DNA of 64,000 nucleotides from Actinomycetota bacterium. Lineage in GTDB: Bacteria > Actinomycetota > UBA4738 > HRBIN12. Positions 1 to 64,000 of the stretch are shown here, one piece after another. Made by a program: the position numbers and the translations under genes. The notes under the pieces are model-generated. The model made no database searches. It saw only the letters and a list, made by a program, of their open reading frames with translations, and had not been told where the DNA came from. The first letter of the stretch is position 1, and every line of letters starts with the position of its first letter. The stretch spans positions 96,360 to 160,359 of the forward strand of contig JAXLTF010000005.1 in NCBI GenBank assembly GCA_046330185.1, read 5' to 3'.

Positions 1-266
1 CCGCCTCCGTTCAAGACGAGGATGTCCACCGTGCCGAACGAGGACACCGCCGTTTCGACGAGTCGCGCGACATCGGCATCATCGCGTTGATCGCCAACGA
101 CCCAAGCCGCGTTCAACTCATTGGCGCAGCGCTCAAGATCCTCCTTCTCGTTCGAGAACATGACGAGGTTGGCTCCTTCACGGTGGAACGCGCGCGCGAT
201 GCCGAGGCCGATCCCGGCCGAGGCACCGCCCACGATCGCCGTCTTCCCAGCTAGCTCGAGGTCCAC
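1..266 (-). CDS. SDR-family oxidoreductase, N-terminal part only (gene continues past window start)
   Basis: Minus-strand translation from a GTG near 266 reads VDLELAGKTAIVGGASAGIGLGIARAF..., the Rossmann Gly-rich motif of short-chain dehydrogenases; no stop before position 1; about 10 nt downstream of the ABC ATPase stop. Confidence 0.6.
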   Translation of the reverse strand, partial: MDLELAGKTAIVGGASAGIGLGIARAFHREGANLVMFSNEKEDLERCANELNAAWVVGDQRDDADVARLVETAVSSFGTVDILVLNGG

Positions 267-276
267 AAGTCCTCGC

Positions 277-1458
277 TCACCTGCCCGACGCCGATTCTGC
301 GTCGCGCTCGACCGGCACCACGGTTGCGTTTGCGGCGGACCATGCCACTCGCGTTCTGCCTTCCGTCATCAACGGCAATGCTTCCTTGGGATCGAGGCGG
401 AGCACGGCTGCCTCTCCGGTCTCGAACCGCCCTTGGCAACGAACCGTCTGCCCGTGGTACAAGGCCTGATCGAGAGTCACCTCGATGCCCGCCGAGACTT
501 CATCTACCAACGAGAGCCGCTCGGGCCGGATCACCACGACCACCTCGGCGCCCGCCAGAAGCGTCTGCGGGGCAGCCTGGACCCGCTTCCCTGACGACAA
601 CTCAACTGTGGTCACAGCTTCGTCGCTCGACACAATCGTTCCCTTCAGGAGGTTGGCTTCGCCGAGGAAGCTCGCCGTGTATGCCGTTGCCGGCCGTTCG
701 TACATCTCCTCAGGCGTTCCCACCTGCTCGATCCGCCCGTGCCGCATCAGCGCGACCCTATCGCTGAGTGCAAGCGCTTCCTCCTGGTCATGGGTCACGT
801 ACACGATCGTGGTGCCGAGGTTCCGATGGATGCGCTGGATCTCACCCTGCAAGTTCTGGCGTAGTCGCTTGTCGAGCGCGCTGAGGGGTTCGTCCATGAG
901 CAGGACCGGAGGGCTGTAGACGGTGGCGCGGGCCAGTGCAACCCGCTGTTGCTGCCCGCCTGACAGCTCCCTCGGATAGCGTGCCTCGAGACCCCCGAGG
1001 TGGACTAGCTCCAGGGCCTTCGTCACCCGTGCTCGGATAACGTCAGCTGGTTGCGATCGCCGCTTCAAGGCGAACGCTACGTTCTCAAACACGGTCATAT
1101 GTGGGAACAGCGCATAGTTCTGGAAGACCATCCCGAGGTTCCGGCGGTGTGCAGGCCGACCGGTGATGTCCTTGCCGTCGAGTACGACCCGCCCGCTCGA
1201 CGGCGACTCGAACCCCGCGACCATCAACAACGTTGTGGTCTTGCCGGATCCGCTCTCCCCCAGGAACGTGAGGAACTCCCCAGCCTGAATCTCGATGCTC
1301 ACATTCTGAACTGCCGCTACATCGCCAAAGTCCTTGCTGAGCGAGATGAGCGTCAGCGCACCTTGACGGACATGCGACCCGGAGGATCCCCCGGCGACTC
1401 GGGATACTGGGGTCACCTCGGAGTGGCCCTTCTGCGAGACAGGTCCCGAGTTAGTCAT
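277..1458 (-). CDS. ABC transporter ATP-binding protein (PotA / Fe3+-type importer ATPase with C-terminal TOBE-like domain)
   Basis: 393 aa; Walker A GESGSGKTT, signature LSGGQQQRVALARA, Walker B LLMDEPLSALD; start overlaps the upstream permease stop (ATGA). Confidence 0.85.
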   Translation of the reverse strand: MTNSGPVSQKGHSEVTPVSRVAGGSSGSHVRQGALTLISLSKDFGDVAAVQNVSIEIQAGEFLTFLGESGSGKTTTLLMVAGFESPSSGRVVLDGKDITGRPAHRRNLGMVFQNYALFPHMTVFENVAFALKRRSQPADVIRARVTKALELVHLGGLEARYPRELSGGQQQRVALARATVYSPPVLLMDEPLSALDKRLRQNLQGEIQRIHRNLGTTIVYVTHDQEEALALSDRVALMRHGRIEQVGTPEEMYERPATAYTASFLGEANLLKGTIVSSDEAVTTVELSSGKRVQAAPQTLLAGAEVVVVIRPERLSLVDEVSAGIEVTLDQALYHGQTVRCQGRFETGEAAVLRLDPKEALPLMTEGRTRVAWSAANATVVPVERDAESASGR

Positions 1459-2297
1459 GCCGGAACCTTCTCAGGCGTCGGCACGGCCCGTGGTCCGGTC
1501 GTCTGGACATGAGTTGCACGCAGCAGGGCCCACCGCGTAATCAGAGCGATCCCGCCGATTACGAGCGTTGCGGCGATGACGAGCGATCCGGCTACCGGAA
1601 CCAGCGGGTCCAACTCGTACCTGATGCTGTTGTAGACGCGAACGGGCAGTGTGGGCTCGAGGTCACCGGTCAGGAACAGTGAAACGACGGTCTCATCGAG
1701 CGACAGGATCAACGTGATCACAACGGCTGCGACCATCGCAGGTGCGATGAGCGGGAGCGTGACCAATCTGAAGGCGGTCAGCCTGGAGGCTCCCATGGTT
1801 TGAGCCACGAGTTCTAGTCGATGGTCAGTGGTCCGCAGACTGGCTCCTACCGTGGTAACGACGTAGGGAAGCGCCAAGACAGCGTGGGCGCACCCGAGGA
1901 GCCAGACCGACCCAACGAGATCGAGCCGGAGGGCGATGAGATAGGCGCCGACAGCGAAGACGATGCTTGGAACGATCATCGGCAGTAGGAGGACGCCAAA
2001 GAGAGCTCCCTTGGCCCGGAACCGTCCACGCACGAGCGCGTATGCCGCAGACGTGCCCACCGACAAGGCGATCAGGGTCGCTATCACTCCAACTCGAGCG
2101 CTCAGCAGCATGGCGCCCGTCCACTCAGGATCAGAGAAGATCGTCCTATACCACTGTGTCGACCAACCCGGTGGCGGGAACTGCAGGAACGGGCTGGAAC
2201 TGAACGACATCGGGACCACGATGAGCACGGGCGCTAGGAGGAAGACGACGACGAGGACCGAGAATCCGACCAACCCGCGTCTAACCACCGTCTGCAC
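1455..2297 (-). CDS. ABC transporter permease (PotC-like)
   Basis: Multi-TM ORF downstream of the second permease; start moved to an internal GTG (V31, or V34 at 2288) to avoid a ~100 nt overlap; the upstream ORF portion is R/S-rich and unlikely to be real. Confidence 0.7.
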   Translation of the reverse strand: MQTVVRRGLVGFSVLVVVFLLAPVLIVVPMSFSSSPFLQFPPPGWSTQWYRTIFSDPEWTGAMLLSARVGVIATLIALSVGTSAAYALVRGRFRAKGALFGVLLLPMIVPSIVFAVGAYLIALRLDLVGSVWLLGCAHAVLALPYVVTTVGASLRTTDHRLELVAQTMGASRLTAFRLVTLPLIAPAMVAAVVITLILSLDETVVSLFLTGDLEPTLPVRVYNSIRYELDPLVPVAGSLVIAATLVIGGIALITRWALLRATHVQTTGPRAVPTPEKVPA

Positions 2298-3183
2298 CTG
2301 GCTGCAGCCGATTGCTGACGCGATAGAGGACGGCGAAGAATACGAGCGCCATCGCGAGCAGCACGACCGCGATAGCGGTTCCCTCACCCCAATCCAGGGT
2401 CGTTTGAATCTTGTCCGCGATCAGCTCCCCAATCATCACGTCCCCAGCGCCGCCAAGGATGGACGGGAGGACGTAGTACCCCAAAGTGGCGATAAAGACG
2501 ATCGTGCAGCCGGCGGCGACTCCCGGCATGGTTAGCGGCAGGTAGACCTTTGCGAAGGCTACCGACGGTCGAGCCCCGAGCGTGGCGGCTGCATAGCGAA
2601 GGCGCTCATCGAAACGTCTCATGACGTCGTAGATGCTCAGGACCATCAGCGGTATCCCGTACTGAATCATTCCGATCACAACGCCCTGGATGTTGTGAAC
2701 GAGGGTTACCTGCCAACGTTCCAGACCCGCAGCGGACAAGGCGCTGTTGAGCACACCCTGTCGATCAAGGATCGTGAGCCAGGAGTAGCCGCGAACGACC
2801 ACGCTGATGAACAAGGATGCTGCTACGCAAGCAAGGATCAGCGTACGGATACGCCTGGACGACGTGGCGGCCACGTACGCGACGACATAGCCGACGATGA
2901 GCGAGATTGCCGTCACGAGGAAGGCAACCCACGCGCTCCTCGCGAGAATCGTGAGCTGGCCACGGGAACCAAGAAACGACCTGTAGTGGACCAAGCCTCC
3001 AGGTGGCTCCGTGAAGCTCCGTGTCAGTAGCGCGGCCGTCGGAAGAAGGAACAAGGCACCAATGAGGACCAGACTTGGGACCAAGAGCCACCCGATCGAC
3101 GAGCGTCGCCGCCGTGCCGGGTGCTTGTGGGGATCGACAGGTCCCCGAGAGCGAGAGTCGTTCCCGTTCAGCTCTCCAATCAC
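2281..3183 (-). CDS. ABC transporter permease (PotB-like)
   Basis: Multi-TM protein with EAA-like loop; GTG start at 3183 overlaps the substrate-binding protein stop TGA (GTGA). Confidence 0.7.
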   Translation of the reverse strand: MIGELNGNDSRSRGPVDPHKHPARRRRSSIGWLLVPSLVLIGALFLLPTAALLTRSFTEPPGGLVHYRSFLGSRGQLTILARSAWVAFLVTAISLIVGYVVAYVAATSSRRIRTLILACVAASLFISVVVRGYSWLTILDRQGVLNSALSAAGLERWQVTLVHNIQGVVIGMIQYGIPLMVLSIYDVMRRFDERLRYAAATLGARPSVAFAKVYLPLTMPGVAAGCTIVFIATLGYYVLPSILGGAGDVMIGELIADKIQTTLDWGEGTAIAVVLLAMALVFFAVLYRVSNRLQPGADGG

Positions 3184-4364
3184 GCTCCGACCCACTCGTA
3201 CCACGCATCCGAGACCGAGTTCAGGTTTGCCCCCCACCAGTCATCGTCGATCACGCCCACAGTCAGCCCGAGGTTGTCTGGGTTCGTGGACATGAGCGTC
3301 TTGGTCGTATCGTCAAGCAGGTCGTAGGCCTCCTGCGTCGGCGGAGCATTCAGGGACGCAGTTGCGTATGCGGCAAGTGCCTGAGGGTCGTAGCACGCCT
3401 TTATCCACTCGACGCAGAGCTCCGGCCGCGGCTGATTCTTCGAGATCAAGTGGTGGGTGATGATCTGCAAGTTCTGACCCCACTGCAAGCCCACCGGGAG
3501 GCCACCGGCTGCAAGGTATGCGATGCGGTTGTGCCACGCTTGGATGAAGTCAACCGTGCCGGCCACCAAGAACTGCTGCGACTCGGCACCAGAGTTCCAG
3601 AACACGAGGTCGTCGCGAATGGAATCGATCTTGTTGAACGCTCGATCGAGGTCCAAGGGATAGAGATCCTCGTACGCGACGCCATCGGCGATAAGTGCGA
3701 TCTCGACGGTGCCGTACGGCCAGTTGAAGAGCGACCGCTTCCCGGCGATCCCCTTCGTGTCGAAGAACTCGACCCAGTCTCGCGGAACCTTGGCGTCAGC
3801 ATCGGTCCGATGGCCGATTGCGTACGCGCTGTGGTACGAGATGAGTGCCTTCGGGAGGTATGCGTTCGCCACAGGGATGACGTCGCTCTCGGTGACGCCA
3901 ATCTCGTCATACGGAAGATCCTCAAGCAACTCGTCCTCGGCAAAGACGAACCAGCCCTCGGCGTCGATCCAGTTCCACGTAACGTCGTCGCTCTCAATCT
4001 GTGCCACGAACTTGCCGTAGTCGATGGCCGTGTTCTCGACAGGGACCCCCGTGTTCTCGGTGAACTGCGCTCCCCAAGTCTGGAGGCGCACGGTCGCCGT
4101 GTTGCCACCCCAGTCCGCCACGATGAATGGCTGAGACGTGTCGAAGCCGCTTGTCGCTCCGGATGGCCCGGATGCTGCCGTCGCACCAGTCGCACCGGTC
4201 GCGCCCGTCGTCGGCTCGCCACCTCCGTCGCTGCTGCAGGCAGCGAGGATCGCGCCGAGGAACGGGGTCGCGGCAACAGCCGCAGATTTCCCGAGGAACC
4301 CACGCCGAGAGATCCTGAGATCCTCGAGGTCATCCAGACTGTAGGGCTTCGACGGATCGGTCAT
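3180..4364 (-). CDS. ABC transporter periplasmic substrate-binding lipoprotein (PotD/PotF-like) with Tat signal
   Basis: Start at M23 gives MTDPSKPYSLDDLEDLRISRRGFLGKSAAVAA...LAACSS (twin-arginine motif plus lipobox); preceded by a GGAGGGGGAG ribosome-binding site; (TGA)n-encoding linker TGATGATGATAAS. Confidence 0.8.
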   Translation of the reverse strand: MTDPSKPYSLDDLEDLRISRRGFLGKSAAVAATPFLGAILAACSSDGGGEPTTGATGATGATAASGPSGATSGFDTSQPFIVADWGGNTATVRLQTWGAQFTENTGVPVENTAIDYGKFVAQIESDDVTWNWIDAEGWFVFAEDELLEDLPYDEIGVTESDVIPVANAYLPKALISYHSAYAIGHRTDADAKVPRDWVEFFDTKGIAGKRSLFNWPYGTVEIALIADGVAYEDLYPLDLDRAFNKIDSIRDDLVFWNSGAESQQFLVAGTVDFIQAWHNRIAYLAAGGLPVGLQWGQNLQIITHHLISKNQPRPELCVEWIKACYDPQALAAYATASLNAPPTQEAYDLLDDTTKTLMSTNPDNLGLTVGVIDDDWWGANLNSVSDAWYEWVGA

Positions 4365-4675
4365 GCTCCCCCTCCTATCGCCGAACAGGGCAGGCGGCCC
4401 GGCTCCCCCAGAACGGGGGATTTCTAGCACTGTTCAAGAAATCTTTCAAGTGGCTCAAGTCCCGACTCGCCAGACGGCCCCCAGCGAGGTGGTTGAGTAG
4501 CATGGATGCCCCATGGCGTGGTTGCCTGAGTTGCGGGCCGAGAGCCGTGTGCGCGAACGGCGGGCCGTTCTTCCCAAACAGGCGGTTCCACTACCGAGTA
4601 CGAGTTGTCCGCCTCCGGGAGATGTACATGAGCTACGGAACGCACAGCTGCCGATGGGGAAGGCGCTTTCGCTAG

Positions 4676-4903
4676 CTAGGAGAGGTAGGCCTCCAGGTCG
4701 TCAAGACCGCCACGAGCGCGGTTGATCATGACCTTCGCGCACCTCTTGCAGTACCCCTTCTCCCCTTGAGCGGGGCCGGGGTTCTTGACGACGAACCGGA
4801 GCTGCCCCTTGGCGATCGCGTGATTCTTGTTGTGCGCGCACTTCGATGCGCGCCCCGCCGGCCGCACCTCTAACTTCAACAGGACCGATCGGATCGCGCT
4901 CAC
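4676..4903 (-). CDS. hypothetical small protein (75 aa) with a Cys/His motif (C..H..NH...CxxC)
   Basis: ORF whose start overlaps the stop of the upstream 186-aa ORF by 4 nt; basic protein; no family recognised. Confidence 0.3.
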   Translation of the reverse strand: MSAIRSVLLKLEVRPAGRASKCAHNKNHAIAKGQLRFVVKNPGPAQGEKGYCKRCAKVMINRARGGLDDLEAYLS

Positions 4904-5460
4904 CCGGGGAGCCTCGAGCGAAGGTCAGCTTCTACTCCGTCGGCGATCTCGTCGAGCCTGGGCACGACTTGCTCCAGCTCTTCGGACGAGAGCTCCCGCC
5001 GCTGGCCGCTGTCGATCCCCAGGTAGTCGTTGATCGCTCGGTTCATTAGGACGGTGACCGCACCGAGGTTGTTCGCCGCACCAGTTCCTCCGAGCGACGC
5101 AATCCTCTGGCCACCGATTCGCTGGCCCAGGGCATCGCAGATGCGGTTCGCAGCGGACTGTGTCTGCTCCCGGAGCCGCACTCGCATCTCCTGGCGATGA
5201 ACCTGCGGCTGGACTGGAAGGCGCATAGGCTCCTGCGGACCGGCTGACGCTCGCGCCGTAACAATCCGCCTGCGAAGCTCATCCCGGTCGAGCCCGAGAG
5301 CAACGAGATCGAGGCCCTGCTCTCGCATGACGGTCAGCGCGTTGTCGATCAGCGTGTCGTCGCTCGGATCAAGATACGGGTCCGAGATGAACCGATCGAT
5401 GATTTCGCGGGAGACGTTCATGTCCGGGTCGGAGCCGACGGCGCGTTTCACGTTCGCCAA
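4900..5460 (-). CDS. hypothetical protein (186 aa), co-oriented directly downstream of the helicase
   Basis: ORF with balanced composition; begins 7 nt after the helicase C-terminal ORF ends. Confidence 0.4.
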   Translation of the reverse strand: MANVKRAVGSDPDMNVSREIIDRFISDPYLDPSDDTLIDNALTVMREQGLDLVALGLDRDELRRRIVTARASAGPQEPMRLPVQPQVHRQEMRVRLREQTQSAANRICDALGQRIGGQRIASLGGTGAANNLGAVTVLMNRAINDYLGIDSGQRRELSSEELEQVVPRLDEIADGVEADLRSRLPG

Positions 5461-5466
5461 TCGGTG

Positions 5467-6747
5467 TCACATCCCCGGCGTCGAGCCACCCTGCGACGAG
5501 TTCGGTCGCCTCGATCGATCTGGCTTGAAGGCCCCAGCGCGATCGACATTGAGGCCGACATGGCTGACGACCACGCCCTGGTTGTCGGGGTGGCCCGGCG
5601 CGTTCTGGACGTTAACTCGCATGATCCGGCCTACGAACTGGATGTACGGGCTCAACGACCGGAACGGGCGGAAGATGGCTGCGACGGAGAGCGGCGGATG
5701 ATCGAATCCTTCACCCAGCATCTGCACCTGCACGATCGCATCGATCCGACCGTTCGAGAGGTCGAGCAAGATGTCCTCGCGTTCGTTGGGCGGCATCCCC
5801 GAGTGAATCTCGCGAGCCTCAAGGCCCCGCTCCTGGAAGGAGCTCCGCACTTCACGCGCGTGATCCATCGAACAGGCCACCGCGATGAGCTGGTGCGGGG
5901 TCCCCGTCTCCCGGAGGTAGCTCAGCCACTGGATAGAGGCATCCGCGATCGAGACGTTGCATTCGCGCGCCAGAGCCACGCCGCGTGAGAACCAGTCCTC
6001 CTCGCGGAGTTCGAGGACTTCCTCGAGCGTGATGCTGCTCGTCGCCCTCGGTACGTGAAGTAGATCTCGGACGGCACGACGTTTACTGCTCGATGTCTCG
6101 ATGTAGCCACGCTGCATCGCGTCACGGAAGGGGGTACCGGTAGATCACCTCGCCCTCGACGGTCGATCGTCGGAACGGAACGGTGTCGCCGAGGCTGAGG
6201 ACACGCGCCTCAGGGAACCGATTGAACACATTCTGCCAGCTCGGTGCCGCGTTGTGATGACCTCAACCACAACGATCAGATCGAAGAACCCGTCCTCGAA
6301 CTCGGGCAACCACCGGTCCGCCCGCGCGGCCAGCTGGTGGATGTTCGTGACGACGACGTGCGCATCGTCACAGTCGGACAGGTTCGCGTCGGCGTCGAGA
6401 GACGCGACGAACGGCCCGTCGGTAAGGTCGGTGAGGGCCCCGACCTTCCGGTAGAAGCACCCCTGGCTCGTTACGTCGAGCGCATCGCGGAGTTGCCGCT
6501 TGATGGTGAGATTCGGGGCGATGACGAGGACACGGCCGCGGGCGATCCTGAACGGCAGCAGGGTAATCAACCCTGTCTTGCCGCACCCAACTGGGATCTG
6601 CTCGACTGCTCGATGGCCCCCGTCGCCGAAGTGTGCCCTGGCGGCCTCGTACCCCCCTACCTGGGGGATCCGAAGGTTGACATTGCCCGTGATCCGGACG
6701 GGGGCCTCGCTGAAGAATCGCGCGACCTGATCGTTGCTGAGCGCCAT
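5467..6747 (-). pseudogene. SF2 DEAD/DEAH-box helicase (type III restriction ResIII-like) split by a frameshift near 6117-6145
   Basis: N-terminal ORF (start M159 of track ORF 6145..7221) has Walker A VGCGKTG, VLVIAPNLT, HVVVTNIHQL and DLIVVVEV at the DExH position, then turns to junk. The C-terminal ORF 5467..6117 carries the helicase C domain (IHSGMPPNEREDILLDLSNG, QMLGEGFDHP, motif VI QFVGRIMR). The two ORFs are in different frames, 28 nt apart. Confidence 0.6.
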
Positions 6748-6949
6748 GCCTAACACGATACGCCGGGGCACCGACGCCAGCAGCAAACGGATCGTTGCTG
6801 CACTTCGTCCGCGTTCCCAAATCAGCCGATTCCGTTCCGAACGCCCCGGTCGCAAGCGTCTGACCTGGTCGAATGGGGTTGTCTGCAAGCCCCACTCCGG
6901 CGCGCCGGCGGCCGCCCGATGATAGCGGACGTCCTCTGGTCCCCCGTCC

Positions 6950-7423
6950 GTGGGACCATCAGCACGGATGCGCCGGATGCTCGCGCTCGTGATGCTCGCC
7001 TCGCTGGCGGCCTGCGGTGGAGATGAGCCGTCGACGCCGTCGACCGCGCCGGACCATATCGTCCGGTTCCCCGGAGCCGGGACCGCGCTCCACGTCCGCG
7101 TATCCGACTCGGATGCGGAGCGGGCGCAAGGCCTGATGGGTGTGAACGACCTCCCCTCCGACGAGGGCATGGCGTTCGTGTGGGAGGAGCCGGTCGAGAG
7201 CACCTTCTGGATGAAGGACACCCCGATCCCCTTGTCGATCGCGTTCGTTGGCGCCGATGACCGGATCGTGACGATCGCGGAGATGGCGCCGTGCCGATCG
7301 GACCCGTGCCCGACGTACGCGGCGGACGCGCCGTTCGTGCTGGCGATCGAGGCGAACCGGGGCTTCTACGCCGACGCCGGCATCGGTGAGGGCGATCGGG
7401 CGCTCCTGGAGACGGCCTCGTGA
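6950..7423 (+). CDS. DUF192 domain lipoprotein
   Basis: Signal plus lipobox MLASLAACGG; DUF192-like blocks RAQGLMG, GMAFVWEE, FWMKDTPIPLSIAFV, PC..DPCPTY, FVLAIEANRG. Confidence 0.65.
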   Translation: MGPSARMRRMLALVMLASLAACGGDEPSTPSTAPDHIVRFPGAGTALHVRVSDSDAERAQGLMGVNDLPSDEGMAFVWEEPVESTFWMKDTPIPLSIAFVGADDRIVTIAEMAPCRSDPCPTYAADAPFVLAIEANRGFYADAGIGEGDRALLETAS

Positions 7424-7734
7424 CCGAGGCCTGCCTGCTCTGCTCGGCCGAGAGGTTGACCGACTGGCTGCACGAGGACGACGACTGCTGGGTCGCCGAG
7501 TGCGTCGTGTGCCGCACCCCGATGGTGGTATGGCGGACCCACGGGCTCCCGGACGCCGAGCTCGAGGCCAGCCTGGTGGCGCACCTGGAGCGGATCGCGG
7601 CCGAGCGGTACGGCGACGGGGGGTACTACGTCGACCCCGAACGACGCCGCATCCCGGACCACTGGCACGCGCACGCCAGGCCGGCCGGGGGGTTCTTCGA
7701 CCCGGCGAGCGACCTGTACGGGCGGTACGGCTAG
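7420..7734 (+). CDS. small HIT-like (histidine-triad-like) protein
   Basis: 104 aa; N-terminal CLLC and C..C pairs as in zinc-binding HIT proteins; C-terminal DHWHAHARP matches the H-phi-H-phi-H triad; start overlaps the previous stop (ATGA). Confidence 0.35.
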   Translation: MTEACLLCSAERLTDWLHEDDDCWVAECVVCRTPMVVWRTHGLPDAELEASLVAHLERIAAERYGDGGYYVDPERRRIPDHWHAHARPAGGFFDPASDLYGRYG

Positions 7735-7768
7735 CGTCCCGAGGACGTCACGGTCACGTGGCGATCCG

Positions 7769-8098
7769 GTGACGGGCCTTCCCCCCGGGAGGCTCCGGGG
7801 CGATGCTCGGCGCGTGGACGCGACGATGAGCCTCGCGATGGCCTTGATCGGCGCCGGCGCCGTCGTTGCGGGTGCCGTCGGGTTCGTGCTGCCGGTCCGG
7901 GAGCGACTGGCGGGCACCGTGCTCGCGCTCGTGGCCGGCGCCGGCGCCGGCGTGGCCGCGCTCGCCATCGGGTGGAACGGACTCGACCCCATGGACGGCG
8001 CCGCCTGGGAGCGCGCCTTCTTGATCGCGTCGGCGGTCGGCTTCGCGGCGGTCGTCGCTTGCCTGGCGATCGCCTGGCGGCGTCGCGACCGGAGCTGA
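7769..8098 (+). CDS. hypothetical membrane protein (true start may be the internal Met near 7823)
   Basis: Three hydrophobic helices (AMALIGAGAVVAGAVGFVL, VLALVAGAGAGVAALAIGW, FLIASAVGFAAVVACLAIAW). Confidence 0.4.
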   Translation: MTGLPPGRLRGDARRVDATMSLAMALIGAGAVVAGAVGFVLPVRERLAGTVLALVAGAGAGVAALAIGWNGLDPMDGAAWERAFLIASAVGFAAVVACLAIAWRRRDRS

Positions 8099-8129
8099 GG
8101 GCCCGGTCTATCCTTCCCGCATCGACCGT

Positions 8130-9260
8130 CGAGAGACGCCGACCTCCCTGCCGTCGTGATCAGCGCCGGCCAAGCCGGCCTGGCGACGAGCCACGAGCTC
8201 TCCGCCGCCGGGGTCGATCACGTGGTGCTGGAACGCGACCGGGTGGGCTCATCCTGGGGCCGGCCTGTGGGACAGCTTCCGGATCAACACGCCGAACTGG
8301 CCCATCCGGCTGCCGGGCGCCACCCGACGACGACGAACCCGACGGCTTCCTGAGCCGGGCGGAGATCGTCGATCACCTCGAGCGGTACGTCGCGCGGTGA
8401 TGCCGAGGTCCGCCGAGGCGTGGATGTCTCTTCCTGGAGCCCGCTCGCGACGGGTTCGTCCTGGACTTCTCCGACGGACCGCTGAGGACCCGGGCGGTCG
8501 CCGTCTGCACCGGCGCGTACCAAGCGGCCTACATGCCACTGGCGCCGATGCTCTCCGCGGCTGGACCTCCCGGTGCTCGACACGCGCGCCTACCGGAACC
8601 CGATCCCTGCCCGACGGAAGGGTGCTGATCATCGGGAGCGGGCAGTCCGGCCCCCAGATCGCCGAGGACCTGGTCGGCGCCGGCCGCGACGTGATCGTGT
8701 CGTGCGGCAAGGCCCCGTGGGGCCCTCGACGGATCCGGGACCAGGACGTCGTGTGGTGGGCGATCGAGACGGGGTTCCTCGCTCAGACGGCGGCGGAGCT
8801 CCCATCTCCGGTCGCGCGTCTGACCGCGAACATCACCGCGAGCGGCGTCGACGGCGGCCTCGACCTCCATCTGCGGACGCCTGGGACCAGTGTCGCGCTC
8901 GCGGGCCACCTCGTCGCGGTGGATGGGACCCGGGTGCGCTTCGCGGACGATCATGCAGGAGAGCGTCGCCTGGGGCGACGCCCGGTACCTGGATCTCCGC
9001 AGGGACGTGATCGCGCTCTGTGACGGGCGGCGGCTCCCGGTGCCGCCCTGCCGTTCGACGATCAAGGGTTCCCCCGGCAAGTCAACGGTGCCAGCAGCAC
9101 GGCGCCTGGTCTGCTCTTCGTCGGCACGCACTTCCTCCGCAAGCGTCAGTCCTCGCTGCTCTACGGCGTCGGGGAGACGCGGCGATCGTGGCACGCGGGG
9201 TCGCCGGATCGGCCCCGCGGGGGTGCATCGCGCCGGTCGAGGCGCAGCGCGGGGCCGCTC
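8130..9260 (+). pseudogene. flavin-containing monooxygenase (CzcO/ArsO-like NAD(P)/FAD oxidoreductase) disrupted by multiple frameshifts
   Basis: Family motifs are spread over all three + frames: [28 protein letters not shown]; [19 protein letters not shown]; [17 protein letters not shown]; AVCTGAYQAAYMPLAP; VLIIGSGQSGPQIAEDLVGAGRDVIVS; GLLFVGTHFLRKRQSSLLYGVGE; GVGRDAAIVARGVAG. Confidence 0.6.
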
Positions 9261-10556
9261 GGCCCCGACGCCGCGCCGCCGCGGACCTTGCCGGCGACCG
9301 GGAGCGCTCCAAGATCACGACCGCCGTCCTTTCATGCGGACGCCTGGCGTACCCGTCCAGGCGTTCCGGGTCTCGCGCCAACGCTGCCACAACCGCTCGC
9401 GCTCCCCCACTTCGCGGCTCGGCCGAGAACCTCGCGCCGCACCCCGCCGGCGAGCTCCACGCACGCCGCCGGGTTGGCCTGCAGGTTCAGCCACCAGGCA
9501 GGCTCCGCGCGCCCCAGCTGCCATCGCCATCGAGACCAGGTTCGGTCCGTCCTCGTAGTAGCCCACGATCACGCTACGCGGCTCACCGCTGCGCTGACCG
9601 GTCGTCGTGAGTCGCAAGGCCCCACTCCTGCCCTGGACGTAGGTGTCACAGGCCCCTGCGTGTCCCTTGGTCGCCCGCACGAGCCTCCGGTGGACGCCAG
9701 AACGACACCATGAACCACCGCGGCGGCAGGCGACCCTTGCCCGTGTCTCTCACCGTGGTCGCATCCCTCATCTCGCTCACCTCGTTCCACCTCACCGAGA
9801 TCGTTCCATGGCTGGCCCGCTCGCCCCAGGGTCTCCTGTCCCACCCGGCCCGGGTCACCCGGGCATCCCACGTCGGTTCACCGCGGGATCGAGCCCGCCT
9901 CCGCCCGGGCGCCGCTCACGATCCGGAAGGCGATCGGTTCGGGCGCGACGGGACCCTGATCGAACGTCTCTGCGCCCGAGAGCCCTCCTCCCCTCCCGCA
10001 CGTGTCTCGGGAGGATGACCTCACGCGCACTTCATGTTATGGTTCGTGCATGAAGTGTTACTTCAGTCGGGGCTCGGATGGATCGAGCCGAGGCCACCTG
10101 GGAGGTGGACGCATGCATGGGATGACGGCCCAGGCGTATCGGTGGGGCTACGGCCGCTTCGGCGGACGGAGCGAACGGCCCGTCGCGGGACGCCCGCGGC
10201 TCCGGCCCGCCGCCGGTCGAACGAGCGCCCGCCCGTGATCTCGGGGGCGGGATCGATGGTCCCGGATCTCGGAGTTGCTCGCGGTCGGGCGCTCCGGCCC
10301 GCTGGGTGGTCGGGGACCCCGAGCTGAGTGGTCGCACGAGTGGGGGTGGAGGATCAGATGGCGAAGTTCGAAGGAAGGGTAGGGCCCGGCGGCGCGGCAC
10401 GGTATCGGACGCCGTCGCCTCGTGGCGACCGGCCCGCTCATGGCGACCGGCGGCCGCCGATGCCCGCGTTCCCCGCATCGCCCCGGCAGGCGCTCCGACG
10501 CTGCCGGCCATCAAGCCGAAGGCTGCCTGAGCGCGGGTTCCGCGGCCCGACGTGGA

Positions 10557-10591
10557 GGCTGCGTCAGGGCTCGATGCATCTTCGAGCCCTG
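10557..10591. other. GC-rich hairpin (14-bp perfect stem GCGTCAGGGCTCGA / TCGAGCCCTGACGC, about 7-nt loop) 36 nt upstream of the regulator gene
   Basis: Read directly from the sequence; no downstream T-tract. Confidence 0.4.
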
Positions 10592-10627
10592 ACGCGCTCG
10601 ACGGTGAGCGGGCGACCGTCCCTATAG

Positions 10628-11896
10628 TTGCCCGACATGGCTCGCCCCAGCACCGGCCTGCGCCCCATCGACGACCTGATCGGCGGCGTGCGGGTCGGTG
10701 ACAACCTGGTGTTCTCCACCAGCCAAGATGTCCCGGTGGACGGGTTCGTCTCGGCCTTCATCCGCGCGTCGGCAGAGGCAGCCGGCCTGGCCTACGTGAG
10801 CTCGCACGTGGCGCCGAGCGCCGTGCTCGAGCGTTTCGCCGAGGATTGGGGCACCGCTCCTACCGTCCTGGTCGACTGCTACACGGATGGCCTGGGAGGC
10901 TCCGACCCCGCGTTCGAACGCTTCTACCGATCGAGGCGGACCCGAGGTGGCCCCCGGGTGCACCGCATGCGCGACGTCGCTGACCCCGAGGGTGTGCGCA
11001 CGTCGATGGCCGGGCTCGAGGACGAGCTGGGACCGAACACGCGATACGTGTTCGACAGCTTGACCGGCCTGCAGGAGATGTGGGGAACGCACGAGGCGCT
11101 GTCGTTCTTCCTCAGGTCGTGCCCGCGGCTGTACGAGCTGCGCACGGTCGCGCTGTGGCTCGTCGACCACGGGGCGCACGATCGATCGTTCCTGTCGCGA
11201 CTCGCGCGGGTGACGCAGGTCCTGGTCCGCATCGAGGCCGACGACGAGGGCATGGCGCTGCGTGTGATCAAGGCCGAGGGGCGTCCCCCGGGGGTCACCG
11301 GCAGGCGCGCGCACATCCGGTTCGAGGACGGCGGGGCCAGCCTCATCCGCGAGGAGGGACCCGGGACCAAGGAGAGGGTCGGCGCGGCCCTGCGTGAGAG
11401 CCGCCGGGCGCGCGGGCTCTCCCAGGCCGAGCTGGCGCGCCGCATCGGCATCAGCCCGAGCGCGCTCTCGCAGGCGGAGCGAGGCGCGGCGGGCCTGTCG
11501 GGGACCACCCTGACCCGCGCCTGGCAGGAGCTCGGCACCCCGTTCGGGGAAGCGGTCCTCCCGCTGACCTCCTCCTACCGGGTGGCCCGACGTGGCGCCA
11601 GGCCCACCCGTGCGATCGGTCCAGGCGTCGCGGCGGAGGAGATCGCCGACGGTTCGGGGTCCGCGGGCGTGCACCTGGTGCGGTTCGCGCCGGGGGCGGC
11701 TGGGCGCAGGGCGCCCTTCGCCACCAAACGCGGGGAGGTCATCTTCGTCACGTCGGGGGTCCTCGAGCTTCGGATCGGCGAGGGCACGGAGACCCTGCAG
11801 GCCGGGGACGCCGTCGAGGTCGCGACGGAGACGATCACCGGTTGGAGGAACCTCGCGCCGGTCGAGACGGTCGCGGTCTGGACGATCCTCCCGTGA
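10628..11896 (+). CDS. three-domain regulator: N-terminal KaiC/RecA-like domain (no P-loop), central XRE-type HTH, C-terminal cupin
   Basis: N-terminus LRPIDDLIGGVRVGDNLVFSTSQDV resembles KaiC/RadA G.P.LD.LLGGGLP but lacks GxxxxGKT; HTH LRESRRARGLSQAELARRIGISPSALSQAERG; cupin-like C-terminus GEVIFVTSGVLELRIGEGTETLQAGDAVEV. Confidence 0.65.
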   Translation: MPDMARPSTGLRPIDDLIGGVRVGDNLVFSTSQDVPVDGFVSAFIRASAEAAGLAYVSSHVAPSAVLERFAEDWGTAPTVLVDCYTDGLGGSDPAFERFYRSRRTRGGPRVHRMRDVADPEGVRTSMAGLEDELGPNTRYVFDSLTGLQEMWGTHEALSFFLRSCPRLYELRTVALWLVDHGAHDRSFLSRLARVTQVLVRIEADDEGMALRVIKAEGRPPGVTGRRAHIRFEDGGASLIREEGPGTKERVGAALRESRRARGLSQAELARRIGISPSALSQAERGAAGLSGTTLTRAWQELGTPFGEAVLPLTSSYRVARRGARPTRAIGPGVAAEEIADGSGSAGVHLVRFAPGAAGRRAPFATKRGEVIFVTSGVLELRIGEGTETLQAGDAVEVATETITGWRNLAPVETVAVWTILP

Positions 11897-11935
11897 CCAC
11901 GGACGATCCGCGATCCGGCGGAAGCGGCGAGCCGG

Positions 11936-13561
11936 CTATCCGAGACGCCGCGGAGCATTCCTCCATCTCGAGTCCCGCTCGATCTGACGGAAGCAGTTCG
12001 CCGCAGGTATCCCGCTGACCCCGCCCCCCGCGTGCGTGGCCGAGCTCGCGTGGTAGAGGCCGCGGATGGGCGTCCGGTAGTCCGCGTAACCGGGAGCCGG
12101 ACGCATGTGGAAGAGCTGATCGGGCGTGAGCTCGCCATGGAAGATGTTGCCGCCGACGAGCCCGAGCTCCTCCTGCATGTCCCAGGGACCGACGACCTGT
12201 CGCGCGATGACCGACCCCTTGAACCCCGGAGCGATCTGGTCGTAGCCATCGATCACCCGATCCGCGAAGGCCTCGAGCTCGTCGGTGTGACGTTCCTCGG
12301 CCCAGGATAGGGGGGCCCACTGGGCGAACATCGACATGATGTGGACGCCCTCAGGAGCCATCGTGCGGTCCCCCCATGTGGGGATCACACCGTCGCAGAA
12401 GGGATGCTCGGCCCCACGTCCCTCGCGAGCGTCCTGGAACGCCCGTTCGATGTAGGCGGGCGAGAAGCCCAGGGCCGAGGACGCCATGTGGTGCTCCTGC
12501 AGGTGGGAGCCGGGATCGGCCCTGTAGCTCGGGAGCTTCGAGATGGCGCAGTTCACCTTGACGACACCCGATCGCGTTCGCCAGCGCTCGACGTCGCGCA
12601 CGAAGTCCGCCGGCAGCTCGGTTCGCTCCAGGAGCTCGAGGAAGGCGATCTTCGGGTGGATGCACGTGACGACCACCGGAGCGGATATCTCCTCGCCCGT
12701 GTGGAGCGCAACACCCGTCGCTCGCCCGTCCCGCGTGAGGATCCTGCCGACCCGTGCCTCGACCCGGACCTCCGCCCCGAACGCCTCCGCGGCACGGCGG
12801 CACGCGTCGGAAACCGCCCCCATGCCCCCCTCGGGGAAGCTGAAGCCGCAGATCTCGCCGGCCACGTCGCCGATCGCGTGGTGCAGCATCACGTACGCGG
12901 TCCCCGGCTCCGCCGGCCCGGCCCAGGTGCCGATGACGCTGTTGAGGGCCAGCATGCCCTTGACCTGCTCCGACTCGAACCACTCGTCGAGCAGATCGAT
13001 CGCGCTCATGGTGAAGAGCCTGGTGACGTCGGCCACGCCGCGCACCCCGAGCCCACGCAGCTTCCACGCCGTTCGCGCGGTCTCCACCAGATCGCCCGGC
13101 GCGAGGGAGCCGAGCCTCGGCGGGACCGCTCGTTGGAGTGGGCCGAGGACCGCGGCCACCCCGCCCAGCCAGGCCTCCCACTCACCCATCGTTTCGGCAT
13201 CCCGCTTCGAGAACCTGGCGATCGATGCCCGGCTCTTCGCGGCGTCGTTCGCGTACACCTTCACCGAGCTGCCGTCGGGGTACGCCTGATAGAAGAGGTC
13301 GAAGCCCGACGCCCTGTAGCCGTGCCGCTCGAGGTCGAGGGCGCGGATGATGGCGAGCGGCATCATCAGCATCGCGTAGGAGTACGTCGACACCCTGAAG
13401 TCGGGGTGCTCCGGCCATGGGCTGCTGGTGTCGGCCGCGCCTCCCACCTTGGACCTGGCCTCCAGCACCACCGTTCGCCGCCCGGTCCTCGCGAGGAACG
13501 CACCGGCGATCAGGCCGTTGTGGCCGGCGCCGATCACGATCGCGTCGTACCCGACCGTCAT
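11936..13561 (-). CDS. CrtI / phytoene-desaturase-family FAD-dependent oxidoreductase
   Basis: Start at internal Met gives MTVGYDAIVIGAGHNGLIAGAFLARTGRRTVVLEARSKVGG (FAD dinucleotide fold); about 540 aa; 22 nt downstream of the mttB-family gene; the upstream track ORF extension is R/P-rich junk. Confidence 0.7.
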   Translation of the reverse strand: MTVGYDAIVIGAGHNGLIAGAFLARTGRRTVVLEARSKVGGAADTSSPWPEHPDFRVSTYSYAMLMMPLAIIRALDLERHGYRASGFDLFYQAYPDGSSVKVYANDAAKSRASIARFSKRDAETMGEWEAWLGGVAAVLGPLQRAVPPRLGSLAPGDLVETARTAWKLRGLGVRGVADVTRLFTMSAIDLLDEWFESEQVKGMLALNSVIGTWAGPAEPGTAYVMLHHAIGDVAGEICGFSFPEGGMGAVSDACRRAAEAFGAEVRVEARVGRILTRDGRATGVALHTGEEISAPVVVTCIHPKIAFLELLERTELPADFVRDVERWRTRSGVVKVNCAISKLPSYRADPGSHLQEHHMASSALGFSPAYIERAFQDAREGRGAEHPFCDGVIPTWGDRTMAPEGVHIMSMFAQWAPLSWAEERHTDELEAFADRVIDGYDQIAPGFKGSVIARQVVGPWDMQEELGLVGGNIFHGELTPDQLFHMRPAPGYADYRTPIRGLYHASSATHAGGGVSGIPAANCFRQIERDSRWRNAPRRLG

Positions 13562-13583
13562 CAGCGGGCCGGCGACCGCCCGA

Positions 13584-15023
13584 TCATCGATCGACCGCGA
13601 CGGGCGCGGCACGGCGAGCATCGACGACGTCGCGCATCCCCGACAACACGTCCTCGGGCAACGGCTCCACGGCGTGCGATCCCCAGACCTCGAAGACCTT
13701 GGCCCGCGCCCGATCCCCGAGCGTGGTCGAGCCATCGGCCGACCACGACATCCTCGACCCCCAGCTGATCACGGACGGGAGCCAGAGCTCTCGGAAGCGC
13801 TCGCGCGTGTGACGCTCCCCCAGGAACTGCCCTCCGGGCCCGACCGCACGGATGGTGTCGAGGGCGATCGCCTCGTCGCTGACGTCGAACGGCGTGACCG
13901 CGACCCTGACCATGTCCGCGACCTCGTCGGCGATCACCAACAGCTCGGGCGAGAAGAGCAGGCCGCCCTCGATGCAGCCGGCATCGAAGACCAGATCCGC
14001 TCCCGCGAGGGTCGCGCCGAGCCCGTAGTAGGCAGCCTCCAGCGCCGCCTGCTCATCGAGCAGCTTGGAGTCGCCCCCGAAGCTCACGCCGACGGAGGGG
14101 AGCCCCCAGCGACGGCAGAGCTGTCCCATCGCCACCGTGAACCTGAACCCGTCGGGACCCCCCGTCGTGACGTTCCCGCTCCGCATGTCCATCAGGAACG
14201 GCACCGTGCCGCTGATGAACGGAACCCCGGGGGACCTGAGCTGCGCGAGCACCAGGCCCATGAGCGTCTCCGCCGCTGAGATCACGAGGGTCCCGGCGAT
14301 CGTCGCCGGCCCGGTCGCGCCCACCTGCGGTGCCGCCTGGCAGCACACCGGGAGTCCCCGGTCGGCCGCCACGAACACCTTGTCCACCGTCTCGGGATTG
14401 AACACGAGCGGCGAGACGGAGTTCAGGTAGGGCACGACGAACGGCCGCTCGCGCAGGGCGTCGCGGCCCCCCGCCACGAGCTCGGCCATGTCGTAGATGT
14501 CCCGGAGCTCCGTGCCCCCGGCGATCAGGACCATCAGCGGCTTGGTCGTGTTCGTGACCATCTCCACGAACTCGCACTGGTTCACGATGTGGATCGGCAG
14601 CTCCTCGGAGGGGCGGGTCACGCCCGGGGTCGCGACGAAGTCGATGTGGGCGAGCGCATCGGCCAGACGCGTGGACTCGCCCGTGGCCCGGAGGCTGAAG
14701 TCCTCCACCTCGCCCGTGCGAGGATCGAGGTAGTTGAGGTTCGTGACGCCCATCCCGACGTAGACGTTGCCCTCACCAAGTCGCAGCGCGGGCCCGCCGT
14801 TCCGATCGAAGATCGAGAACCGGGACGGCGCCGACGCCAGCGCTCGTTCGACCAGATCGGGCGACAGGCGGACGATCTCCCCTTCGAGGGTCGACCCGTG
14901 GTCGGCGAGGAGCTCCCGTCCCTCCCGGGACATGATCCGAACGCCCACCTCGGACAGGACCACGATCGCGGCCGCATGCAGTCGCTCCAGGGCATCGTTC
15001 GACAGGAGCTCCAGCGTCGTCAC
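13584..15023 (-). CDS. MttB-superfamily (trimethylamine methyltransferase family) corrinoid-dependent methyltransferase, non-pyrrolysine type
   Basis: From a GTG near 15023: TTLELLSNDALERLHAAAIVVLSEVGVRI..., with family-length ~479 aa and TIM-barrel-like conserved blocks; no in-frame amber codon; first 162 aa of the track ORF are R/P/S-rich junk. Confidence 0.75.
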   Translation of the reverse strand: MTTLELLSNDALERLHAAAIVVLSEVGVRIMSREGRELLADHGSTLEGEIVRLSPDLVERALASAPSRFSIFDRNGGPALRLGEGNVYVGMGVTNLNYLDPRTGEVEDFSLRATGESTRLADALAHIDFVATPGVTRPSEELPIHIVNQCEFVEMVTNTTKPLMVLIAGGTELRDIYDMAELVAGGRDALRERPFVVPYLNSVSPLVFNPETVDKVFVAADRGLPVCCQAAPQVGATGPATIAGTLVISAAETLMGLVLAQLRSPGVPFISGTVPFLMDMRSGNVTTGGPDGFRFTVAMGQLCRRWGLPSVGVSFGGDSKLLDEQAALEAAYYGLGATLAGADLVFDAGCIEGGLLFSPELLVIADEVADMVRVAVTPFDVSDEAIALDTIRAVGPGGQFLGERHTRERFRELWLPSVISWGSRMSWSADGSTTLGDRARAKVFEVWGSHAVEPLPEDVLSGMRDVVDARRAAPVAVDR

Positions 15024-15128
15024 GCCCGGATGCTGCGTCGAAGCCGGGCGGTCCCGGCAGGGACCAATGGCCCTGTGGAGGGGGGACCGATGGACCCTAC
15101 CGCGGAGGCGGAGCGGGCCACAGGGTCG

Positions 15129-15158
15129 CTTCCGCGGCGCCGGCTTCCGCGGCGCCGG
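15129..15158. repeat. perfect 15-bp tandem duplication CTTCCGCGGCGCCGG x2 in the divergent mttB / corrinoid-protein intergenic region
   Basis: Read from the sequence (..gcttccgcggcgccggcttccgcggcgccggcg..). Confidence 0.5.
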
Positions 15159-15180
15159 CGACCGCCGATAGGACACGAGT

Positions 15181-15855
15181 GTGGACGACGACGAGCTGTT
15201 CAAGGCGATGACCCGGAGCATCCTCGACGGGGAAGCCGAGGTCGCGGCCGAGCTCGCTCGTCGATCCCTGGACGAGGGGATCGACCCCCTCGAGGCCATC
15301 GACCGAGGCTTCCTGCCGGGCGTGACGGAGGTCGGTGACGACTTCGGGGCGGGTCTCGCGTTCCTTCCCGAGCTCGTGATGGCGGGGGCGGCGATGAAGG
15401 CGGCGATCGCCGTCCTCGAACCGGAGATGATCGCCCGAGGGACCTCGCGGGAGCGGTTCGGAACCGTGGTGCTCGCGACGGTCCGGGGCGACGTCCACGA
15501 TATCGGCAAGAGCCTGGTCGGGACGATCCTGACGGCTCACGGGTTCCGGGTGGTCGACCTCGGCGTCGACGTGGCGCCCGAAGCCATCGTCGACGCGGTC
15601 CGCAGCGAAGGGGCCGACATCGTCGGGCTGTCTTCGCTCCTGACGACGACGATGCCCGCGCAGGCGGAGACGATCCGCGCCCTGGAGGCCGCCGGACTCC
15701 GCTCGCGCGTGAAGGTCCTGGTCGGCGGCGCGCCCGTCACGCTCGGATGGGCCCAAGAGGTGGGAGCGGACGCGTACGGCGAGGACGCGTCGGTCGCGGT
15801 CGCCACCGCTCGCCGCCTGCTGAGGCCCGGCGAGGGAACCGACCCGGCAACCTGA
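15181..15855 (+). CDS. corrinoid (B12-binding) protein, MtbC/MttC-like
   Basis: N-terminal helical cap followed by a B12-binding Rossmann domain with the DVHDIGK motif (TVRGDVHDIGKSLVGTIL); 224 aa; divergent from the MttB-family gene. Confidence 0.85.
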   Translation: MDDDELFKAMTRSILDGEAEVAAELARRSLDEGIDPLEAIDRGFLPGVTEVGDDFGAGLAFLPELVMAGAAMKAAIAVLEPEMIARGTSRERFGTVVLATVRGDVHDIGKSLVGTILTAHGFRVVDLGVDVAPEAIVDAVRSEGADIVGLSSLLTTTMPAQAETIRALEAAGLRSRVKVLVGGAPVTLGWAQEVGADAYGEDASVAVATARRLLRPGEGTDPAT

Positions 15856-15895
15856 GCCGACCGAGACCCTCGACCGGTTCCGCGTCTTTCGCGGG

Positions 15896-16165
15896 CTACC
15901 TCTTGACGTACACGACCATCGTCGAGGGGATCATCCCGGCTCGCGCCGCCGCCGCCGCCACGTCCTCGGACAGGGAACCCTGGGCCGCCTGGAAGGCCTC
16001 CATGTCGGTGACGTCCCACGTGCTGGCCACCTGGTTCGAGCCGTCCACGGCGACGTAACTGGCTCCGTCCGACGCGACCTCCGACAACGCGGGGACCAGC
16101 TCCGCCTTGAACCTCAGCCACTCCTCCACATCGTTGACGGCTGCGGTGACGATGATCTGCGGCAT
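15896..16165 (-). CDS. hypothetical small protein (89 aa from an internal Met)
   Basis: MPQIIVTAAVNDVEEWLRFKAELVPAL...; GGAAGGAG-like ribosome-binding site upstream; the upstream ORF extension is R/G-rich. Confidence 0.4.
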   Translation of the reverse strand: MPQIIVTAAVNDVEEWLRFKAELVPALSEVASDGASYVAVDGSNQVASTWDVTDMEAFQAAQGSLSEDVAAAAARAGMIPSTMVVYVKR

Positions 16166-16305
16166 CGCGGGTCTCCTTCCGAACGCCTGGAAGCGGTACC
16201 GGCCTGCACAGCGGCCGGTTCGAGGATCGAGTCTACGCGTCGGTCCGTGGACCGTTCGACCACCACCGGGGCGCTGATCATCCGGCACCGCTGTCTCGGT
16301 GCCCG

Positions 16306-16545
16306 TTACACGGCTCCTCGATCGAACACCACCGCACCGTCCACCATCGTGAGGTCCACGCGCGTCCCTCCGATCTCATCCACCGGTCCCGCGACGAGGT
16401 TCCGGTCAAGCGTGATGTGATCCAGATCGTTCACGTAGGCCGATCCCATCGTGAAGGCGGCGATGGCCGTATGGAGATCGATCCGCTCCTCTCCGGCAGC
16501 AGGGACGTGGCCATCGACCAGGACCAGATCAGCTCCATCCGCCAT
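16306..16545 (-). pseudogene. amidohydrolase C-terminal remnant (about 79 aa)
   Basis: MADGADLVLVDGHVPAAGEERIDLHTAIAAFTMGSAYVNDLDHITLDRNLVAGPVDEIGGTRVDLTMVDGAVVFDRG resembles the C-terminal strand region of amidohydrolases (LGSLEVGKLANLVVL-type). It lies right after the stop of the intact amidohydrolase; the rest of the track ORF 16306..17304 overlaps that gene out of frame. Confidence 0.3.
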
Positions 16546-16622
16546 CGCTCGTGCCTCCTGCGCTTGTCCGCGTTCGCCGGAACATGCGATCCGTGCCGTG
16601 AGGCACGAGCGTAGTACCTCCG

Positions 16623-18326
16623 TCACAGGGAGCCGGCGACCACCTTGCCCTCGAAGATCACGGCATCGACCTCGATGCTGCCGAGGCGCTCGGGCTCGAC
16701 CTCGAGGGGGTCTTGCGGCAGCACGACCAGGTTCGCGAGCTTGCCGACCTCCAGCGAGCCCAGCTTGTCGTCGAGGCGTAGCTGCCTCGCGCCACCGATC
16801 GTGTAGCCCTTGAGCAGGAGGTCGCGGGGCAGCTCCGCCGATGCCGGCGGACGTCTGCCGCCGGGGTGGGCGCCGGGATCGAGCGTGTACTCCGGATCGA
16901 TCCTGGTGTGGGCGATCTGCATCCCGAGCAACGGATCGGCGCGATGACGCTCGTACGCCGTCACCACGTCGCTGCCGAAGCCGAGCACCGCGCCGCTCTG
17001 CGCGATCTCGTTGAAGCGGTACATGCGGTCCCACCGCTCCCGGCCGAGATGCCGCGCCGAACCCTCCCCGAAGTATCCCCCCGACCAGTGGGGGGTCCAG
17101 TTGACGAACACGCCCAGCTCCGCCGGTCGAGCCATGTCCGCGGGATCGACCAGCTCGCAGTGCGCCAGGGTGACCTGGATCGTCCACGCCGCCCGCAGTC
17201 GTTCGCGGGCCCTCTCGGCCGCGTCGCACGCGACCCGGAACGCCCGGTCGCCGACCAGGTGGATGTGCACGTCGACGCCCTCGGCGTTGCACAGGAGCAG
17301 GCACTCGGTTAGCTCGGCGACTTCCATGGCGATCTCGCCGAGGCCGCCGCCGGGGCCCCGGAGCGGTTCGAGCACCGCGCCGTTGCCGCTCTCGTTGGTT
17401 CCGTCGAGGAAGAGCTTCAGCGTGTTCAGTCGCACGTGCTCGCCCCCGTACCGCGACTCATACCGCTTGAGCTGAGCGATCGCACCGGGCAGATCCCTCA
17501 TGTCCCGGAACCGGACCGCGCCCTCGTAGTACACGTTCAGCTCACCCAGCCGGTCGAGCTCCGTGATGGCCTGCAGGATCTGGTCGTCCTCGACCATCGC
17601 TTCGAACAGCGCGGTGACGCCGTGTTCGGTCATGAACCGCAGGACCTCGCGAACCCGTTCGGGCGTGATCTCCTCGGGAGGTCTCCAGCCGATCGCCTCG
17701 TACATCTCGTCGATGAACCGCTCGTGCACGCTCTCGCGCAGGTGCCCGGTAGGCTCGCCGTCCTCATCACGGTCGAACATCTCCAGGCCCGGCACCGGGT
17801 CCGGCGTGTCCCTCGTGATCCCCATCAGCTCGAGCATCCGGCTGTTGACCCAGTGGGCGTGCTCGCTGAAGTCCTGGCACAGGCAGGGCCGGTCGGACAC
17901 CGCCGAGTCCAGCAGCTCCTTCGTCGGCGCACGGTCGCCGAAGGTCGCCGTGGGGTAGTACTCGAAGTAGAGGAACGGCGCCTCCGACGGAGGATGCTCC
18001 CGCGCGTAGCCGCGGATGAAGTCGAGGATCTCGTCCACATCGGTGGTCCAGGGGAGCCGGACGTGCCAGCTGCTCCGCGTGACCAGGCTCGGATGCGTGT
18101 GGGCGTCGACGAACGCCGGGACTACCGTCCGACCACCCAGGTCGTGCACGGAGGAGCCATCCGCCACGACCGGCGGGTCGGCGGCACCTACGTACGTGAG
18201 CACGCGCTCCTCGATGACGAGGGTGGTCGCGAACGGCTGGTCTTCGGCGGACGTGTACACGTTGCCGTTGGTCAGCACGATCCCCACGCGGCTCCACCCT
18301 TCTCTCGTCTCGACTGACGAGCGCAC
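16623..18326 (-). CDS. metal-dependent amidohydrolase (amidohydrolase-3 family)
   Basis: 567 aa; VPAFVDAHTHP metal-binding motif, HLVGDRA, C-terminal GSLEVGKLANLVVL. Confidence 0.8.
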   Translation of the reverse strand: MRSSVETREGWSRVGIVLTNGNVYTSAEDQPFATTLVIEERVLTYVGAADPPVVADGSSVHDLGGRTVVPAFVDAHTHPSLVTRSSWHVRLPWTTDVDEILDFIRGYAREHPPSEAPFLYFEYYPTATFGDRAPTKELLDSAVSDRPCLCQDFSEHAHWVNSRMLELMGITRDTPDPVPGLEMFDRDEDGEPTGHLRESVHERFIDEMYEAIGWRPPEEITPERVREVLRFMTEHGVTALFEAMVEDDQILQAITELDRLGELNVYYEGAVRFRDMRDLPGAIAQLKRYESRYGGEHVRLNTLKLFLDGTNESGNGAVLEPLRGPGGGLGEIAMEVAELTECLLLCNAEGVDVHIHLVGDRAFRVACDAAERARERLRAAWTIQVTLAHCELVDPADMARPAELGVFVNWTPHWSGGYFGEGSARHLGRERWDRMYRFNEIAQSGAVLGFGSDVVTAYERHRADPLLGMQIAHTRIDPEYTLDPGAHPGGRRPPASAELPRDLLLKGYTIGGARQLRLDDKLGSLEVGKLANLVVLPQDPLEVEPERLGSIEVDAVIFEGKVVAGSL

Positions 18327-18497
18327 CTCGCAGGCTAATGGTCCGCATCGGCGGCGGTGCGGAGCGTGGTCGAACGTCAGGAGGACCGACGACCCGGCCC
18401 CTCGAGGAAGGGCCGGGAGCCCCGCTGCCCCATCCGGGTCCGATCACGGCACCGGACCACCCGCTGCGTAGTCGGACGCCCGTCTCACGCGTCTTAG

Positions 18498-19016
18498 GTG
18501 ATGATGCGAGAGACATTGACCGCCGATGCAGCAACCTCGCCGGGCCTCGAGACCCTCTACCTGCACCACGCGCCGAGCGCCCTGCGGTTCGCCTACTTCC
18601 TGACCGGCGACCAGGACGCGGCCAGGGACCTCGTCCAGGACGCGTTCGTGAGGGTCGCCGGCCGTTTCAGGTACCTGCGGCAGCCCAGCGGGTTCGACGC
18701 CTATCTGCGCCGCACGATCGTGAACCTCAACGCCTCCCGGCTGCGGCGGCTCAAGGTGGAGCGGTCGTCCCTGGCCCGTGAGGCCGCCTACCCAGTGGTG
18801 GCCGATCCAGAACATGACCCGGGGGCGAGCGACGAGCTCTGGCAGGCGATCCTCGATCTTCCCCCACGACAGCGGGCGGCGGTCGTCCTTCGCTACTACG
18901 AAGACCTGAGCGAGCCGCAGGCTGCCGACATCCTCCGTTGTTCGGTCAAGGCCCTGAACCAGCTCGTGGTGAGGGCGATGAAGACCCTCCGTACGCGGCT
19001 CGGAGAGGACGGATGA
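18498..19016 (+). CDS. ECF-type RNA polymerase sigma-70 family sigma factor
   Basis: Region 2 DLVQDAFVRV; region 4 LPPRQRAAVVLRYYEDLSEPQAADILRCSVKALNQLVVRAMKTL. Confidence 0.85.
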   Translation: MMMRETLTADAATSPGLETLYLHHAPSALRFAYFLTGDQDAARDLVQDAFVRVAGRFRYLRQPSGFDAYLRRTIVNLNASRLRRLKVERSSLAREAAYPVVADPEHDPGASDELWQAILDLPPRQRAAVVLRYYEDLSEPQAADILRCSVKALNQLVVRAMKTLRTRLGEDG

Positions 19017-20170
19017 TGAACGATCTCGAGGCACGGATCCGCGACGCGTTCCGCGGCCGCGAGGGTGACGCGCCAGCGTTCGACCTCGCAGACGCACCCC
19101 AGATCGCACGTCGGACGCGGCGTCGCCAGATGCTGAACACAGCCGGCGCGGGGATCGGAGCCCTCGTCGTCGTGGTCGCGCTTACAGCCGGGCTCGGCCG
19201 GTTGACGCGCGCCGACGGGACCCCTGCGGATCAGTCCCCGCCTGTGGTGGTGTCCGGCGCGCTGGCCTACGGCCTCGATGGAGACATCTACGTCGCCGAC
19301 CCGGACGGGACGAACCCGGTCAGGATCACCGACGTCGCCGCCCTGGACGACGACGAGTGCCCGGGCGAGCTCCGATACGAGCTCCCGTCGTGGTCGCCGG
19401 ATGGGCGGTACCTCGCCTTCCGGGGGCCTCAGGGTCCGGCGTGCTCGAGTCCCACCGGTGTCGTGATCACCGACCCGCAGGGCAACGTCGTCGCGACGTT
19501 CCCGGGGCAAACCCAGATCAACCTGATGGCCCCGGTGTGGTCGCCCGGTTCCACCCGCGTCGCGGTCTGGGACGTCTACCCGGGCACGATCGGTGTCTAC
19601 CGGATCGACGGCACCCGCGAGACGCAGATCGCGATGCCGAGACAGGGCGACATCGGCAGACTGGCCTGGATGCCGGACGGCTCCTCGCTGCTCGTGGATC
19701 AGTACGAGGTGCCCCTCGACGGCGGTACCCCGCGGGAGCTCCCGTTCCCGTTCACGGAGTTCAACTCCTGGCCCCAGCAATATTCGCCCAACGGATCCCT
19801 GGTCGCGTACGCCAACCCCCACGAGCTGATGGTCGCGCGTCCCGACGGGTCCGGGACCCGTGCGGTGTTCGGACCCTTCGGACCATACACCTGGACGTGG
19901 TCCCCGAACGGCGAGCTGATCGCGCTCAGCGCGAACCCCGCCAACCCATGGCCCCCGAACGAACTGCACGTCGTCGATGTGGCGACCGGGTCGGTTACCC
20001 AGGTGTTCGAAGGCGAGCGGCGGGCGATCCTCTGGGTCATCGGGTTCTCACCGGATGGTGACCGCGTCCTGTTCACCAGCAGCCGCTCGGGGCTGTGGAG
20101 CGTCGGGGTCGACGGCTCCGACGCCCACCAGGTCGCGGGCTCGGCTGACGGGACCTGGCGCCCGATCTAG
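19013..20170 (+). CDS. membrane-anchored TolB-like (PD40) beta-propeller protein, putative anti-sigma factor
   Basis: Start ATGATG overlaps the sigma-factor stop; short cytoplasmic N-terminus, TM AGAGIGALVVVVALTAGLG, then repeated WSPDG/WSPGS/WMPDG/YSPNG/WSPNG/FSPDG PD40 blades. Confidence 0.6.
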   Translation: MMNDLEARIRDAFRGREGDAPAFDLADAPQIARRTRRRQMLNTAGAGIGALVVVVALTAGLGRLTRADGTPADQSPPVVVSGALAYGLDGDIYVADPDGTNPVRITDVAALDDDECPGELRYELPSWSPDGRYLAFRGPQGPACSSPTGVVITDPQGNVVATFPGQTQINLMAPVWSPGSTRVAVWDVYPGTIGVYRIDGTRETQIAMPRQGDIGRLAWMPDGSSLLVDQYEVPLDGGTPRELPFPFTEFNSWPQQYSPNGSLVAYANPHELMVARPDGSGTRAVFGPFGPYTWTWSPNGELIALSANPANPWPPNELHVVDVATGSVTQVFEGERRAILWVIGFSPDGDRVLFTSSRSGLWSVGVDGSDAHQVAGSADGTWRPI

Positions 20171-20183
20171 GGAGGTACTCGAG

Positions 20184-21116
20184 ATGGTGACGGATCAGCG
20201 GCGGAAGATCGGGGGGGTCGTGGTGGTCGCGGCGCTCGTCGTCGCGGGCGCGTCTGCCTGCTCCGGGGCGGGCGGGGACAGGACGACCGACGTCGGCGGC
20301 GGCTCGAGCCAGACGCCGACCTCGACCGGAGCGGAGGCGACACCCACCTTCTCGTCGAGCTACATCGGCTACCTCAACCTGACGACCGGCGAGATCTCGA
20401 CGACCGAGATCCTCCCGCACAACTCGGCGATCGACGTGTCGCCCGACGGGGATCGGATCGCGTACGCGGCCGACGGTATCGTGAGCATCGCCGACCTCGA
20501 CGGCTCGAACGGCCAGGTCCTCGAGGGAACCCGCGGTGACCCAACCGGACCCCAATGGTCACCGGACGGATCCAGCATCGTCTTCCAGGACGGCGGCAAC
20601 CTCTACGTCGTGGACGTGGGTTCCGGCAAGGTCCGCCCGATCACCGAACTCGAGGGCGTGGACACGGCGGCGCTGTCCTACCTGTCGCCGACGTTCGATC
20701 CGAGCGGCGACACGGTCGTGTTCAACATGCCGACCACCGTGGGAGGGGATCGTTACGCGCTGTGGTCCGTGGCGGTGATCGACGGTGAGCCCTGGCTCGT
20801 CGGTGAGCCCACGCTCGTGCGGAAGGCGGCGACCTTCGGCGACGTCTCGCCCGACGGGACCCAGATCGCCTTCGTCGAGGACGGAGGATTCGGCGACCTC
20901 TTCGTGGCGCCGACGGCCGGCGGGAAGGCGCAGAAGCTGGCGACCGGAGAGATCGTCGTGCCGCGGTGGTCCCCGGATGGGACCCGGATCGCGTTCAACG
21001 ACGGGTCAGGTGGCGTCTACGTCGTGGACGTGAGGACCGGGGAACGGACCCTGGTCGTCGAGAGCGACCACCTGCCGGCCTGGGTCGATGACGACACGTT
21101 GAGCCTGTCGCCGTAG
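20184..21116 (+). CDS. TolB-like (PD40) beta-propeller lipoprotein
   Basis: Start from internal Met with GGGAGG ribosome-binding site; lipobox VVAGASACSG; VSPDGDRIAY, WSPDGSSIVF, VSPDGTQIAF, WSPDGTRIAF repeats. Confidence 0.7.
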   Translation: MVTDQRRKIGGVVVVAALVVAGASACSGAGGDRTTDVGGGSSQTPTSTGAEATPTFSSSYIGYLNLTTGEISTTEILPHNSAIDVSPDGDRIAYAADGIVSIADLDGSNGQVLEGTRGDPTGPQWSPDGSSIVFQDGGNLYVVDVGSGKVRPITELEGVDTAALSYLSPTFDPSGDTVVFNMPTTVGGDRYALWSVAVIDGEPWLVGEPTLVRKAATFGDVSPDGTQIAFVEDGGFGDLFVAPTAGGKAQKLATGEIVVPRWSPDGTRIAFNDGSGGVYVVDVRTGERTLVVESDHLPAWVDDDTLSLSP

Positions 21117-21194
21117 TCCTGATCGTTGACACCATCGCCCGAGGGTCGCCTGGAGGTGGTCCATGGCTGGTGATGTCGGGCGCCTCAGTGTTGA

Positions 21195-21245
21195 GACGTG
21201 GTCGGTCGGTGGTTGGTTGGGGGTGGTCGGTCGGTCGGTGGGGTG
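21195..21245. repeat. G/T-rich low-complexity (GGTCGGT)n-like repeat tract at the left edge of the island
   Basis: gtggtcggtcggtggttggttgggggtggtcggtcggtcggtggggtg. Confidence 0.4.
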
Positions 21246-21370
21246 TTCTCAGAACTCTCTGACCTCGCGGTTTGCGGCACTTCTGGAGGACCTCCCACAG
21301 GTTAAGAGGGGTACCTCCCACAGCAGCTCAGGGCGGAATTCGGTCAATCTTGCCTCACCTTGCGATTCGC

Positions 21371-22429
21371 TCAGTCCCATCGAGGCCACTCCTGACGACG
21401 CCTGACCGGACCCGCCGGCCGCAGTCGTTCCACCCGGTCGATGTGTGCCTGGCCTTCCTGCTGCTCCAATATGTGAATCGTCGGCGGGGCTGGCACCAGG
21501 CTAGCAACGCGGTGCTTCTGCTTCTTCGCCAAGGTTCTCACGCGCTGAACCGCGGCCACTGAGGGACCGTAGATCGCCCACTCGGCCGAGGCGTAGGTGC
21601 GAAGGTTGATCTCCTCGACGTCACCCTGATCAGCTTCAGCGTGACGAAGGTCAGGGGGACCGGGCGAAGCGACCAGTGCGCACGTGCGGTCGAGGGGGCA
21701 GGTCGCCACCGTCTCCGGGGAGGACAACCAGCCAGCCCCGTATCCAGGCGCCGCCTGCGGATCATGGATCAGGATCGGGTGATCGGAGACGACGAAGTCG
21801 AGATCCGACGGAGCGTGGAGGATCACCCAGCTCATCTGAGCTGCGATGCGCGGAACCACCCCCTCAGCGAACATGAACATCGCAGCGACCGCGTGGTCGT
21901 GGCTGGCCTTGAGGATGAGTTCTCCCGAGTCCAGATGGTTCGCCCAGACGCGCCCGCGACGCTCGGCTTCCTCGAGCGAGAGCTCCTCCCCCTGCAACCG
22001 ATGAAGCTCCTGCACCTCCCGCGGGTCGAGGAGCCGTCTCATCGCATCAAGCGTGTACGCCTGCTCGAAGGCGTACGTGAACCACTGTCGCCCTCGGGGT
22101 GTGCGGTGGTACTGGAGATAGAGGAACAGCGCCATGGCCATCCTCTGGGTCTGATCGAGTGCACGACCCTCCACGAGGTTCGCGACGACCGAGGCAGCTT
22201 CGTCCTCGACGAGAGCAAGGGTGTGCTCGGCGAACTCCTGTGGCACACCTTCCATCTCTCGCAGGTCGTTGTAACCAGCGATCGCCGCTTCCCCTCGGAC
22301 GCCCCGCACCGAGCATTTGCCCGTGCCCTTGTCGAGATGGTGCAGGCGCGGGTTCTCAGCATCGGGCTCGGCGGAGAAGCGGCGAAGAAGGAAGCGCGGA
22401 ACGAAATGGTGGAGCTTCGGCTTCGTCAT
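21371..22429 (-). CDS. DUF4238-family protein
   Basis: N-terminal hallmark MTKPKLHHFVPRFLLRRF (HHYVPqFyL-type motif of DUF4238); 352 aa. Confidence 0.6.
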   Translation of the reverse strand: MTKPKLHHFVPRFLLRRFSAEPDAENPRLHHLDKGTGKCSVRGVRGEAAIAGYNDLREMEGVPQEFAEHTLALVEDEAASVVANLVEGRALDQTQRMAMALFLYLQYHRTPRGRQWFTYAFEQAYTLDAMRRLLDPREVQELHRLQGEELSLEEAERRGRVWANHLDSGELILKASHDHAVAAMFMFAEGVVPRIAAQMSWVILHAPSDLDFVVSDHPILIHDPQAAPGYGAGWLSSPETVATCPLDRTCALVASPGPPDLRHAEADQGDVEEINLRTYASAEWAIYGPSVAAVQRVRTLAKKQKHRVASLVPAPPTIHILEQQEGQAHIDRVERLRPAGPVRRRQEWPRWD

Positions 22430-22480
22430 TCGCCGCCGCTCCGCTCGTTTCGGCTGGGCCAGCTGGAGTCCGAGCGTCCG

Positions 22481-22726
22481 CTAGTGCTCCTTGTCACGTG
22501 GAGGGTTCGGATCGTGGGCCGGCGGAATCGTGTCGGCACTCCGGATTCGGCCATCCCGGCCGTGTGTCAGGATCTCGCCCCCACCGCTCCCCCGTAGGAT
22601 CTCGCGGGCGCGCCGATCGGCTTCGGCCTGGGTTTCGCCTCTGGCGCTCGCACGGGATGCGCCCTCGCGCTGCGCTTTCCATCCTTCCCCATCCTTCGTC
22701 ACGTGGATCCGCTTTCGGTTCGTCAT
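22481..22726 (-). CDS. DUF2188-family small protein
   Basis: 81 aa; HVTKDGEGWKAQREGASRASARGETQAEADRRAREILRGSGGGEILTHGRDGRIRSADTIPPAHDPNPP follows the DUF2188 pattern; immediately upstream and co-oriented with the DUF4238 gene. Confidence 0.55.
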   Translation of the reverse strand: MTNRKRIHVTKDGEGWKAQREGASRASARGETQAEADRRAREILRGSGGGEILTHGRDGRIRSADTIPPAHDPNPPRDKEH

Positions 22727-22729
22727 TTG

Positions 22730-22898
22730 GATCCTCCTCGAACTGATGTTCGAGTATGAGCCTCAGCTCTTGCTCGCGTCAAGGGCGGACCAGGACAGTG
22801 GCAGTCCGTTAGACCTGTCAGGAGGTATTTAGTGGACTTTGGGTATCTGCTATCTTCTATCCGCGAACTCCCTCCACGGATGAACTAGAGGACTCTGG
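22730..22898. promoter_or_regulatory. AT-rich (about 50% GC) divergent promoter region between the DUF2188 gene and abiEi, with GGATG..CTAGAG direct repeats
   Basis: Marked GC drop relative to ~70% flanks; repeats GGATGAACTAGAG (22878-22890) and GGATGTCATCTAGAG (22897-22911), the second spanning the abiEi ATG. Confidence 0.4.
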
Positions 22899-23708
22899 AT
22901 GTCATCTAGAGCTGGGATCGGATCGAAGGGTCGAGCGGAGCTCGCGGCCGTGCTGGCCGGGGGCCGCCGGTTCGTCACGCCCTCCGACGTCGCGGAAGCG
23001 CTCAACATCGACCGCGACGACGCCACCAAGCGTCTCGCCCGATGGGCCACAGACGGATGGCTCAGACGAGCCCGTCGTGGTCTGTACATCCCGGTTCCCC
23101 TAGACGCCGAGAACCCGGCCACGTGGTCGGAGGATGCCCTCGTCGTCGCGGAGGCCATCTGGTCACCCTGCTACTTCACGGGATGGACCGCCGCCAACCA
23201 TTGGGCACTCACCGAGCAGGTGTTCCGGACGACCGTCTTGAAGACCGCGAACCGGGTGCGATCCAGTTCCACGACGGTCTTGGGACACGACTACCTCGTC
23301 CACCACGTCGATCCAGCAGTGATGGCCTGGGGGCTGAAGTCGCTGTGGAAGAGTGAACTGCGGCTGCGTGTCGCAGATCCTGCCCGAACGGTGATCGACA
23401 TCCTTGACGCACCAGGCCTGGCTGGCGGCATCCGTCATGCAGCTGAGATCCTACGGGCCTACCTCGACGATCACGATTCAGCGCTCCTGATCGAGTACGG
23501 AGAACGCCTCGGGAACAGGGCCACGTTCAAGCGCCTCGGGTATCTCGTTGAGACGTTGGACGACAACGACCGACTTGTATCCGAGTGTCTGGCCCGCATC
23601 TCCACGGGGATTTCGGTCTTGGACCCCGATGGCCCGAAGACCGGGCGGCGCGTGATGCGCTGGAACCTCCTCGTGAATGCGCAGCTGGAACCAGGTGACT
23701 CCTCGTGA
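22899..23708 (+). CDS. abiEi: AbiEi-family antitoxin / transcriptional regulator (type IV TA, COG5340-like)
   Basis: N-terminal wHTH (ELAAVLAGGRRFVTPSDVAEALNI...RRGLYIP) plus C-terminal AbiEi domain; directly followed by the AbiEii gene with a GTGA overlap. Confidence 0.8.
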   Translation: MSSRAGIGSKGRAELAAVLAGGRRFVTPSDVAEALNIDRDDATKRLARWATDGWLRRARRGLYIPVPLDAENPATWSEDALVVAEAIWSPCYFTGWTAANHWALTEQVFRTTVLKTANRVRSSSTTVLGHDYLVHHVDPAVMAWGLKSLWKSELRLRVADPARTVIDILDAPGLAGGIRHAAEILRAYLDDHDSALLIEYGERLGNRATFKRLGYLVETLDDNDRLVSECLARISTGISVLDPDGPKTGRRVMRWNLLVNAQLEPGDSS

Positions 23709-24883
23709 TCTCCGCCCGCGAGGTCTTGGACCTCCGAGCGGAGTGGTCACTCGCAGTCGATGTCATCGAGAAGGACTACATGCTCGGGTGGCTGCTCGCC
23801 GGCATCGCCCAGGAACCGCAGCTGCGTGAGGCGTGGGTGTTCAAGGGCGGCACGTGTCTACGTAAGTGCTACTACGAGACGTACCGGTTCTCAGAGGACC
23901 TCGACTTCACGGTGCGAGCCGGTGGCCCCGAGACTCCCGAGGAACTTAAGCCACTCTTCGTGGGTATCGCGGCGTGGCTCGAGGAGGAGGCGGGAATCGA
24001 ACTCGTGGTCGAAGGCTCCTCCTTCAGACGACGCCGGAATCGGAGGGGGAACGAGACGACTCTTGGGCGCCTTGCGTACCGAGGGCCTAACCGCCCTCCG
24101 CAGCTCCCGAAGGTGAAGCTCGATATCACCTCAGACGAACGCCTGGTCCAGGAGACTGTCAGCCGTCAGATCGGACATCACTACAGTGACGCGCCGCTCC
24201 CCATCGAAGAGGTCGCCTGCTACTCGCTCGTGGAGTTGTTCGCCGAGAAGCTGAGGGCGCTTCAAGAGCGGTGTCGACCACGTGACTTGTACGACGTCGT
24301 GCACATGCACCGGCATCCCGATCTCGCCGGTGAGGCGCCAGCGGTTGCCACGGTACTGGCAGAGAAGTGCGCGTTCGTGGGCATCGACGTCCCCACTGCC
24401 GAGTCCATCCGCTCATCTCCCTACCGAGATGAGATCGAGACGGAGTGGGAGAACATGCTGGGGCATCAGCTCCCGAGACCCTTGCCTCCGTTCTCTGACT
24501 TCTGGGATGTCCTTGACGATGTCTTCGGCTGGCTCACGGGTACGGGTGCGCGCACCGTGCCGGCTCGGATCGAGAGGGAGGACCTGGATCCCACCTGGGT
24601 CGCTCCCAAAGCCATCTCCTCTTGGCGAGCTGGGTTCCCTCTGGAACTCATCCGCTACGCGGGAGCGAACCGACTCAAGGTGGACTTGGACTACCGCGCC
24701 GAGGACGGACGGTGGGGCGTCCGCCGGGTGGAGCCATACTCCCTCAGACGCACGAAGGATGGATACCTGCTGCTGTTCGTGGTGAATGATCGGGGGCAGA
24801 TTCGCGGCTACCGAGTCGATCGCATAGCCGGGGCTCAGGTGACGGGAGAGCGGTTCACCCCTCGCTACTTCGTCGAGTTCTAG
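23705..24883 (+). CDS. abiEii: AbiEii/AbiGii-family nucleotidyltransferase toxin (DUF1814) with a ~100-aa WYL-like C-terminal extension
   Basis: Hallmark FKGGTCLRKCYYETYRFSEDLDF; 392 aa versus ~290 typical; C-terminus EPYSLRRTKDGYLLLFVVNDRGQIRGYRVDRIAGAQVTGERF resembles a WYL ligand-sensing domain. Confidence 0.8.
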   Translation: MISAREVLDLRAEWSLAVDVIEKDYMLGWLLAGIAQEPQLREAWVFKGGTCLRKCYYETYRFSEDLDFTVRAGGPETPEELKPLFVGIAAWLEEEAGIELVVEGSSFRRRRNRRGNETTLGRLAYRGPNRPPQLPKVKLDITSDERLVQETVSRQIGHHYSDAPLPIEEVACYSLVELFAEKLRALQERCRPRDLYDVVHMHRHPDLAGEAPAVATVLAEKCAFVGIDVPTAESIRSSPYRDEIETEWENMLGHQLPRPLPPFSDFWDVLDDVFGWLTGTGARTVPARIEREDLDPTWVAPKAISSWRAGFPLELIRYAGANRLKVDLDYRAEDGRWGVRRVEPYSLRRTKDGYLLLFVVNDRGQIRGYRVDRIAGAQVTGERFTPRYFVEF

Positions 24884-24996
24884 ACTAACGACTCCCCGAT
24901 GGGAGCAGTCCCCTGGGCACCAAGCGCACCTTCACCACCTTTCCCTACCGCACCGAGTTCCCGGACTCCTCAGAGCGAGGGCGGAACTCGAAGACG

Positions 24997-25899
24997 TTGG
25001 AGGATGCCCTGTGGTGGGCAAGATGGCAGGTCCAGTCAAGGTGGCGCGAGACCAACGAGTTCGGGCGTGCCGGCGAGTACGCCAACGACTCGGAGATCGC
25101 GGTCATCACGAACCGGAACACCAGTTACCGCTGGATCGTGCGCCGGGGGGACCACCGCGTCGAGTTCCAGACCCCAGAGATGCTCGAGGGTACCGTGGCG
25201 GATCAGAGCGTTGAGCTCCATCTCACCGTCGAGGAGGTGGAGGCGCTGGCGCGCGCAACCGTAGATGCCAAACCCAAGGACCGTCGGCAGAAGGCGCTCG
25301 TCGAGCAGGCGCTCGACCAGATCGCCGTCGTGTGTCGGCAGGTCCGAGCGCGCGTCGAGGCGGGCGACGAGCTGATCGACTCCTGGACCCGAGCGATCCC
25401 GAGGAGGCCGCCAGACGAACCGCCATCCCCGGAGCCCGAGCAACCGGAGGAGCCTGCCCGCGAACGCCCTCGGTACCGACCGCTCGGTGATCCCGACAAC
25501 CTGTCGCTGAAGGAAGCCGGCGAGATCCTCGGACGCAAGCGCAACACGGTCTACCTGTGGTTCAAGCAAGGGAAGTTCCCGCCCGCGGTCGACGTCGCGT
25601 CACACCTCGGGAGGGGCACCAAGCCGGTCATCGTGGTTCCCCGCTATCGACTCGAGGCGTGGCAGGCGGGTGAGCGGATGCCTCCGATCCTGCAGGAGGT
25701 CTTCGAGACCCGCGGACTCCTGGAGGCACCGTGGGCGTGCTTCGTGACACGCCGGAGAGCGCGTCGCGAAGACATCGAGTTCTGGGTGGATCGCCGCGGC
25801 CTGAAGCTTGCTGCCTCCACGACCGGACGGAAGATCTTCGGCACTGACCTAGAAGAAGGAAGGGTCTACGAGTTGAGAGAGCTACTGGAGAGCGGATGA
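24997..25899 (+). CDS. hypothetical protein with a C-terminal-half HTH motif
   Basis: 300 aa; LSLKEAGEILGRKRNTVYLWFKQGKFP HTH-like segment; acidic/Pro-rich linker. Confidence 0.4.
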   Translation: MEDALWWARWQVQSRWRETNEFGRAGEYANDSEIAVITNRNTSYRWIVRRGDHRVEFQTPEMLEGTVADQSVELHLTVEEVEALARATVDAKPKDRRQKALVEQALDQIAVVCRQVRARVEAGDELIDSWTRAIPRRPPDEPPSPEPEQPEEPARERPRYRPLGDPDNLSLKEAGEILGRKRNTVYLWFKQGKFPPAVDVASHLGRGTKPVIVVPRYRLEAWQAGERMPPILQEVFETRGLLEAPWACFVTRRRARREDIEFWVDRRGLKLAASTTGRKIFGTDLEEGRVYELRELLESG

Positions 25900-25900
25900 A

Positions 25901-26560
25901 TCAGGTTGTCTGCGCCACGATCGTGTTCTCTGGCGGAACCTTCCAGTAGGCGAACTTCCGAAGCTCGATCCGCCGCTCCCAGGAAGGGGAAGTCACGAGG
26001 AAGGTCGCGACGCCGGCGGGTGCCCGCTGCAACCGGTCCAGGTCGGTCTGTAGCTTCTTATTGCCGTCGTGGGCAGAAACGACATCACTCACCTCGAACC
26101 AGGCCTCGCCCTTGTCGCCATCGGTTCGGAGGTCTGAGGGACCTGGAACACCGCTGGTCGTAGGATTGCACTCGAGCACGCGGCTCGCCCAGCCGTTCTC
26201 GATCGCCCATCCGAGCGCGTCGAGGAGTCGTTCGACCGTGGCGCAGATGTTCAACAACTCCATTATCGGATGCTGCTCGCTGGCAACCAGCGGATGAAGG
26301 TTGGATAGGTCCACCGGAGTTCGCTTCCCTTGGATGCCCCAAGCGGGCCCGGCCACGTCATGCGTCCAGCTGATCGCTCGATCGACGATCGCGTCGTGAG
26401 CACCCTGAAGCTGGACCAAGTACTGTCCCGCCTCCAGAGGCCCGTCTTCCGCCATTAGCGGCTTGATCAGGTGCTTCTGAGTCGCCATTCCTTCGATACC
26501 TCCCTGCTCGGCTGTGCCGCCAACCGTCGCTCCAAGGTCCACCTGCGCAACAGGCTCCAT
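25901..26560 (-). CDS. hypothetical protein (219 aa)
   Basis: ORF with balanced composition, directly downstream of the EEP gene on the same strand. Confidence 0.4.
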   Translation of the reverse strand: MEPVAQVDLGATVGGTAEQGGIEGMATQKHLIKPLMAEDGPLEAGQYLVQLQGAHDAIVDRAISWTHDVAGPAWGIQGKRTPVDLSNLHPLVASEQHPIMELLNICATVERLLDALGWAIENGWASRVLECNPTTSGVPGPSDLRTDGDKGEAWFEVSDVVSAHDGNKKLQTDLDRLQRAPAGVATFLVTSPSWERRIELRKFAYWKVPPENTIVAQTT

Positions 26561-26582
26561 CGTCGGCTAGCGACCCAACACT

Positions 26583-27404
26583 TCAGATGTTGAACTCGGC
26601 CACGATCGGAGCGTGGTCGCTGGGTGAGTTCTCGTCTAGCGGCTCAGCCGAACAACGAGTCAGCAGGTCAGCAAGTCCCTCCGAGGCGAACAGGTAGTCG
26701 TCCTGGTATGGGATGGTCGGTCGCCGCTTGTCATAGAAGGTTCTCGTGTGGGTGCAGTCGGGACCCTTGCCACACCGACAGTTGTCCATCTCCTTGCGGC
26801 GGACAGGGTCGTCGTAACGGTCGGCTGGAAGCTTGGCCTTGAGGCAGTCGACCAGACCAAAGTCCTCGAGACCCGTCAGCACGCCGTGGCTGCTGTTGGG
26901 AGGAGACCCCGCGAGGATGTTCCAGTCTCCCCCGAGCAGAACATGCTTCCCGTACTCCGCGTGCTCGAGGATCGGCATGACTTCAGATATCGCCTTCTCC
27001 GTTGATTGCCAGTAGGTCGGATACGCCTCGTCCGTCAGGCCATACAGCGCGATGCTGGTCACGGGGATCCCGCCAAGATCAACGCGGCACGCAACCCAGG
27101 TTCCGGCTCGCACTTCGGGCTCGAAGGGAAGTGGCTCGAATTCGACTCCACGAGGAGCGGCAACAGCCGTGGAGAACTGCCGGCCGGGGTAGTCGCACTT
27201 GCCTGGACCACACTGGCAACCCGTCTCTTTGCTGCTGCCGTTCATCTCGACCATCAAGGAGTCCTCGATGTGCTTGGGAGCGGGAACGGCTTCGCACAAC
27301 AGGTAGAGGCCGGCATTCGCGATAGGACCCCAGTTCAGTAGGCGGTCCCAGTTTTCAGGACCGGTCTGACTCTGCATGTTCCAGACGACCACGTTGGCTG
27401 CCAA
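26583..27404 (-). CDS. endonuclease/exonuclease/phosphatase (EEP) family protein
   Basis: 273 aa; GGDWN metal-binding block and C-terminal SDHAPIVAEFNI (SDHxPV EEP catalytic His motif). Confidence 0.65.
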   Translation of the reverse strand: MAANVVVWNMQSQTGPENWDRLLNWGPIANAGLYLLCEAVPAPKHIEDSLMVEMNGSSKETGCQCGPGKCDYPGRQFSTAVAAPRGVEFEPLPFEPEVRAGTWVACRVDLGGIPVTSIALYGLTDEAYPTYWQSTEKAISEVMPILEHAEYGKHVLLGGDWNILAGSPPNSSHGVLTGLEDFGLVDCLKAKLPADRYDDPVRRKEMDNCRCGKGPDCTHTRTFYDKRRPTIPYQDDYLFASEGLADLLTRCSAEPLDENSPSDHAPIVAEFNI

Positions 27405-27932
27405 AGTGGTCAGAGTATGAACGGCCCGGGAGGTCGTGATTAGAAGCGTCAGCCTTCTTGTCGGAACGTCACGCGCCCCACCCCGAGCTCAACGGTCTCG
27501 ACGCTCCAGCCTGCACGAAGCCAGCTGCGCGCCTGAACATGAGTCTCGTCGTTGGCCCACCAGGCCCGGTGGTTCCGGGCCGATCCCGGGAGCCCGCCGA
27601 CGATCTCCGCTACCTCGACGAAGCTAACCGTCAGGGTGTCACTAGATCGACCGCGTAGGTACTGAGTTAGCGGAGCGTACTTCCCTCCCCCGGCAGCATC
27701 GGAGCGACGCTGTGACGGACGGGGCTTCGGCTCCTGGCGTCGGCCCGACGCGTAGAACGCCTGCTGCTCGAACAGCCCGAGTCCTTCAGCAGGACGAACG
27801 ACCTCGGCGTCGGCAGCGACGAGCCCATCAACGAGCCCGAAGTCGGGTAGCTCGACCCGGCGTGTGCCTCGAACGTGAACCCATCGAGCTCGCCGAGCCG
27901 CTCACGGAGCGCCTCGAGCACGTGGGCACTCC

Positions 27933-28502
27933 ATGCGCGCCGCTCGCGGGCGCTCGGGCACCACCCGCTGGAAGTGTCCGTTCCACGCTGGACTCCTCCG
28001 CTCCCGCCAGCTTCCGTTCACGATGCGCCGTTCCAGACACGCGCCGCTGGTGGAGTTGCTCGAGGGGGCCAAGTGCTGCGAGGGCACGATCAGCGTCAAC
28101 GCGGCGGACCTTCCGTTCCGCCAGAAGCTCGTACCCGGCACGACGGCCTGGCGCAAGTCCTATCGGCGCCGCAACACCGTCGAAGGCGTGAACGGCATGC
28201 TGAAAGGCGGCTTCGTCAACATCCAGGAGAAGTTCTTCAGGGTCTTTGGGCTCACGAAGCTGACGTTCCTGCTGACCTTCACCATCGCCGGCTACAACGT
28301 CGCGTGCATCCGCTCGTTCAAGGCCCGCACCGCCGCAGATGCTGAGGCGAGAGACGCCAAGAAGAAGCATCGCGCCACGCGCCGCAAGGGCACGTACACG
28401 GACCTCCTCGGCGGAGGAGCGGAGGGACCAGTTCCGGATCCTCCGCCAGATCTGAGGCCAGTCACGACACGCGAACAACATCGAAGGGCGTCATCAGCAT
28501 GA
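27933..28502 (+). mobile_element. IS4/IS5-superfamily DDE transposase C-terminal fragment (IS remnant)
   Basis: YRRRNTVEGVNGMLK matches the Y(2)R(3)E(6)K IS4-type signature; no intact N-terminal DDE region or inverted repeats found; upstream frames are degenerate. Confidence 0.5.
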
Positions 28503-28660
28503 CCTGATGACGCCCTTCGCGTGCATCTCGCGCTGCGGAGACGCCGATCGCCAGTTCTGCTCGTTGATGCGGCCGCACGACACCACGTCGATGGCGCACG
28601 TGACCCTCAGTCGATGAGTTCTGAGTTGTCGGGGGCCTTAGTCTTGAGAACACCCCTCGG

Positions 28661-28742
28661 TGGGAGGAGGAGGATTCGAACCTCCGTAGGCTACGCCGGC
28701 GATTTTACAGACCGCTCCCTTTGGCCACTCGGGCATCCTCCC
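28661..28742 (-). tRNA. tRNA-Tyr (anticodon GTA), type II with long variable arm
   Basis: Minus strand: GGGAGGA TG CCCGAGTGGCCAAAGGGA GCGGT CTGTAAA ATCGC CGGCGTAGCCTAC GGAGG TTCGAAT CCTCC TCCTCCC A; 7-bp acceptor stem, GTA anticodon, TTCGAAT T-loop. Confidence 0.8.
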
Positions 28743-28802
28743 GGGGACCACATAGTACGAGCCGCCCGCGGACGCGCCTGGAGGCTCGCCGATCGCCATC
28801 TC

Positions 28803-29624
28803 TCACGTGATGGCGATCGTGTCGTCACCCGTCGCGAGCTGGATGGCCTCGCTGAACCCGTCGGTCGCACCCCGTTGGAAGTAGCGAACCGCCGCCGGAC
28901 CAGGTCCGAACGCGATGTTGCTCTCGGGCTGCAGCTCGACGGACCAGGCCGGAGCGGCGCCGGGGTCGCAGGACAAGCCACCGGACAGGTAGACGCGCGC
29001 GATGAACATGCCGTCGCGGAGCTGCCGGACGGCCGCCTCCAGGTAGACGATGGAGCGCTCGGAACAGCTCATGGTCCCCGTCACGGTGATGTCACCGCTG
29101 AGAGGGTCCGTGCGGCCGCCCGTGATCTCGATCGACGCCTTCAACGGCTCCGCGTTGACACGCTCGACGTGCAGGACGAGATGTCCACCGATCCCGTCGA
29201 CCCCCGAGCCGCAGCACGCCGACACCATGATCGTGTAGGCGACACCCGCCTGCCCTCGGAAGCGAACCCCCGCATCCAGCCCGAACCGGTCGTCGTTGCA
29301 CTCCAGGATCTCGGGCGGGCGCCGGCCCGCGAGGAAGACGGTCAACACCGTGTCGTACCCGCTCCCGACGGTATCGACCTGATAGCGGCCGCCCGTGGTC
29401 GGCTCGAGCCGGAAGAAGACCGATGCGTTGTTCCCGCATCCGCGAGGGCCGTCCGCGGTCGCGTCGGTCGTGTCCTGTTCGTGCACGAACGGGAGACCCG
29501 TCACCGAGATCGCGCCCGCTTCGCTGTCGTTCGTGGGCGTCGCCGCCGATGCGACGGATCCACCGAGCAACGCCGACGCACAGGCGACGACCAGCGCCGA
29601 GCCGAACCGGAACGATGTGCGCAT
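28803..29624 (-). CDS. secreted hypothetical protein
   Basis: From internal Met: signal peptide MRTSFRFGSALVVACASALLGGSVASA; Cys-rich, Gly-rich mature part. Confidence 0.45.
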   Translation of the reverse strand: MRTSFRFGSALVVACASALLGGSVASAATPTNDSEAGAISVTGLPFVHEQDTTDATADGPRGCGNNASVFFRLEPTTGGRYQVDTVGSGYDTVLTVFLAGRRPPEILECNDDRFGLDAGVRFRGQAGVAYTIMVSACCGSGVDGIGGHLVLHVERVNAEPLKASIEITGGRTDPLSGDITVTGTMSCSERSIVYLEAAVRQLRDGMFIARVYLSGGLSCDPGAAPAWSVELQPESNIAFGPGPAAVRYFQRGATDGFSEAIQLATGDDTIAIT

Positions 29625-29735
29625 CGTCAACCCTCCCTGCTGCGGCGGGCCCGGCTCCATGCCTCCTGGTCATCCAAGACCCGATCCCGTCGGCCGTCAA
29701 GCGCCGGCGTCGGCGCCGGCGCTAGAATCCGCCGC

Positions 29736-30233
29736 ATGGCCAAGGAGCAGTTCTCGTTCGACATCGTCTCCGAGGTCGACATGCAGGAGGTCCGCAACGC
29801 CGTGGACCAGGCCGGCCGTGAGATCGCGCAGCGCTTCGACTTCAAGAACACCGACACGAGCATCAGCCAGGACCACACGACGATCGAGCTCCGGTCCTCC
29901 ACCGAGGATCGGCTCAAGGCCGCGGCCCAGGTGCTGAAGGACAAGGCGATCAAGCGGAGCATCCCGCTGAAGGCCCTCTCCGAAGGGGAGGTCCACAGCG
30001 CGGCGAAGGGCCACGTCCGCCAGGCCGTCACCGTGCTCACCGGGATCGGCGACGAGAAGGCCAAGGAGATCTCGAAGTTCGTGCGCTCGTCCGTCCCGAA
30101 GGTCCAGACGCAGATCCAGGGCTACCAGATCCGGGTCTCGGGCAAGAACAAGGACGACCTGCAGGCGGCGATCCGCGCCGTCAAGGAGCACGACTTCGGC
30201 ATCGCGCTCCAGTTCACGAACTACCGTCCCTAG
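29736..30233 (+). CDS. yajQ: YajQ-family nucleotide-binding protein (UPF0234)
   Basis: 165 aa; MAKEQFSFDIVSEVDMQEVRNAVDQAGREIAQRFDFKNTD... matches YajQ across its length; the upstream 400 aa of the track ORF are junk. Confidence 0.85.
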   Translation: MAKEQFSFDIVSEVDMQEVRNAVDQAGREIAQRFDFKNTDTSISQDHTTIELRSSTEDRLKAAAQVLKDKAIKRSIPLKALSEGEVHSAAKGHVRQAVTVLTGIGDEKAKEISKFVRSSVPKVQTQIQGYQIRVSGKNKDDLQAAIRAVKEHDFGIALQFTNYRP

Positions 30234-30313
30234 CTGGGCGGACGCCGCTCGGCCGCGCGTTGCTTCCGGCGGTTCGCGGCCGGTAGGCTGGCCGGACTCA
30301 GGAGGTGATACGC

Positions 30314-31693
30314 GTGGACGTCGACCGTCTGAAAGCGCGTGCGGCGGAGATCGCCGAGAGGGAAACGAAGGTCCTGCTGGACCGGACCCCGGGCTCGAAG
30401 GCGCTGCACGAGCGCGCCCTGAAGAGCCTGCCGAACGGGGTGGCGTCGAACTTCCAGGCCGGGGACCCCTACCCCGTCTACCTGCAGCGAGGCTCCGGCT
30501 CGAACGTCTGGGACGTGGACGGGACGCGCTACACGGACTTCCACGGAGGCTTCGGGGTCAACGTCGTCGGACACGCCCACCCGCTGATCGTCGAGGCGAT
30601 CCGCAAGGTCGCGGACCAGGGCATCCACTTCGCCGTGACGACCGAGTCCACGGTCGCGCTGGCCGAGGAGATCTGCTCGCGGTTCGAGCTGGAGCAGATG
30701 CGCTTCGTGAACTCGGGAACCGAGGCGACGATGGACGCGCTGCGCGTCGCCCGGGCGGCCACCGGGCGCGACAAGATCATCAAGATGGAGGGCTCGTACC
30801 ACGGTCATCACGACTCGGTGCTGTTCTCGGTCGTGCCCGAGGCGGACGTGCTCGACATGCGCCACGAGGTTGAGCACGAGAAGAGCTGGTACACGACCGA
30901 GCCGACGTCGAGGGGGATCCCGAAGGCGCTCTGGGAAACCGTGATCGTCGTGCCGTTCAACGACGCCGCCGCGGTGGAGGAGGCGTTCCGGGACCATCCG
31001 GGCGAGATCGCCGCCGTGATACTCGAGCCCGTGATGATGAACATCGGCCTGGTCGTGCCCCAGCGCGGCTACCTGCAGGCGCTGCGCGACGCTTGCGAGG
31101 CGAACGGCGCGGCCCTGATCTACGACGAGGTCAAGTGCGGCGGCACGATCGCCTACGGCGGCACGACCGAACGCTTCGGCGTGCGCCCGCACCTGGCGGC
31201 CTTCGCGAAGGCCGTCGGCGGCGGCGCCACGATCGGGGCGTTCGGGGGTGAGGCTCGGTTCATGGAGTGGGTGACGAAGGGCGCCGCCCAGCAGGGCACG
31301 TTCAACGGGAACCCGCTCTCGGTAGCCGCCGGCCTGGCCGCGCTCACCCAGGTCCTTACGAAGGACGCTTACGTCGAGCTCGGCCGGATGGGGACGATGC
31401 TCGCCGACGGCTGCCAGCGCGCCCTCGACGAGAACGGGATCCCGGGTCACGCGGTCGACCTCGGCGCGAAGGGCTGCGTCTCGTACCGGCCCGAGCCCCT
31501 GCAGAACTACCGGGACTTCCTGGAGACGATCCCCGACTTCTTCTACGCGAGCTTCGCATGGATGATCAACCGGGGCGTCTTCATGACGCCGGGCGACGAG
31601 GAGCAGTGGACGATCTCGGTCCAGCACTCCGACGACGACATCCGCTCGTACCTGAACGCCTTCGGGGAGTTCTGCGGGGAGCTCGCCGGCTAG
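30314..31693 (+). CDS. class III PLP-dependent aminotransferase (GSA-aminomutase-like)
   Basis: GGFGVNVVGHAHP, VNSGTEATMDALRVARAATGRDKIIKMEGSYHGHHD, KCGGTIAYGG blocks; GTG start 9 nt after an AGGAGG site. Confidence 0.8.
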   Translation: MDVDRLKARAAEIAERETKVLLDRTPGSKALHERALKSLPNGVASNFQAGDPYPVYLQRGSGSNVWDVDGTRYTDFHGGFGVNVVGHAHPLIVEAIRKVADQGIHFAVTTESTVALAEEICSRFELEQMRFVNSGTEATMDALRVARAATGRDKIIKMEGSYHGHHDSVLFSVVPEADVLDMRHEVEHEKSWYTTEPTSRGIPKALWETVIVVPFNDAAAVEEAFRDHPGEIAAVILEPVMMNIGLVVPQRGYLQALRDACEANGAALIYDEVKCGGTIAYGGTTERFGVRPHLAAFAKAVGGGATIGAFGGEARFMEWVTKGAAQQGTFNGNPLSVAAGLAALTQVLTKDAYVELGRMGTMLADGCQRALDENGIPGHAVDLGAKGCVSYRPEPLQNYRDFLETIPDFFYASFAWMINRGVFMTPGDEEQWTISVQHSDDDIRSYLNAFGEFCGELAG

Positions 31694-31781
31694 CTTCGGG
31701 CGGCGGAGGGCTCGGCGGTTCCCGAACGGGGCCGGTCCGAAGGGCCGGCCCCGCGTCGCGTGCGGCACCAGGAGGGCTGCG

Positions 31782-33137
31782 ATGCAGGACATGCACCGGT
31801 ACACCGACGAGACGGAGGCGCTCTTCCGGGCGATCCGGGACCACGTCCGCCACCGGATCGCCACCCCTGCCCCGCTCGACGGCCCCGCCTCGGCCGAGAC
31901 GCTCGCCGCGGCCGCCGGCGCGACGATCACGCCGGCTGGGATCGGCGGGCCGGAGGCCCTGCGGATCTGGGCGGAGGTCCTCGCGCCCGCCACGGTCTCG
32001 ACCGACCACCCGGCCTTCCTGGCGTTCGTCCCCGGGGCTCCCAGCCGGGCGAGCGTCCTGTTCGACCTGGTGATCTCGGCGTCGTCCGCCTACGCGGGGA
32101 GCTGGCTCGAGGGGGCGGGCGCCGTCTGGGCCGAGAACCAGGCCCTGCGGTGGATCGCGGACCTCGCCGGACTCCCGCCCGGGGCCGGGGGATGCTTCGT
32201 GTCCGGAGGCACGAACGGGAACCTGTCCGCCCTGGTCGCGGCGCGACACACCATGGCCGCGCGGATGGGACGGCGGCCCGCGCGATGGAAGGTGGCCGCC
32301 ACCGACACCGTGCACTCGTCGGTCGCCTCGGCCGCCGCCGTGATGGACGTCGACGTGATCTCGGTCCCCCACGACGAGCGCGGACGACTCACCGGGGATC
32401 GCCTCTCGGCGCGCCTGGGCGAGATCGACTCCCGGGGACTGTTCGCCGTGGTGGCCAGCGCGGGGTCCACGAACGCCGGCGTCGTCGACGACCTGGCCGG
32501 CGTGGCCGAGGTGTGCGCCGAGCGGGAGGTCTGGTTCCACGTCGACGGCGCGTACGGGGGCGCCGGCCTGGTGGCTCCGTCGGTCCGCGATCGATTCACG
32601 GGCGTCGAGCACGCCGATTCATTCATCGTCGACCCCCACAAGTGGCTCTTCGCCCCCTTCGACGCCTGCGCCCTGCTCTATCGCGATCCCGCGCTGGCCA
32701 GGGCCGCGCATCGCCAGGAGGCGTCGTACCTGGACTCGCTGAACGCGACGCCGGACTGGAACGCCAGCGACTACGCCCACCACCTGACCCGGCGGGCGCG
32801 CGGGCTCCCCCTGTGGTTCTCGCTCGCCACGTACGGCACCGACGCCTACCGGGACGCGGTCGAACGGGTCCTCGCCGTCACCCGTGAGAGCGCCGACGAG
32901 ATCCGGAGCCGGGACGGGCTGGAGCTGGTCATGGAGCCGGAGCTCTCGGTGCTGCTCTTCCGCCGGCTCGGATGGTCCGCCGACGACTACGAGGCGTGGT
33001 GGCCGCGTCTGCTCGAGGAGCAGATCGGCTTCGTGCAGCCGACGACCTGGGCGGGCGAGAGGGTCGCTCGGCTCTGCTTCGTGAGCCCGCTCACGACACT
33101 CGACGACGTGAACGCGATCCTCGACGCGATGGCCTAG
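31782..33137 (+). CDS. group II pyridoxal-dependent decarboxylase (amino-acid / diaminobutyrate decarboxylase family)
   Basis: FVSGGTNGNLSALVAARH, HVDGAYGG, PHKWLFAPFDAC blocks; 451 aa. Confidence 0.8.
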   Translation: MQDMHRYTDETEALFRAIRDHVRHRIATPAPLDGPASAETLAAAAGATITPAGIGGPEALRIWAEVLAPATVSTDHPAFLAFVPGAPSRASVLFDLVISASSAYAGSWLEGAGAVWAENQALRWIADLAGLPPGAGGCFVSGGTNGNLSALVAARHTMAARMGRRPARWKVAATDTVHSSVASAAAVMDVDVISVPHDERGRLTGDRLSARLGEIDSRGLFAVVASAGSTNAGVVDDLAGVAEVCAEREVWFHVDGAYGGAGLVAPSVRDRFTGVEHADSFIVDPHKWLFAPFDACALLYRDPALARAAHRQEASYLDSLNATPDWNASDYAHHLTRRARGLPLWFSLATYGTDAYRDAVERVLAVTRESADEIRSRDGLELVMEPELSVLLFRRLGWSADDYEAWWPRLLEEQIGFVQPTTWAGERVARLCFVSPLTTLDDVNAILDAMA

Positions 33138-34027
33138 GCACCCGAGATCGGCGAGCCGCCACGGAGCTGCTGCCCGATCGCCTCCAGGCGCGCGATCCGC
33201 TCCTCGGTGGGCGGGTGCGTCGAGAACAGGTTCGCGAACCCACGGCCCTTCAGCGCAGCCATCGGGTTCATGATGAACAGGTGCGCCTCGGCTGGGCTCA
33301 CGCTGGACGGCGGCGGGACGCGCCGAACGCCCACCTCCAGCTTGCGGAGCGCGCCCGCCAGGGCCTCCGGGTCGTGCGAGAGGTACGCCCCCGACTCGTC
33401 GGCCTGGTACTCACGAGAGCGCGAGACCGCCATCTGGATGATCGCGGCCGCGATCGGGGCGAGGATCCATGCGAACAGCACGCCGAAGGCGCCGAGCGGG
33501 TTGCCGCCTCGGTCGTCGTTCCCGCCGAAGAACAACGCGAACCGCGCGAGGAACGTGATGCTCATGCCGATCGCGGCCGCGATCGAGGAGATGAGGATGT
33601 CGCGGTTCGCGACGTGGGAGAGCTCGTGCGCGAGCACGCCGCGGAGCTCGCGCTCGTCGAGGAGCTCCAGGATCCCCGCGGTCACCGAGACGGCCGCGTG
33701 CTTGGGGTTGCGGCCCGTGGCGAACGCGTTGGGCTGGGTCATCGCCGAGACGTAGATCGCGGGCATCGGCATGCCGCGCGCCTGGGTCAGCTCTCGGACG
33801 ATCCGGTACAGGGCCGGCTGCTCCTGCTCGGTCACCGGCTTCGAACGGGTCGTCGCGATCGCGATCTTGTCCGAGAACCAGTACATGCCGAAGTTGAACA
33901 GCAGGGCGAACCCCAGGGCCCAGACGGCCCCGGAGGTGCCGCCGATCCAGGCGCCGATCAGGACGAACAGGCCGCCCAGGGCGGCGATCAGGATCCAGGT
34001 CTTGACCCGATTGATCCCGGGCTGCAC
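33134..34027 (-). CDS. htpX: zinc metalloprotease HtpX (M48 family)
   Basis: N-terminal TMs; HELSHVANRDIL (HExxH); second pair of TMs; 297 aa. Confidence 0.85.
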   Translation of the reverse strand: MQPGINRVKTWILIAALGGLFVLIGAWIGGTSGAVWALGFALLFNFGMYWFSDKIAIATTRSKPVTEQEQPALYRIVRELTQARGMPMPAIYVSAMTQPNAFATGRNPKHAAVSVTAGILELLDERELRGVLAHELSHVANRDILISSIAAAIGMSITFLARFALFFGGNDDRGGNPLGAFGVLFAWILAPIAAAIIQMAVSRSREYQADESGAYLSHDPEALAGALRKLEVGVRRVPPPSSVSPAEAHLFIMNPMAALKGRGFANLFSTHPPTEERIARLEAIGQQLRGGSPISGA

Positions 34028-34149
34028 GGTCGTTCCCCTCCTTCGGCCCGCGCGGTGCGCGGGTCATCCCGTACCGATGCTCTCACAGGCCCTTCGCTCC
34101 GCCGCCGACCCAGGTTCGCTCGCCGACCTGGGAGAACGCTGTGCGCCGC

Positions 34150-35619
34150 TCAGCTGCCGACCAGCGTCGAGATCCCCGCGGCGTCCGCGAACGGGGTCGG
34201 GAAGACGAACAGGGCCACGATCGCGATCGTCGCGAGGGCGACCACCGCGGTGACCAGCGCCGGCGACCTGAGCGGGGACTCGTCGACGGCCGGCTCGAAG
34301 ATCATCTCCCGCGGCACCGCCAGGTAGTAGTAGATGCTCACGACCGAGTTGATCAGCATGATCACCGCGAGCGAGAGGCCGAGCCCGCCGCCCCGGTCGA
34401 TGGCGACCCGGAAGATCAGGATCTTGGCCCAGAACCCGCCCGTCGGCGGGATCCCGGCCAGCGAGATCATGAACGTGGTCATCCCCACCGCCATCAGCGG
34501 AGCCGTCCGGATGAGCCCGGCGAAGTCCTTGAACAGCAGCAGTGGGTGACGGCGGCTGACCGCGGTCGCCACGGCGAACGCGCCCAGGTTCATCACGCCG
34601 TAGATCAGGATGTAGGCGACCGCCGCCGCGAACGCGTCCTTGTTCGTCGCGGCATCGTTCGTCACCAGCGCGAACGGGAGCAGCATGTAACCGGCCTGCG
34701 CGATACCGGAGTACGCGAGGAGCCGGACGACCTGGTTCTGCTGCAGCGCGACCAGGTTCCCCACCGACATCGTGGCGATCGAGAAGAACGCGAAGATCGG
34801 GACCCAGAACTCCCACTGCCCTATGAACGCCACGAACATCAGCTGCAGCAAGCCCGCGAAGCCCGCCGCCTTCGATGCCACCGCGAGGAACGCGGCGACC
34901 GGAACGGGGGCGCCCTCGTACGTGTCGGGGGCCCAGAACTGGAACGGGAACGCCGAGACCTTGAACGCGAACCCGACCACGACGAACAGGATCGCGGCCA
35001 GCGCCAGCGTCTCCTGGTCCGAGGGGAGGTTCCCCAGCCTGGCGGCGATCGCGGACAGGCCGGTCTCGCCGCGGGTCACGCCGTAGATGAGGCTCATCCC
35101 GAACAGCATCACGGCGGTCGACAGGACGCCGATCAGGAAGAACTTGAGCCCGCCCTCGTTCCCAAGCGGGTCCGCCTTGCGGAAGGCGGCCATCAGGAAG
35201 CCCGGGGCGGAGACCAGCTCGAGCGAGATGAACAGCAGCAGCAGGTCGCGGCTGGCCGGCATCAGCATGCAGCCCAGGAACGAGGTGAGCAGGAGGAAGT
35301 AGTACTCGCCCTGGTAGAAGCCTCCCTCCCGGAAGTAGCGGAGAGAGATCGCGAGCACCACGATCGCGACGACCAGGAAGAAGATCTGGAACAGCACCGC
35401 GAAGTTGTCGACGACGAACGTGCCTCCGAACGTCTCGCGCGGGAGGCTCCCCAGGAGGGTGAGCTCCGCGATCAGCGTCGCGACGACGCCGATCATCGAC
35501 AGCGGCATCGCGAGCCACTTGCGTTGAGGGGAGAGGAAGACGTCGACGACCAGGACCACGACGATGGTCCCGGACAGGATCAGCTCGGGCAGGATCGCGT
35601 GGTAGTCGATCGCGCTCAT
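34150..35619 (-). CDS. nuoN: NADH-quinone oxidoreductase subunit N (partial cluster 1)
   Basis: 489 aa antiporter-like subunit; MSAIDYHAILPELILSG. Confidence 0.9.
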   Translation of the reverse strand: MSAIDYHAILPELILSGTIVVVLVVDVFLSPQRKWLAMPLSMIGVVATLIAELTLLGSLPRETFGGTFVVDNFAVLFQIFFLVVAIVVLAISLRYFREGGFYQGEYYFLLLTSFLGCMLMPASRDLLLLFISLELVSAPGFLMAAFRKADPLGNEGGLKFFLIGVLSTAVMLFGMSLIYGVTRGETGLSAIAARLGNLPSDQETLALAAILFVVVGFAFKVSAFPFQFWAPDTYEGAPVPVAAFLAVASKAAGFAGLLQLMFVAFIGQWEFWVPIFAFFSIATMSVGNLVALQQNQVVRLLAYSGIAQAGYMLLPFALVTNDAATNKDAFAAAVAYILIYGVMNLGAFAVATAVSRRHPLLLFKDFAGLIRTAPLMAVGMTTFMISLAGIPPTGGFWAKILIFRVAIDRGGGLGLSLAVIMLINSVVSIYYYLAVPREMIFEPAVDESPLRSPALVTAVVALATIAIVALFVFPTPFADAAGISTLVGS

Positions 35620-35647
35620 CGGCGGCTCCCGGGGGCATCGGCCACGT

Positions 35648-37174
35648 CTACGCTCCGAACAACCCCATCAGCGACGCGACGGCGCTGTCGGTGACCCCGA
35701 ACACCAGCCGGGGGAACAGCCCCAGCACCAGGATCCCGACGAGCAGCGGGAGCCACGCGAGCCACTCGACCGTGAGGATGTCGCTGAACGGATGCTCCCG
35801 CCAGTTCTCCGGCATCACGCCCAGGTTCACCCGCTGGAGCATCCACAGGAAGTACCCCGCGGTCAGGATCGTCCCGATCCCGCCCGCGATCATGAACGCG
35901 CGGAACAACGCGACGTTCAGCCCCGGGCCGGGCTCGAACGAGGACAGCAGGGCCATGACCTCGCCCCAGAACCCGGCCAGGCCGGGGAGACCCAGGGACG
36001 CGATCGCGACGAACGCGAATATCCCGGCGAGCCTGGGCATCTTCTGGGCCATCCCGCCGCCGATGACCGCGATCTCTCGCGTGTGGTAGCGGTCGTAGAT
36101 GGACCCGACGCAGAAGAAGAGCATCCCCGTGATCACGCCGTGGGCGACCATGCCGAAGATCGCCGCCTGGATCCCGATCTCGGTGAGCGTCGCGATCCCG
36201 AGCATCACGAACCCCATGTGTCCGACGGAGGAGAACGCGATCAGGCGCTTCAGGTCCTTCTGCGCGAGGCACGCCAGGGCCGCGTAGACGATGGCGATCG
36301 CCGCCAACCCTCCGATCCAGGGCGCGTACGCCTGCGCGCCCTCGGGCAGGACCGGCAGCGCGATCCGGATGAACCCGTAGGTGCCCATCTTCAGCATGAT
36401 CCCGGCCAGCAGGACGGAGCCGATGGTGGGGGCCTCCGTGTGCGCGTCGGGCAGCCACGTGTGGAACGGCCACATCGGCACCTTGACGGCGAACCCGAGC
36501 GCCACCGCCCCGAACACGATCAGCTGGAACGTGTGGCTGAACCCGCCGCCGGCGCCGAACTCGGTCAGCCGTACCAGGTCGAAGGTGTGCGGCTCCGGAC
36601 CCTGGAAGTACATCGCCAGGAACCCCAGCAGCATGAAGATCGACCCAAGCAGGGTGTACAGGAAGAACTTGATCGCCGCGTACTCGCGGTTCGACGACCC
36701 CCAGATCCCGATCAGGAAGTACATCGGGACCAGCACCATCTCCCAGAAGACGAAGAACAGGATGAGGTCGAACGCGATGAACGTCCCGGCCATGCCGGTC
36801 TCGAGCAGCAGCATCAGGGCGATGAAGGCCTTGGTGCGGCCCGGGTCCGGCACGTACTTCCAGGTGTAGATCGCGCAGAGGAACGACAGGACGAAGGTCA
36901 GCACGTACAGCGGCATCGAGATGCCGTCGATCGCGACGTGGTAGCGGGCGCCGATCGCCGGGATCCACGGGACGTCGAGCGTGAACTGGAGCCCTCCGTG
37001 CGCGTAGTCGAAGCCCGCGGCGATCGCGATCGCCAGGACCAGGGCGGCGCCGCTGATGCCGATCCCCAGGCCGCGGGTCAGCCGATCCTTCTCCTTAGGG
37101 ATGAACATGATCACCAACGCGCCCGCCACGGGCAGCAGCGTGGTGATCGTGATCGCCGACTCCTGCCAGTTCAT
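35648..37174 (-). CDS. nuoM: NADH-quinone oxidoreductase subunit M (cluster 1)
   Basis: 508 aa; MNWQESAITITTLLPVAGALVIMFIPKEK. Confidence 0.9.
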   Translation of the reverse strand: MNWQESAITITTLLPVAGALVIMFIPKEKDRLTRGLGIGISGAALVLAIAIAAGFDYAHGGLQFTLDVPWIPAIGARYHVAIDGISMPLYVLTFVLSFLCAIYTWKYVPDPGRTKAFIALMLLLETGMAGTFIAFDLILFFVFWEMVLVPMYFLIGIWGSSNREYAAIKFFLYTLLGSIFMLLGFLAMYFQGPEPHTFDLVRLTEFGAGGGFSHTFQLIVFGAVALGFAVKVPMWPFHTWLPDAHTEAPTIGSVLLAGIMLKMGTYGFIRIALPVLPEGAQAYAPWIGGLAAIAIVYAALACLAQKDLKRLIAFSSVGHMGFVMLGIATLTEIGIQAAIFGMVAHGVITGMLFFCVGSIYDRYHTREIAVIGGGMAQKMPRLAGIFAFVAIASLGLPGLAGFWGEVMALLSSFEPGPGLNVALFRAFMIAGGIGTILTAGYFLWMLQRVNLGVMPENWREHPFSDILTVEWLAWLPLLVGILVLGLFPRLVFGVTDSAVASLMGLFGA

Positions 37175-37193
37175 CGGTGCCTCACGCTCCCTC

Positions 37194-39161
37194 TCACGCG
37201 ATCCTCACGAACACGATCGTCAGCGCGATCACGCCCACGAACAGCGCCACCGCGTACCACTGCACGTTGCCGCTCTGGATGAACCGGAGCGCGGCGCCGA
37301 AGCCGCGCGTCACCTGGCCGGCGCCGTTCACCGCGCCGTCGATGACGTTGCGGTCGAACCAACCGATCGCGCCGGACGCGCGGCGCGTGACGTGCGCGGC
37401 CCCGTTCACGATGCCGTCCAGCACGTGCTGGTTGAACCAGTAGGCCCCCGCCGAGACCGAGTCGCGTATCGGGTAGACGATGCCCCTCAGGTAGACGTCG
37501 TCCAGGTAGTACTTGTGCTCCAGGATCCGCGAGAGCGCGCCCAGCTCGAGCGTCGGGTCGGGGTCGCGGTACCTGCGGTACACGACGAAGCCCGCCACGG
37601 CTCCGGCCGCGGCCGCGGCCGTCGAGAGCAGCGCGACCCACGCCACGAAGCTGATCTCCTCCGGGTGCTCCAGGAAGACCCAGTCGAAGAACACGGCGCC
37701 GGTCGCCGCGGCCCCCAGGAGCCCGACGAACAGCGTGGCGCCGGCCAGCGCGACCAGGGGCCCGGTCATCGAGGCGGGCGACTCGTGCGGATGCGCCTCG
37801 CCCCGGTACTCGCCCGTGAACGTCATCATCACCATGCGGGCGGTGTAGAAGGCCGTGAGGAGCGCCGTGATCACGAAGACCGCGAAGGCGACCTCGTGTC
37901 CGACGGAGGCGGCCACCAGCAGCTCGTCCTTCGACCAGAAGCCCGCGAGCGGCGGGATCCCCGCCAGGGCGAGCGACCCGATCGCGAAGGTCCAGAACGT
38001 GATCGGCATCGGGCGTCGCAGGCCGCCCATCTCGCGCATGTCGTTCGAGTGCACGGCGTGGATCACCGAACCAGCGCCCAGGAACAGGAGCGCCTTGAAG
38101 AAGGCGTGGGTGAACAGGTGGAAGAACGCGGCGTTGCGCCCGGCCTCTCCTAGCGACATCGCGAGCACCATGTATGCGAGCTGCGAGACCGTCGAGTACG
38201 CCAGGACCTTCTTGATGTCGAACTGGACCAGGGCAAGCAACGCGGCGCCGAGCATCGTGATGCCGCCAACGATGCCGACCACCTGCAGCACGAACGGGTC
38301 GGCTTCCAGGAAGACCTGGAACATGCGGCCCACCAGGTAGACGCCGGCGGCGACCATCGTGGCGGCATGGATCAGCGCCGAGACGGGCGTGGGCCCCGCC
38401 ATCGCGTCGGGGAGCCAGACGTGCAGCGGGAACTGGGCCGACTTGCCGATCGTGCCGCCGAACAGCAACAGCGCCGCGGCCGAGACCAGGGCCGGAGACA
38501 CGGCCGGTCCGCCGACCAGCTCGGAGATGGCCTGGATGTTCGAGGTCGTGAACCCGGTCGCGAAGATCAGCGCGAAGATCCCGAACATGAACGGAACGTC
38601 GCCGACGCGGGTCGTGAGGAACGCCTTGATCGCTGCGCTCGAGTTCTCCTTCGCCTCGTACCAGTGGCCGATCAGCAGGTAGGAGCAGATGCCCATGACC
38701 TCCCAGCCGACGAGCAACTGGATCAGGTTGTCGGCGATCACGACGTTCAGCATCGCGCCGGTGAACATCGACAGGACCACGTAGAACCACGTGAACCGCA
38801 CGTCGCCGTGCATGTACCCGAGCGAATAGACGTGAACGCAGAGCGAGACCGAGGTGACGACGACCAGCATCACCGCGGTGAGGCCGTCGACGTACTGGCC
38901 GAGCTCGACGTGGAACGGGCCCACCGAGAACCAGGGGACGCTGCTGGCGTACACGCTGCCGCCCTGGACGAAATGCCAGAGCACGGCGAGCGACATCACG
39001 AACCCGGCGCCCACGGCCGCGATCCCGAAGCCGGAGCCCTTGCCGGGGGCGCGCTTGCCGAAGAACAGGATCAGGGCGGCCGACACGAACGGCAGCAGGG
39101 CTATCACCCAGGTGTACCGGATGATCCCGGAGGCGGCCTCGTGCGCGGTCTCGGCTACCAC
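37194..39161 (-). CDS. nuoL: NADH-quinone oxidoreductase subunit L (cluster 1), long form with C-terminal extension
   Basis: GTG start overlapping the nuoK stop; [23 protein letters not shown]-terminus; about 656 aa. Confidence 0.85.
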
Positions 39162-39457
39162 TTGAGCAGGTTCACCTCGTCCACGTTGATCGTCGCGCGA
39201 TTGCGGAACAGCAGGATCACGATCGCCAGGCCGATGCCGACCTCGGCGGCCGCAACGGCGATCACGCACCGCGCGCACACCTGACCCGTGATGTCGCCGA
39301 GCTGGGAGGCGAACGCGACCAGGTTCACGTTGACCGCGTTCAGCATCAGCTCGATCGACATGAGCACCATCACAGCGTTGCGGCGCGCCAGGACCCCGTA
39401 GACCCCGGCCGAGAACAGGAACGCCGAGAACATCAGCACGAGCGGCAGCCGGATCAC
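39155..39457 (-). CDS. nuoK: NADH-quinone oxidoreductase subunit K (cluster 1)
   Basis: About 100 aa from a GTG overlapping the nuoJ stop (GTGA); the upstream track ORF portion is R/P-rich. Confidence 0.8.
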
Positions 39458-39960
39458 GAGCCCTCGTCCTTGCGGGCCAGGACCACCGCGCCGATCAGGG
39501 CGGCCAGGAGCAGGAACGAGATCGCCTCGAACGGCAGGATGTAGGACCGGAACATCACGGACCCGATCTGCTCGGTAGTCGCGTGGGCGGGCTCGAACGC
39601 CCAGGCGTCCCCGCGGACGTCGAAGGCGTCCTGGATCATGAAGACCAGGCCGGCGAAGATCCCGATCCCGACGAGGGCCCCCAGCCACCGCCGCTGGTTG
39701 TCCAGCGCGTCACGGCCGATCGGCGCCTTCGTGAGCATCAGGCCGAACAGGAACAGGATCACGATCGCGCCCACGTAGATCAGGATCTGGACCCAGGCGA
39801 CGAACTCGGCCCCGAGGACCAGGTAGACGCCGCCCACCGAGAGCAACGACAGGACCAGGTACAGGGCGGCGTGGACGACGTTGCGGGCGGTCACGACCGC
39901 GATCGCCGATGCCGACCCGACCACGGCGAGGACGATGAACGCGTACTCCTGTCCCGACAC
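39454..39960 (-). CDS. nuoJ: NADH-quinone oxidoreductase subunit J (cluster 1)
   Basis: [43 protein letters not shown]; start approximate. Confidence 0.8.
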
Positions 39961-39962
39961 GC

Positions 39963-40514
39963 CTATGCGCCCTCCCCGACCGCGGCCGGCTCCGGGGATG
40001 CCTCGGCCTCGACCGCCTCGGCGCCCTCCTCGAGCGGCGGCGGTGGCAGCACCGTGTAGGTCCACTCCTCGAGCCGCTCCTTCTCGTGCGTCATCAGGTC
40101 GATCTCGTGCTCCCCGTACTCGAACTCCGGGCTCCAGAACAGGGCGTCGAACGGACAGACCTCAACGCAGATCCCGCAGTACATGCATAGCGCGTAGTCG
40201 ATCGCGAAGCGGTCGAGCACCTTGACGGAGCGCGCGCGGCCACCGCCGGCGGGCTCATGCGCCTCCTTGTGGGCATCGATGTAGATGCACCAGTCCGGGC
40301 ACTCGCGCGCGCACTTGTAGCAGACCGTGCAGTTCGCTTCCTTGAGGGCGATCACGCCACGGGTCCGGGCCGGGAGATCCGGCTTGACGTGCGGATACTG
40401 CTGCGTGACCGCGGGCTGCAGCATCGTCTTCAGCGTGACCCCGAGCCCCTTGAGCAGCCCCTGGCCGGCGCCGCTCTGCGGCGCGTCGTTGCGGTCCTCG
40501 GCGTCCGATGCCAC
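39963..40514 (-). CDS. nuoI: NADH-quinone oxidoreductase subunit I (2x[4Fe-4S]) (cluster 1)
   Basis: [12 protein letters not shown] and [12 protein letters not shown] ferredoxin motifs. Confidence 0.9.
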
Positions 40515-40536
40515 GACCCCTCCCTCCGACGCGTTC

Positions 40537-41544
40537 CTAATGGACCGCGACCTTCACGACCGCCACGACCATGATCTGCAGCAGCGCGAGCGGGATCAGC
40601 ACCAGCCAGGAGAACCGCTGCAGCTGATCCTCGCGCATGCGTGGGTAGGTGGCCCTGAGCCAGATCACGATGAACGAGAGCACGCCGATCTTGCCGAGCA
40701 TCATCAGCGGCCCGGGGATGGGGATCCCCGGTAGCGGCAGGTAGCCGCCCAGGAAGAGCACCGACGCGATCCCGGCAAGCGCCACGATCCCGCCGTACTC
40801 CGCCAGCAGGAAGAACGCGAACTTCAGCCCCGTGTACTCGGTGTATGCCCCGAAGATGATCTCGGAGTCGGCGACGGGCATATCGAACGGCGGCCGAGTG
40901 AGCTCGGCCAGCGACGCCATCATGAAGATCAGGAACCCGATCAGCTGCGGGATCACGAACCAGAAGTCGGTCTGTGCCTCGACGATCCCCACCAGCGAGA
41001 GCGTTCCCGCCTGCATCACGACCGCGGCGGCGGCGAGCACCAGCGGCAGCTCGTAGGCGATCAGCTGTGCCGCGGCGCGCAGGGCTCCGATCAACGAGAA
41101 CTTGTTGGCGGAGGACCAGCCGGCCATGAGCACGCCGATCACCGACACAGAAGACATCGCGAGCACGAAGAAGATCCCGATGTCGAGGTTGACCGCCCAG
41201 ACCGAGTCGCTGAACGGCAGCACGACCAGGATCGCGATGTACGGGATCATCGCCACGGCCGGCGCGAGCGAGAAGACGCTGCGGTCGGCCGCCTGCGGGA
41301 CGACGTCCTCCTTCTGCACGAACTTCACGCCGTCGGCGACGAGCTGAGCCCACCCGTGGAACGCCCCGGCCTCCATCGGGCCGAGCCTGGCCTGCATGTG
41401 CGCCAGGACCTTGTGCTCCAGGTACCCGATCGCCAGCGGCACGACCAGGAAGAACGCCAGCACGAAGACCGTCTTGACGATCACGACGATCCAGACGTTG
41501 TCGAACCACTGTTCGACGAACGACGCGCCGGCCTGCGCGATCAC
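40537..41544 (-). CDS. nuoH: NADH-quinone oxidoreductase subunit H (cluster 1)
   Basis: GTG start overlapping the nuoC stop; conserved ...[23 protein letters not shown]... Confidence 0.85.
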
Positions 41545-42068
41545 TCCTCCTCTTCCTCCTCGCCCTCCACGGCCCCCGGCCAGGGCTTCGCCTCGCGGGT
41601 CATCAGCGGGAAGTCCTTGCGGAGCGGGTGGCCCTCGAAGGGCTCGGAGAGGAGCAGCTTGACCGGCTTCGGATGGCCCTCGAACCGGATACCGAACATC
41701 TCGAGGACCTCCCGTTCGTGCCAGTCCGACGTGGGGAACAGGTCGGACACGGTCGGGCACACCGGGTCCTCATGAGGCAGGACGACCTTCACACGGACGT
41801 TGTGGTGGTGAAGGGTCGAGAACAGATGCGTCACGACCTCGAAGCCCCGCTCCGGACCGAAGTCGACACCGCCCGTGAAGTCGCAGTAGTCGCAGGCGAG
41901 CTCGGGTTCGTCCCGCAGGAAGCGGCAGATGTCCCGGTAGCGCTCGACGGCGACCGTCGCCACCGCGTGCCCGTGCTGCTCGGCGACGTCGGCGATGTCG
42001 TCTCCGAAGCGGGCCCGCAGCCGGGCGGCGACGTCCTCAGGCGTGAGCCGGCGCGGCGTCCCGACCAC
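41541..42068 (-). CDS. nuoC: NADH-quinone oxidoreductase subunit C (30-kDa) (cluster 1)
   Basis: [20 protein letters not shown] and PLRKDFP motifs; 175 aa; followed directly by nuoH with no nuoD. Confidence 0.85.
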
Positions 42069-42549
42069 CGAACTTCTCCTGGATGTCCTCGTCCTTGATC
42101 TTCTGCTGCAGCATCACGATGCCGTGCAACAGGGCCTCGGGCCGCGGCGGGCACCCCGGGACGTACACGTCCACGGGGACGATCTGGTCCACGCCCTTCG
42201 TGACCGAGTAGGAGTCCCAATACGGTCCGCCGCAGTTGGAGCACGACCCGAACGAGATGACGTACTTCGGATCGGGGATCTGGTCGTACACGCGCTTGAG
42301 AGCGGGGGCCATCTTGTCGGTCAGGGTCCCGGCGACGATCAGCAGGTCGGCCTGCCTGGGGCCGTGCGCGAACGGGATCACGCCGAGGCGGATGAAGTCG
42401 TGCTTGGATGTGGAGGTCGCGATCAGCTCGATCGCGCAGCATGCCAGCCCGAAGTTCATCACCCACAACGAGTAGCGGCGTCCCCAGTTCAGGAGGAACT
42501 TCACGGGCTGGATCCGCGGCAGGGGGGTCCGCTCGGTGATCAGGCCCAC
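42037..42549 (-). CDS. nuoB: NADH-quinone oxidoreductase subunit B (cluster 1), N2 cluster ligands retained
   Basis: [18 protein letters not shown] and PGCPP cysteine motifs; start adjusted to a GTG 8 nt before the nuoA stop. Confidence 0.85.
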
Positions 42550-42947
42550 GTCAGCACGCCCTTCTTCCAGGCGTAGAGCAGCCCCACGGCCAAGATCCCG
42601 ATGAAGATGCCCATCTCGACGACCGCGGTGTACCCGAGCGACTCGAAGACCCGCGCCCACGGGAACAGGAACACGCTCTCCACGTCGAACACCACGAAGA
42701 GGAACCCGTAGACGTAGTAGCGGATCTGGCTCTGCGACCATCCCTCGCCCACCGGGTCGATCCCGCACTCGTAGGTGGTGAGCTTGGCGGGGAGCGGCCG
42801 GCGGGGGGCGATCAGGCGGGCGGCCCCGAAGGCCACGGCCACGAGCGCGGCCCCAGCGATCACGACCGCGAGCACGACGCCGTAGGACTGGTAGTAGCTA
42901 GTCACGCTTGTGAACGCTTTCCCGAGCGCGGATCCTAGCAGGATCAC
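42540..42947 (-). CDS. nuoA: NADH-quinone oxidoreductase subunit A (cluster 1)
   Basis: [12 protein letters not shown]...[11 protein letters not shown]; starts 1 nt after the polyprenyl synthase stop. Confidence 0.85.
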
Positions 42948-43961
42948 TCATCGCGGATCCTCAGCTCCGCAGCGGGCCGCCAGGAAGCGCGCGAGCTGCC
43001 GGAACGCGTGGCGGGCGGGCCCGTCGGGAAGCGTCCGCGTGAGCCGGATCGCGCGTTCCACCTCCTCCGTCACCGCCCGTCGAGCCGCCTCCACCGAGCC
43101 CCCGCCCTGCACGATCTCGAGCGCTCGATCCAGCAGCTCGCCGTCGGGCGGTCCGTGCGACAGGATGCGCGCCAGCTCCGCGCGGTCCGGGTCGTGGGCG
43201 AGCGCGTGGAGCACGGGAAGCGTGTACACGCCCTCCTTCAGATCCTGCCCGGGCTCCTTCCCGAGCTCGAGCTGGGTCGAGGTGATGTCCATGATGTCGT
43301 CCGACAGCTGGAAGGCCATGCCCAGGGCGTGGCCGAACGCCTCCAGGACGTCGATCTGCTCGATGGTTGCATCCGAAAGCATCCCGCCCAGGCGGCACGA
43401 GGTGCCGATCAACCACGCGGTCTTGCGGCGGATGATCTCGAGGTAGGCCTCCTGCTCCTGTTCGACCCTGCCCGCGGCGTCCACCTCCCGGATCTGCCCG
43501 TCGCACAAGATCGCGATCGTCCGGGCGAGGAGGCGGCAGACCTCGGTCCCCAGCTCCGTCGAGATCTCCGACGCGCGCGCGAACAGGAAGTCGCCGGTGA
43601 GGATCGCGACCGTGTTGTCCCAGCGCAGGTTCGCCGAGGGCGAGCCGCGACGGCTCTCGGCCTCGTCGATCACGTCGTCGTGGTACAGCGTGGCGAGGTG
43701 GACCAGCTCGATCGCGACCGACCCGGGGATCAGGCGGGGATCGGCGGCGTCGCCGAAAGTGCCGGCCAGCAGCACCAGCATCGCCCGGAAGCGCTTGCCG
43801 CCGGCCGCGATCAGGTACGACGAGGTCTCGGACAGCAGCCCGGAGGTCTCGACCCGGACCGCCTTCTCGAGCGCCTCCTCCACCCGGTCCAGCCGGCCAC
43901 GGATCTCCGCTTCGAGGGCCGGGTCCGGCGACTCCAGCCCCGGGAGCACGCGAAGGCTCAT
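42948..43961 (-). CDS. polyprenyl diphosphate synthase (trans-isoprenyl diphosphate synthase family), embedded between the two nuo sets
   Basis: FARM LYHDDVIDEAESRRG and second motif FQLSDDIMD; start ATG 4 nt after the nuoN2 stop. Confidence 0.85.
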   Translation of the reverse strand: MSLRVLPGLESPDPALEAEIRGRLDRVEEALEKAVRVETSGLLSETSSYLIAAGGKRFRAMLVLLAGTFGDAADPRLIPGSVAIELVHLATLYHDDVIDEAESRRGSPSANLRWDNTVAILTGDFLFARASEISTELGTEVCRLLARTIAILCDGQIREVDAAGRVEQEQEAYLEIIRRKTAWLIGTSCRLGGMLSDATIEQIDVLEAFGHALGMAFQLSDDIMDITSTQLELGKEPGQDLKEGVYTLPVLHALAHDPDRAELARILSHGPPDGELLDRALEIVQGGGSVEAARRAVTEEVERAIRLTRTLPDGPARHAFRQLARFLAARCGAEDPR

Positions 43962-43965
43962 CGGC

Positions 43966-45417
43966 TCACCATCGCAGCACCGACGCCTGCTGCAGGATCT
44001 CCGACAGCAGGCCAGGGAAGATCCCGAGCACCAGCGTGAGCACCGCCGGGATCGCGATCGCCACACGCGGGGCCACGGACGGATCGCGGGAGTGCTCCCC
44101 CTGAGGTTCGTGCATGTACATCAGGACGATCAGGCGCAGGTAGAAGAAGGCCGCCACGACGCTCGACACGACCCCGATCAGCGCGAGCGACCAGTACCCC
44201 GCGTCGATCGCCGCGCCGAAGACGCCCGCCTTCGCGATGAAGCCGACCGTCGGCGGGATCCCGGCCAGGGAGAGCAGGAACAGGGTCATCAGGCCGGCCA
44301 GCAGCGGCGAGCGACGGGCGAGGCCCGCGTACGCCCCGAACGACGTCTGCTCCTCGCCCCGCGCGGACACGAGCATCACGATGCCGAACGCGCCCAGGAT
44401 CATGACGGCGTACGCGATCAGGTAGAACATCGCCGCCCGGATGCCGGTCTGGTTCGCCGCCGTCAGGCCGGTGAGGATGAACCCGGCGTGGGCGACGCTC
44501 GAATACGCCAGCATCCGCTTCACGTCGGTCTGGGCGATCGCCAGGACGCTCCCCACCACCATCGAGAGCGCCGCCAGCGCCCAGATCACGGGCGTCCAGT
44601 CCCACGTGATGGGCTGGAACGCCACGTCGAGCACCCGGATCAGCGCCATGAACGCGGCGACCTTGGTCGCGGCCGACATGTACGCAGTCACCGGCGTCGG
44701 CGCGCCCTGGTAGACGTCCGGGGTCCACATGTGGAACGGCGCGGACGAGACCTTGAAGGCGAACGCGACCGCCAGGAACGCGAACGCCAGCAGCACGATC
44801 GCCAGGTCGTCGGTCGAGCCCGTCAACGCGTTCGCGATCGCGCGGATCTTCGTCGTGCCGGTGGCGCCGTAGGCCATCGCCACGCCGTAGAGGAAGAAGG
44901 CCGACGAGAACGCCCCGAGCAGGAAGTACTTCATCGCCGCCTCGCTCGAGCTACGCCGGCCGGTGATCCCGGTCAGCACGTACAGCGACAGCGAAAGGAT
45001 CTCGAGCGCCAGGAACGTCACGATCAGGTCGTTCGCGGCCGTGATCAGCGTCATCCCGGCCGTGGCGAACAGCAGCAGCGGATAGAACTCACCACGCGGC
45101 TCGTCGCCGGAACGCGCGAAGTAGTGCGCGCCGTAGACCAACGCGAGCGCGGCGATGGCGACCAGCAGGACGCGGGCGACGACCGAGAACCGGTCGACCG
45201 CCACCATCCCCTGCAGGGCGGTCTGGCCTCCCTCGTGGTTCCAAAGGAGCATCGAGGCCGCGGCGGCCCCGGCGAGCCCGATCGCGGCCACCAGGACGTG
45301 TATCCGGCGATCGGATCGACGGGCGAACGCCTCGTACAGCAGCCCCACGATCGCCGCCGCGCACAGGACCAGCTCGGGGAGGATCGGGACGAGGTCGATC
45401 TCCGGGGTGCGGATCAT
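43966..45417 (-). CDS. nuoN: NADH-quinone oxidoreductase subunit N (complete cluster 2)
   Basis: Starts [16 protein letters not shown] at an ATG overlapping the nuoM2 stop (ATGA); the track ORF 43966..47025 is a read-through artefact. Confidence 0.85.
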
Positions 45418-46963
45418 GACCCCCCCTCCGTCGATGGCGGCGCCAGCGCGAGCGCGGGCTGCCCGAGGTCGGTCTGCTGCCCGGCCGGCGCGACGTGCCG
45501 CACGACGGCCGACGTGGTCGGGTCGATCCGGTCGGTGACCACCTTGGGGTAGACGCCGAACACCAGCAGCAGGGCCAGCACCGGAGCGAGCAGGACCACC
45601 TCCCGCAGGCTGACGTCGGGCAGGTGACGATGATCCTCGTCCCGGACGGGCCCGAACGCCATCCGCTGGTAGGACCACAGCAGGTAGATCGCGGCCAAGA
45701 CCACCGCGACGGCCGCGAGCGACCCGAACCACGGATCGACCATGAACGCGCCGGCGATCACCAGGAACTCGCCGACGAAGTTGTTCAGCCCGGGCAGACC
45801 GATCGACGCCAGGACCACGAACAGGAACGCGCCGGTGAGCCACGGCATGATCGTCGCCAACCCGCCCATCCGGGCGAGGTCGCGCGTATGCGTCCGTTCG
45901 TAGACCATGCCGACGACCAGGAACAGCGCGCCGGTCGACAGGCCGTGGTTGACCATCTGCAGCACGCCGCCGGTGGCGCCCTGCTCGGTGAACGCGAAGA
46001 TGCCCAGCACCACGAACCCGAGGTGCGACACGGACGTGTACGCGACGAGCCGTTTGAGGTCGGTCTGCATCAGCGCCACGACCGCGCCGTAGACGATCCC
46101 GATCACGGCGAGGACCGACACGGCGGTGGCGAAGTACCGAGAGGCCCCCGGGAACAGCGCCAGGTTGAACCGGATCAGGCCGTAGGCTCCGACCTTCAGG
46201 AGCACGCCCGCCAGGAGCACCGAGCCGGCCGTCGGCGCCTCGGTGTGCGCGTCGGGGAGCCAGGTGTGCAGCGGGAAGACGGGCACCTTGACAGCGAACG
46301 CCACGAAGAACGCCAGGAACAGCCACCGGGTGGTCGCGGGAGACAGCGCCCCGGCCACCTCGGTGAGGGCCCGCAGATCGAACGTGCCCGCGCCCAGCTG
46401 GGGGCCCGCTTTCGCGTACAGGAACAGGATCCCCACCAGCAGGAACGCCGATCCCGCCATCGTGTACAGGAAGAACTTCACCGCCGCATGGACGCGGCGC
46501 TCCCCGCCCCATCCGCCGATCAGGAAGTACATCGGGACGAGGATGGCCTCGAAGAAGATGAAGAACAGGAGCAGGTCTAGCGCGACGAACGAGCCGACGA
46601 CTGCGACCTCCAACGTCAGCATCGCCATGAAGTAGCGGCGGACGTTGCGCTCGATCGACCACGAGGCCAGGACCGAGACCGGCATCAGGAACGTCGTGAG
46701 CAGCACCATCCACAGGCTCACGCCGTCGACCCCGACCAGGTACCGCAGGCCGATCGCCGGCACCCACGACGCGTCCTCGACCATCTGGAAGCCGGGGACC
46801 TGCGCGTCGAAACGCCCGAGCACGGCGAGCGAGGCCACGAACGCGGCGAGCGTGGTGACGAGCGCGACGACCCGGGCGCCGTCGTCGGACAGGGACCTCC
46901 AGGCCAGCAGGATCGCGACGCCGACCAGCGGCAGGAAGGTCACCAGGGAGAGCAGGTGGTCGA

Positions 46964-46967
<4 letters not shown>
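45414..46967 (-). CDS. nuoM: NADH-quinone oxidoreductase subunit M (cluster 2)
   Basis: GTG start ([16 protein letters not shown]) overlapping the nuoL2 stop; about 517 aa. Confidence 0.85.
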
Positions 46968-48873
<1,906 letters not shown>

Positions 48874-48880
<7 letters not shown>

Positions 48881-49179
48881 CTGAGCTCCTTCAGCTCGTC
48901 CATGTTGACGGTGTGCCGACGGCGGTAGACCGAGACGATGATCGCGAGCCCGACGACGACCTCGGCGGCGGCCACGACCATCGAGAAGAACGCCAGCACC
49001 TGGCCGTCGAGGTTCCCGTGCATCCGCGAGAAGGCCACCAGCGCCAGGTTCGCTGCGTTCAGCTGGAGCTCGACCGACATGAACATCACGAGCGCGTTGC
49101 GACGGACCAACACGCCGACGCTTCCGACCGCGAACAGGATCGCGGACAGGACCAAGAAGTAGGCGATCGGGGTGCTCAC
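48874..49179 (-). CDS. nuoK: NADH-quinone oxidoreductase subunit K (cluster 2)
   Basis: 101 aa from a GTG overlapping the nuoJ2 stop; [19 protein letters not shown]... Confidence 0.8.
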
Positions 49180-49799
49180 GGGACGGGCTCCGCCTGCGCC
49201 GGGGCCGGCGAACCGCCCGGATCCGAAGGGTCGTCCGGGCCGGCCGCCGCCATCACCGCGGCGGCTTCCGCCTGGGTGATCGCGCGAGCCTTGCGGTGCG
49301 CCAGGATCATCGCCGCGATCGCCGCGATGATCAGCAGGATCGAGGTGACCTCGAAGGGGAAGAAGTAGTCCCGGAACAGCACGCGCGCGAGCGCCTGGGC
49401 GTTCCCGGGGGCGTTGACCTCGTCGAACCCGTCGGGGGCGAGGGTCGCGAACCCGATCCCGGCGCGGATCGCCAGGGTCACCTCGAGGACGAACGCGACC
49501 CCGAACGCGATCGCCAGCCAACGCTGGCCCGACAGCCGCTCGCGCAGATCCTCGGTCCGGTCGACGCCCAGCAGCATGATCACGAACAGGAACAGGACCA
49601 TGATCGCGCCCGCGTAGACGACGATCTGCACGGCGAACAGGAACGGCGCGTCGAGGATCAGGTAGAAGACGGCCAGGCAGAAGAAGTTCACGATCAGGAA
49701 CAGCGCCGCGTGGATCGCGTTGCGCATCATCAGCATCCCGATCGCGCTCGCCACCGAGATCGGCGCGAACACCCAGAAGGCCAGGAGGTCGGCCGGCAC
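49176..49799 (-). CDS. nuoJ: NADH-quinone oxidoreductase subunit J (cluster 2) with Pro-rich C-terminal tail
   Basis: [40 protein letters not shown]. Confidence 0.85.
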
Positions 49800-50294
49800 C
49801 TAGCGCCCCTCGCGGTCCACGGGATCGGTGCCCAGCTCGGGCGGACCCTCGAGCAGGCGCTCCTTCGTCCACACCGCGTCCTCGCGGCTCGTGAACGCGA
49901 GCTCGTAGTAGCTGGTGAGGGTGAGCGCCCGCGTGGGGCAGGCCTCGACGCAGAACCCGCACATGATGCAGCGCAGGTAGTTGATCTGGTAGTCCTTCGC
50001 GTACCGCTCCCCCGGCGACACCGGGTCATCGGGATCGTTGTCCGCGCCCTGCACCCAGATCGCGTCCGCGGGACACGCGTACGCGCAGAGCTCGCACCCG
50101 ATGCACTTCTCCAGCCCGTTCTCGTGCCGGTTCAGTCGGTGTCGGCCGATGTGGGAACGCTCGGGCGGAGGCACGATCTCGGCCGGGTACCGCTCGGTGT
50201 TGTCCCGGCGGAAGGTCTGCTTCCAGACGGTCCCCAGCCCCTTCGCGATGGCCGACGCCGCGTCCACGAACGTCCTCGGCTCGCGTTCGCTCAC
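49800..50294 (-). CDS. nuoI: NADH-quinone oxidoreductase subunit I (cluster 2)
   Basis: [12 protein letters not shown] and [12 protein letters not shown]; GTG start overlapping the nuoH2 stop; upstream 260 aa of the track ORF are junk. Confidence 0.85.
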
Positions 50295-51436
50295 ACGGAC
50301 ACCCCTTCGTCGGATGAGCCCGGCTCCGACGGCTGCGGCCGGCGGGGAGCCACGAGCGGCGCGAGCAGCGAGACCAGCAGCACGGCGCCCAAGATCGCGG
50401 CCGCGCCCACCAGGATCGCGCGACGCCCGAAGTGATCCGGCAGCACCACGACCGCTCCCGTGATCATCACCCAAACCAGGCCGAACGGGATCAGGACCTT
50501 CCAACCGAACGTCATCAGCCGGTCGTAGCGCATCCGGGGGAGGGTGCCGCGAACCAGGATGTAGACGTAGATGATCGCGGTGACCTTCACCAGGAACCAC
50601 ACGATGGGCCACAGGCCGTGCAGGAACTCGGGGGCGGGGCCGCGCCAGCCGCCCAGGAACAGCGTCGTGGCGATCGCGGCGACCGTGACCGTGTTCACGT
50701 ACTCGCCCAGGTAGAACATCGCGAACTTGATGCCCGAGTACTCGGTGTGGAACCCGGCGACGAGCTCGGTCTCGGCCTCGGCCAGGTCGAACGGCGGACG
50801 GTTCGTCTCGGCCAGCCCGCACACCAGGTACACGACGAACGCCGGGAGCTGCGGGATCACGTTCCACACGCGCTCCTGCGCGTCCACGATCTCGCTCATC
50901 CGCAGGTGTCCCGAGTACATCAGGACCGCGACGAGCGCCAGGCCCATCCCGACCTCGTAGGAGATCATCTGCGCCGTCGAGCGGATGGAACCCAGCAGGG
51001 GGTAGTTCGACCCGCTCGACCAGCCGGCCAGCACGATCGAGTAGACGCCGATCGAGGTCATCGCCAGCACCCACAGGATCCCGATGTTCAGGTCGGAGAT
51101 CTGCATCGGCACCTCGCGCCCGAAGAGCTCCACCGGCGCGCCGAACGGCACGACGGCGAAGGCCAGGAACGCCGGCAGCATCGCGATCACCGGGGCGATC
51201 AGGTAGACGCCGCGGTCCGCGTTCGCCGGCGTGATGCCCTCCTTGAAGAACAGCTTGATCCCATCGGCGAGCGTGATCAGGATCCCCCGTGGCCCCGCCC
51301 GCAGCGGACCGGTGCGGGTCTGGAAGTCGGCGATCACCTTGCGCTCCATCCAGATGTAGAGCATCACGGCGATCAGGAGCGCGAAGAACACGATCACGAC
51401 GCGTGCGATCAGCAGGACCCAGTCGAGCCAGTCCAT
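50291..51436 (-). CDS. nuoH: NADH-quinone oxidoreductase subunit H (cluster 2)
   Basis: 381 aa; [34 protein letters not shown]. Confidence 0.9.
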
Positions 51437-53857
51437 CTACGCGCCCACCTCCGCGCGTTCGGCGTCGTCGGCGCCCGATCCCGTGTCCAGCGCCTCCACG
51501 ACCGCGGGCGTCGTGAACGTCCCCGACAGCAGCGTGTTCGCCGCGAGACCCGGCTGGTTGAAGGGCACGAACGCGGAGCCGGCAGCGACGTGAGGGGTCA
51601 CCCTGACCGGGAGATCTGCCCGCCCCGCCGCGGTCCGCACCGCCGCGCGCCCGCCGTCAACGATCCCGCGGACCGAGGCGTCGTCCGGATGGACCTCGAG
51701 CACGGCCTCGTCCTCGAGGGCCGCCTTGAGCTCGACGGCCCGCTCCGAGAGCCGGCCCTCATCGACCAGGAGCGGATACGTGAAGAGCGCCAGCTCGCCT
51801 TCGCCGAGCGCCCCCCGCTGCGGAACCGGGGCCCGCTCCAGGGGTGTCCCGACCGGCGCGACCCCGCCCTCCATGGGGGCCAGCAGCCGGCCCATCTCCT
51901 CGTGCAGCTCGTCGAGGGTCTCGAACCCCAGATCGCCTCCGGCCGCCAGGGCGAGGCTCGCGAAGATCTCCCAGTCGGGCAGCGAGATGCTCCGCGGGCC
52001 GCGGACCGGCCGCAGGCGCTGCGAACGTCCCTCCCACGTCGTGACGTGGCCGTCCTTCTCCAGGTACGGCGCCGCCGGCAGGAAGGCGTCGGCGAAGGGC
52101 TCCAAGGAGCCGAGCTCGAGCGACTGGACGACCTTGCGCGGCACGTTCTCCAGGGCCCGTCGCGCGAGCGCCGCGTCGGGGTAGTCCCGCAACGGGTCGA
52201 TGCCGATCAGGAACAGCACGTCCAGCTCGCGCGACGCGCATGCCTCCAGGATCTCCCGCCAGCCCCGGCCCTCCTCGGCCGCCAGGATCGGACCCCACCG
52301 CGCCTCCACCTCCGCCCGCTCCGCGTCGGCGCCGAACCTGCGACCGCCGGGCAGGAGCGACGGATGGACGCCGGCGATCAGCGCGCCGCGGTCGTTCGCC
52401 CGCCGCGTCGCGAACGCGAACCGCGCGCCGGTGGACCGGGCGAGGTCGCGCGCTGCCTCAACACCCCCCCGGTGCGCCGCGAGCCGCGGACCCGCGATCA
52501 CGAGGCCGCGCTCGCCCGCGTCGCGGAGAGCCGCCACGACACCCGCGAGCTCGGCCGCGCCGCCGTCGGGGTCCAGCAGCCCGGCCTCGTCGCCGGGCCG
52601 GCACAGGACGTGCTCCGCGACGTCCCACAGGCGCGTGCGCCGCGGGTGCAGCACGACGATCCGGACGCCGCGTCGGGCGGCCTTGCGCAGCCGCAGGTGG
52701 AGGATCGGCACCTCCTGCTCGGCATCCAGGCCCGCCACCAGGATCACGTCGGCGCGCTCGACGTCCGCGTAGGTCGTCGAGAGGGTGCCAGCCGCCAGCC
52801 GCTCCTCGACGTCGCCCGCCCCCTCGTCGCGCCGGTGATCCAGGTCGTTGGTGCTGAAGACCGTGCGCGCGAGCTTCGACAGCGCGTAGTAGTCCTCGTC
52901 CATCAGCCGACCGCCGGTCAGGAACGCGACCCGCCGGCCCCGGCTCCATCCCGCGACCCGCGTCAGCACCTCGCCGAACGACGCGGGCTCCAGCCCGTGG
53001 TCGCGCAGCAAGGGGGTCGTGATCCGATCGGGGGCGTCGGCGAACCGGAAGGCGAACCGGCCCTTGTCGCAGATCCATGCGTCGTTGACGTCCAGGTTGT
53101 CACGGGCGACCTGTCGGACGACCTCTCCGCGGCGGAGATCGAGCTTCATGTTGCAGCCGGCGCTGCAGTGCGGGCAGATCGTGTCCACCGTCGACAGGTC
53201 GAACGGGCGGGCCACGAACCGGTACGGCGTCGAGGTAAGGGCCCCGACGGGGCAGATCTGGATCGTGTTGCCGCTGAACGGCGACCGCAGATCCTCCCCC
53301 GCCGCGATCGCGACCTGCTGGAAGGCGCCGCGGGCGAACATGTCGATGAACCGGTCGCCCGAGATCTGGTCGCAGAAGCGGGTGCAACGGGCGCACAGGA
53401 CGCAGCGCTCCCGGTCGAGGTTCACCAGCGGGGACAGCGGCAGCGGCTTGCGGAAGACCCGCTTGGCCTCCCGATAACGGCTCTCACCCGGACCGAACGC
53501 GAGGGTCTGATCCTGCAGCGGGCATTCGCCGCCCCGGTCGCAGACGGGGCAGTCGAGCGGGTGGTTGAGCAGCAGGAACTCCAGGTTCGCGACCTGCGCC
53601 TCGCGCGCCTCGTCGCTCGCGTTCTGGGTCCTGACGACCATCCCGGGCGCGACGGTGGTGGTACAGGACGTGAAGAGCTTGCGCTGGCCCTCGATCTCGA
53701 CGTAGCACTGACGGCAGGCGCCGACGGGGTCGAGGAGCGGGTGATCGCAGAACCGCGGGATCTCGATGCCCAGATGCTCGGCCGCACGGATGATGAGCGT
53801 CCCGGCGGGGACCGTCACCTCCTTGCCGTCGATCGTGAGGGTTACGAGGTCGCTCAT
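51437..53857 (-). CDS. nuoG: NADH-quinone oxidoreductase subunit G (cluster 2)
   Basis: Start [40 protein letters not shown] at an ATG overlapping the nuoF2 stop; 2Fe-2S and 4Fe-4S Cys motifs; about 806 aa. Confidence 0.9.
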
Positions 53858-55218
53858 GCCCCGGCCCCGGTCAGGCTCGCCTCGACGCCTCCGTCGGCGG
53901 GCTGCTCCATGCCTCCGCCCGCGGCGGGCTCCTCGACGCCCGGGCCGACGCCCGTGACCGGGCATCGGCCCTCCCGCACGTGGGCCTCGTACTCCTCGGG
54001 GAAGTGCTTGAGCGTGGACGCGATCGGGGATACGGCGCCGTCGGCCAGGGCGCAGAACGCGCGGAACAGGATGTTCCGTCCCATGTCGTCCATCAGCGGG
54101 AGGTCCCTCGCGCTCCCGTACCCGCCCTCGATCCGCCCGAGCACCCGCGCGGCCCACCACGTGCCTTCGCGGCACGGCGTGCACTTGCCGCACGACTCGT
54201 GCGCGTAGAACTGCACGAGCCGGCGCGCCGCCTCGACCATGCAGTCCGTCTCGTCCAGGACGATCACCGCGCCGGTACCCAGCAGCGAGCCGGCCTCGGC
54301 GATCGACTCGAAGTCCAGTCCGACGTCCATGTGCTGGGCCGTCAGGAACGGCGTCGACGATCCGCCCGGCGTCCAGGCCTTGAGCGCCCTGCCGCCCAGC
54401 ACGCCGCCCGCGTGCTCCTCCAGCAGGACCCGGAGCGGCGTCCCGAGCGGCAGCTCGTAGTTGCCCGGGCGCTCGACCTTGCCGGAGACCGTGAACATCT
54501 TCGTGCCCGGTGACTTCTCGGTGCCCCAGCGGCGGAACCAATCCGCGCCGTTGCGGACGATCGGCGGGACGTTCATCAGCGTCTCGACGTTGTTGATCAC
54601 CGTCGGGCTGGCGTACAGGCCCTCGACCGCGGGGAACGGCGGCCGCAGCCTAGGCTGGCCACGGAAGCCCTCGAGCGAGGAGAGCAGCGCCGTCTCCTCC
54701 CCGCAGATGTATGCCCCGGCGCCGCGGTGCAGGACGACGTCCAGGTCGTAGCCGCTGCCCATCACGTCACGCCCCAGGTATCCTGCGGCGTACGCCTCGT
54801 CCAGCGCGCGCTGCACGACGATGCCCGGCCACAGGTACTCACCGCGGATGTAGATGAACGCCTGGTGACACTCGATCGCGCGCGCCGCGATGGCGACGCC
54901 TTCGATCAGTGCGTGCGGCTCGCGCTCGACCAGCTCTCGGTTGTTGCACGTGCCCGGCTCGGACTCGTCGAAGTTGCATACGACGTAGGTGGGCTTGCCG
55001 GTGTCCTGGGGGACGAACGACCACTTCATGCCCGTGGGGAACCCCGCGCCGCCGCGGCCGCGGAGCCCGGAGTCCTTCACGAGCTGGATCAGGTCGGGAC
55101 CGGACGTCGCCAGCGCGGAGCGCAGCGCCGCATAGCCGCCGGCCGCCTCGTAGCCCGCGAGCGGGATCACGGAGTCGTCGCCCCAGTGGGCGGTGAGGAT
55201 CCGTGCCTCCTCGCTCAC
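53854..55218 (-). CDS. nuoF: NADH-quinone oxidoreductase subunit F (cluster 2)
   Basis: GRGGAGFPTGMKWSF FMN/NADH site; GTG start overlapping the nuoE2 stop (GTGA). Confidence 0.9.
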   Translation of the reverse strand: MSEEARILTAHWGDDSVIPLAGYEAAGGYAALRSALATSGPDLIQLVKDSGLRGRGGAGFPTGMKWSFVPQDTGKPTYVVCNFDESEPGTCNNRELVEREPHALIEGVAIAARAIECHQAFIYIRGEYLWPGIVVQRALDEAYAAGYLGRDVMGSGYDLDVVLHRGAGAYICGEETALLSSLEGFRGQPRLRPPFPAVEGLYASPTVINNVETLMNVPPIVRNGADWFRRWGTEKSPGTKMFTVSGKVERPGNYELPLGTPLRVLLEEHAGGVLGGRALKAWTPGGSSTPFLTAQHMDVGLDFESIAEAGSLLGTGAVIVLDETDCMVEAARRLVQFYAHESCGKCTPCREGTWWAARVLGRIEGGYGSARDLPLMDDMGRNILFRAFCALADGAVSPIASTLKHFPEEYEAHVREGRCPVTGVGPGVEEPAAGGGMEQPADGGVEASLTGAGA

Positions 55219-55826
55219 ACGACCACCTCGGTGGGCTCGGGTGCGCCCCCGCTCGGCGGCAGCCCCTCGAGGCCCGCCAGGATCCGCGACGCGTGGCGGA
55301 AGCTCGTGACGGCAGGGCCTCGGGCCGGCCCGGGGACCGTGCCGGCGCGCAGCGCATCCACCAGCTCGGCCACCCGCTCCGGGGTCACATGGTCGTGGTT
55401 CGCGGCGTTGACCTGAACGACCGGCGCCAGCTCGCAGACCCCGAGGCACTCCTCCTCGTGCACCGAGAAGACGCCGTCGTCGGAGAGATCGCCCCCGTGG
55501 GGGATCCCGGTCGCCCGGTGGGCGGCCTCGTAGACGTCCTTGGCGCCCCGCAGGGCGCACGACAGGTTCGTGCAGACCGCGATCAGGTGGGTGCCCGTCT
55601 CACGCAGCCTCAGCATCGTGTAGAAGCTGCCGACCGCCTCGACCTCCGCCGTCGTGATCCCCAGGAGCTCGCCGACCTCGCGCAGCGCGCCCCGAGTGAC
55701 GTGGCCCTCGATCGACTGCGTGAGGTAGAGCAGCGGCATCACGGCGGAGCGTTCGCGCCCGGCCGGGTACCTCGCGATGATCGCGCGCGCCTCCTCGAGC
55801 GTGGTTCCCTCGAACAGCGCCATCAG
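55215..55826 (-). CDS. nuoE: NADH-quinone oxidoreductase subunit E (cluster 2)
   Basis: [20 protein letters not shown]...; thioredoxin-like 2Fe-2S CxxxxC...C motifs; ATGA overlap with nuoD2. Confidence 0.85.
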
Positions 55827-57088
55827 CGGTCCACCCCGCCCATCACGGGATCGAGGCTGGCGATCGCGGCGATCGCGTCGGCCACGAGATAGCCCTCGAC
55901 CATCTTCGCGGTCGCCTGCAGGTTCACGAACGACGGGTCGCGGATCTTCACGCGGTACGGCTGGTAGCCCCCGTCCGAGACGATGTAGAAGCCGAGCTCT
56001 CCGCGTGGCGACTCGACCGCCTGATAGACCTCGCCGGCCGGGACCTCGACGCCCTGGGTAACCATCTTGAAGTGGTTGATCAGGGCCTCCATCGACTCCT
56101 CCATGATGTGGCGAACGTAGGCGGGGTCGTTGCCGATGCCGTCGGGCCCGACCGACAGACGCGAGGGCCATGCCACCTTCGGGTCGGCGACCATGACGGG
56201 ACCGGGCTCCTCCAGTCGCTCGAGGCACTGCTCGACGATCCGCATCGACTCGCGCATCTCGTCGAGGCGGATCCGGTACCTCGCGTAGGCGTCGGCGTCG
56301 TCGAGGACGGGAACATCGAACTCGAACGTCTCGTAGCCGCAGTAGGGCGCATCCTTGCGCAGGTCGGCCGCGACGCCGGCCGAGCGCAGGATCGGCCCCG
56401 TGACGCCCAGCGCGAGGCAGTCCTCGGCGGACAGGACCCCGACGCCCTGGTTGCGCTGCAACCAGATCGGATTGTCGTCCAGGATCGCCTCGTACTCGTC
56501 GATCCTGATCGGCATCTCACGCAGGAAGTCGCGGACGTGCTCCTCCGCCCCCGGCTGCAGATCCATGATCACGCCGCCGATCCGGAAGTACTCGTGGTTC
56601 ATCCGCAGGCCCGTGGTCGCCTCGAAGATCTCCATCAGGACCTCACGCTCGCGGAAGCCGTAGAGCATGATCGACACCGCGCCCAGCTCCATGCCGCCGG
56701 TGGCCAACCACACCAGGTGCGACGCGATCCGATTCAGCTCGCAGAACAGCACCCGCAGGAGCTGAGCGCGCGGCGGCGCCTCGATCCCCAGCAGCCGCTC
56801 GACCGCGAGGCAGTACCCGAGCTCGTTGAAGAACGGCGAGAGGTAGTCGGCTCGGGTGACGTAGGTGACGCCCTGCTGCCAGGTCCGGTACTCGGTGTTC
56901 TTCTCGATCCCGGTGTGCAGGTAGCCGATCACCGGTTCGCACGAGATCACCGTCTCTCCGTCGAGCTCCAGGAGCAGACGGAGCACCCCATGGGTCGAGG
57001 GGTGCTGGGGACCCATGTTGATGATCATCGTCTCCTGCCGGATCTGGCCGGAGGCGTCGCGCTGCAGGCGGTCGGTTGGAGGGGTCAT
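55823..57088 (-). CDS. nuoD: NADH-quinone oxidoreductase subunit D (cluster 2)
   Basis: MTPPTDRLQ...[27 protein letters not shown]; about 421 aa; ATGA overlap with nuoC2. Confidence 0.9.
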
Positions 57089-57591
57089 GGTCGGGTGATG
57101 GTTCGCCGGTCCACCGGCGGGATGAACGCGCCGACGAAGCGCGTGTTCACGCCGCCGAGCTCCTCGTCCTTCCGCAACGGGAACCCGTCCCAGTCGTCGG
57201 GGAGCAGGATCCGCTTCAGGTCCGGGTGCCCGGCGAACGTCACGCCGAAGAAGTCGTACGTCTCGCGCTCGTGCCAGTTCGCCGTCGGGAACAACCCCGT
57301 GACGGTGGGCACCCATGGATCGTCGTTCGGGACCCCGACCTTGACCCGAAGGCGGTGCGAGTGCCGGAGCGATCGCATCTCGTAGGCGATCCAGAACCGC
57401 GGATCCTCCCCGGGTCGATCTACGGCTGTGACCGACGAGCAGAAGCTCATATCGAGCTCCGCGTCGTCGCGGAAGGTGGTCAGGGCCTCCAGCAACTCGT
57501 CGCGATCAACCACTACCGTCGCCTCGTCCCGCGCCACGAGCACGTCCGGCCAGCGTTCCCGGATCCGCTCGGCGAGCTCCCGCGGCATCAT
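57085..57591 (-). CDS. nuoC: NADH-quinone oxidoreductase subunit C (cluster 2)
   Basis: [10 protein letters not shown]...[40 protein letters not shown]. Confidence 0.85.
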
Positions 57592-58106
57592 CTGAACGTC
57601 TCCGCGGTGCGGACCTTCTCGTGCAGCTTCAGGATGCCGAACATCAGCATCTCGGGCTTCGGTGGACAGCCGGGCACGTACACGTCGACCGGGACGATGG
57701 TGTCGACCCCCTGGACGATCGCGTAGTTGGTGAACATCCCTCCGGCCGACGCGCAGACGCCCATCGCGATCACCCAGCGGGGCTCGGGCATCTGGTCGTA
57801 GATCCGGCGCAGGACCGGGGCCATCTTCTGCGACACGCGGCCCGCGACGATCATCAGGTCCGATTGGCGAGGCGAGGCGCGGAAGAGCTCCATCCCCCAA
57901 CGCGAGAGGTCGTATCGCCCGGCGCCGGTCGACATCATCTCGATCGCGCAGCAGGCCAGACCGAACGTCGCCGGCCACATCGACTGCTCGCGCGCCCACC
58001 CGACGGCGCGGTCCAGCGTGGTGAGCAGGACGCCCCGACGGACCTCCTCCTCCACCTCCTCGGGGGTCTTCCCTGGGCTAACGCCCGGGATCCGCTCAAC
58101 CGGCAC
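57588..58106 (-). CDS. nuoB: NADH-quinone oxidoreductase subunit B (cluster 2)
   Basis: [20 protein letters not shown] and PGCPP motifs. Confidence 0.9.
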
Positions 58107-58539
58107 CGACGGCCTCCCGCTCGGGCTCCTCCTCCGCCGCCGCGACGGGCTGTTCCGCTAGGCCCAGATCCTCCGACCAGTCCAGGCCCCCCTTCCGCCA
58201 CACGTACGCGTACGCGACGAACACCAGCGCGATGAAGACCGCCATCTCGACCAGCCCGAACAGGCCGAGGTTGCGGAACTCCACGGCCCACGGGAACAGG
58301 AAGATCATCTCGATGTCGAAGATGATGAACAGCATCGCGACCACGTAGAACTTCACCGGGAACCGCTCGCCCTTCGGGAGCCGGACCGGGTCGTTGCCGC
58401 ACTCGTACGGCATCAGCTTCACGGGGTTCGGCCGGTTGGGCCGCAGGAGCGACGACGCGAACAACGACGCCACGGCGAAGACGAACGCGAGGACCGCGAG
58501 GACCAGGATCGGCAGGTACTCGCTCAACACGGGCGGCAT
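58096..58539 (-). CDS. nuoA: NADH-quinone oxidoreductase subunit A (cluster 2)
   Basis: [11 protein letters not shown]...[11 protein letters not shown]. Confidence 0.9.
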
Positions 58540-58555
58540 CCTAACCGGGGGTGCC

Positions 58556-59803
58556 TCACGCCGCCCTCGCCAGCCGCTGCAGCAGGGCGAAGAGCCGGTC
58601 CTGCGCGTCGCCGTCCCACCCGTCGGAGATGTTGCCCATGACCCGGAGCGCGAAGCCCATGACCGTCGGCCGCGGGAGCATCCACCTGGTCGCTAGCCCC
58701 ATCACCGCCGGGTTGCCGATGGCCCGGGCGAACCCACGGCCGATCGTGAAGTAGCGCCCGTAGCGCTGCCGCAGGACGGTCGGGTACATCGCCGCGATGC
58801 CGGGCCGCCGCGCGACCAGAGCCTCGTGGATCAGCTCGGCGGCGATCTCGGCCGTCTCCATCGCGTAAGCGATGCCCTCGCCGTTCATCGGGTTGACTGC
58901 GCCCGCGGCGTCGCCCACCAGCAACATGCCGGGAACGGCCTGCGGCGTCCGGTTGAAGCTCATCGGGAGCGGGCCCGAGAGCAGGCGTCCCTCGGCGGTC
59001 TCCTCCGCGATGCCGTACGTCTCCGGGAGCATCGCCGCGAACGCGTCGAACAGCCGCTGCGCGGAGACCTCCTTGAAGTCCCTGAACGTGTTGAGCAGGC
59101 CGGCGCCGAGGTTCACCGTGCCGCCGGCTACCGGGAAGAGCCATCCGTACCCGGGCAGGAGCAGGTCGCCCTCCCAAAGATCCAGCCACGACTCGAGCCA
59201 CGGGCCCGGGTGGTACTCGGTCCGGTAGTAGCGCCGCGCGGCGATCCCCAGCGGCCGGCCGTCGTCGCGCACGACCCCCGCGGGCACGGCGAACCGCGAG
59301 GCGGCGCCGTCGGCGGCGATGACGAACCGAGCGCGGACCTGCCGGACCTCACCGTCGTCCCGCGACCCCGCCGGACGCACGGTCGAGCCGACGACCCAGC
59401 CCTCGTCGAGGATCGGCGCCACGGCCTCCGTGGCCTCCACGAGCCGCGCGCCGGCCTTGACGGCACGCTCGGCGAGCATGGCGTCGAGGTCGTGGCGCGT
59501 CCGAACCACGCCGAAGTCGGGCCAGGACGTGAGCTCGGGGAACGGGAGCTCGATGGTGTCGCGCCGCGAGTGGACGCGCAGGCCGTGGACCCGTTCGAAC
59601 CCGGGCTCGTTCGGGTCGATCCCCATCCGCTTCACGGCGGCGACGCCGCGGGGGGTGAGGCCATCGCCGCAGACCTTCTCTCGCGGGAAACGGGTCCGCT
59701 CGAGCATCGTCACGTCGATCCCGTGGCGCGCCAGGTGATAGGCGGCCGCCGACCCGCCCGGCCCCGCCCCGATCACCAGCACATCGGTCTCGGTGCCCGT
59801 CAC
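58556..59803 (-). CDS. geranylgeranyl reductase-family FAD-dependent oxidoreductase (possible menaquinone side-chain reductase, MenJ-like)
   Basis: DVLVIGAGPGGSAAAYHLARHGIDVTMLER...VCGDGLTP; 17 nt upstream of nuoA2. Confidence 0.75.
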   Translation of the reverse strand: MTGTETDVLVIGAGPGGSAAAYHLARHGIDVTMLERTRFPREKVCGDGLTPRGVAAVKRMGIDPNEPGFERVHGLRVHSRRDTIELPFPELTSWPDFGVVRTRHDLDAMLAERAVKAGARLVEATEAVAPILDEGWVVGSTVRPAGSRDDGEVRQVRARFVIAADGAASRFAVPAGVVRDDGRPLGIAARRYYRTEYHPGPWLESWLDLWEGDLLLPGYGWLFPVAGGTVNLGAGLLNTFRDFKEVSAQRLFDAFAAMLPETYGIAEETAEGRLLSGPLPMSFNRTPQAVPGMLLVGDAAGAVNPMNGEGIAYAMETAEIAAELIHEALVARRPGIAAMYPTVLRQRYGRYFTIGRGFARAIGNPAVMGLATRWMLPRPTVMGFALRVMGNISDGWDGDAQDRLFALLQRLARAA

Positions 59804-59879
59804 AGACTCCCCCTCAGATGCTTGTGAAAGGCTTCACGAGCGGCAGCGTATCCGCTCGTGAACGGCTTCACTTTCGAGC

Positions 59880-60347
59880 CTACAACGGCTCGTTCCCACG
59901 CACGACGTCGGGGGCGCGGGCGTGGTCCCAGGTCCGCACGGCCGTCGTCAGGACCCGCACGAACCCGAGCGCCGGCACATCGCGCGCGAGCTGTTCGAAG
60001 CCCTCGCCCGCCACGGCGCCACGGTACTTCTCATGCCAGGCCGACATCGGGCCGCGCATGTCCGGGTGCTCGACGGGCGAGAGCTCGCCCGTCCCGTCGA
60101 TCCGGACGCCGGCGAGCTCCATCCACGACCTGCCGCGGTCGACCACCACGCTGAGGCGCGGGTCCGCCTCGAGGTTCTCCCAGGTCGCGTCGCCGCGCGG
60201 TGTCGCGACGAACAGCCCCGGTTCCGTCCATACGAACCACCGGCTGGCGACGTGCGGATGCCCGTTCCCCCCGACGGTGGCGATCCGGCATGCCGGGACG
60301 TCACGGAACGCCCGCCGCAACGGCTCGAGGGGATCCCGCTCCATCAC
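59880..60347 (-). CDS. pyridoxamine 5'-phosphate oxidase-like FMN-binding family protein
   Basis: 155 aa; PNPOx/F420-dependent split-barrel family pattern (IATVGGNGHPHVASRWFVW...). Confidence 0.6.
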   Translation of the reverse strand: MMERDPLEPLRRAFRDVPACRIATVGGNGHPHVASRWFVWTEPGLFVATPRGDATWENLEADPRLSVVVDRGRSWMELAGVRIDGTGELSPVEHPDMRGPMSAWHEKYRGAVAGEGFEQLARDVPALGFVRVLTTAVRTWDHARAPDVVRGNEPL

Positions 60348-61218
60348 GGGCCCGCCAACCGCAGCGCCAGATCGGCCAGGGCTCCGGCGACGTCGGCCTC
60401 GAGCGCGGCCCCGTCGAGGGCGCCCACCGCCTCGTCGTAGAGCGCGGCGACCCGACGCCGGTCCACGGCGGGTTGGTCGCGGTCGCGGAGGTCGTCGAGC
60501 AGCTGGAATGCCTCGCCGAGGGGTCCGCCGAACGCCGACAAGGTGTCCAGCACGGCCGGGGAAGCTCCCCCAGGGTGCCCCCGATCACGAGTGGAGCCGC
60601 GACCGTGTAGGAGCCGCCGCGCAGCCGGGCGGCCCGGCCGGGGTCCGCGCCGGGATCGCCCAGGAGCTCCACCACCTGACCCGCCGCCATCTCGACCCGC
60701 ATATCCGCGTACACGCTCAGCGCGGCGACCGATCTGTCGGGGGCGAACCCCGCATCCAGGAGGAGCCGGTCCGCCAGCACCGCGGCGAGGTCCCCGGTCA
60801 GCAACGCGAGGGACCATCCGGTCCGCTCCGGATCGGCCGCGCCGGCCTCGCGGGCGCGGCCGGTCAGCCATGCCTCGCTCGAGGGGACGTCGCGGCGCTC
60901 GGTGGCCCGGTCGATCAGGTCGTCGTGTATCAGCGCCATCGCGTGAAGCAGCTCCAGCGCGCTCGCCGCCCGCAGGATCGCCGGTTCGTCCGCGTCACCG
61001 CCCGCGGCCCGGTACCCCAGCACGCAGCAGGCGGGACGCAGGCGTTTGCCGCCCGCGGCGAGCAGCCGCGAGAGCTCGTCGACGAGGATCGCGGCGCTCG
61101 GATCGAGCGTCGCGATCGACGAACGCGCCCGGCTGAGAGCCTCGTCCAGGATCTCGTCGACCCGCGCGCGGATCCGTCCCGTAGGGTCGACGGCCGACGG
61201 CAACGACGGGCCCGACAC
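60344..61218 (-). pseudogene. polyprenyl diphosphate synthase with an apparent frameshift near 60600
   Basis: FARM LIHDDLIDRATERRD in the track ORF 60301..61218; the second motif FQLLDDLRD is in a different minus frame (track ORF 60344..60871); homopolymer C runs lie at the junction. Confidence 0.55.
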
Positions 61219-61291
61219 GCATGCACGGTACCCGAACCCGCGATGCCGGGGGTGGCGATATCATGGCGGGGAGCCCTCGGCTCACCATCGG

Positions 61292-62416
61292 ATGAACCGC
61301 TTCCAGAAGCTGACGCTCGTCACCGCCTGCACCACGATCGTGCTGTTCGCCGTGGGTGGGCTGGTACGCGGCACCGGGTCCGGTCTGGGGTGCTCCACCT
61401 GGCCCGGGTGCGAGCCGGGGCAGCTGTTCCCCAGCGGGACGATCCATTCGTTGATCGAGTTCTCGCACCGGGCGCTCGTGTTCGTCGTGAGCGCCCTGGT
61501 CGCCTGGACCGCGATCGAGGCGCTCCGCCGGTACCGGTCCGTGCCCGCGCTGTTCTGGCCGGCCGTCGCCGCGATCCCGCTCGTGCTCGGGCAGGCGGTC
61601 CTGGGCGGGATCGTCGTGCGCACGGAGCTCGACCCCGCCTGGGTGACGGCCCATTTCGCGATCGCGCTGGCGCTGGTCGCGGACGTGACCTTCCTGGCCA
61701 CGCGCTCCGCGCTCATGGAGAGACCGGCCGCCGAGGCCGCGGCCGACCCGGGATCCGCCCGCCTGGCGTGGGTCACGACCGGCGCGACGGCGGCTCTGCT
61801 GCTGGTCGGGACGTACGTCCGGGCGCGCGACGCCGGGCTGGCGTTCACGGACTGGCCCCTGCTGGGCGGGAAGCTGGTGCCGGGCCTGGACGGCTACACG
61901 ACGCCGATGTTCCTGCACCGCCTGCTCGCGGCCATCGTCTTCCTCCTGGTGCTGTGGATCGCGATCCGTGCCCGGACCGGTGGGAGCCTCCCCGTTCTCG
62001 TCCGGCTGTCGACGGTGCTGCTAGCCCTGTACGTCGCGCAGATCCTCTCCGGCGCCGCCAACGTGTGGACGCGCCTTCGGCCCTGGACGGTGGTCCTGCA
62101 CGTCGCCCTCTCGGTCCTGATCTGGGCCACCACGGTGGCCCTGGCGACGGCGACGCAGCGGTTGGTCGAGCGGGAGCCCGCCTCGGCCGAGGAGAGCCCG
62201 GACGCGACGGCGGGCGGTTCGCTGCAGGAGCAGGTCACGGCCTACGTCCGGCTCACCAAACCCCGGATCATCGTCCTGCTCCTGATCACGACCGTGCCGG
62301 CGATGATGCTGGCGGCCCATGGGGTCCCGTCGCTCAGGTTGATCCTGGCGACGCTGGCCGGCGGCACGATCGCGGCGGGCTCGGCGAACGCGATCAACAT
62401 GTACCTGGACCGCTGA
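61292..62416 (+). CDS. ctaA: heme A synthase (CtaA/COX15-like) whose frame continues into the N-terminus of heme O synthase (CtaB)
   Basis: From [40 protein letters not shown] (CtaA Cys pair and His-containing TMs) to ...[23 protein letters not shown]...[13 protein letters not shown] (UbiA/CtaB N-terminus) in one frame. Confidence 0.7.
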
Positions 62417-63088
62417 CATCGACCAGATCATGCGCCGCACCGTCAGCGCCCGCTCCGGCGCGCGGTGACACCGGATCAGGCCCTGCAGTTCGGGTTCGTG
62501 CTGGGCGCGATCGCCTTCTACTTCATGGCCATCGCCGTGAACGTCCTGGCGGCGACGCTGGCGCTCTCCGCGATCGCGATCTACGTATTCGTCTACACGC
62601 TGTGGCTGAAGCGCTCCAGCCCCCAGAACATCGTGATCGGCGGCGCGGCGGGGGCGATGCCCACCCTCGTCGGATGGGCCGCCGTCTGAGCCTCGCTCCC
62701 CGCCTGGATCTTGTTCGCCGATCGTCTTCGTCTGGACGCCGCCGCACTTCTGGGCCCTGTCGATGCGGTTCCGGGGAGACTACGCGGCCGCCGGCGTGCC
62801 GATGCTTCCGGTGGTTCGCGGTGAGGACGAGACCCGCCGCCAGATCCTCCTGTCTCGCTCGTGCTGTTCGCCGGTGACGCTGCTGCCGCTGCTGGTCCCG
62901 GTGGGGCACATGGGCCTGGTCTACCTGACGACCGCGCTCGTGCTCGGCGGTACGTTCGTCTACCCCAGGCCTGCGTCTGTGGCGAGGGCGGCGACGCCCA
63001 GCGTGGAAGCTGTTCAAAGGCGTACTCGATCGTGTACCTCGCGGCGCTGGTGTTCGGCGCAGTGGCCCTCGACGCGATCGCGTCCTAG
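62417..63088 (+). pseudogene. ctaB: remainder of protoheme IX farnesyltransferase (CtaB) scattered over three + frames
   Basis: [18 protein letters not shown]...[27 protein letters not shown] in one frame, FVWTPPHFWALSMRFRGDYAAAGVPMLPVV in a second, and ...LVFGAVALDAIAS* in a third; at least two frameshifts. Confidence 0.6.
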
Positions 63089-63625
63089 GACCCGCCGCGA
63101 GGAGCTCGTCGAGCAGGCCGGCCAGCTCGACCTCGTCCGTTCGACCGAAGATCGCGTACCGGATGGTGCGCCGCGGTCCACCACGTAGGTGTCGGGGAGC
63201 CCCACGAACCCCAGATCGTCGGCCCAAGCGCCGGCGTGGTCCACGAGGCTCGGATACGTGACGCCGGTGGTCTCGACGAGCGCCCGGGCCTTGTCCTCGT
63301 CGTTGCGGTAGTTGATCCCCAGGAACGCCACGCCGCGATCGCCGTAGCGCTCGTAGAGGCGCTGCAGCGCGGGCATCTCTTCGAGGCACGGCCCGCACCA
63401 CTCGGCCCACACGTTCACTACCGCCACGCGCCCGCGCAGGTCCCGGGTGTCGGCCGTGCCGCCGTCGAGCGTCGGCCCACGCAGCAGGGGCAACGGGCGA
63501 TCCATCGCCGTGACCCCCGGCTCGAGCCCCGAGCCGCCGGCCCGGCGCTCGATCAGGTAGACGGCGCCCAGCACGACCGTCAGGCAGATCACCCCGACGG
63601 GCAGCAGCTTGCGCATGCCGGCCAC
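63085..63625 (-). pseudogene. TlpA/ResA-like thiol-disulfide oxidoreductase with an apparent frameshift near 63180-63230
   Basis: Signal/TM MRKLLPVGVICLTVVLGAVYL; WAEWCGPC active site. The family C-terminus TIRYAIFGRTDEVELAGLLDELLAAGP* is in another minus frame and ends at a TAG inside a CCTAGG palindrome shared with the convergent ctaB stop. Confidence 0.55.
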
Positions 63626-63668
63626 CCTAGCAACGCGCGATCGGCAACCGGGGTCGGCCCGGCCGAGG

Positions 63669-64000
63669 TCAGCCCGACGGGCCGGTTCCCCCAGTGGGGC
63701 CGGACTCGCCGCTGGGCGCGGTGGGACCCGTCGGCGCCGGTTCCCCGCCTCCCCCGCCTCCCCCGGCGGCCACCACGACGGAGCCGGACATGTTCGGATG
63801 CGTGTCGCAGTGGAAGTAGTAGGTCCCGGCGGTGAAGGCCGGCACGTCGTAAGTGATCTGGTCGGGGCCCGTGATGTCCGCTCCGTCGAACATCGGAGCG
63901 TCCAGCGACTCCTCGTCCGGGAATATCGCGATGTTGTGCACGACCGCGGGATCGCGGTTGTCGAGCGTGATCTGAGACGCCTGGTCCGCCGGCAGGTCGA
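63669..64000 (-). CDS. cupredoxin (plastocyanin/amicyanin-like type-1 copper protein), partial at window end, with Gly/Pro-rich C-terminal tail
   Basis: HNIAIF...YYFHCDTHPNMSG supplies His, Cys, His and Met type-1 Cu ligands; the N-terminal beta-strands must lie upstream of the listed Met and possibly beyond 64000. Confidence 0.55.
   Translation of the reverse strand, partial: DLPADQASQITLDNRDPAVVHNIAIFPDEESLDAPMFDGADITGPDQITYDVPAFTAGTYYFHCDTHPNMSGSVVVAAGGGGGGGEPAPTGPTAPSGESGPTGGTGPSG

Follow-up and report, generated by a model that had tools for sequence, protein, structure and literature searches.

The closest described systems are the canonical 14-subunit complex I (NDH-1; Mycolicibacterium smegmatis 8e9g, Thermus thermophilus 4hea), the 11-subunit enzymes and the nuo2 clusters of Streptomyces. 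The 11-subunit enzymes, which include cyanobacterial and chloroplast NDH-1, archaeal Fpo and the products of bacterial partial nuo sets, lack NuoE, NuoF and NuoG (PMC3144371, PMC4453560). In Streptomyces coelicolor the canonical nuoA-N operon (SCO4562-4575) and the nuo2 cluster (SCO4599-SCO4608; nuoA2, B2, H2-N2) lie 23 genes apart, counted from SCO4575 to SCO4599 (PMC9239103, PMC9739823), and nuo2 is located beside the AbrC two-component genes. Streptomyces nuo2 is a separate operon, the function of which has been called unclear and for which a hybrid machinery was proposed (PMC3765725, PMC9239103, PMC8388888). Its proteins were detected by proteomics (PMC9739823) and a separate nuoD2 has been reported (PMC3765725, PMC8388888). 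In S. avermitilis, Rex directly represses nuoA1-N1 via TTGTGAANNNNTTCACAA, and the Rex targets listed in that work do not include nuo2 (PMC5355995).

Gene content and packing of the array

The DNA analysed here, referred to as the window, is a stretch of 64,000 nucleotides from an uncultured soil actinobacterium. It contains 25 consecutive minus-strand genes, namely a complete nuoA-N set (set 1; 43966-58530, start option 58539), a gene encoding a long-chain polyprenyl diphosphate synthase (42948-43961) and the partial set nuoA-B-C-H-I-J-K-L-M-N (set 2; 34150-42905). A sequence-only reading had proposed this gene order with an isoprenyl synthase embedded between the sets, and it was confirmed by a GC3 frame plot, in which the chain is unbroken, and by Pfam/NCBIfam scans, in which all 25 genes matched the expected family with E values of 1e-10 to 1e-120. 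The label "2", which that reading had given to the complete set, was transferred to the partial one, as this is what the literature calls nuo2. The co-directional array extends upstream to a menJ-like gene and downstream to htpX. In the direction of transcription the genes are:

58556-59803, minus: menJ-like gene, geranylgeranyl-reductase-family flavoprotein, predicted menaquinone side-chain reductase (TIGR02032 224.9 bits, cutoff 158.8)
58096-58530, minus: nuoA, set 1 (PF00507, 5e-37)
57588-58106, minus: nuoB, set 1 (family match; N2 ligands present)
57085-57591, minus: nuoC, set 1 (Pfam/NCBIfam family match)
55823-57088, minus: nuoD, sole copy in the window (TIGR01962 573 bits, cutoff 459)
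55215-55823, minus: nuoE (family match)
53854-55218, minus: nuoF (PF01512, PF10589)
51437-53857, minus: nuoG (NuoG domains)
50291-51436, minus: nuoH, set 1 (family match)
49800-50294, minus: nuoI, set 1 (family match; ligands present)
49176-49799, minus: nuoJ, set 1 (family match)
48874-49179, minus: nuoK, set 1 (family match)
46964-48880, minus: nuoL, set 1 (family match)
45414-46967, minus: nuoM, set 1 (family match)
43966-45417, minus: nuoN, set 1 (family match)
42948-43961, minus: long-chain trans-polyprenyl diphosphate synthase, GrcC1/HepT-like (PF00348; starts 4 nt past the nuoN stop)
42540-42905, minus: nuoA2 (family match; same 121-aa start called in relatives)
42037-42549, minus: nuoB2 (all four N2 ligands and one extra Cys)
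41541-42068, minus: nuoC2 (175 aa, acidic tail; 4-nt overlap with nuoH2)
40537-41544, minus: nuoH2 (Pfam/NCBIfam family match)
39963-40514, minus: nuoI2 (both CxxCxxCxxxCP motifs present)
39454-39960, minus: nuoJ2 (family match)
39155-39457, minus: nuoK2 (both membrane Glu residues present)
37194-39161, minus: nuoL2 (family match)
35648-37174, minus: nuoM2 (family match)
34150-35619, minus: nuoN2 (family match)
33134-34027, minus: htpX, M48 membrane protease (122 nt past nuoN2; conserved nuo2 neighbour)

Set 1 comprises 14 of 14 subunit genes, contiguous and in the order A to N, with NuoD and the NuoE/F/G module above curated thresholds; GTG 58530 is a likelier start of its nuoA than ATG 58539. 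In order, domains and ligands it resembles canonical NDH-1, from which it differs only by the menJ-like gene and the polyprenyl synthase gene flanking it within the array, and it is predicted to encode the canonical 14-subunit NADH:menaquinone oxidoreductase. Both flanking proteins pass family-level models only: the menJ-like protein, whose gene is located directly upstream of nuoA in many relatives, passes TIGR02032 but misses the NCBIfam MenJ equivalog cut-off (233 versus 700 bits), and the synthase passes PF00348 but stays below the NCBIfam equivalog cut-offs NPPPS_Mycobact (282 versus 600) and HepT (256 versus 457). The synthase carries both DDxxD motifs, with Ala/Thr at positions -5/-4 before the first, and its probable role is predicted to be the synthesis of the menaquinone tail.

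At 18 of the 24 junctions the genes overlap or abut, ten times with an overlap of exactly 4 nt and eight times otherwise (-1, 0, 0, -7, -7, -10, -11 and -32), and the six true gaps measure 2, 4, 19, 22, 28 and 42 nt. The tight junctions noted earlier were therefore found again, except for the one before nuoA2: the likely start of this gene is GTG 42905, which leaves a gap of 42 nt after the synthase instead of a 0-nt abutment. Translational coupling within each set, as had been suggested, would agree with this packing, but obligate co-transcription of the whole unit is unsupported. Terminator-like sites were absent from all gaps of the array, with matches at chance level overall, and the gap sequences folded no better than shuffled controls. 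Since no gap holds a terminator-like site, transcripts of set 1 may plausibly run on into set 2.

Orthology and conservation of the partial set

Among solved structures the closest homologues are subunits of complex I, with MBH and FHL far behind. NuoB2 keeps the CC...C...GCPP pattern, its extra Cys being specific for the clade, and the proton-pumping Lys/Glu residues of NuoL2, NuoM2 and NuoN2 are kept as well. Set 2 is thus predicted to encode a complete proton-pumping membrane arm together with NuoB, NuoC and NuoI with intact ligands for N2, N6a and N6b. With all Fe-S ligands and proton-pumping residues retained, it is more than the second "membrane arm" it had been taken for. A Mrp-type cation/proton antiporter was ruled out, as the set encodes NuoB2, NuoI2 and NuoH2 and their cluster ligands are intact. 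A second nuoD, nuoE, nuoF or nuoG was not found by tblastn in the whole 64-kb window, and the 4-nt overlap of nuoC2 and nuoH2 leaves no room for nuoD. NuoD is a core subunit in every described 11-subunit enzyme, so that set 2, which lacks it, does not belong to this type (NDH-1, Fpo, partial nuo) and, judged by the known architecture, is incomplete by itself.

In a neighbor-joining tree of NuoH, set 2 groups with its relatives and with nuo2 of Streptomyces, Micromonospora, Actinomadura and Nonomuraea in a single clade that lacks nuoD. Successive sister groups are nuoD-containing 11-gene sets of the type A-B-C-D-H-...-N, first loci L020 and L023, then L036 and L069. In 20 of 20 measured loci of the D-less clade the spacing from nuoC2 to nuoH2 is at most 960 nt and therefore too short for nuoD. 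By tree and identities, the partial set is orthologous to nuo2 of Streptomyces (SCO4599-4608) and not to the canonical set. Identities to the Streptomyces proteins amount to 70-77% for NuoB2, about 60% for NuoH2 and 66-70% for NuoI2. Both clusters share the order A2-B2-C2-H2...N2 without nuoD, E, F and G, a downstream htpX and a canonical nuoA-N in the same genome. They differ in location, as set 2 does not lie apart from nuoA-N as an independent operon but starts 42 nt past the prenyl synthase gene that follows nuoN, and in NuoC2, which comprises 175 aa here, whereas its homologues in Streptomyces and Micromonospora end in acidic low-complexity tails of approximately 100-330 aa.

The paralogues of set 1 and set 2 share only 28-52% amino acid identity. 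Their divergence is old, which excludes both a misassembly, named earlier as a refuting condition, and a recent duplication. Compared with the related locus L165, set 2 shows dN/dS values of 0.08-0.38 and set 1 values of 0.18-0.36; set 2 is under purifying selection.

All seven close relatives whose sequence covers the junction have the two sets fused, six of them uninterrupted and one (L164) with an opposite-strand gene inserted between nuoN and the synthase gene. A direct tandem of nuoN and nuoA2 without synthase exists in deeper lineages (L020, L069). Orthologous nuo2 clusters in Streptomyces, Micromonospora, Actinomadura and others are isolated: the upstream sequence examined, up to 10 kb, contains no set-1 gene. 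The tandem layout, found in independent assemblies from different samples, is typical of the lineage and probably ancestral. The comparison of relatives proposed earlier thus revealed a kept fusion but also sets that are split or separate, and to call the fusion unusual was an overstatement, given the relatives, the deeper tandems and the distance of 23 genes in S. coelicolor.

Predicted promoters and Rex-like sites

Rex is a sensor of NADH/NAD+. Six regulatory features were predicted in the gaps of the array, whereby promoter and operator function was assigned solely by motif conservation:

59856-59873, minus: Rex-operator-like site a, AAGTGAAGCCGTTCACGA, 3 mismatches, located where the -35 element of the predicted menJ-like promoter would be
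59845-59850, minus: candidate -10 hexamer TACGCT, flanked by sites a and b, fitting the actinobacterial TANNNT form
59822-59839, minus: Rex-operator-like site b, TCGTGAAGCCTTTCACAA, 1 mismatch, its end 18 nt before the GTG of the menJ-like gene
58538-58543, minus: -10 box TAGGAT of a predicted leaderless nuoA promoter, 7 nt upstream of the nuoA GTG
42932-42940, minus: extended -10 box TGCTAGGAT of a predicted set-2 promoter, TGnTAGnAT invariant in 8/8 sequences
42908-42925, minus: Rex-operator-like site TCGGGAAAGCGTTCACAA, 2 mismatches, downstream of the -10 box and ahead of the nuoA2 start

In the gap between synthase gene and nuoA2 the motif TG(C/T)TAG(G/A)AT is invariant in the window and seven relatives, although the gap is otherwise variable (42 to about 110 nt). 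TAGGAT occurs only five times in 64 kb, and both gaps that precede a nuoA hold one of these sites. Such a hexamer is located 5-10 nt before the nuoA start in 35 of 77 related loci, versus none in 23,100 nt of coding control. Similar -10-like boxes lie near the start codon of the second set in L069, where it is directly tandem, and near the start of the stand-alone nuo2 in L037. A generic sigma-70 scan, which demands an E. coli-like -35 box, found no promoter.

The palindromes resemble the operator TTGTGAA-N4-TTCACAA of the Gram-positive Rex regulon (PMC5355995). Three such sites were detected in the window versus 0.18 expected, all of them in promoter gaps of the array, and related loci totalling 1.77 Mb contain 93 sites, 60 of which are at most 250 nt upstream of menJ, nuoA or nuoA2. 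Sites with 0-1 mismatch precede the menJ-like gene by 12-130 nt in about 40 related loci. The site before nuoA2 is the same in L002, L164 and L165, degenerate in L003 and L004 and absent in L001 and L162. Unlike the described Rex target, in which nuoA itself is preceded, the predicted operators lie before the menJ-like gene, which suggests that the unit starts there, and before nuoA2, a gene outside the listed Rex targets (PMC5355995). Among the window genes scanned against Pfam no rex gene was seen.

Each nuo set thus appears to be under a redox-controlled promoter of its own, and the array would then represent a known arrangement in compact form instead of a new super-operon. The sequence-only reading had named an internal terminator or promoter as evidence against a single unit; the gaps are free of the former, and the predicted extended -10 box before nuoA2 points to the latter.

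Proposed expression and assembly of the two sets

We consider it probable that the locus is a compact respiratory array of separately promoted modules and not one obligate operon. The first module would consist of the menJ-like menaquinone reductase gene, nuoA-N and the polyprenyl diphosphate synthase gene, the latter translationally coupled to nuoN, with one predicted promoter flanked by two Rex operators before the menJ-like gene and a second, leaderless one directly at nuoA. The second module would be the nuo2 orthologue with its own extended -10 promoter, a Rex-like operator overlapping the predicted start site, and subsequently htpX. As there is no terminator between the modules, transcripts of the first can probably read into the second, which may also be expressed alone; co-transcription by read-through is thus possible, not obligate. 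Both modules would be derepressed when NADH rises. The nuo2 products may assemble into an alternative complex-I-type pump, for which set 1 or an unlinked nuoD2 would supply NuoD and probably also NuoEFG; such a model has been proposed for Streptomyces. We know of no characterised complex-I-type enzyme without a NuoD homologue, and this assembly model is therefore speculative.

It is rather unlikely that set 2 acts without any NuoD or set 1, either as a new ion-translocating module or as a redox enzyme fed at NuoI2/NuoB2. The lack of nuoD from the cluster throughout a large clade, the predicted promoter, the clade-specific Cys of NuoB2 and the variable length of the acidic NuoC2 tails would fit such a function. 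However, the set retains NuoC, which in complex I has NuoD as its main structural partner, and all N2 ligands of NuoB2, and N2 is situated at the quinone site of NuoB and NuoD. All solved relatives known to us contain a NuoD homologue, and a complete nuo is also encoded by those genera with D-less nuo2 from which set-1 loci were examined. The nuoD2 reported for Streptomyces likewise argues against it (PMC3765725, PMC8388888).

Even less credit is given to a single obligate transcript of approximately 24 kb with coupled translation, as originally claimed, by which both nuo sets and the prenyl synthase would always be made together. Co-directional genes without any gap above 42 nt, 18 overlapping or abutting junctions, the lack of terminator-like sites and the fusion kept in six close relatives agree with it, but the conserved -10 box and Rex-like operator before nuoA2, the opposite-strand gene of L164, the boxes of L069 and L037 and the stand-alone nuo2 of most actinomycetes (PMC3765725) speak against it. 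A decaying duplication remnant or a repeat assembly artefact, which the missing D, E, F and G genes might suggest, is refuted by the protein divergence between the sets, DNA matches of only about 66%, intact ORFs with strong GC3 bias, a dN/dS as low as that of set 1, the kept catalytic ligands and the same arrangement in independent assemblies from different samples.

Gene content and integrity of the two nuo sets

Owing to a G+C content of about 68-70 %, shadow ORFs abound in the raw ORF lists of the window. When GC at the third codon position was plotted by frame, an unbroken minus-strand coding chain emerged from about 59.8 kb to 33.1 kb, in which each gene was identified by Pfam and NCBIfam:

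58556-59803, minus strand: flavoprotein of the geranylgeranyl reductase family, closest to MenJ (menJ-like gene)
58530 down to 43966, minus strand: nuoA, B, C, D, E, F, G, H, I, J, K, L, M and N (set 1)
42948-43961, minus strand: polyprenyl diphosphate synthase
42905 down to 34150, minus strand: nuoA2, B2, C2, H2, I2, J2, K2, L2, M2 and N2 (set 2, nuo2)
33134-34027, minus strand: htpX

The count of 25 genes from nuoA to nuoN2 and their order, as given in the sequence-only reading, were thereby found to be right. The 24 internal junctions comprise ten 4-nt overlaps, including the one that joins nuoC2 to nuoH2, eight other overlaps or abutments and six gaps (2, 4, 19, 22, 28 and 42 nt). Junction lengths are alike in set 1 and set 2 (A/B overlap 11 vs 10 nt, J/K 4 vs 4 nt, K/L 7 vs 7 nt); this unusual junction architecture has been retained since an ancient duplication. 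No second nuoD, nuoE, nuoF or nuoG is present anywhere in the 64-kb window, and the idea of a hidden second nuoD within it was rejected on this search.

The polyprenyl diphosphate synthase possesses both DDxxD motifs, with small residues ahead of the first, and is of the long-chain type. The MenJ-like reductase and the long-chain synthase, both enzymes of the menaquinone side chain, flank set 1, which is a standard NADH:menaquinone complex I.

The ten paralogue pairs of set 1 and set 2 share 28-52 % protein identity and about 66 % DNA identity, the latter in patches only, which rules out a misassembly, a recent duplication or a collapsed repeat. NuoB2 retains the four ligands of the N2 cluster (CC...C...GCPP), NuoI2 both CxxCxxCxxxCP motifs, NuoK2 both membrane glutamates and NuoH2 the conserved loop, and the Glu/Lys residues are kept in all three antiporter-like subunits of set 2. 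For NuoB2 and NuoH2, solved complex I subunits matched far better than subunits of membrane-bound hydrogenase or formate hydrogenlyase. Compared with the close relative L165, dN/dS values ranged from 0.08 to 0.38 in set 2 and from 0.18 to 0.36 in set 1. As a conserved, redox-capable partial complex under purifying selection, set 2 is not a relic.

Two further features of the set 2 proteins were observed. NuoB2 (42037-42549) carries an extra Cys three residues past the third N2 ligand (GSCSNCGG vs GVCASAGG in NuoB1), and the signature G(A/S)C(S/A)NCGG occurs in most NuoB of the set 2 type, also in those from clusters still with nuoD. NuoC2 (41541-42068) ends in EGEEEEEE in the window; its orthologues from Streptomyces, Micromonospora and some MAGs extend into about 100-330 aa of acidic low-complexity sequence rich in Pro and Ala and without a Pfam domain (proteins P0130, P0135 and P0145; loci L008, L016, L037 and L046). 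Homologues of NuoC2 with about 500 aa were considered as NuoC-NuoH or NuoC-NuoD fusions, which was rejected, as neither Pfam nor the sequences themselves revealed anything beyond acidic tails of low complexity.

Origin and distribution of nuo2

Relatives of NuoC2 were aligned and the alignment was used to fetch 80 genomic loci, which were typed by tblastn with the window proteins and from which a neighbour-joining tree of NuoH was built. Set 2 of the window and of its close relatives L001-L004 clusters with the A2-B2-C2-H2...N2 genes of Streptomyces, Micromonospora, Actinoplanes, Actinomadura, Nonomuraea and Planomonospora. The spacing from nuoC2 to nuoH2 did not exceed 960 nt in 20 of the 20 D-less loci measured and leaves no room for nuoD; many of these clusters have htpX downstream. 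Successive sister groups are L020/L023 and then L036/L069, all of them Actinomycetota MAGs with a full-length nuoD between nuoC and nuoH. The grouping in the NuoH tree, the D-less gene order and the sister groups with nuoD together identify set 2 as the orthologue of nuo2 from Streptomyces (SCO4599-4608). As judged by sequence comparison, nuo2 is derived from an 11-gene set which still possessed nuoD; a single loss of this gene is predicted at the root of a large clade.

Conservation of the nuo2 cluster extends over Streptomyces and to many further actinomycetes. In Streptomyces it is described as a separate operon of unclear function whose products may combine with those of the canonical set into a hybrid machinery, nuoD2 being encoded elsewhere (PMC3765725, PMC9239103, PMC8388888), and its proteins were detected by proteomics (PMC9739823). 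NuoC and NuoL were stated to be missing from it (PMC9239103); contrary to this, NuoC- and NuoL-like genes were found by tblastn in every Streptomyces locus fetched.

The order nuoN, synthase, nuoA2 recurs in L001-L004, L162 and L165; these assemblies are independent of each other, and their NuoC2 proteins are 72-83 % identical. In the deeper loci L020 and L069 the second set, still with nuoD, directly follows nuoN without a synthase between them. Within the up to 10 kb fetched upstream of nuo2 in the cultured actinomycetes sampled, no set 1 gene was present. In S. coelicolor the locus numbers (SCO4575, SCO4599) place the nuo and nuo2 clusters only 23 genes from each other. Because the tandem occurs in close relatives and in the deeper L020 and L069, and the two clusters lie near each other in S. 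coelicolor, the layout is lineage-typical and probably ancestral.

In the close relative L164 (NuoC2 82 %), a gene of opposite orientation is inserted between nuoN and the synthase (locus positions 6042-7865, minus, 607 aa). It displays the canonical GC1>GC2<GC3 pattern and a signal-peptide-like start, and its secreted-looking product has a weak match to Peptidase_S55. Since this gene separates nuoN from the synthase, set 1 and set 2 cannot share one transcript in L164.

Predicted promoters and Rex-operator-like sites

Scans for generic sigma-70 promoters (none over 32-60.5 kb) and for intrinsic terminators in the same interval (three found and 3.4 expected, a chance level, all inside coding sequence) are not informative where signals of high-GC actinobacteria are concerned. 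Folding of the RNA from the three largest gaps did no better than that of shuffled sequences (z = -0.35, -1.04 and -1.28), with no evidence of a hairpin terminator or attenuator. The terminator-like matches include a hairpin with a T-rich tract at 37075-37088 on the plus strand, antisense to nuoM2 and within the 5' end of that gene. In Streptomyces, nuoL2/nuoM2 are covered by a conserved antisense RNA (PMC3765725); the hairpin lies near that position and, coming from a scan at chance level, may mean nothing.

Counting both strands, the window contains the hexamer TAGGAT only five times, and two of these occurrences, on the minus strand, lie in the gaps that precede nuoA and nuoA2. Upstream of nuoA2, the context TGCTAGGAT represents an extended -10 box and thus a predicted promoter of set 2. 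TGnTAGnAT is found unchanged in the window and in seven relatives, within a gap of 42 to about 110 nt which has otherwise diverged. In set 1, 7 nt separate TAGGAT from GTG 58530 downstream; this leaderless promoter geometry suggests that nuoA is probably leaderless, with its start codon fixed at GTG 58530. The hexamer TAGGAT/TAAGAT/TAGAAT precedes the nuoA start by 5-10 nt in 35 of 77 related metagenomic loci, compared with none in 23,100 nt of coding control. The low-GC actinobacterial freshwater metagenome contigs L121-L159, in which nuoA has no menJ-like gene upstream, carry CTTAGGATTTCGnnGTG or CTAAGATTTCA...GTG about 20 nt upstream of nuoA, so that the leaderless nuoA promoter seems to be conserved far beyond the lineage of the window.

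Matches to the operator consensus TTGTGAANNNNTTCACAA (PMC5355995) of Rex, the NADH/NAD+ sensor repressor, with at most three mismatches number three in the window (0.18 expected). One of them (two mismatches) lies between the -10 box and the nuoA2 start; the other two (one and three mismatches) flank a TACGCT hexamer in the 76-nt gap ahead of the menJ-like gene. Within 165 related loci (1.77 Mb), 60 of 93 Rex-like sites precede menJ, nuoA or nuoA2 by no more than 250 nt, and about 40 loci, including Micromonospora, Pseudonocardia and Glycomyces, have a site with no or one mismatch before the menJ-like gene preceding nuoA. A Rex-operator-like site ahead of nuo2 is found in the window and its closest relatives. 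Since such sites precede the menJ-like gene and nuoA1-N1 of S. avermitilis is a direct target of repression by Rex (PMC5355995), the array is taken to start with the menJ-like gene, beyond the 34150-58539 delimited initially.

Set 2 thus appears to be co-regulated with set 1 via a shared sensor rather than by obligate co-transcription. The two-set unit proposed from the sequence alone holds for gene content and order and in part for its interpretation; the predicted internal promoters, the Rex-like sites and the insertion in L164 argue against an obligate super-operon. The window is a new instance of the known nuo and nuo2 pair in a compact, probably ancestral layout, with predicted internal promoters and predicted Rex control, and not a novel obligate super-operon. 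As a finding of a genome scan it is largely ordinary, namely known operons compactly arranged, and the gains for annotation are modest: a unit starting from the menJ-like gene, a probably leaderless nuoA and a Streptomyces nuo2 that contains NuoC- and NuoL-like genes.

Possible role of nuo2 and neighboring genes

Without NuoD and NuoEFG, nuo2 would be unable to form a quinone site alone. In known structures the main partner of NuoC is NuoD. Because NuoB2 with the N2 cluster and NuoC2 are retained, NuoD and the electron-input module would most likely be recruited in trans, NuoD coming from set 1 or from an unlinked nuoD2, and an alternative complex I isoform would result. That this second isoform borrows NuoD, and probably also the NuoEFG NADH module, from the set just upstream is a tentative proposal which we regard as rather unlikely. 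If true, one bacterium would have two proton-pumping complex I variants with a common catalytic head, differing in the membrane arms and the NuoB/C/I subunits and both under Rex control, and the dependence of nuo2 on set 1 would have left its genetic trace in the tandem layout seen in this lineage. The comparative facts, i.e., origin, nuoD loss, kept residues, selection, tandem and Rex-like site, make the idea of a hybrid complex I directly testable.

Downstream of nuoN2 lies htpX, the gene of an M48 protease for membrane-protein quality control, not only in this lineage but likewise in Streptomyces, Actinomadura and Phytohabitans (window 33134-34149; loci L016, L022, L031, L033, L045, L046 and L163-L165). 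The 122-nt gap between nuoN2 and htpX harbors the motif GGGCCTGTGAGAnCATCG, common to the window and L164. Adjacency and motif may indicate a functional link of nuo2 with membrane-protein turnover or an htpX promoter element. Further downstream, a PLP decarboxylase and a class-III aminotransferase are encoded on the opposite strand, as in relatives.

Upstream of menJ the neighborhood is respiratory throughout and also includes a redoxin gene:

59880-60347, minus strand: PNPOx-family gene
60301-61218, minus strand: polyprenyl-synthase-like ORF, N-terminal half of the family only, high second-position GC, possibly a pseudogene
61046-62689, plus strand: CtaA/COX15-like and then UbiA/CtaB-like gene, divergent, overlapped by the preceding ORF

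The remaining genes of the window are devoted to metabolism and transport and are not related to the array. At 11936-15509 an MttB-family (trimethylamine methyltransferase-like) gene adjoins a flavin amine-oxidase-like gene, with a divergent HTH/cupin regulator; these genes bear no relation to the nuo/nuo2 array. The region 22000-28750 has a G+C content of 0.635-0.644, compared with about 0.70 elsewhere, and contains two ORFs without a Pfam match as well as:

24997-25899: HTH_17 (excisionase-type) protein
28659-28742: tRNA-Tyr, the only Rfam match in the window

This region may represent a mobile element integrated at tRNA-Tyr.

Follow-up and report, generated by a model that had tools for sequence, protein, structure and literature searches.

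The window, a 64,000-nucleotide stretch of an Actinomycetota genome, carries ten tightly packed genes on its minus strand (42947-34150), identified by Pfam searches on the ORFs as nuoA2-B2-C2-H2-I2-J2-K2-L2-M2-N2 (Table 1). Six metagenome contigs with a NuoC identical to the NuoC2 of the window, whose genes were called independently, have the same gene set and lengths (170 aa for B, 175 aa for C and 335 aa for H). This is the actinobacterial "nuo2" operon, a second copy of complex I that has no N module and whose nuoD has been relocated outside the operon. A polyprenyl diphosphate synthase gene joins it to the complete nuo1 operon: a reading of the junctions places the start of the synthase gene 4 nt past the nuoN1 stop and its own stop directly against the GTG start of nuoA2 (0-nt gap). 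All these genes form a single co-directional array with no terminator-like site between them, and both the tandem order and the position of the synthase gene recur in every related locus (of 80) that extends far enough upstream. The M48 peptidase gene on the other side is also found downstream of nuo2 in loci L097, L102, L103 and L104, and is the sole conserved neighbor of nuo2-type clusters in other lineages.

Table 1. Genes of the nuo2 region and its neighbors in the window
Gene	Position	Strand	Length	Features
M48 (HtpX-like) peptidase	33134..34027	-		PF01435; 122 nt downstream of nuoN2
nuoN2	34150..35619	-	489 aa	Final gene of the cluster; PF00361; conserved Glu and Lys motifs
nuoM2	35648..37174	-	508 aa	PF00361; FWE, KVP...WLPDAH, LKMGTYG and FWGE motifs
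nuoL2	37194..39161	-	655 aa	Antiporter-like subunit; PF00361 and PF00662; a 17-residue motif and SKD
nuoK2	39155..39457	-	100 aa	PF00420; SIELM and AAAEVGIGL motifs; both membrane glutamates kept
nuoJ2	39454..39960	-	168 aa	PF00499, 142 bits
nuoI2	39963..40514	-	183 aa	2x[4Fe-4S] ferredoxin-type subunit; Fer4 families; NuoI/TYKY relatives in PDB
nuoH2	40537..41544	-	335 aa	PF00146, 336 bits; PDB alignments
nuoC2	41541..42068	-	175 aa	Short NuoC; PF00329, 134 bits
nuoB2	42037..42549	-	170 aa	Carrier of Fe-S cluster N2; PF01058; CCAIE, GSC and GCPP motifs
nuoA2	42540..42947	-	135 aa	PF00507, 121 bits; YECG loop and FDVE motif
Polyprenyl diphosphate synthase	42948..43961	-	337 aa	PF00348, 213 bits; between nuoN1 and nuoA2
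nuoA1-N1	43966..58539	-		Complete 14-gene operon directly upstream, with nuoD1, nuoE1, nuoF1 and nuoG1; Pfam, tblastn
nuoD1	55823..57088			Within nuoA1-N1; tblastn match at 55826-57088

The original prediction that the cluster lacks nuoD, nuoE, nuoF and nuoG proved correct. In all frames of positions 33900-44100, we found no remnant of NuoD with a profile HMM derived from 151 NuoD sequences, and none of D, E, F or G by phmmer with D1, E1, F1 and G1, so the frameshifted nuoD that the prediction had named as a counter-finding is not present. The sole weak match of the NuoD profile (7 bits) falls inside nuoB2 and most probably stems from NuoCD/NuoBCD fusions among the profile sequences, through their NuoB and NuoC portions. 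The nuoC2 stop (TGA, 41543-41541) and the nuoH2 start (GTG, 41544-41542) overlap by four bases (GTGA); therefore, there is no space for a further gene between them, in agreement with the earlier view that this junction is too tight for NuoD. The only NuoD in the window is NuoD1; the "adjacent nuoD2" proposed before does exist as a gene, but it is the nuoD of the complete operon upstream. The D-less order is kept in 80 of 80 related species-level genomes, with a C2-H2 gap of at most 135 nt between aligned ends in all of them and no D, E or F match within 10 kb on either side of nuo2 in any. Relatives of NuoC2 are present in more than 550 genomes.

That the operon has lost the gene for a central subunit could be taken as the mark of a decaying remnant, turning into functionless pseudogenes after nuoD was lost. 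We regard this as extremely improbable, and the selection and conservation data contradict it. The reading frames are free of frameshifts and internal stops, and the Fe-S ligands and proton-pump residues are retained across the subunits, none of which showed the degeneration proposed as a test. NuoB2, which is ~65% identical to mitochondrial PSST (mouse/bovine NDUFS7), keeps all the N2 cysteines, as had been noted, and NuoI2 has two CxxCxxCxxxCP motifs, each within a 12-residue stretch. NuoC2, with M. smegmatis NuoC as its best solved relative, ends in a conserved acidic tail of 18 residues whose motif is invariant in the family alignment (mean column identity, 84%). All ten nuo2 genes are under purifying selection, with dN/dS values against the closest relative (0.03-0.16) as low as or lower than those of the nuo1 genes and hepS (0.06-0.21). 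The same D-less order is found in Streptomyces, where nuo2 proteins have been seen by proteomics (PMC9739823). As for the long C-terminal extension previously ascribed to NuoL, it turned out to be a normal NuoL lateral helix. The true length of NuoL2 is 655 aa (the 694-aa ORF includes 39 extra upstream codons overlapping nuoK2), and since its alignment with the 656-aa T. elongatus NdhF1 covers both proteins over their full length and takes in the C-terminal amphipathic helix and the last transmembrane helix, the C-terminal part of NuoL2 is the canonical lateral helix plus anchor helix.

A second possibility raised earlier was that another protein takes the place of NuoD beside the ten subunits, for instance a large subunit of the [NiFe]-hydrogenase or formate dehydrogenase type with its gene elsewhere; a related reading does without a large subunit altogether. 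Homologues of NuoB, C, H and I do occur in Mbh and Hyc-type hydrogenases, and the one specific feature in favor of either reading is the missing nuoD. We consider both very unlikely, since every subunit resembles the chains of complex I much more closely than those of Mbh, Mbs or FHL (for example, 195 versus 114 bits for NuoB2 and 222 versus 40 for NuoH2), and neither the window nor the neighborhood of any of ~100 related clusters contains a hydrogenase or formate dehydrogenase large subunit. In addition, to our knowledge NuoC has no role beyond clasping NuoD, and here it is under purifying selection. Finally, orthologous clusters hold a genuine NuoD without NiFe cysteines.

These orthologous clusters are those of a Nitriliruptorales MAG (L096) and another MAG (L097), in which nuo1 and the polyprenyl synthase gene are followed by A2 B2 C2 D2 H2, with a short nuoD between C2 and H2; only L097 reaches N2, after which the M48 peptidase gene follows. 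Each of their genes matches the nuo2 paralogue best, and NuoB2 of the window is 82% identical to a Nitriliruptorales NuoB2. Therefore, the ancestral form was an 11-gene complex. Between the lineage of the window and the clusters with in-cluster D2, identity in NuoC2, which wraps around NuoD, amounts to only 37-40%, a point against the reading that we prefer below. Of 150 NuoD cluster representatives, the one nearest to the in-cluster D2 is the orphan family P0229 (57-58%), and the D2-type NuoD forms a distinct clade. The motif R(H/M/I)DW occurs in 80 of 80 D2 metagenome loci, 19 of them in-cluster and 61 orphan (including 3 on contigs too short for either neighbor). Its Trp62 aligns without gaps with T. 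thermophilus Nqo4 Tyr87, the quinone-binding residue, and Arg39 aligns with NDUFS2 Arg85, the site methylated in mitochondria. In soil metagenomes D2 more commonly stands alone, in many cases next to a gene for an NDUFAF7/MidA-type methyltransferase, with no nuo genes around it in the contexts examined, and it is also an abundant orphan in actinobacterial genomes. The TM5-6 loop of NuoH2 has a 10-residue sequence in place of PFDL(A/P)EAE(S/T)E, and this signature is common to all nuo2-type clusters, with or without nuoD. The identity of this quinone-site loop in both kinds of cluster suggests that the D-less ones still work with a D2-type partner.

No quinone pocket is possible without NuoD; therefore, the complex most likely uses a NuoD made elsewhere. 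It seems probable to us that nuo2 comes from an N-module-less operon A-B-C-D-H-I-J-K-L-M-N that lost its D gene here as in Streptomyces, and that NuoD is supplied in trans, preferably from an orphan D2 gene. Thus, supply in trans, one of the two options originally offered, has good support in principle (given the in-cluster D of orthologues, the orphan D2 genes and Streptomyces), and the non-canonical partner has none. All other parts needed are encoded by the ten genes: a membrane arm whose four proton paths are intact (H/A/J/K, N, M and L, plus the lateral helix), a connecting Fe-S chain made up of the two NuoI clusters and N2 in NuoB, and NuoC as scaffold. The preferred partner would be a NuoD with Trp for the quinone-ligating Tyr and Arg at the mitochondrial methylation site. 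As the cluster has no NuoEFG of its own, electrons may travel from a donor via NuoI2 and then NuoB2 to menaquinone, a transfer that would be coupled to proton pumping. We infer the presence of a D2 gene in this genome and its assembly with nuo2, as well as the electron donor and the quinone. Two further observations fit this reading less well. No electron-input gene is conserved beside nuo2 among the related clusters, and D2 is absent from the window and from the 10-kb surroundings of all 80 related clusters, the orphan D2 genes that could be placed taxonomically belonging to Nocardioidaceae/Propionibacteriales MAGs, outside this lineage.

The absence of a nearby D2 would also agree with a hybrid isoenzyme, in which the lineage has no D2 gene and the nuo2 products combine with NuoD1, perhaps also with NuoE1, F1 and G1, into a further NADH:menaquinone oxidoreductase that differs in its membrane arm and connecting subunits. 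Because the array is co-directional and without a terminator-like site, D1, E1, F1 and G1 can be co-expressed with nuo2, and the short gaps and conserved tandem order fit the sharing of NuoD1, which would be the fallback partner. Moreover, one nuoEFG set has been proposed to serve two complexes in Syntrophobacter (PMC4453560), and work on Streptomyces has raised the idea of a hybrid machinery (PMC9239103). Adjacency is no proof of sharing, because the L096 and L097 clusters, with their own D2, also lie behind nuo1. We consider the hybrid unlikely: the paralogues are old and divergent (38% identity in C, 28% in I, 39% in H), so NuoD1 would need two very different partner sets; the NuoH2 loop is exactly that of clusters owning a Trp-type D2, whereas NuoD1 is of the Tyr type; and Streptomyces keeps a separate nuoD2 despite its full nuo operon (PMC3765725).

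A D-less nuo2 operon is not new. The original prediction stated that known 11-subunit complexes all keep NuoD, but the novelty that this implied overlooks the Streptomyces cluster, annotated for years. In S. coelicolor, nuo2 is SCO4599-SCO4608 (nuoA2, B2, H2-N2), with nuoD2 at a separate locus (PMC3765725, PMC8388888); its function has been called unclear (PMC9239103). Both systems have ten genes in the same order without nuoD, E, F or G, and in both a NuoC is encoded between B2 and H2, though in Streptomyces it is often not annotated as one. The order A2-B2-C2-H2-I2-J2 is identical in the window and a Streptomyces MAG cluster (79% identity in NuoB2, 69% in NuoI2 and 61% in NuoH2), and a 15-residue stretch of the NuoH2 TM5-6 loop is the same. 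However, nuo2 lies here head to tail behind a full nuo operon and the polyprenyl synthase gene, whereas published locus numbers put some 20 genes between nuo (SCO4562-75) and nuo2 in S. coelicolor; NuoC2 has 175 aa in the window versus 291 aa in the Streptomyces MAG; and the orphan nuoD2 is documented in Streptomyces, whereas in the present genome we infer it.

Cyanobacterial/plastid NDH-1, archaeal Fpo and bacterial NUO11 likewise have no NuoEFG and conserve A, B, C and H-N. Of the solved structures, NdhF1 is the nearest match to NuoL2, and the orthologous clusters with in-cluster D2 have the exact 11-gene layout of NUO11. They differ in that the D gene of the window cluster lies outside the operon and that nuo2 coexists with, and is here physically joined to, a full 14-gene operon; NDH-1 and Fpo also keep the Tyr that is Trp in the D2 partner. 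Neither FpoF nor any of NdhS, V and O, the subunits that dock ferredoxin, turned up near nuo2. With 14-subunit complex I (T. thermophilus Nqo1-14, E. coli NuoA-N, M. smegmatis), nuo2 shares the folds, the N2 and N6a/b ligands, the pump Glu and Lys residues and the lateral helix, but four of the 14 genes are missing, the NuoH2 loop has Val/Ile/Leu at the usual first Glu of the EAE motif, and identity to the canonical paralogues in the window is only 28-52%, nuo2 being an old paralogue of complex I. As in systems with a shared nuoEFG, a second, incomplete nuo set could borrow its missing subunits from the first; there, however, EFG alone is single copy, whereas nuo2 also lacks D, for which relatives have a dedicated D2 type. 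To earlier knowledge, our analysis adds the D-less order in 80 of 80 genomes, the ancestral in-cluster D2, the Trp-type D2 clade, its mainly stand-alone occurrence in soil metagenomes and the nuo1-polyprenyl synthase-nuo2 array.

The minus strand of the window carries a complete 14-gene nuo operon (nuo1), followed by a polyprenyl diphosphate synthase gene and by a second nuo cluster of ten genes (nuo2) in the order A2-B2-C2-H2-I2-J2-K2-L2-M2-N2. From an FAD-dependent reductase gene, which may resemble those of menaquinone/geranylgeranyl reductases, to the M48 peptidase gene behind nuo2 the genes are co-directional and tightly packed: 4 nt separate the nuoN1 stop from the synthase start, the synthase stop is directly followed by the nuoA2 start (0 nt), and nuoC2 and nuoH2 overlap by four bases (GTGA). 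Independent gene calls on six metagenome contigs encoding an identical NuoC2 match the nuo2 coordinates. Scans for sigma-70 promoters and terminators over the array gave nothing above chance, a search of limited value in actinobacteria, and nuo1, the synthase gene and nuo2 are probably a single transcription unit in this lineage.

Coordinates of the respiratory gene array in the window and of NuoD2 (D2) sites in other loci (L, genome or metagenome loci compared with the window)
Feature	Location	Strand	Basis
FAD-dependent reductase gene, FAD_binding_3 family	59803-58556	-	
nuo1, complete nuoA-N operon, nuoD/E/F/G included	58539-43966	-	Pfam
Polyprenyl diphosphate synthase gene	43961-42948	-	
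nuo2, ten genes	42947-34150	-	Pfam and gene order
M48/HtpX-type peptidase gene	34027-33134	-	
In-cluster D2	L097:11217-12296; L096:12340-13416		
Orphan D2 / PF02636 neighbour sites	L093:8596-9396; L094:6033-7007; L123:10595-11695; 35 further metagenome loci in L111-L178		

The rest of the window codes for transporters, a helicase, an MttB homologue, an amidohydrolase, an AbiE toxin-antitoxin pair and heme A/O synthesis genes. Just upstream of the respiratory array, an ORF with a COX15/CtaA (heme A synthase) domain continues without a break into the beginning of a UbiA/CtaB-type prenyltransferase domain (61046-62416, plus strand), as a CtaA-CtaB fusion or else as two genes that overlap. The stretch 21371-25899 has a lower GC content (0.64 versus about 0.70) and probably represents a small mobile or defense islet; it encodes a DUF4238 protein, an AbiEi/AbiEii type IV toxin-antitoxin pair with a WYL domain, and an HTH_17 protein. 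The MttB-family (trimethylamine methyltransferase-like) gene (13584-15509, minus strand) adjoins an FAD amine-oxidase-like gene and a cupin-HTH regulator, a setting typical of non-pyrrolysine MttB homologues acting on quaternary amines.

The original prediction was of a cluster without nuoD, nuoE, nuoF, and nuoG, and this was borne out, since the ten genes are contiguous and leave neither space for the missing ones nor any remnant of them. In the six frames of 33900-44100, no trace of the four genes was found with a profile HMM of 151 NuoD sequences or with phmmer using the D1, E1, F1, and G1 proteins, and tblastn recovered the NuoD of the full operon as the only one in the 64-kb window; these searches rule out a hidden or frameshifted nuoD in the cluster. 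Elsewhere in the 64 kb, we found neither an orphan nuoD nor hydrogenase or formate dehydrogenase genes.

The remaining subunits are well preserved. NuoB2 shares about 65% identity with mitochondrial PSST and, as had been predicted, retains all four N2 cysteines; NuoI2 has both CxxCxxCxxxCP motifs, and the key Glu, Lys, and His residues of NuoL2, NuoM2, NuoN2, NuoK2, and NuoA2 are all retained. The long C-terminal extension of NuoL2, which had also been remarked on, is not unusual: the protein (655 aa) can be aligned over its whole length with NdhF1 of Thermosynechococcus (656 aa), the amphipathic C-terminal helix and the last transmembrane helix included, so this region is the canonical lateral helix. 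Compared with the closest relative (L007), dN/dS is 0.03 to 0.16 for the ten nuo2 genes and 0.06 to 0.21 for the nuo1 genes and the synthase; dS is saturated at larger distances. Such values, together with the intact residues, rule out degenerate subunits and make pseudogenization of nuo2 very unlikely. Between lineages, no other nuo2 subunit diverges nearly as fast as NuoC2 (37 to 40% identity versus 52 to 82% for the others). It ends in a conserved R-x-AK-x-WPG-x-x-E motif (window 41541-41600; L095:704-1579; L096:10640-12238; L097:10537-11127) and an acidic or low-complexity tail that varies widely in length, giving a total length of 175 aa in the window and of 196, 291, and 532 aa in relatives.

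One genome per species was scanned with an alignment of NuoC2 relatives, and more than 550 genomes had such a protein. The best 80 come exclusively from uncultured Actinomycetota/Actinomycetes MAGs and share the order B2-C2-H2-I2, with the aligned ends of C2 and H2 no more than 135 nt apart (one locus with a misassigned H hit was left out). None of these 80 loci has D, E, or F matches within 10 kb on either side of the cluster, and all those reaching far enough upstream have the order nuo1, synthase, nuo2. In a large and abundant group of soil actinobacteria, as yet uncultured, the D-less arrangement is both conserved and maintained by selection. A plasmid collection searched with NuoC2 contained only distant, irrelevant rhizobial nuo genes. 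The nuo1 and nuo2 gene sets are old paralogues, with identities within the window of 45% (A), 50% (B), 38% (C), 39% (H), 28% (I), 34% (J), and 52% (K).

Streptomyces annotations have included a D-less nuo2 operon (SCO4599-4608 type) for two decades, with the same ten-gene order, A2-B2-(C2)-H2-I2-J2-K2-L2-M2-N2, and likewise no nuoD/E/F/G. Among the matches of NuoB2 was a protein from a Streptomyces MAG (79% identity), on a contig with the order A2-B2-X-H2-I2-J2, in which X, a protein of 291 aa with a long tail of low complexity, is identified as a NuoC (PF00329, 109 bits). The window cluster is closer to this Streptomyces cluster (B2 79%, I2 69%, H2 61%) than to its own nuo1 paralogues (50%, 28%, and 39%, respectively), and a 15-residue segment of the NuoH2 TM5-6 loop is identical in the two. 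Because of the shared order, the B2 identity and the identical H2 loop, the window cluster belongs to the actinobacterial nuo2 family, an already known kind. For the Streptomyces locus (given as SCO4599-SCO4608), the literature calls the function "unclear" and considers that "a hybrid machinery" may arise together with the main operon (PMC9239103); the proteins of the locus have been seen in proteomes (PMC9739823). Our literature search found no experiment showing which NuoD assembles with nuo2.

In two clusters of NuoB2 relatives, L096, from a Nitriliruptorales MAG (82%), and L097, from a MAG labeled Acidobacteria (79 to 82%), a short nuoD (359 to 360 aa) lies between C2 and H2. In both cases nuo1 and a polyprenyl synthase gene precede the cluster, and every gene has the nuo2 paralogue as its best match; of the two, only L097 reaches N2, followed by the M48 peptidase gene as in the window. 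Since these orthologous clusters hold nuoD between C2 and H2, the ancestral nuo2 was an 11-gene operon without the N-module. The L097 MAG (GCA_016208485.1, JACQXY010000003.1) may be misbinned or mislabeled; it has the actinobacterial synteny nuo1, polyprenyl synthase, nuo2, M48 peptidase and 69% GC.

With NuoD1, the NuoD of the full operon (55823-57088), as query, 1.8 billion cluster representatives yielded 150 NuoD representatives for comparison. The nearest to the in-cluster D2 of L096 and L097 was P0229 (57 to 58%), a 400-aa NuoD alone on its contig, which belongs to a large and highly conserved family in Nocardioidaceae/Propionibacteriales MAGs, with no nuo neighbors on megabase contigs. 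The in-cluster and orphan proteins share the signatures GYMHRG, RHDW and a C-terminal FFVVGD(V/I)D(R/K), and D2 does not have a segment (about 40 aa in NuoD1) that is present in both NuoD1 and Thermus Nqo4. A metagenome scan with the D2 alignment recovered 80 loci, all with R(H/M/I)DW, 19 of them in-cluster (A2-B2-C2-D2-H2...) and 61 orphan (3 of the 61 too short to see either neighbor). These data give a testable picture in which the missing subunit is from a recognizable clade, still inside the operon in some lineages. Other high-GC representatives (P0198, P0210, and P0214) were discarded as in-cluster genes of unrelated 11-subunit or partial clusters, almost none of the candidate NuoD representatives gained a name from its 90% cluster, and for two other 11-subunit clusters (L087 and L090) identities to the nuo2 subunits and D2 and to the nuo1 subunits and D1 were too similar to separate.

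The quinone head group has two ligands in Thermus thermophilus Nqo4, His38 and Tyr87, which in a gap-free alignment correspond to His13 and Trp62 of D2. The Tyr87 position is Tyr in 125 of the 150 representatives and Trp in only 7, while Trp is clade-wide in D2 (80/80 metagenome loci, in-cluster and orphan alike). The TM5-6 loop of NuoH, which lines the quinone cavity, also differs: it reads PFDMP(V/I/L)A(D/E)(S/A)E in NuoH2 (window 40537-41544, residues ~215 to 230) versus PFDL(A/P)EAE(S/T)E in NuoH1. In the 10-residue signature of the nuo2-type loops (H2 of L001-L110), the first Glu is replaced by Val, Ile, or Leu and the second by Asp or Glu; the signature is found in all nuo2-type clusters, with or without an in-cluster D2, and NuoH2 covaries with D2. 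The Y87W change has been described in the NuoD of piericidin-producing Streptomyces, where it was read as self-resistance, and in model enzymes, where it gives inhibitor resistance and low decyl-ubiquinone activity (Degli Esposti, 2015, PMC4758237). The sequences of the piericidin producers may represent the NuoD2 paralogue instead of a strain-specific self-resistance.

The commonest neighbor of orphan D2 is a methyltransferase gene of the NDUFAF7/MidA family (PF02636), found in L093, L094, and 37 orphan metagenome loci. Among the 42 orphans whose sequence reaches far enough downstream, 27 have it on that side in opposite orientation; it lies within 300 nt of D2 in 14 loci. Arg39 of D2 aligns with Arg118 of the mouse NDUFS2 precursor (mature Arg85), where NuoD1 and Thermus have Thr; the NDUFS2 residue is dimethylated by NDUFAF7 (PMC3829151). 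The gene neighborhood is suggestive, though no proof, of a functional link between orphan D2 and the MidA/NDUFAF7 homologue. In one set of orphan loci (L111, L126, and about 14 others), large genes that by their sequence seem selA-like (selenocysteine synthase) and selB-like (selenocysteine-specific elongation factor) lie upstream of nuoD2.

The quinone pocket of complex I is built by NuoD together with NuoB and NuoH. NuoC carries no cofactor and, to our knowledge, has no role in established complex I structures beyond clasping NuoD. An intact and selected NuoB2/C2/H2/I2 set therefore implies a NuoD partner, and a functional complex with a NuoD provided in trans is very probable. On this point the original prediction had offered two options, of which a NuoD in trans is supported by the D2 of the orthologues and by orphan D2, while the non-canonical large subunit is unsupported. 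A partner of the hydrogenase or formate dehydrogenase type is indeed very unlikely, as no such gene exists in the window and the orthologous in-cluster D2 proteins have no NiFe cysteine pairs, with GPQHPSTHG at the N terminus and VVGDVDR at the C terminus instead.

As to the origin of the NuoD, we lean toward an orphan D2 elsewhere in this genome, because Streptomyces nuo2, to which the cluster is orthologous, comes with a separate nuoD2, the closest MAGs are labeled class Actinomycetes, like the orphan-D2 taxa, the H2 loop is the same as in D2-containing clusters, and orphans outnumber in-cluster copies in soil. NuoD2 from the relocated gene would then join the nuo2 products in trans. The main rival, given that the whole nuo1-synthase-nuo2 array is probably cotranscribed, is that nuo2 shares the NuoD1 of the full operon, which we regard as rather improbable. 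If it were so, we would have a clear example of two distinct proton-pumping modules that depend on a single catalytic subunit.

Beside nuo2-type clusters we found no conserved NuoEFG, FpoF-like or ferredoxin-docking gene; the one recurrent neighbor is the M48 peptidase gene. Taking the orphan D2 as the partner, we propose, as a tentative and rather speculative model, that nuo2 and a relocated Trp-type NuoD2, Arg-methylated by the adjacent MidA/NDUFAF7 homologue, might form a separate 11-subunit respiratory enzyme of soil Actinomycetota, without N-module and with a donor other than NADH. Its remodeled quinone site (Tyr87 to Trp in NuoD; first Glu of the NuoH TM5-6 loop to Val/Ile/Leu) would thereby make it insensitive to the piericidin- or rotenone-class inhibitors that neighboring actinomycetes produce. 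If the D2 picture is true, it would set this enzyme apart as a complex I variant whose quinone or inhibitor site is altered, and would provide a bacterial model for NDUFS2 arginine methylation. Specialists may find several side results worth pursuing: the in-cluster D2 of the ancestral operon, the quinone site of Trp type and its covariation with NuoH2, and the MidA neighbor.

Among known systems, Group 4 [NiFe] hydrogenases and formate hydrogenlyases (Mbh, Ech, Hyc) were discarded, as the window codes for no large subunit with NiFe cysteine pairs, and an Mrp-type antiporter was ruled out by the presence of NuoB/C/H/I and by the score of L2 against NuoL/NdhF (418 bits) versus MrpA (243 bits). 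A different 11-gene N-module-less nuo operon (L090/L091:6532-17227) includes a Tyr-type nuoD and is directly followed by a gene for pyruvate:ferredoxin oxidoreductase, which hints at ferredoxin as the donor for that type of operon; nuo2 has no such neighbor. Like the 11-subunit complexes without N-module (NUO11 / NDH-1 / Fpo), nuo2 has no NuoE/F/G, either in 33900-44100 or beside the orthologous clusters. Those complexes have an in-cluster NuoD, which is absent from the window and from the best 80 genome loci but present in the nuo2 orthologues L096 and L097 and in 19 metagenome loci. The full NuoA-N set of the canonical 14-subunit complex I is found in the upstream nuo1 and not in nuo2, from which four genes are absent, but nuo2 shares with it the N2 ligands of NuoB, the two 4Fe-4S motifs of NuoI, the Glu/Lys residues of L/M/N/K, and the lateral helix of NuoL.
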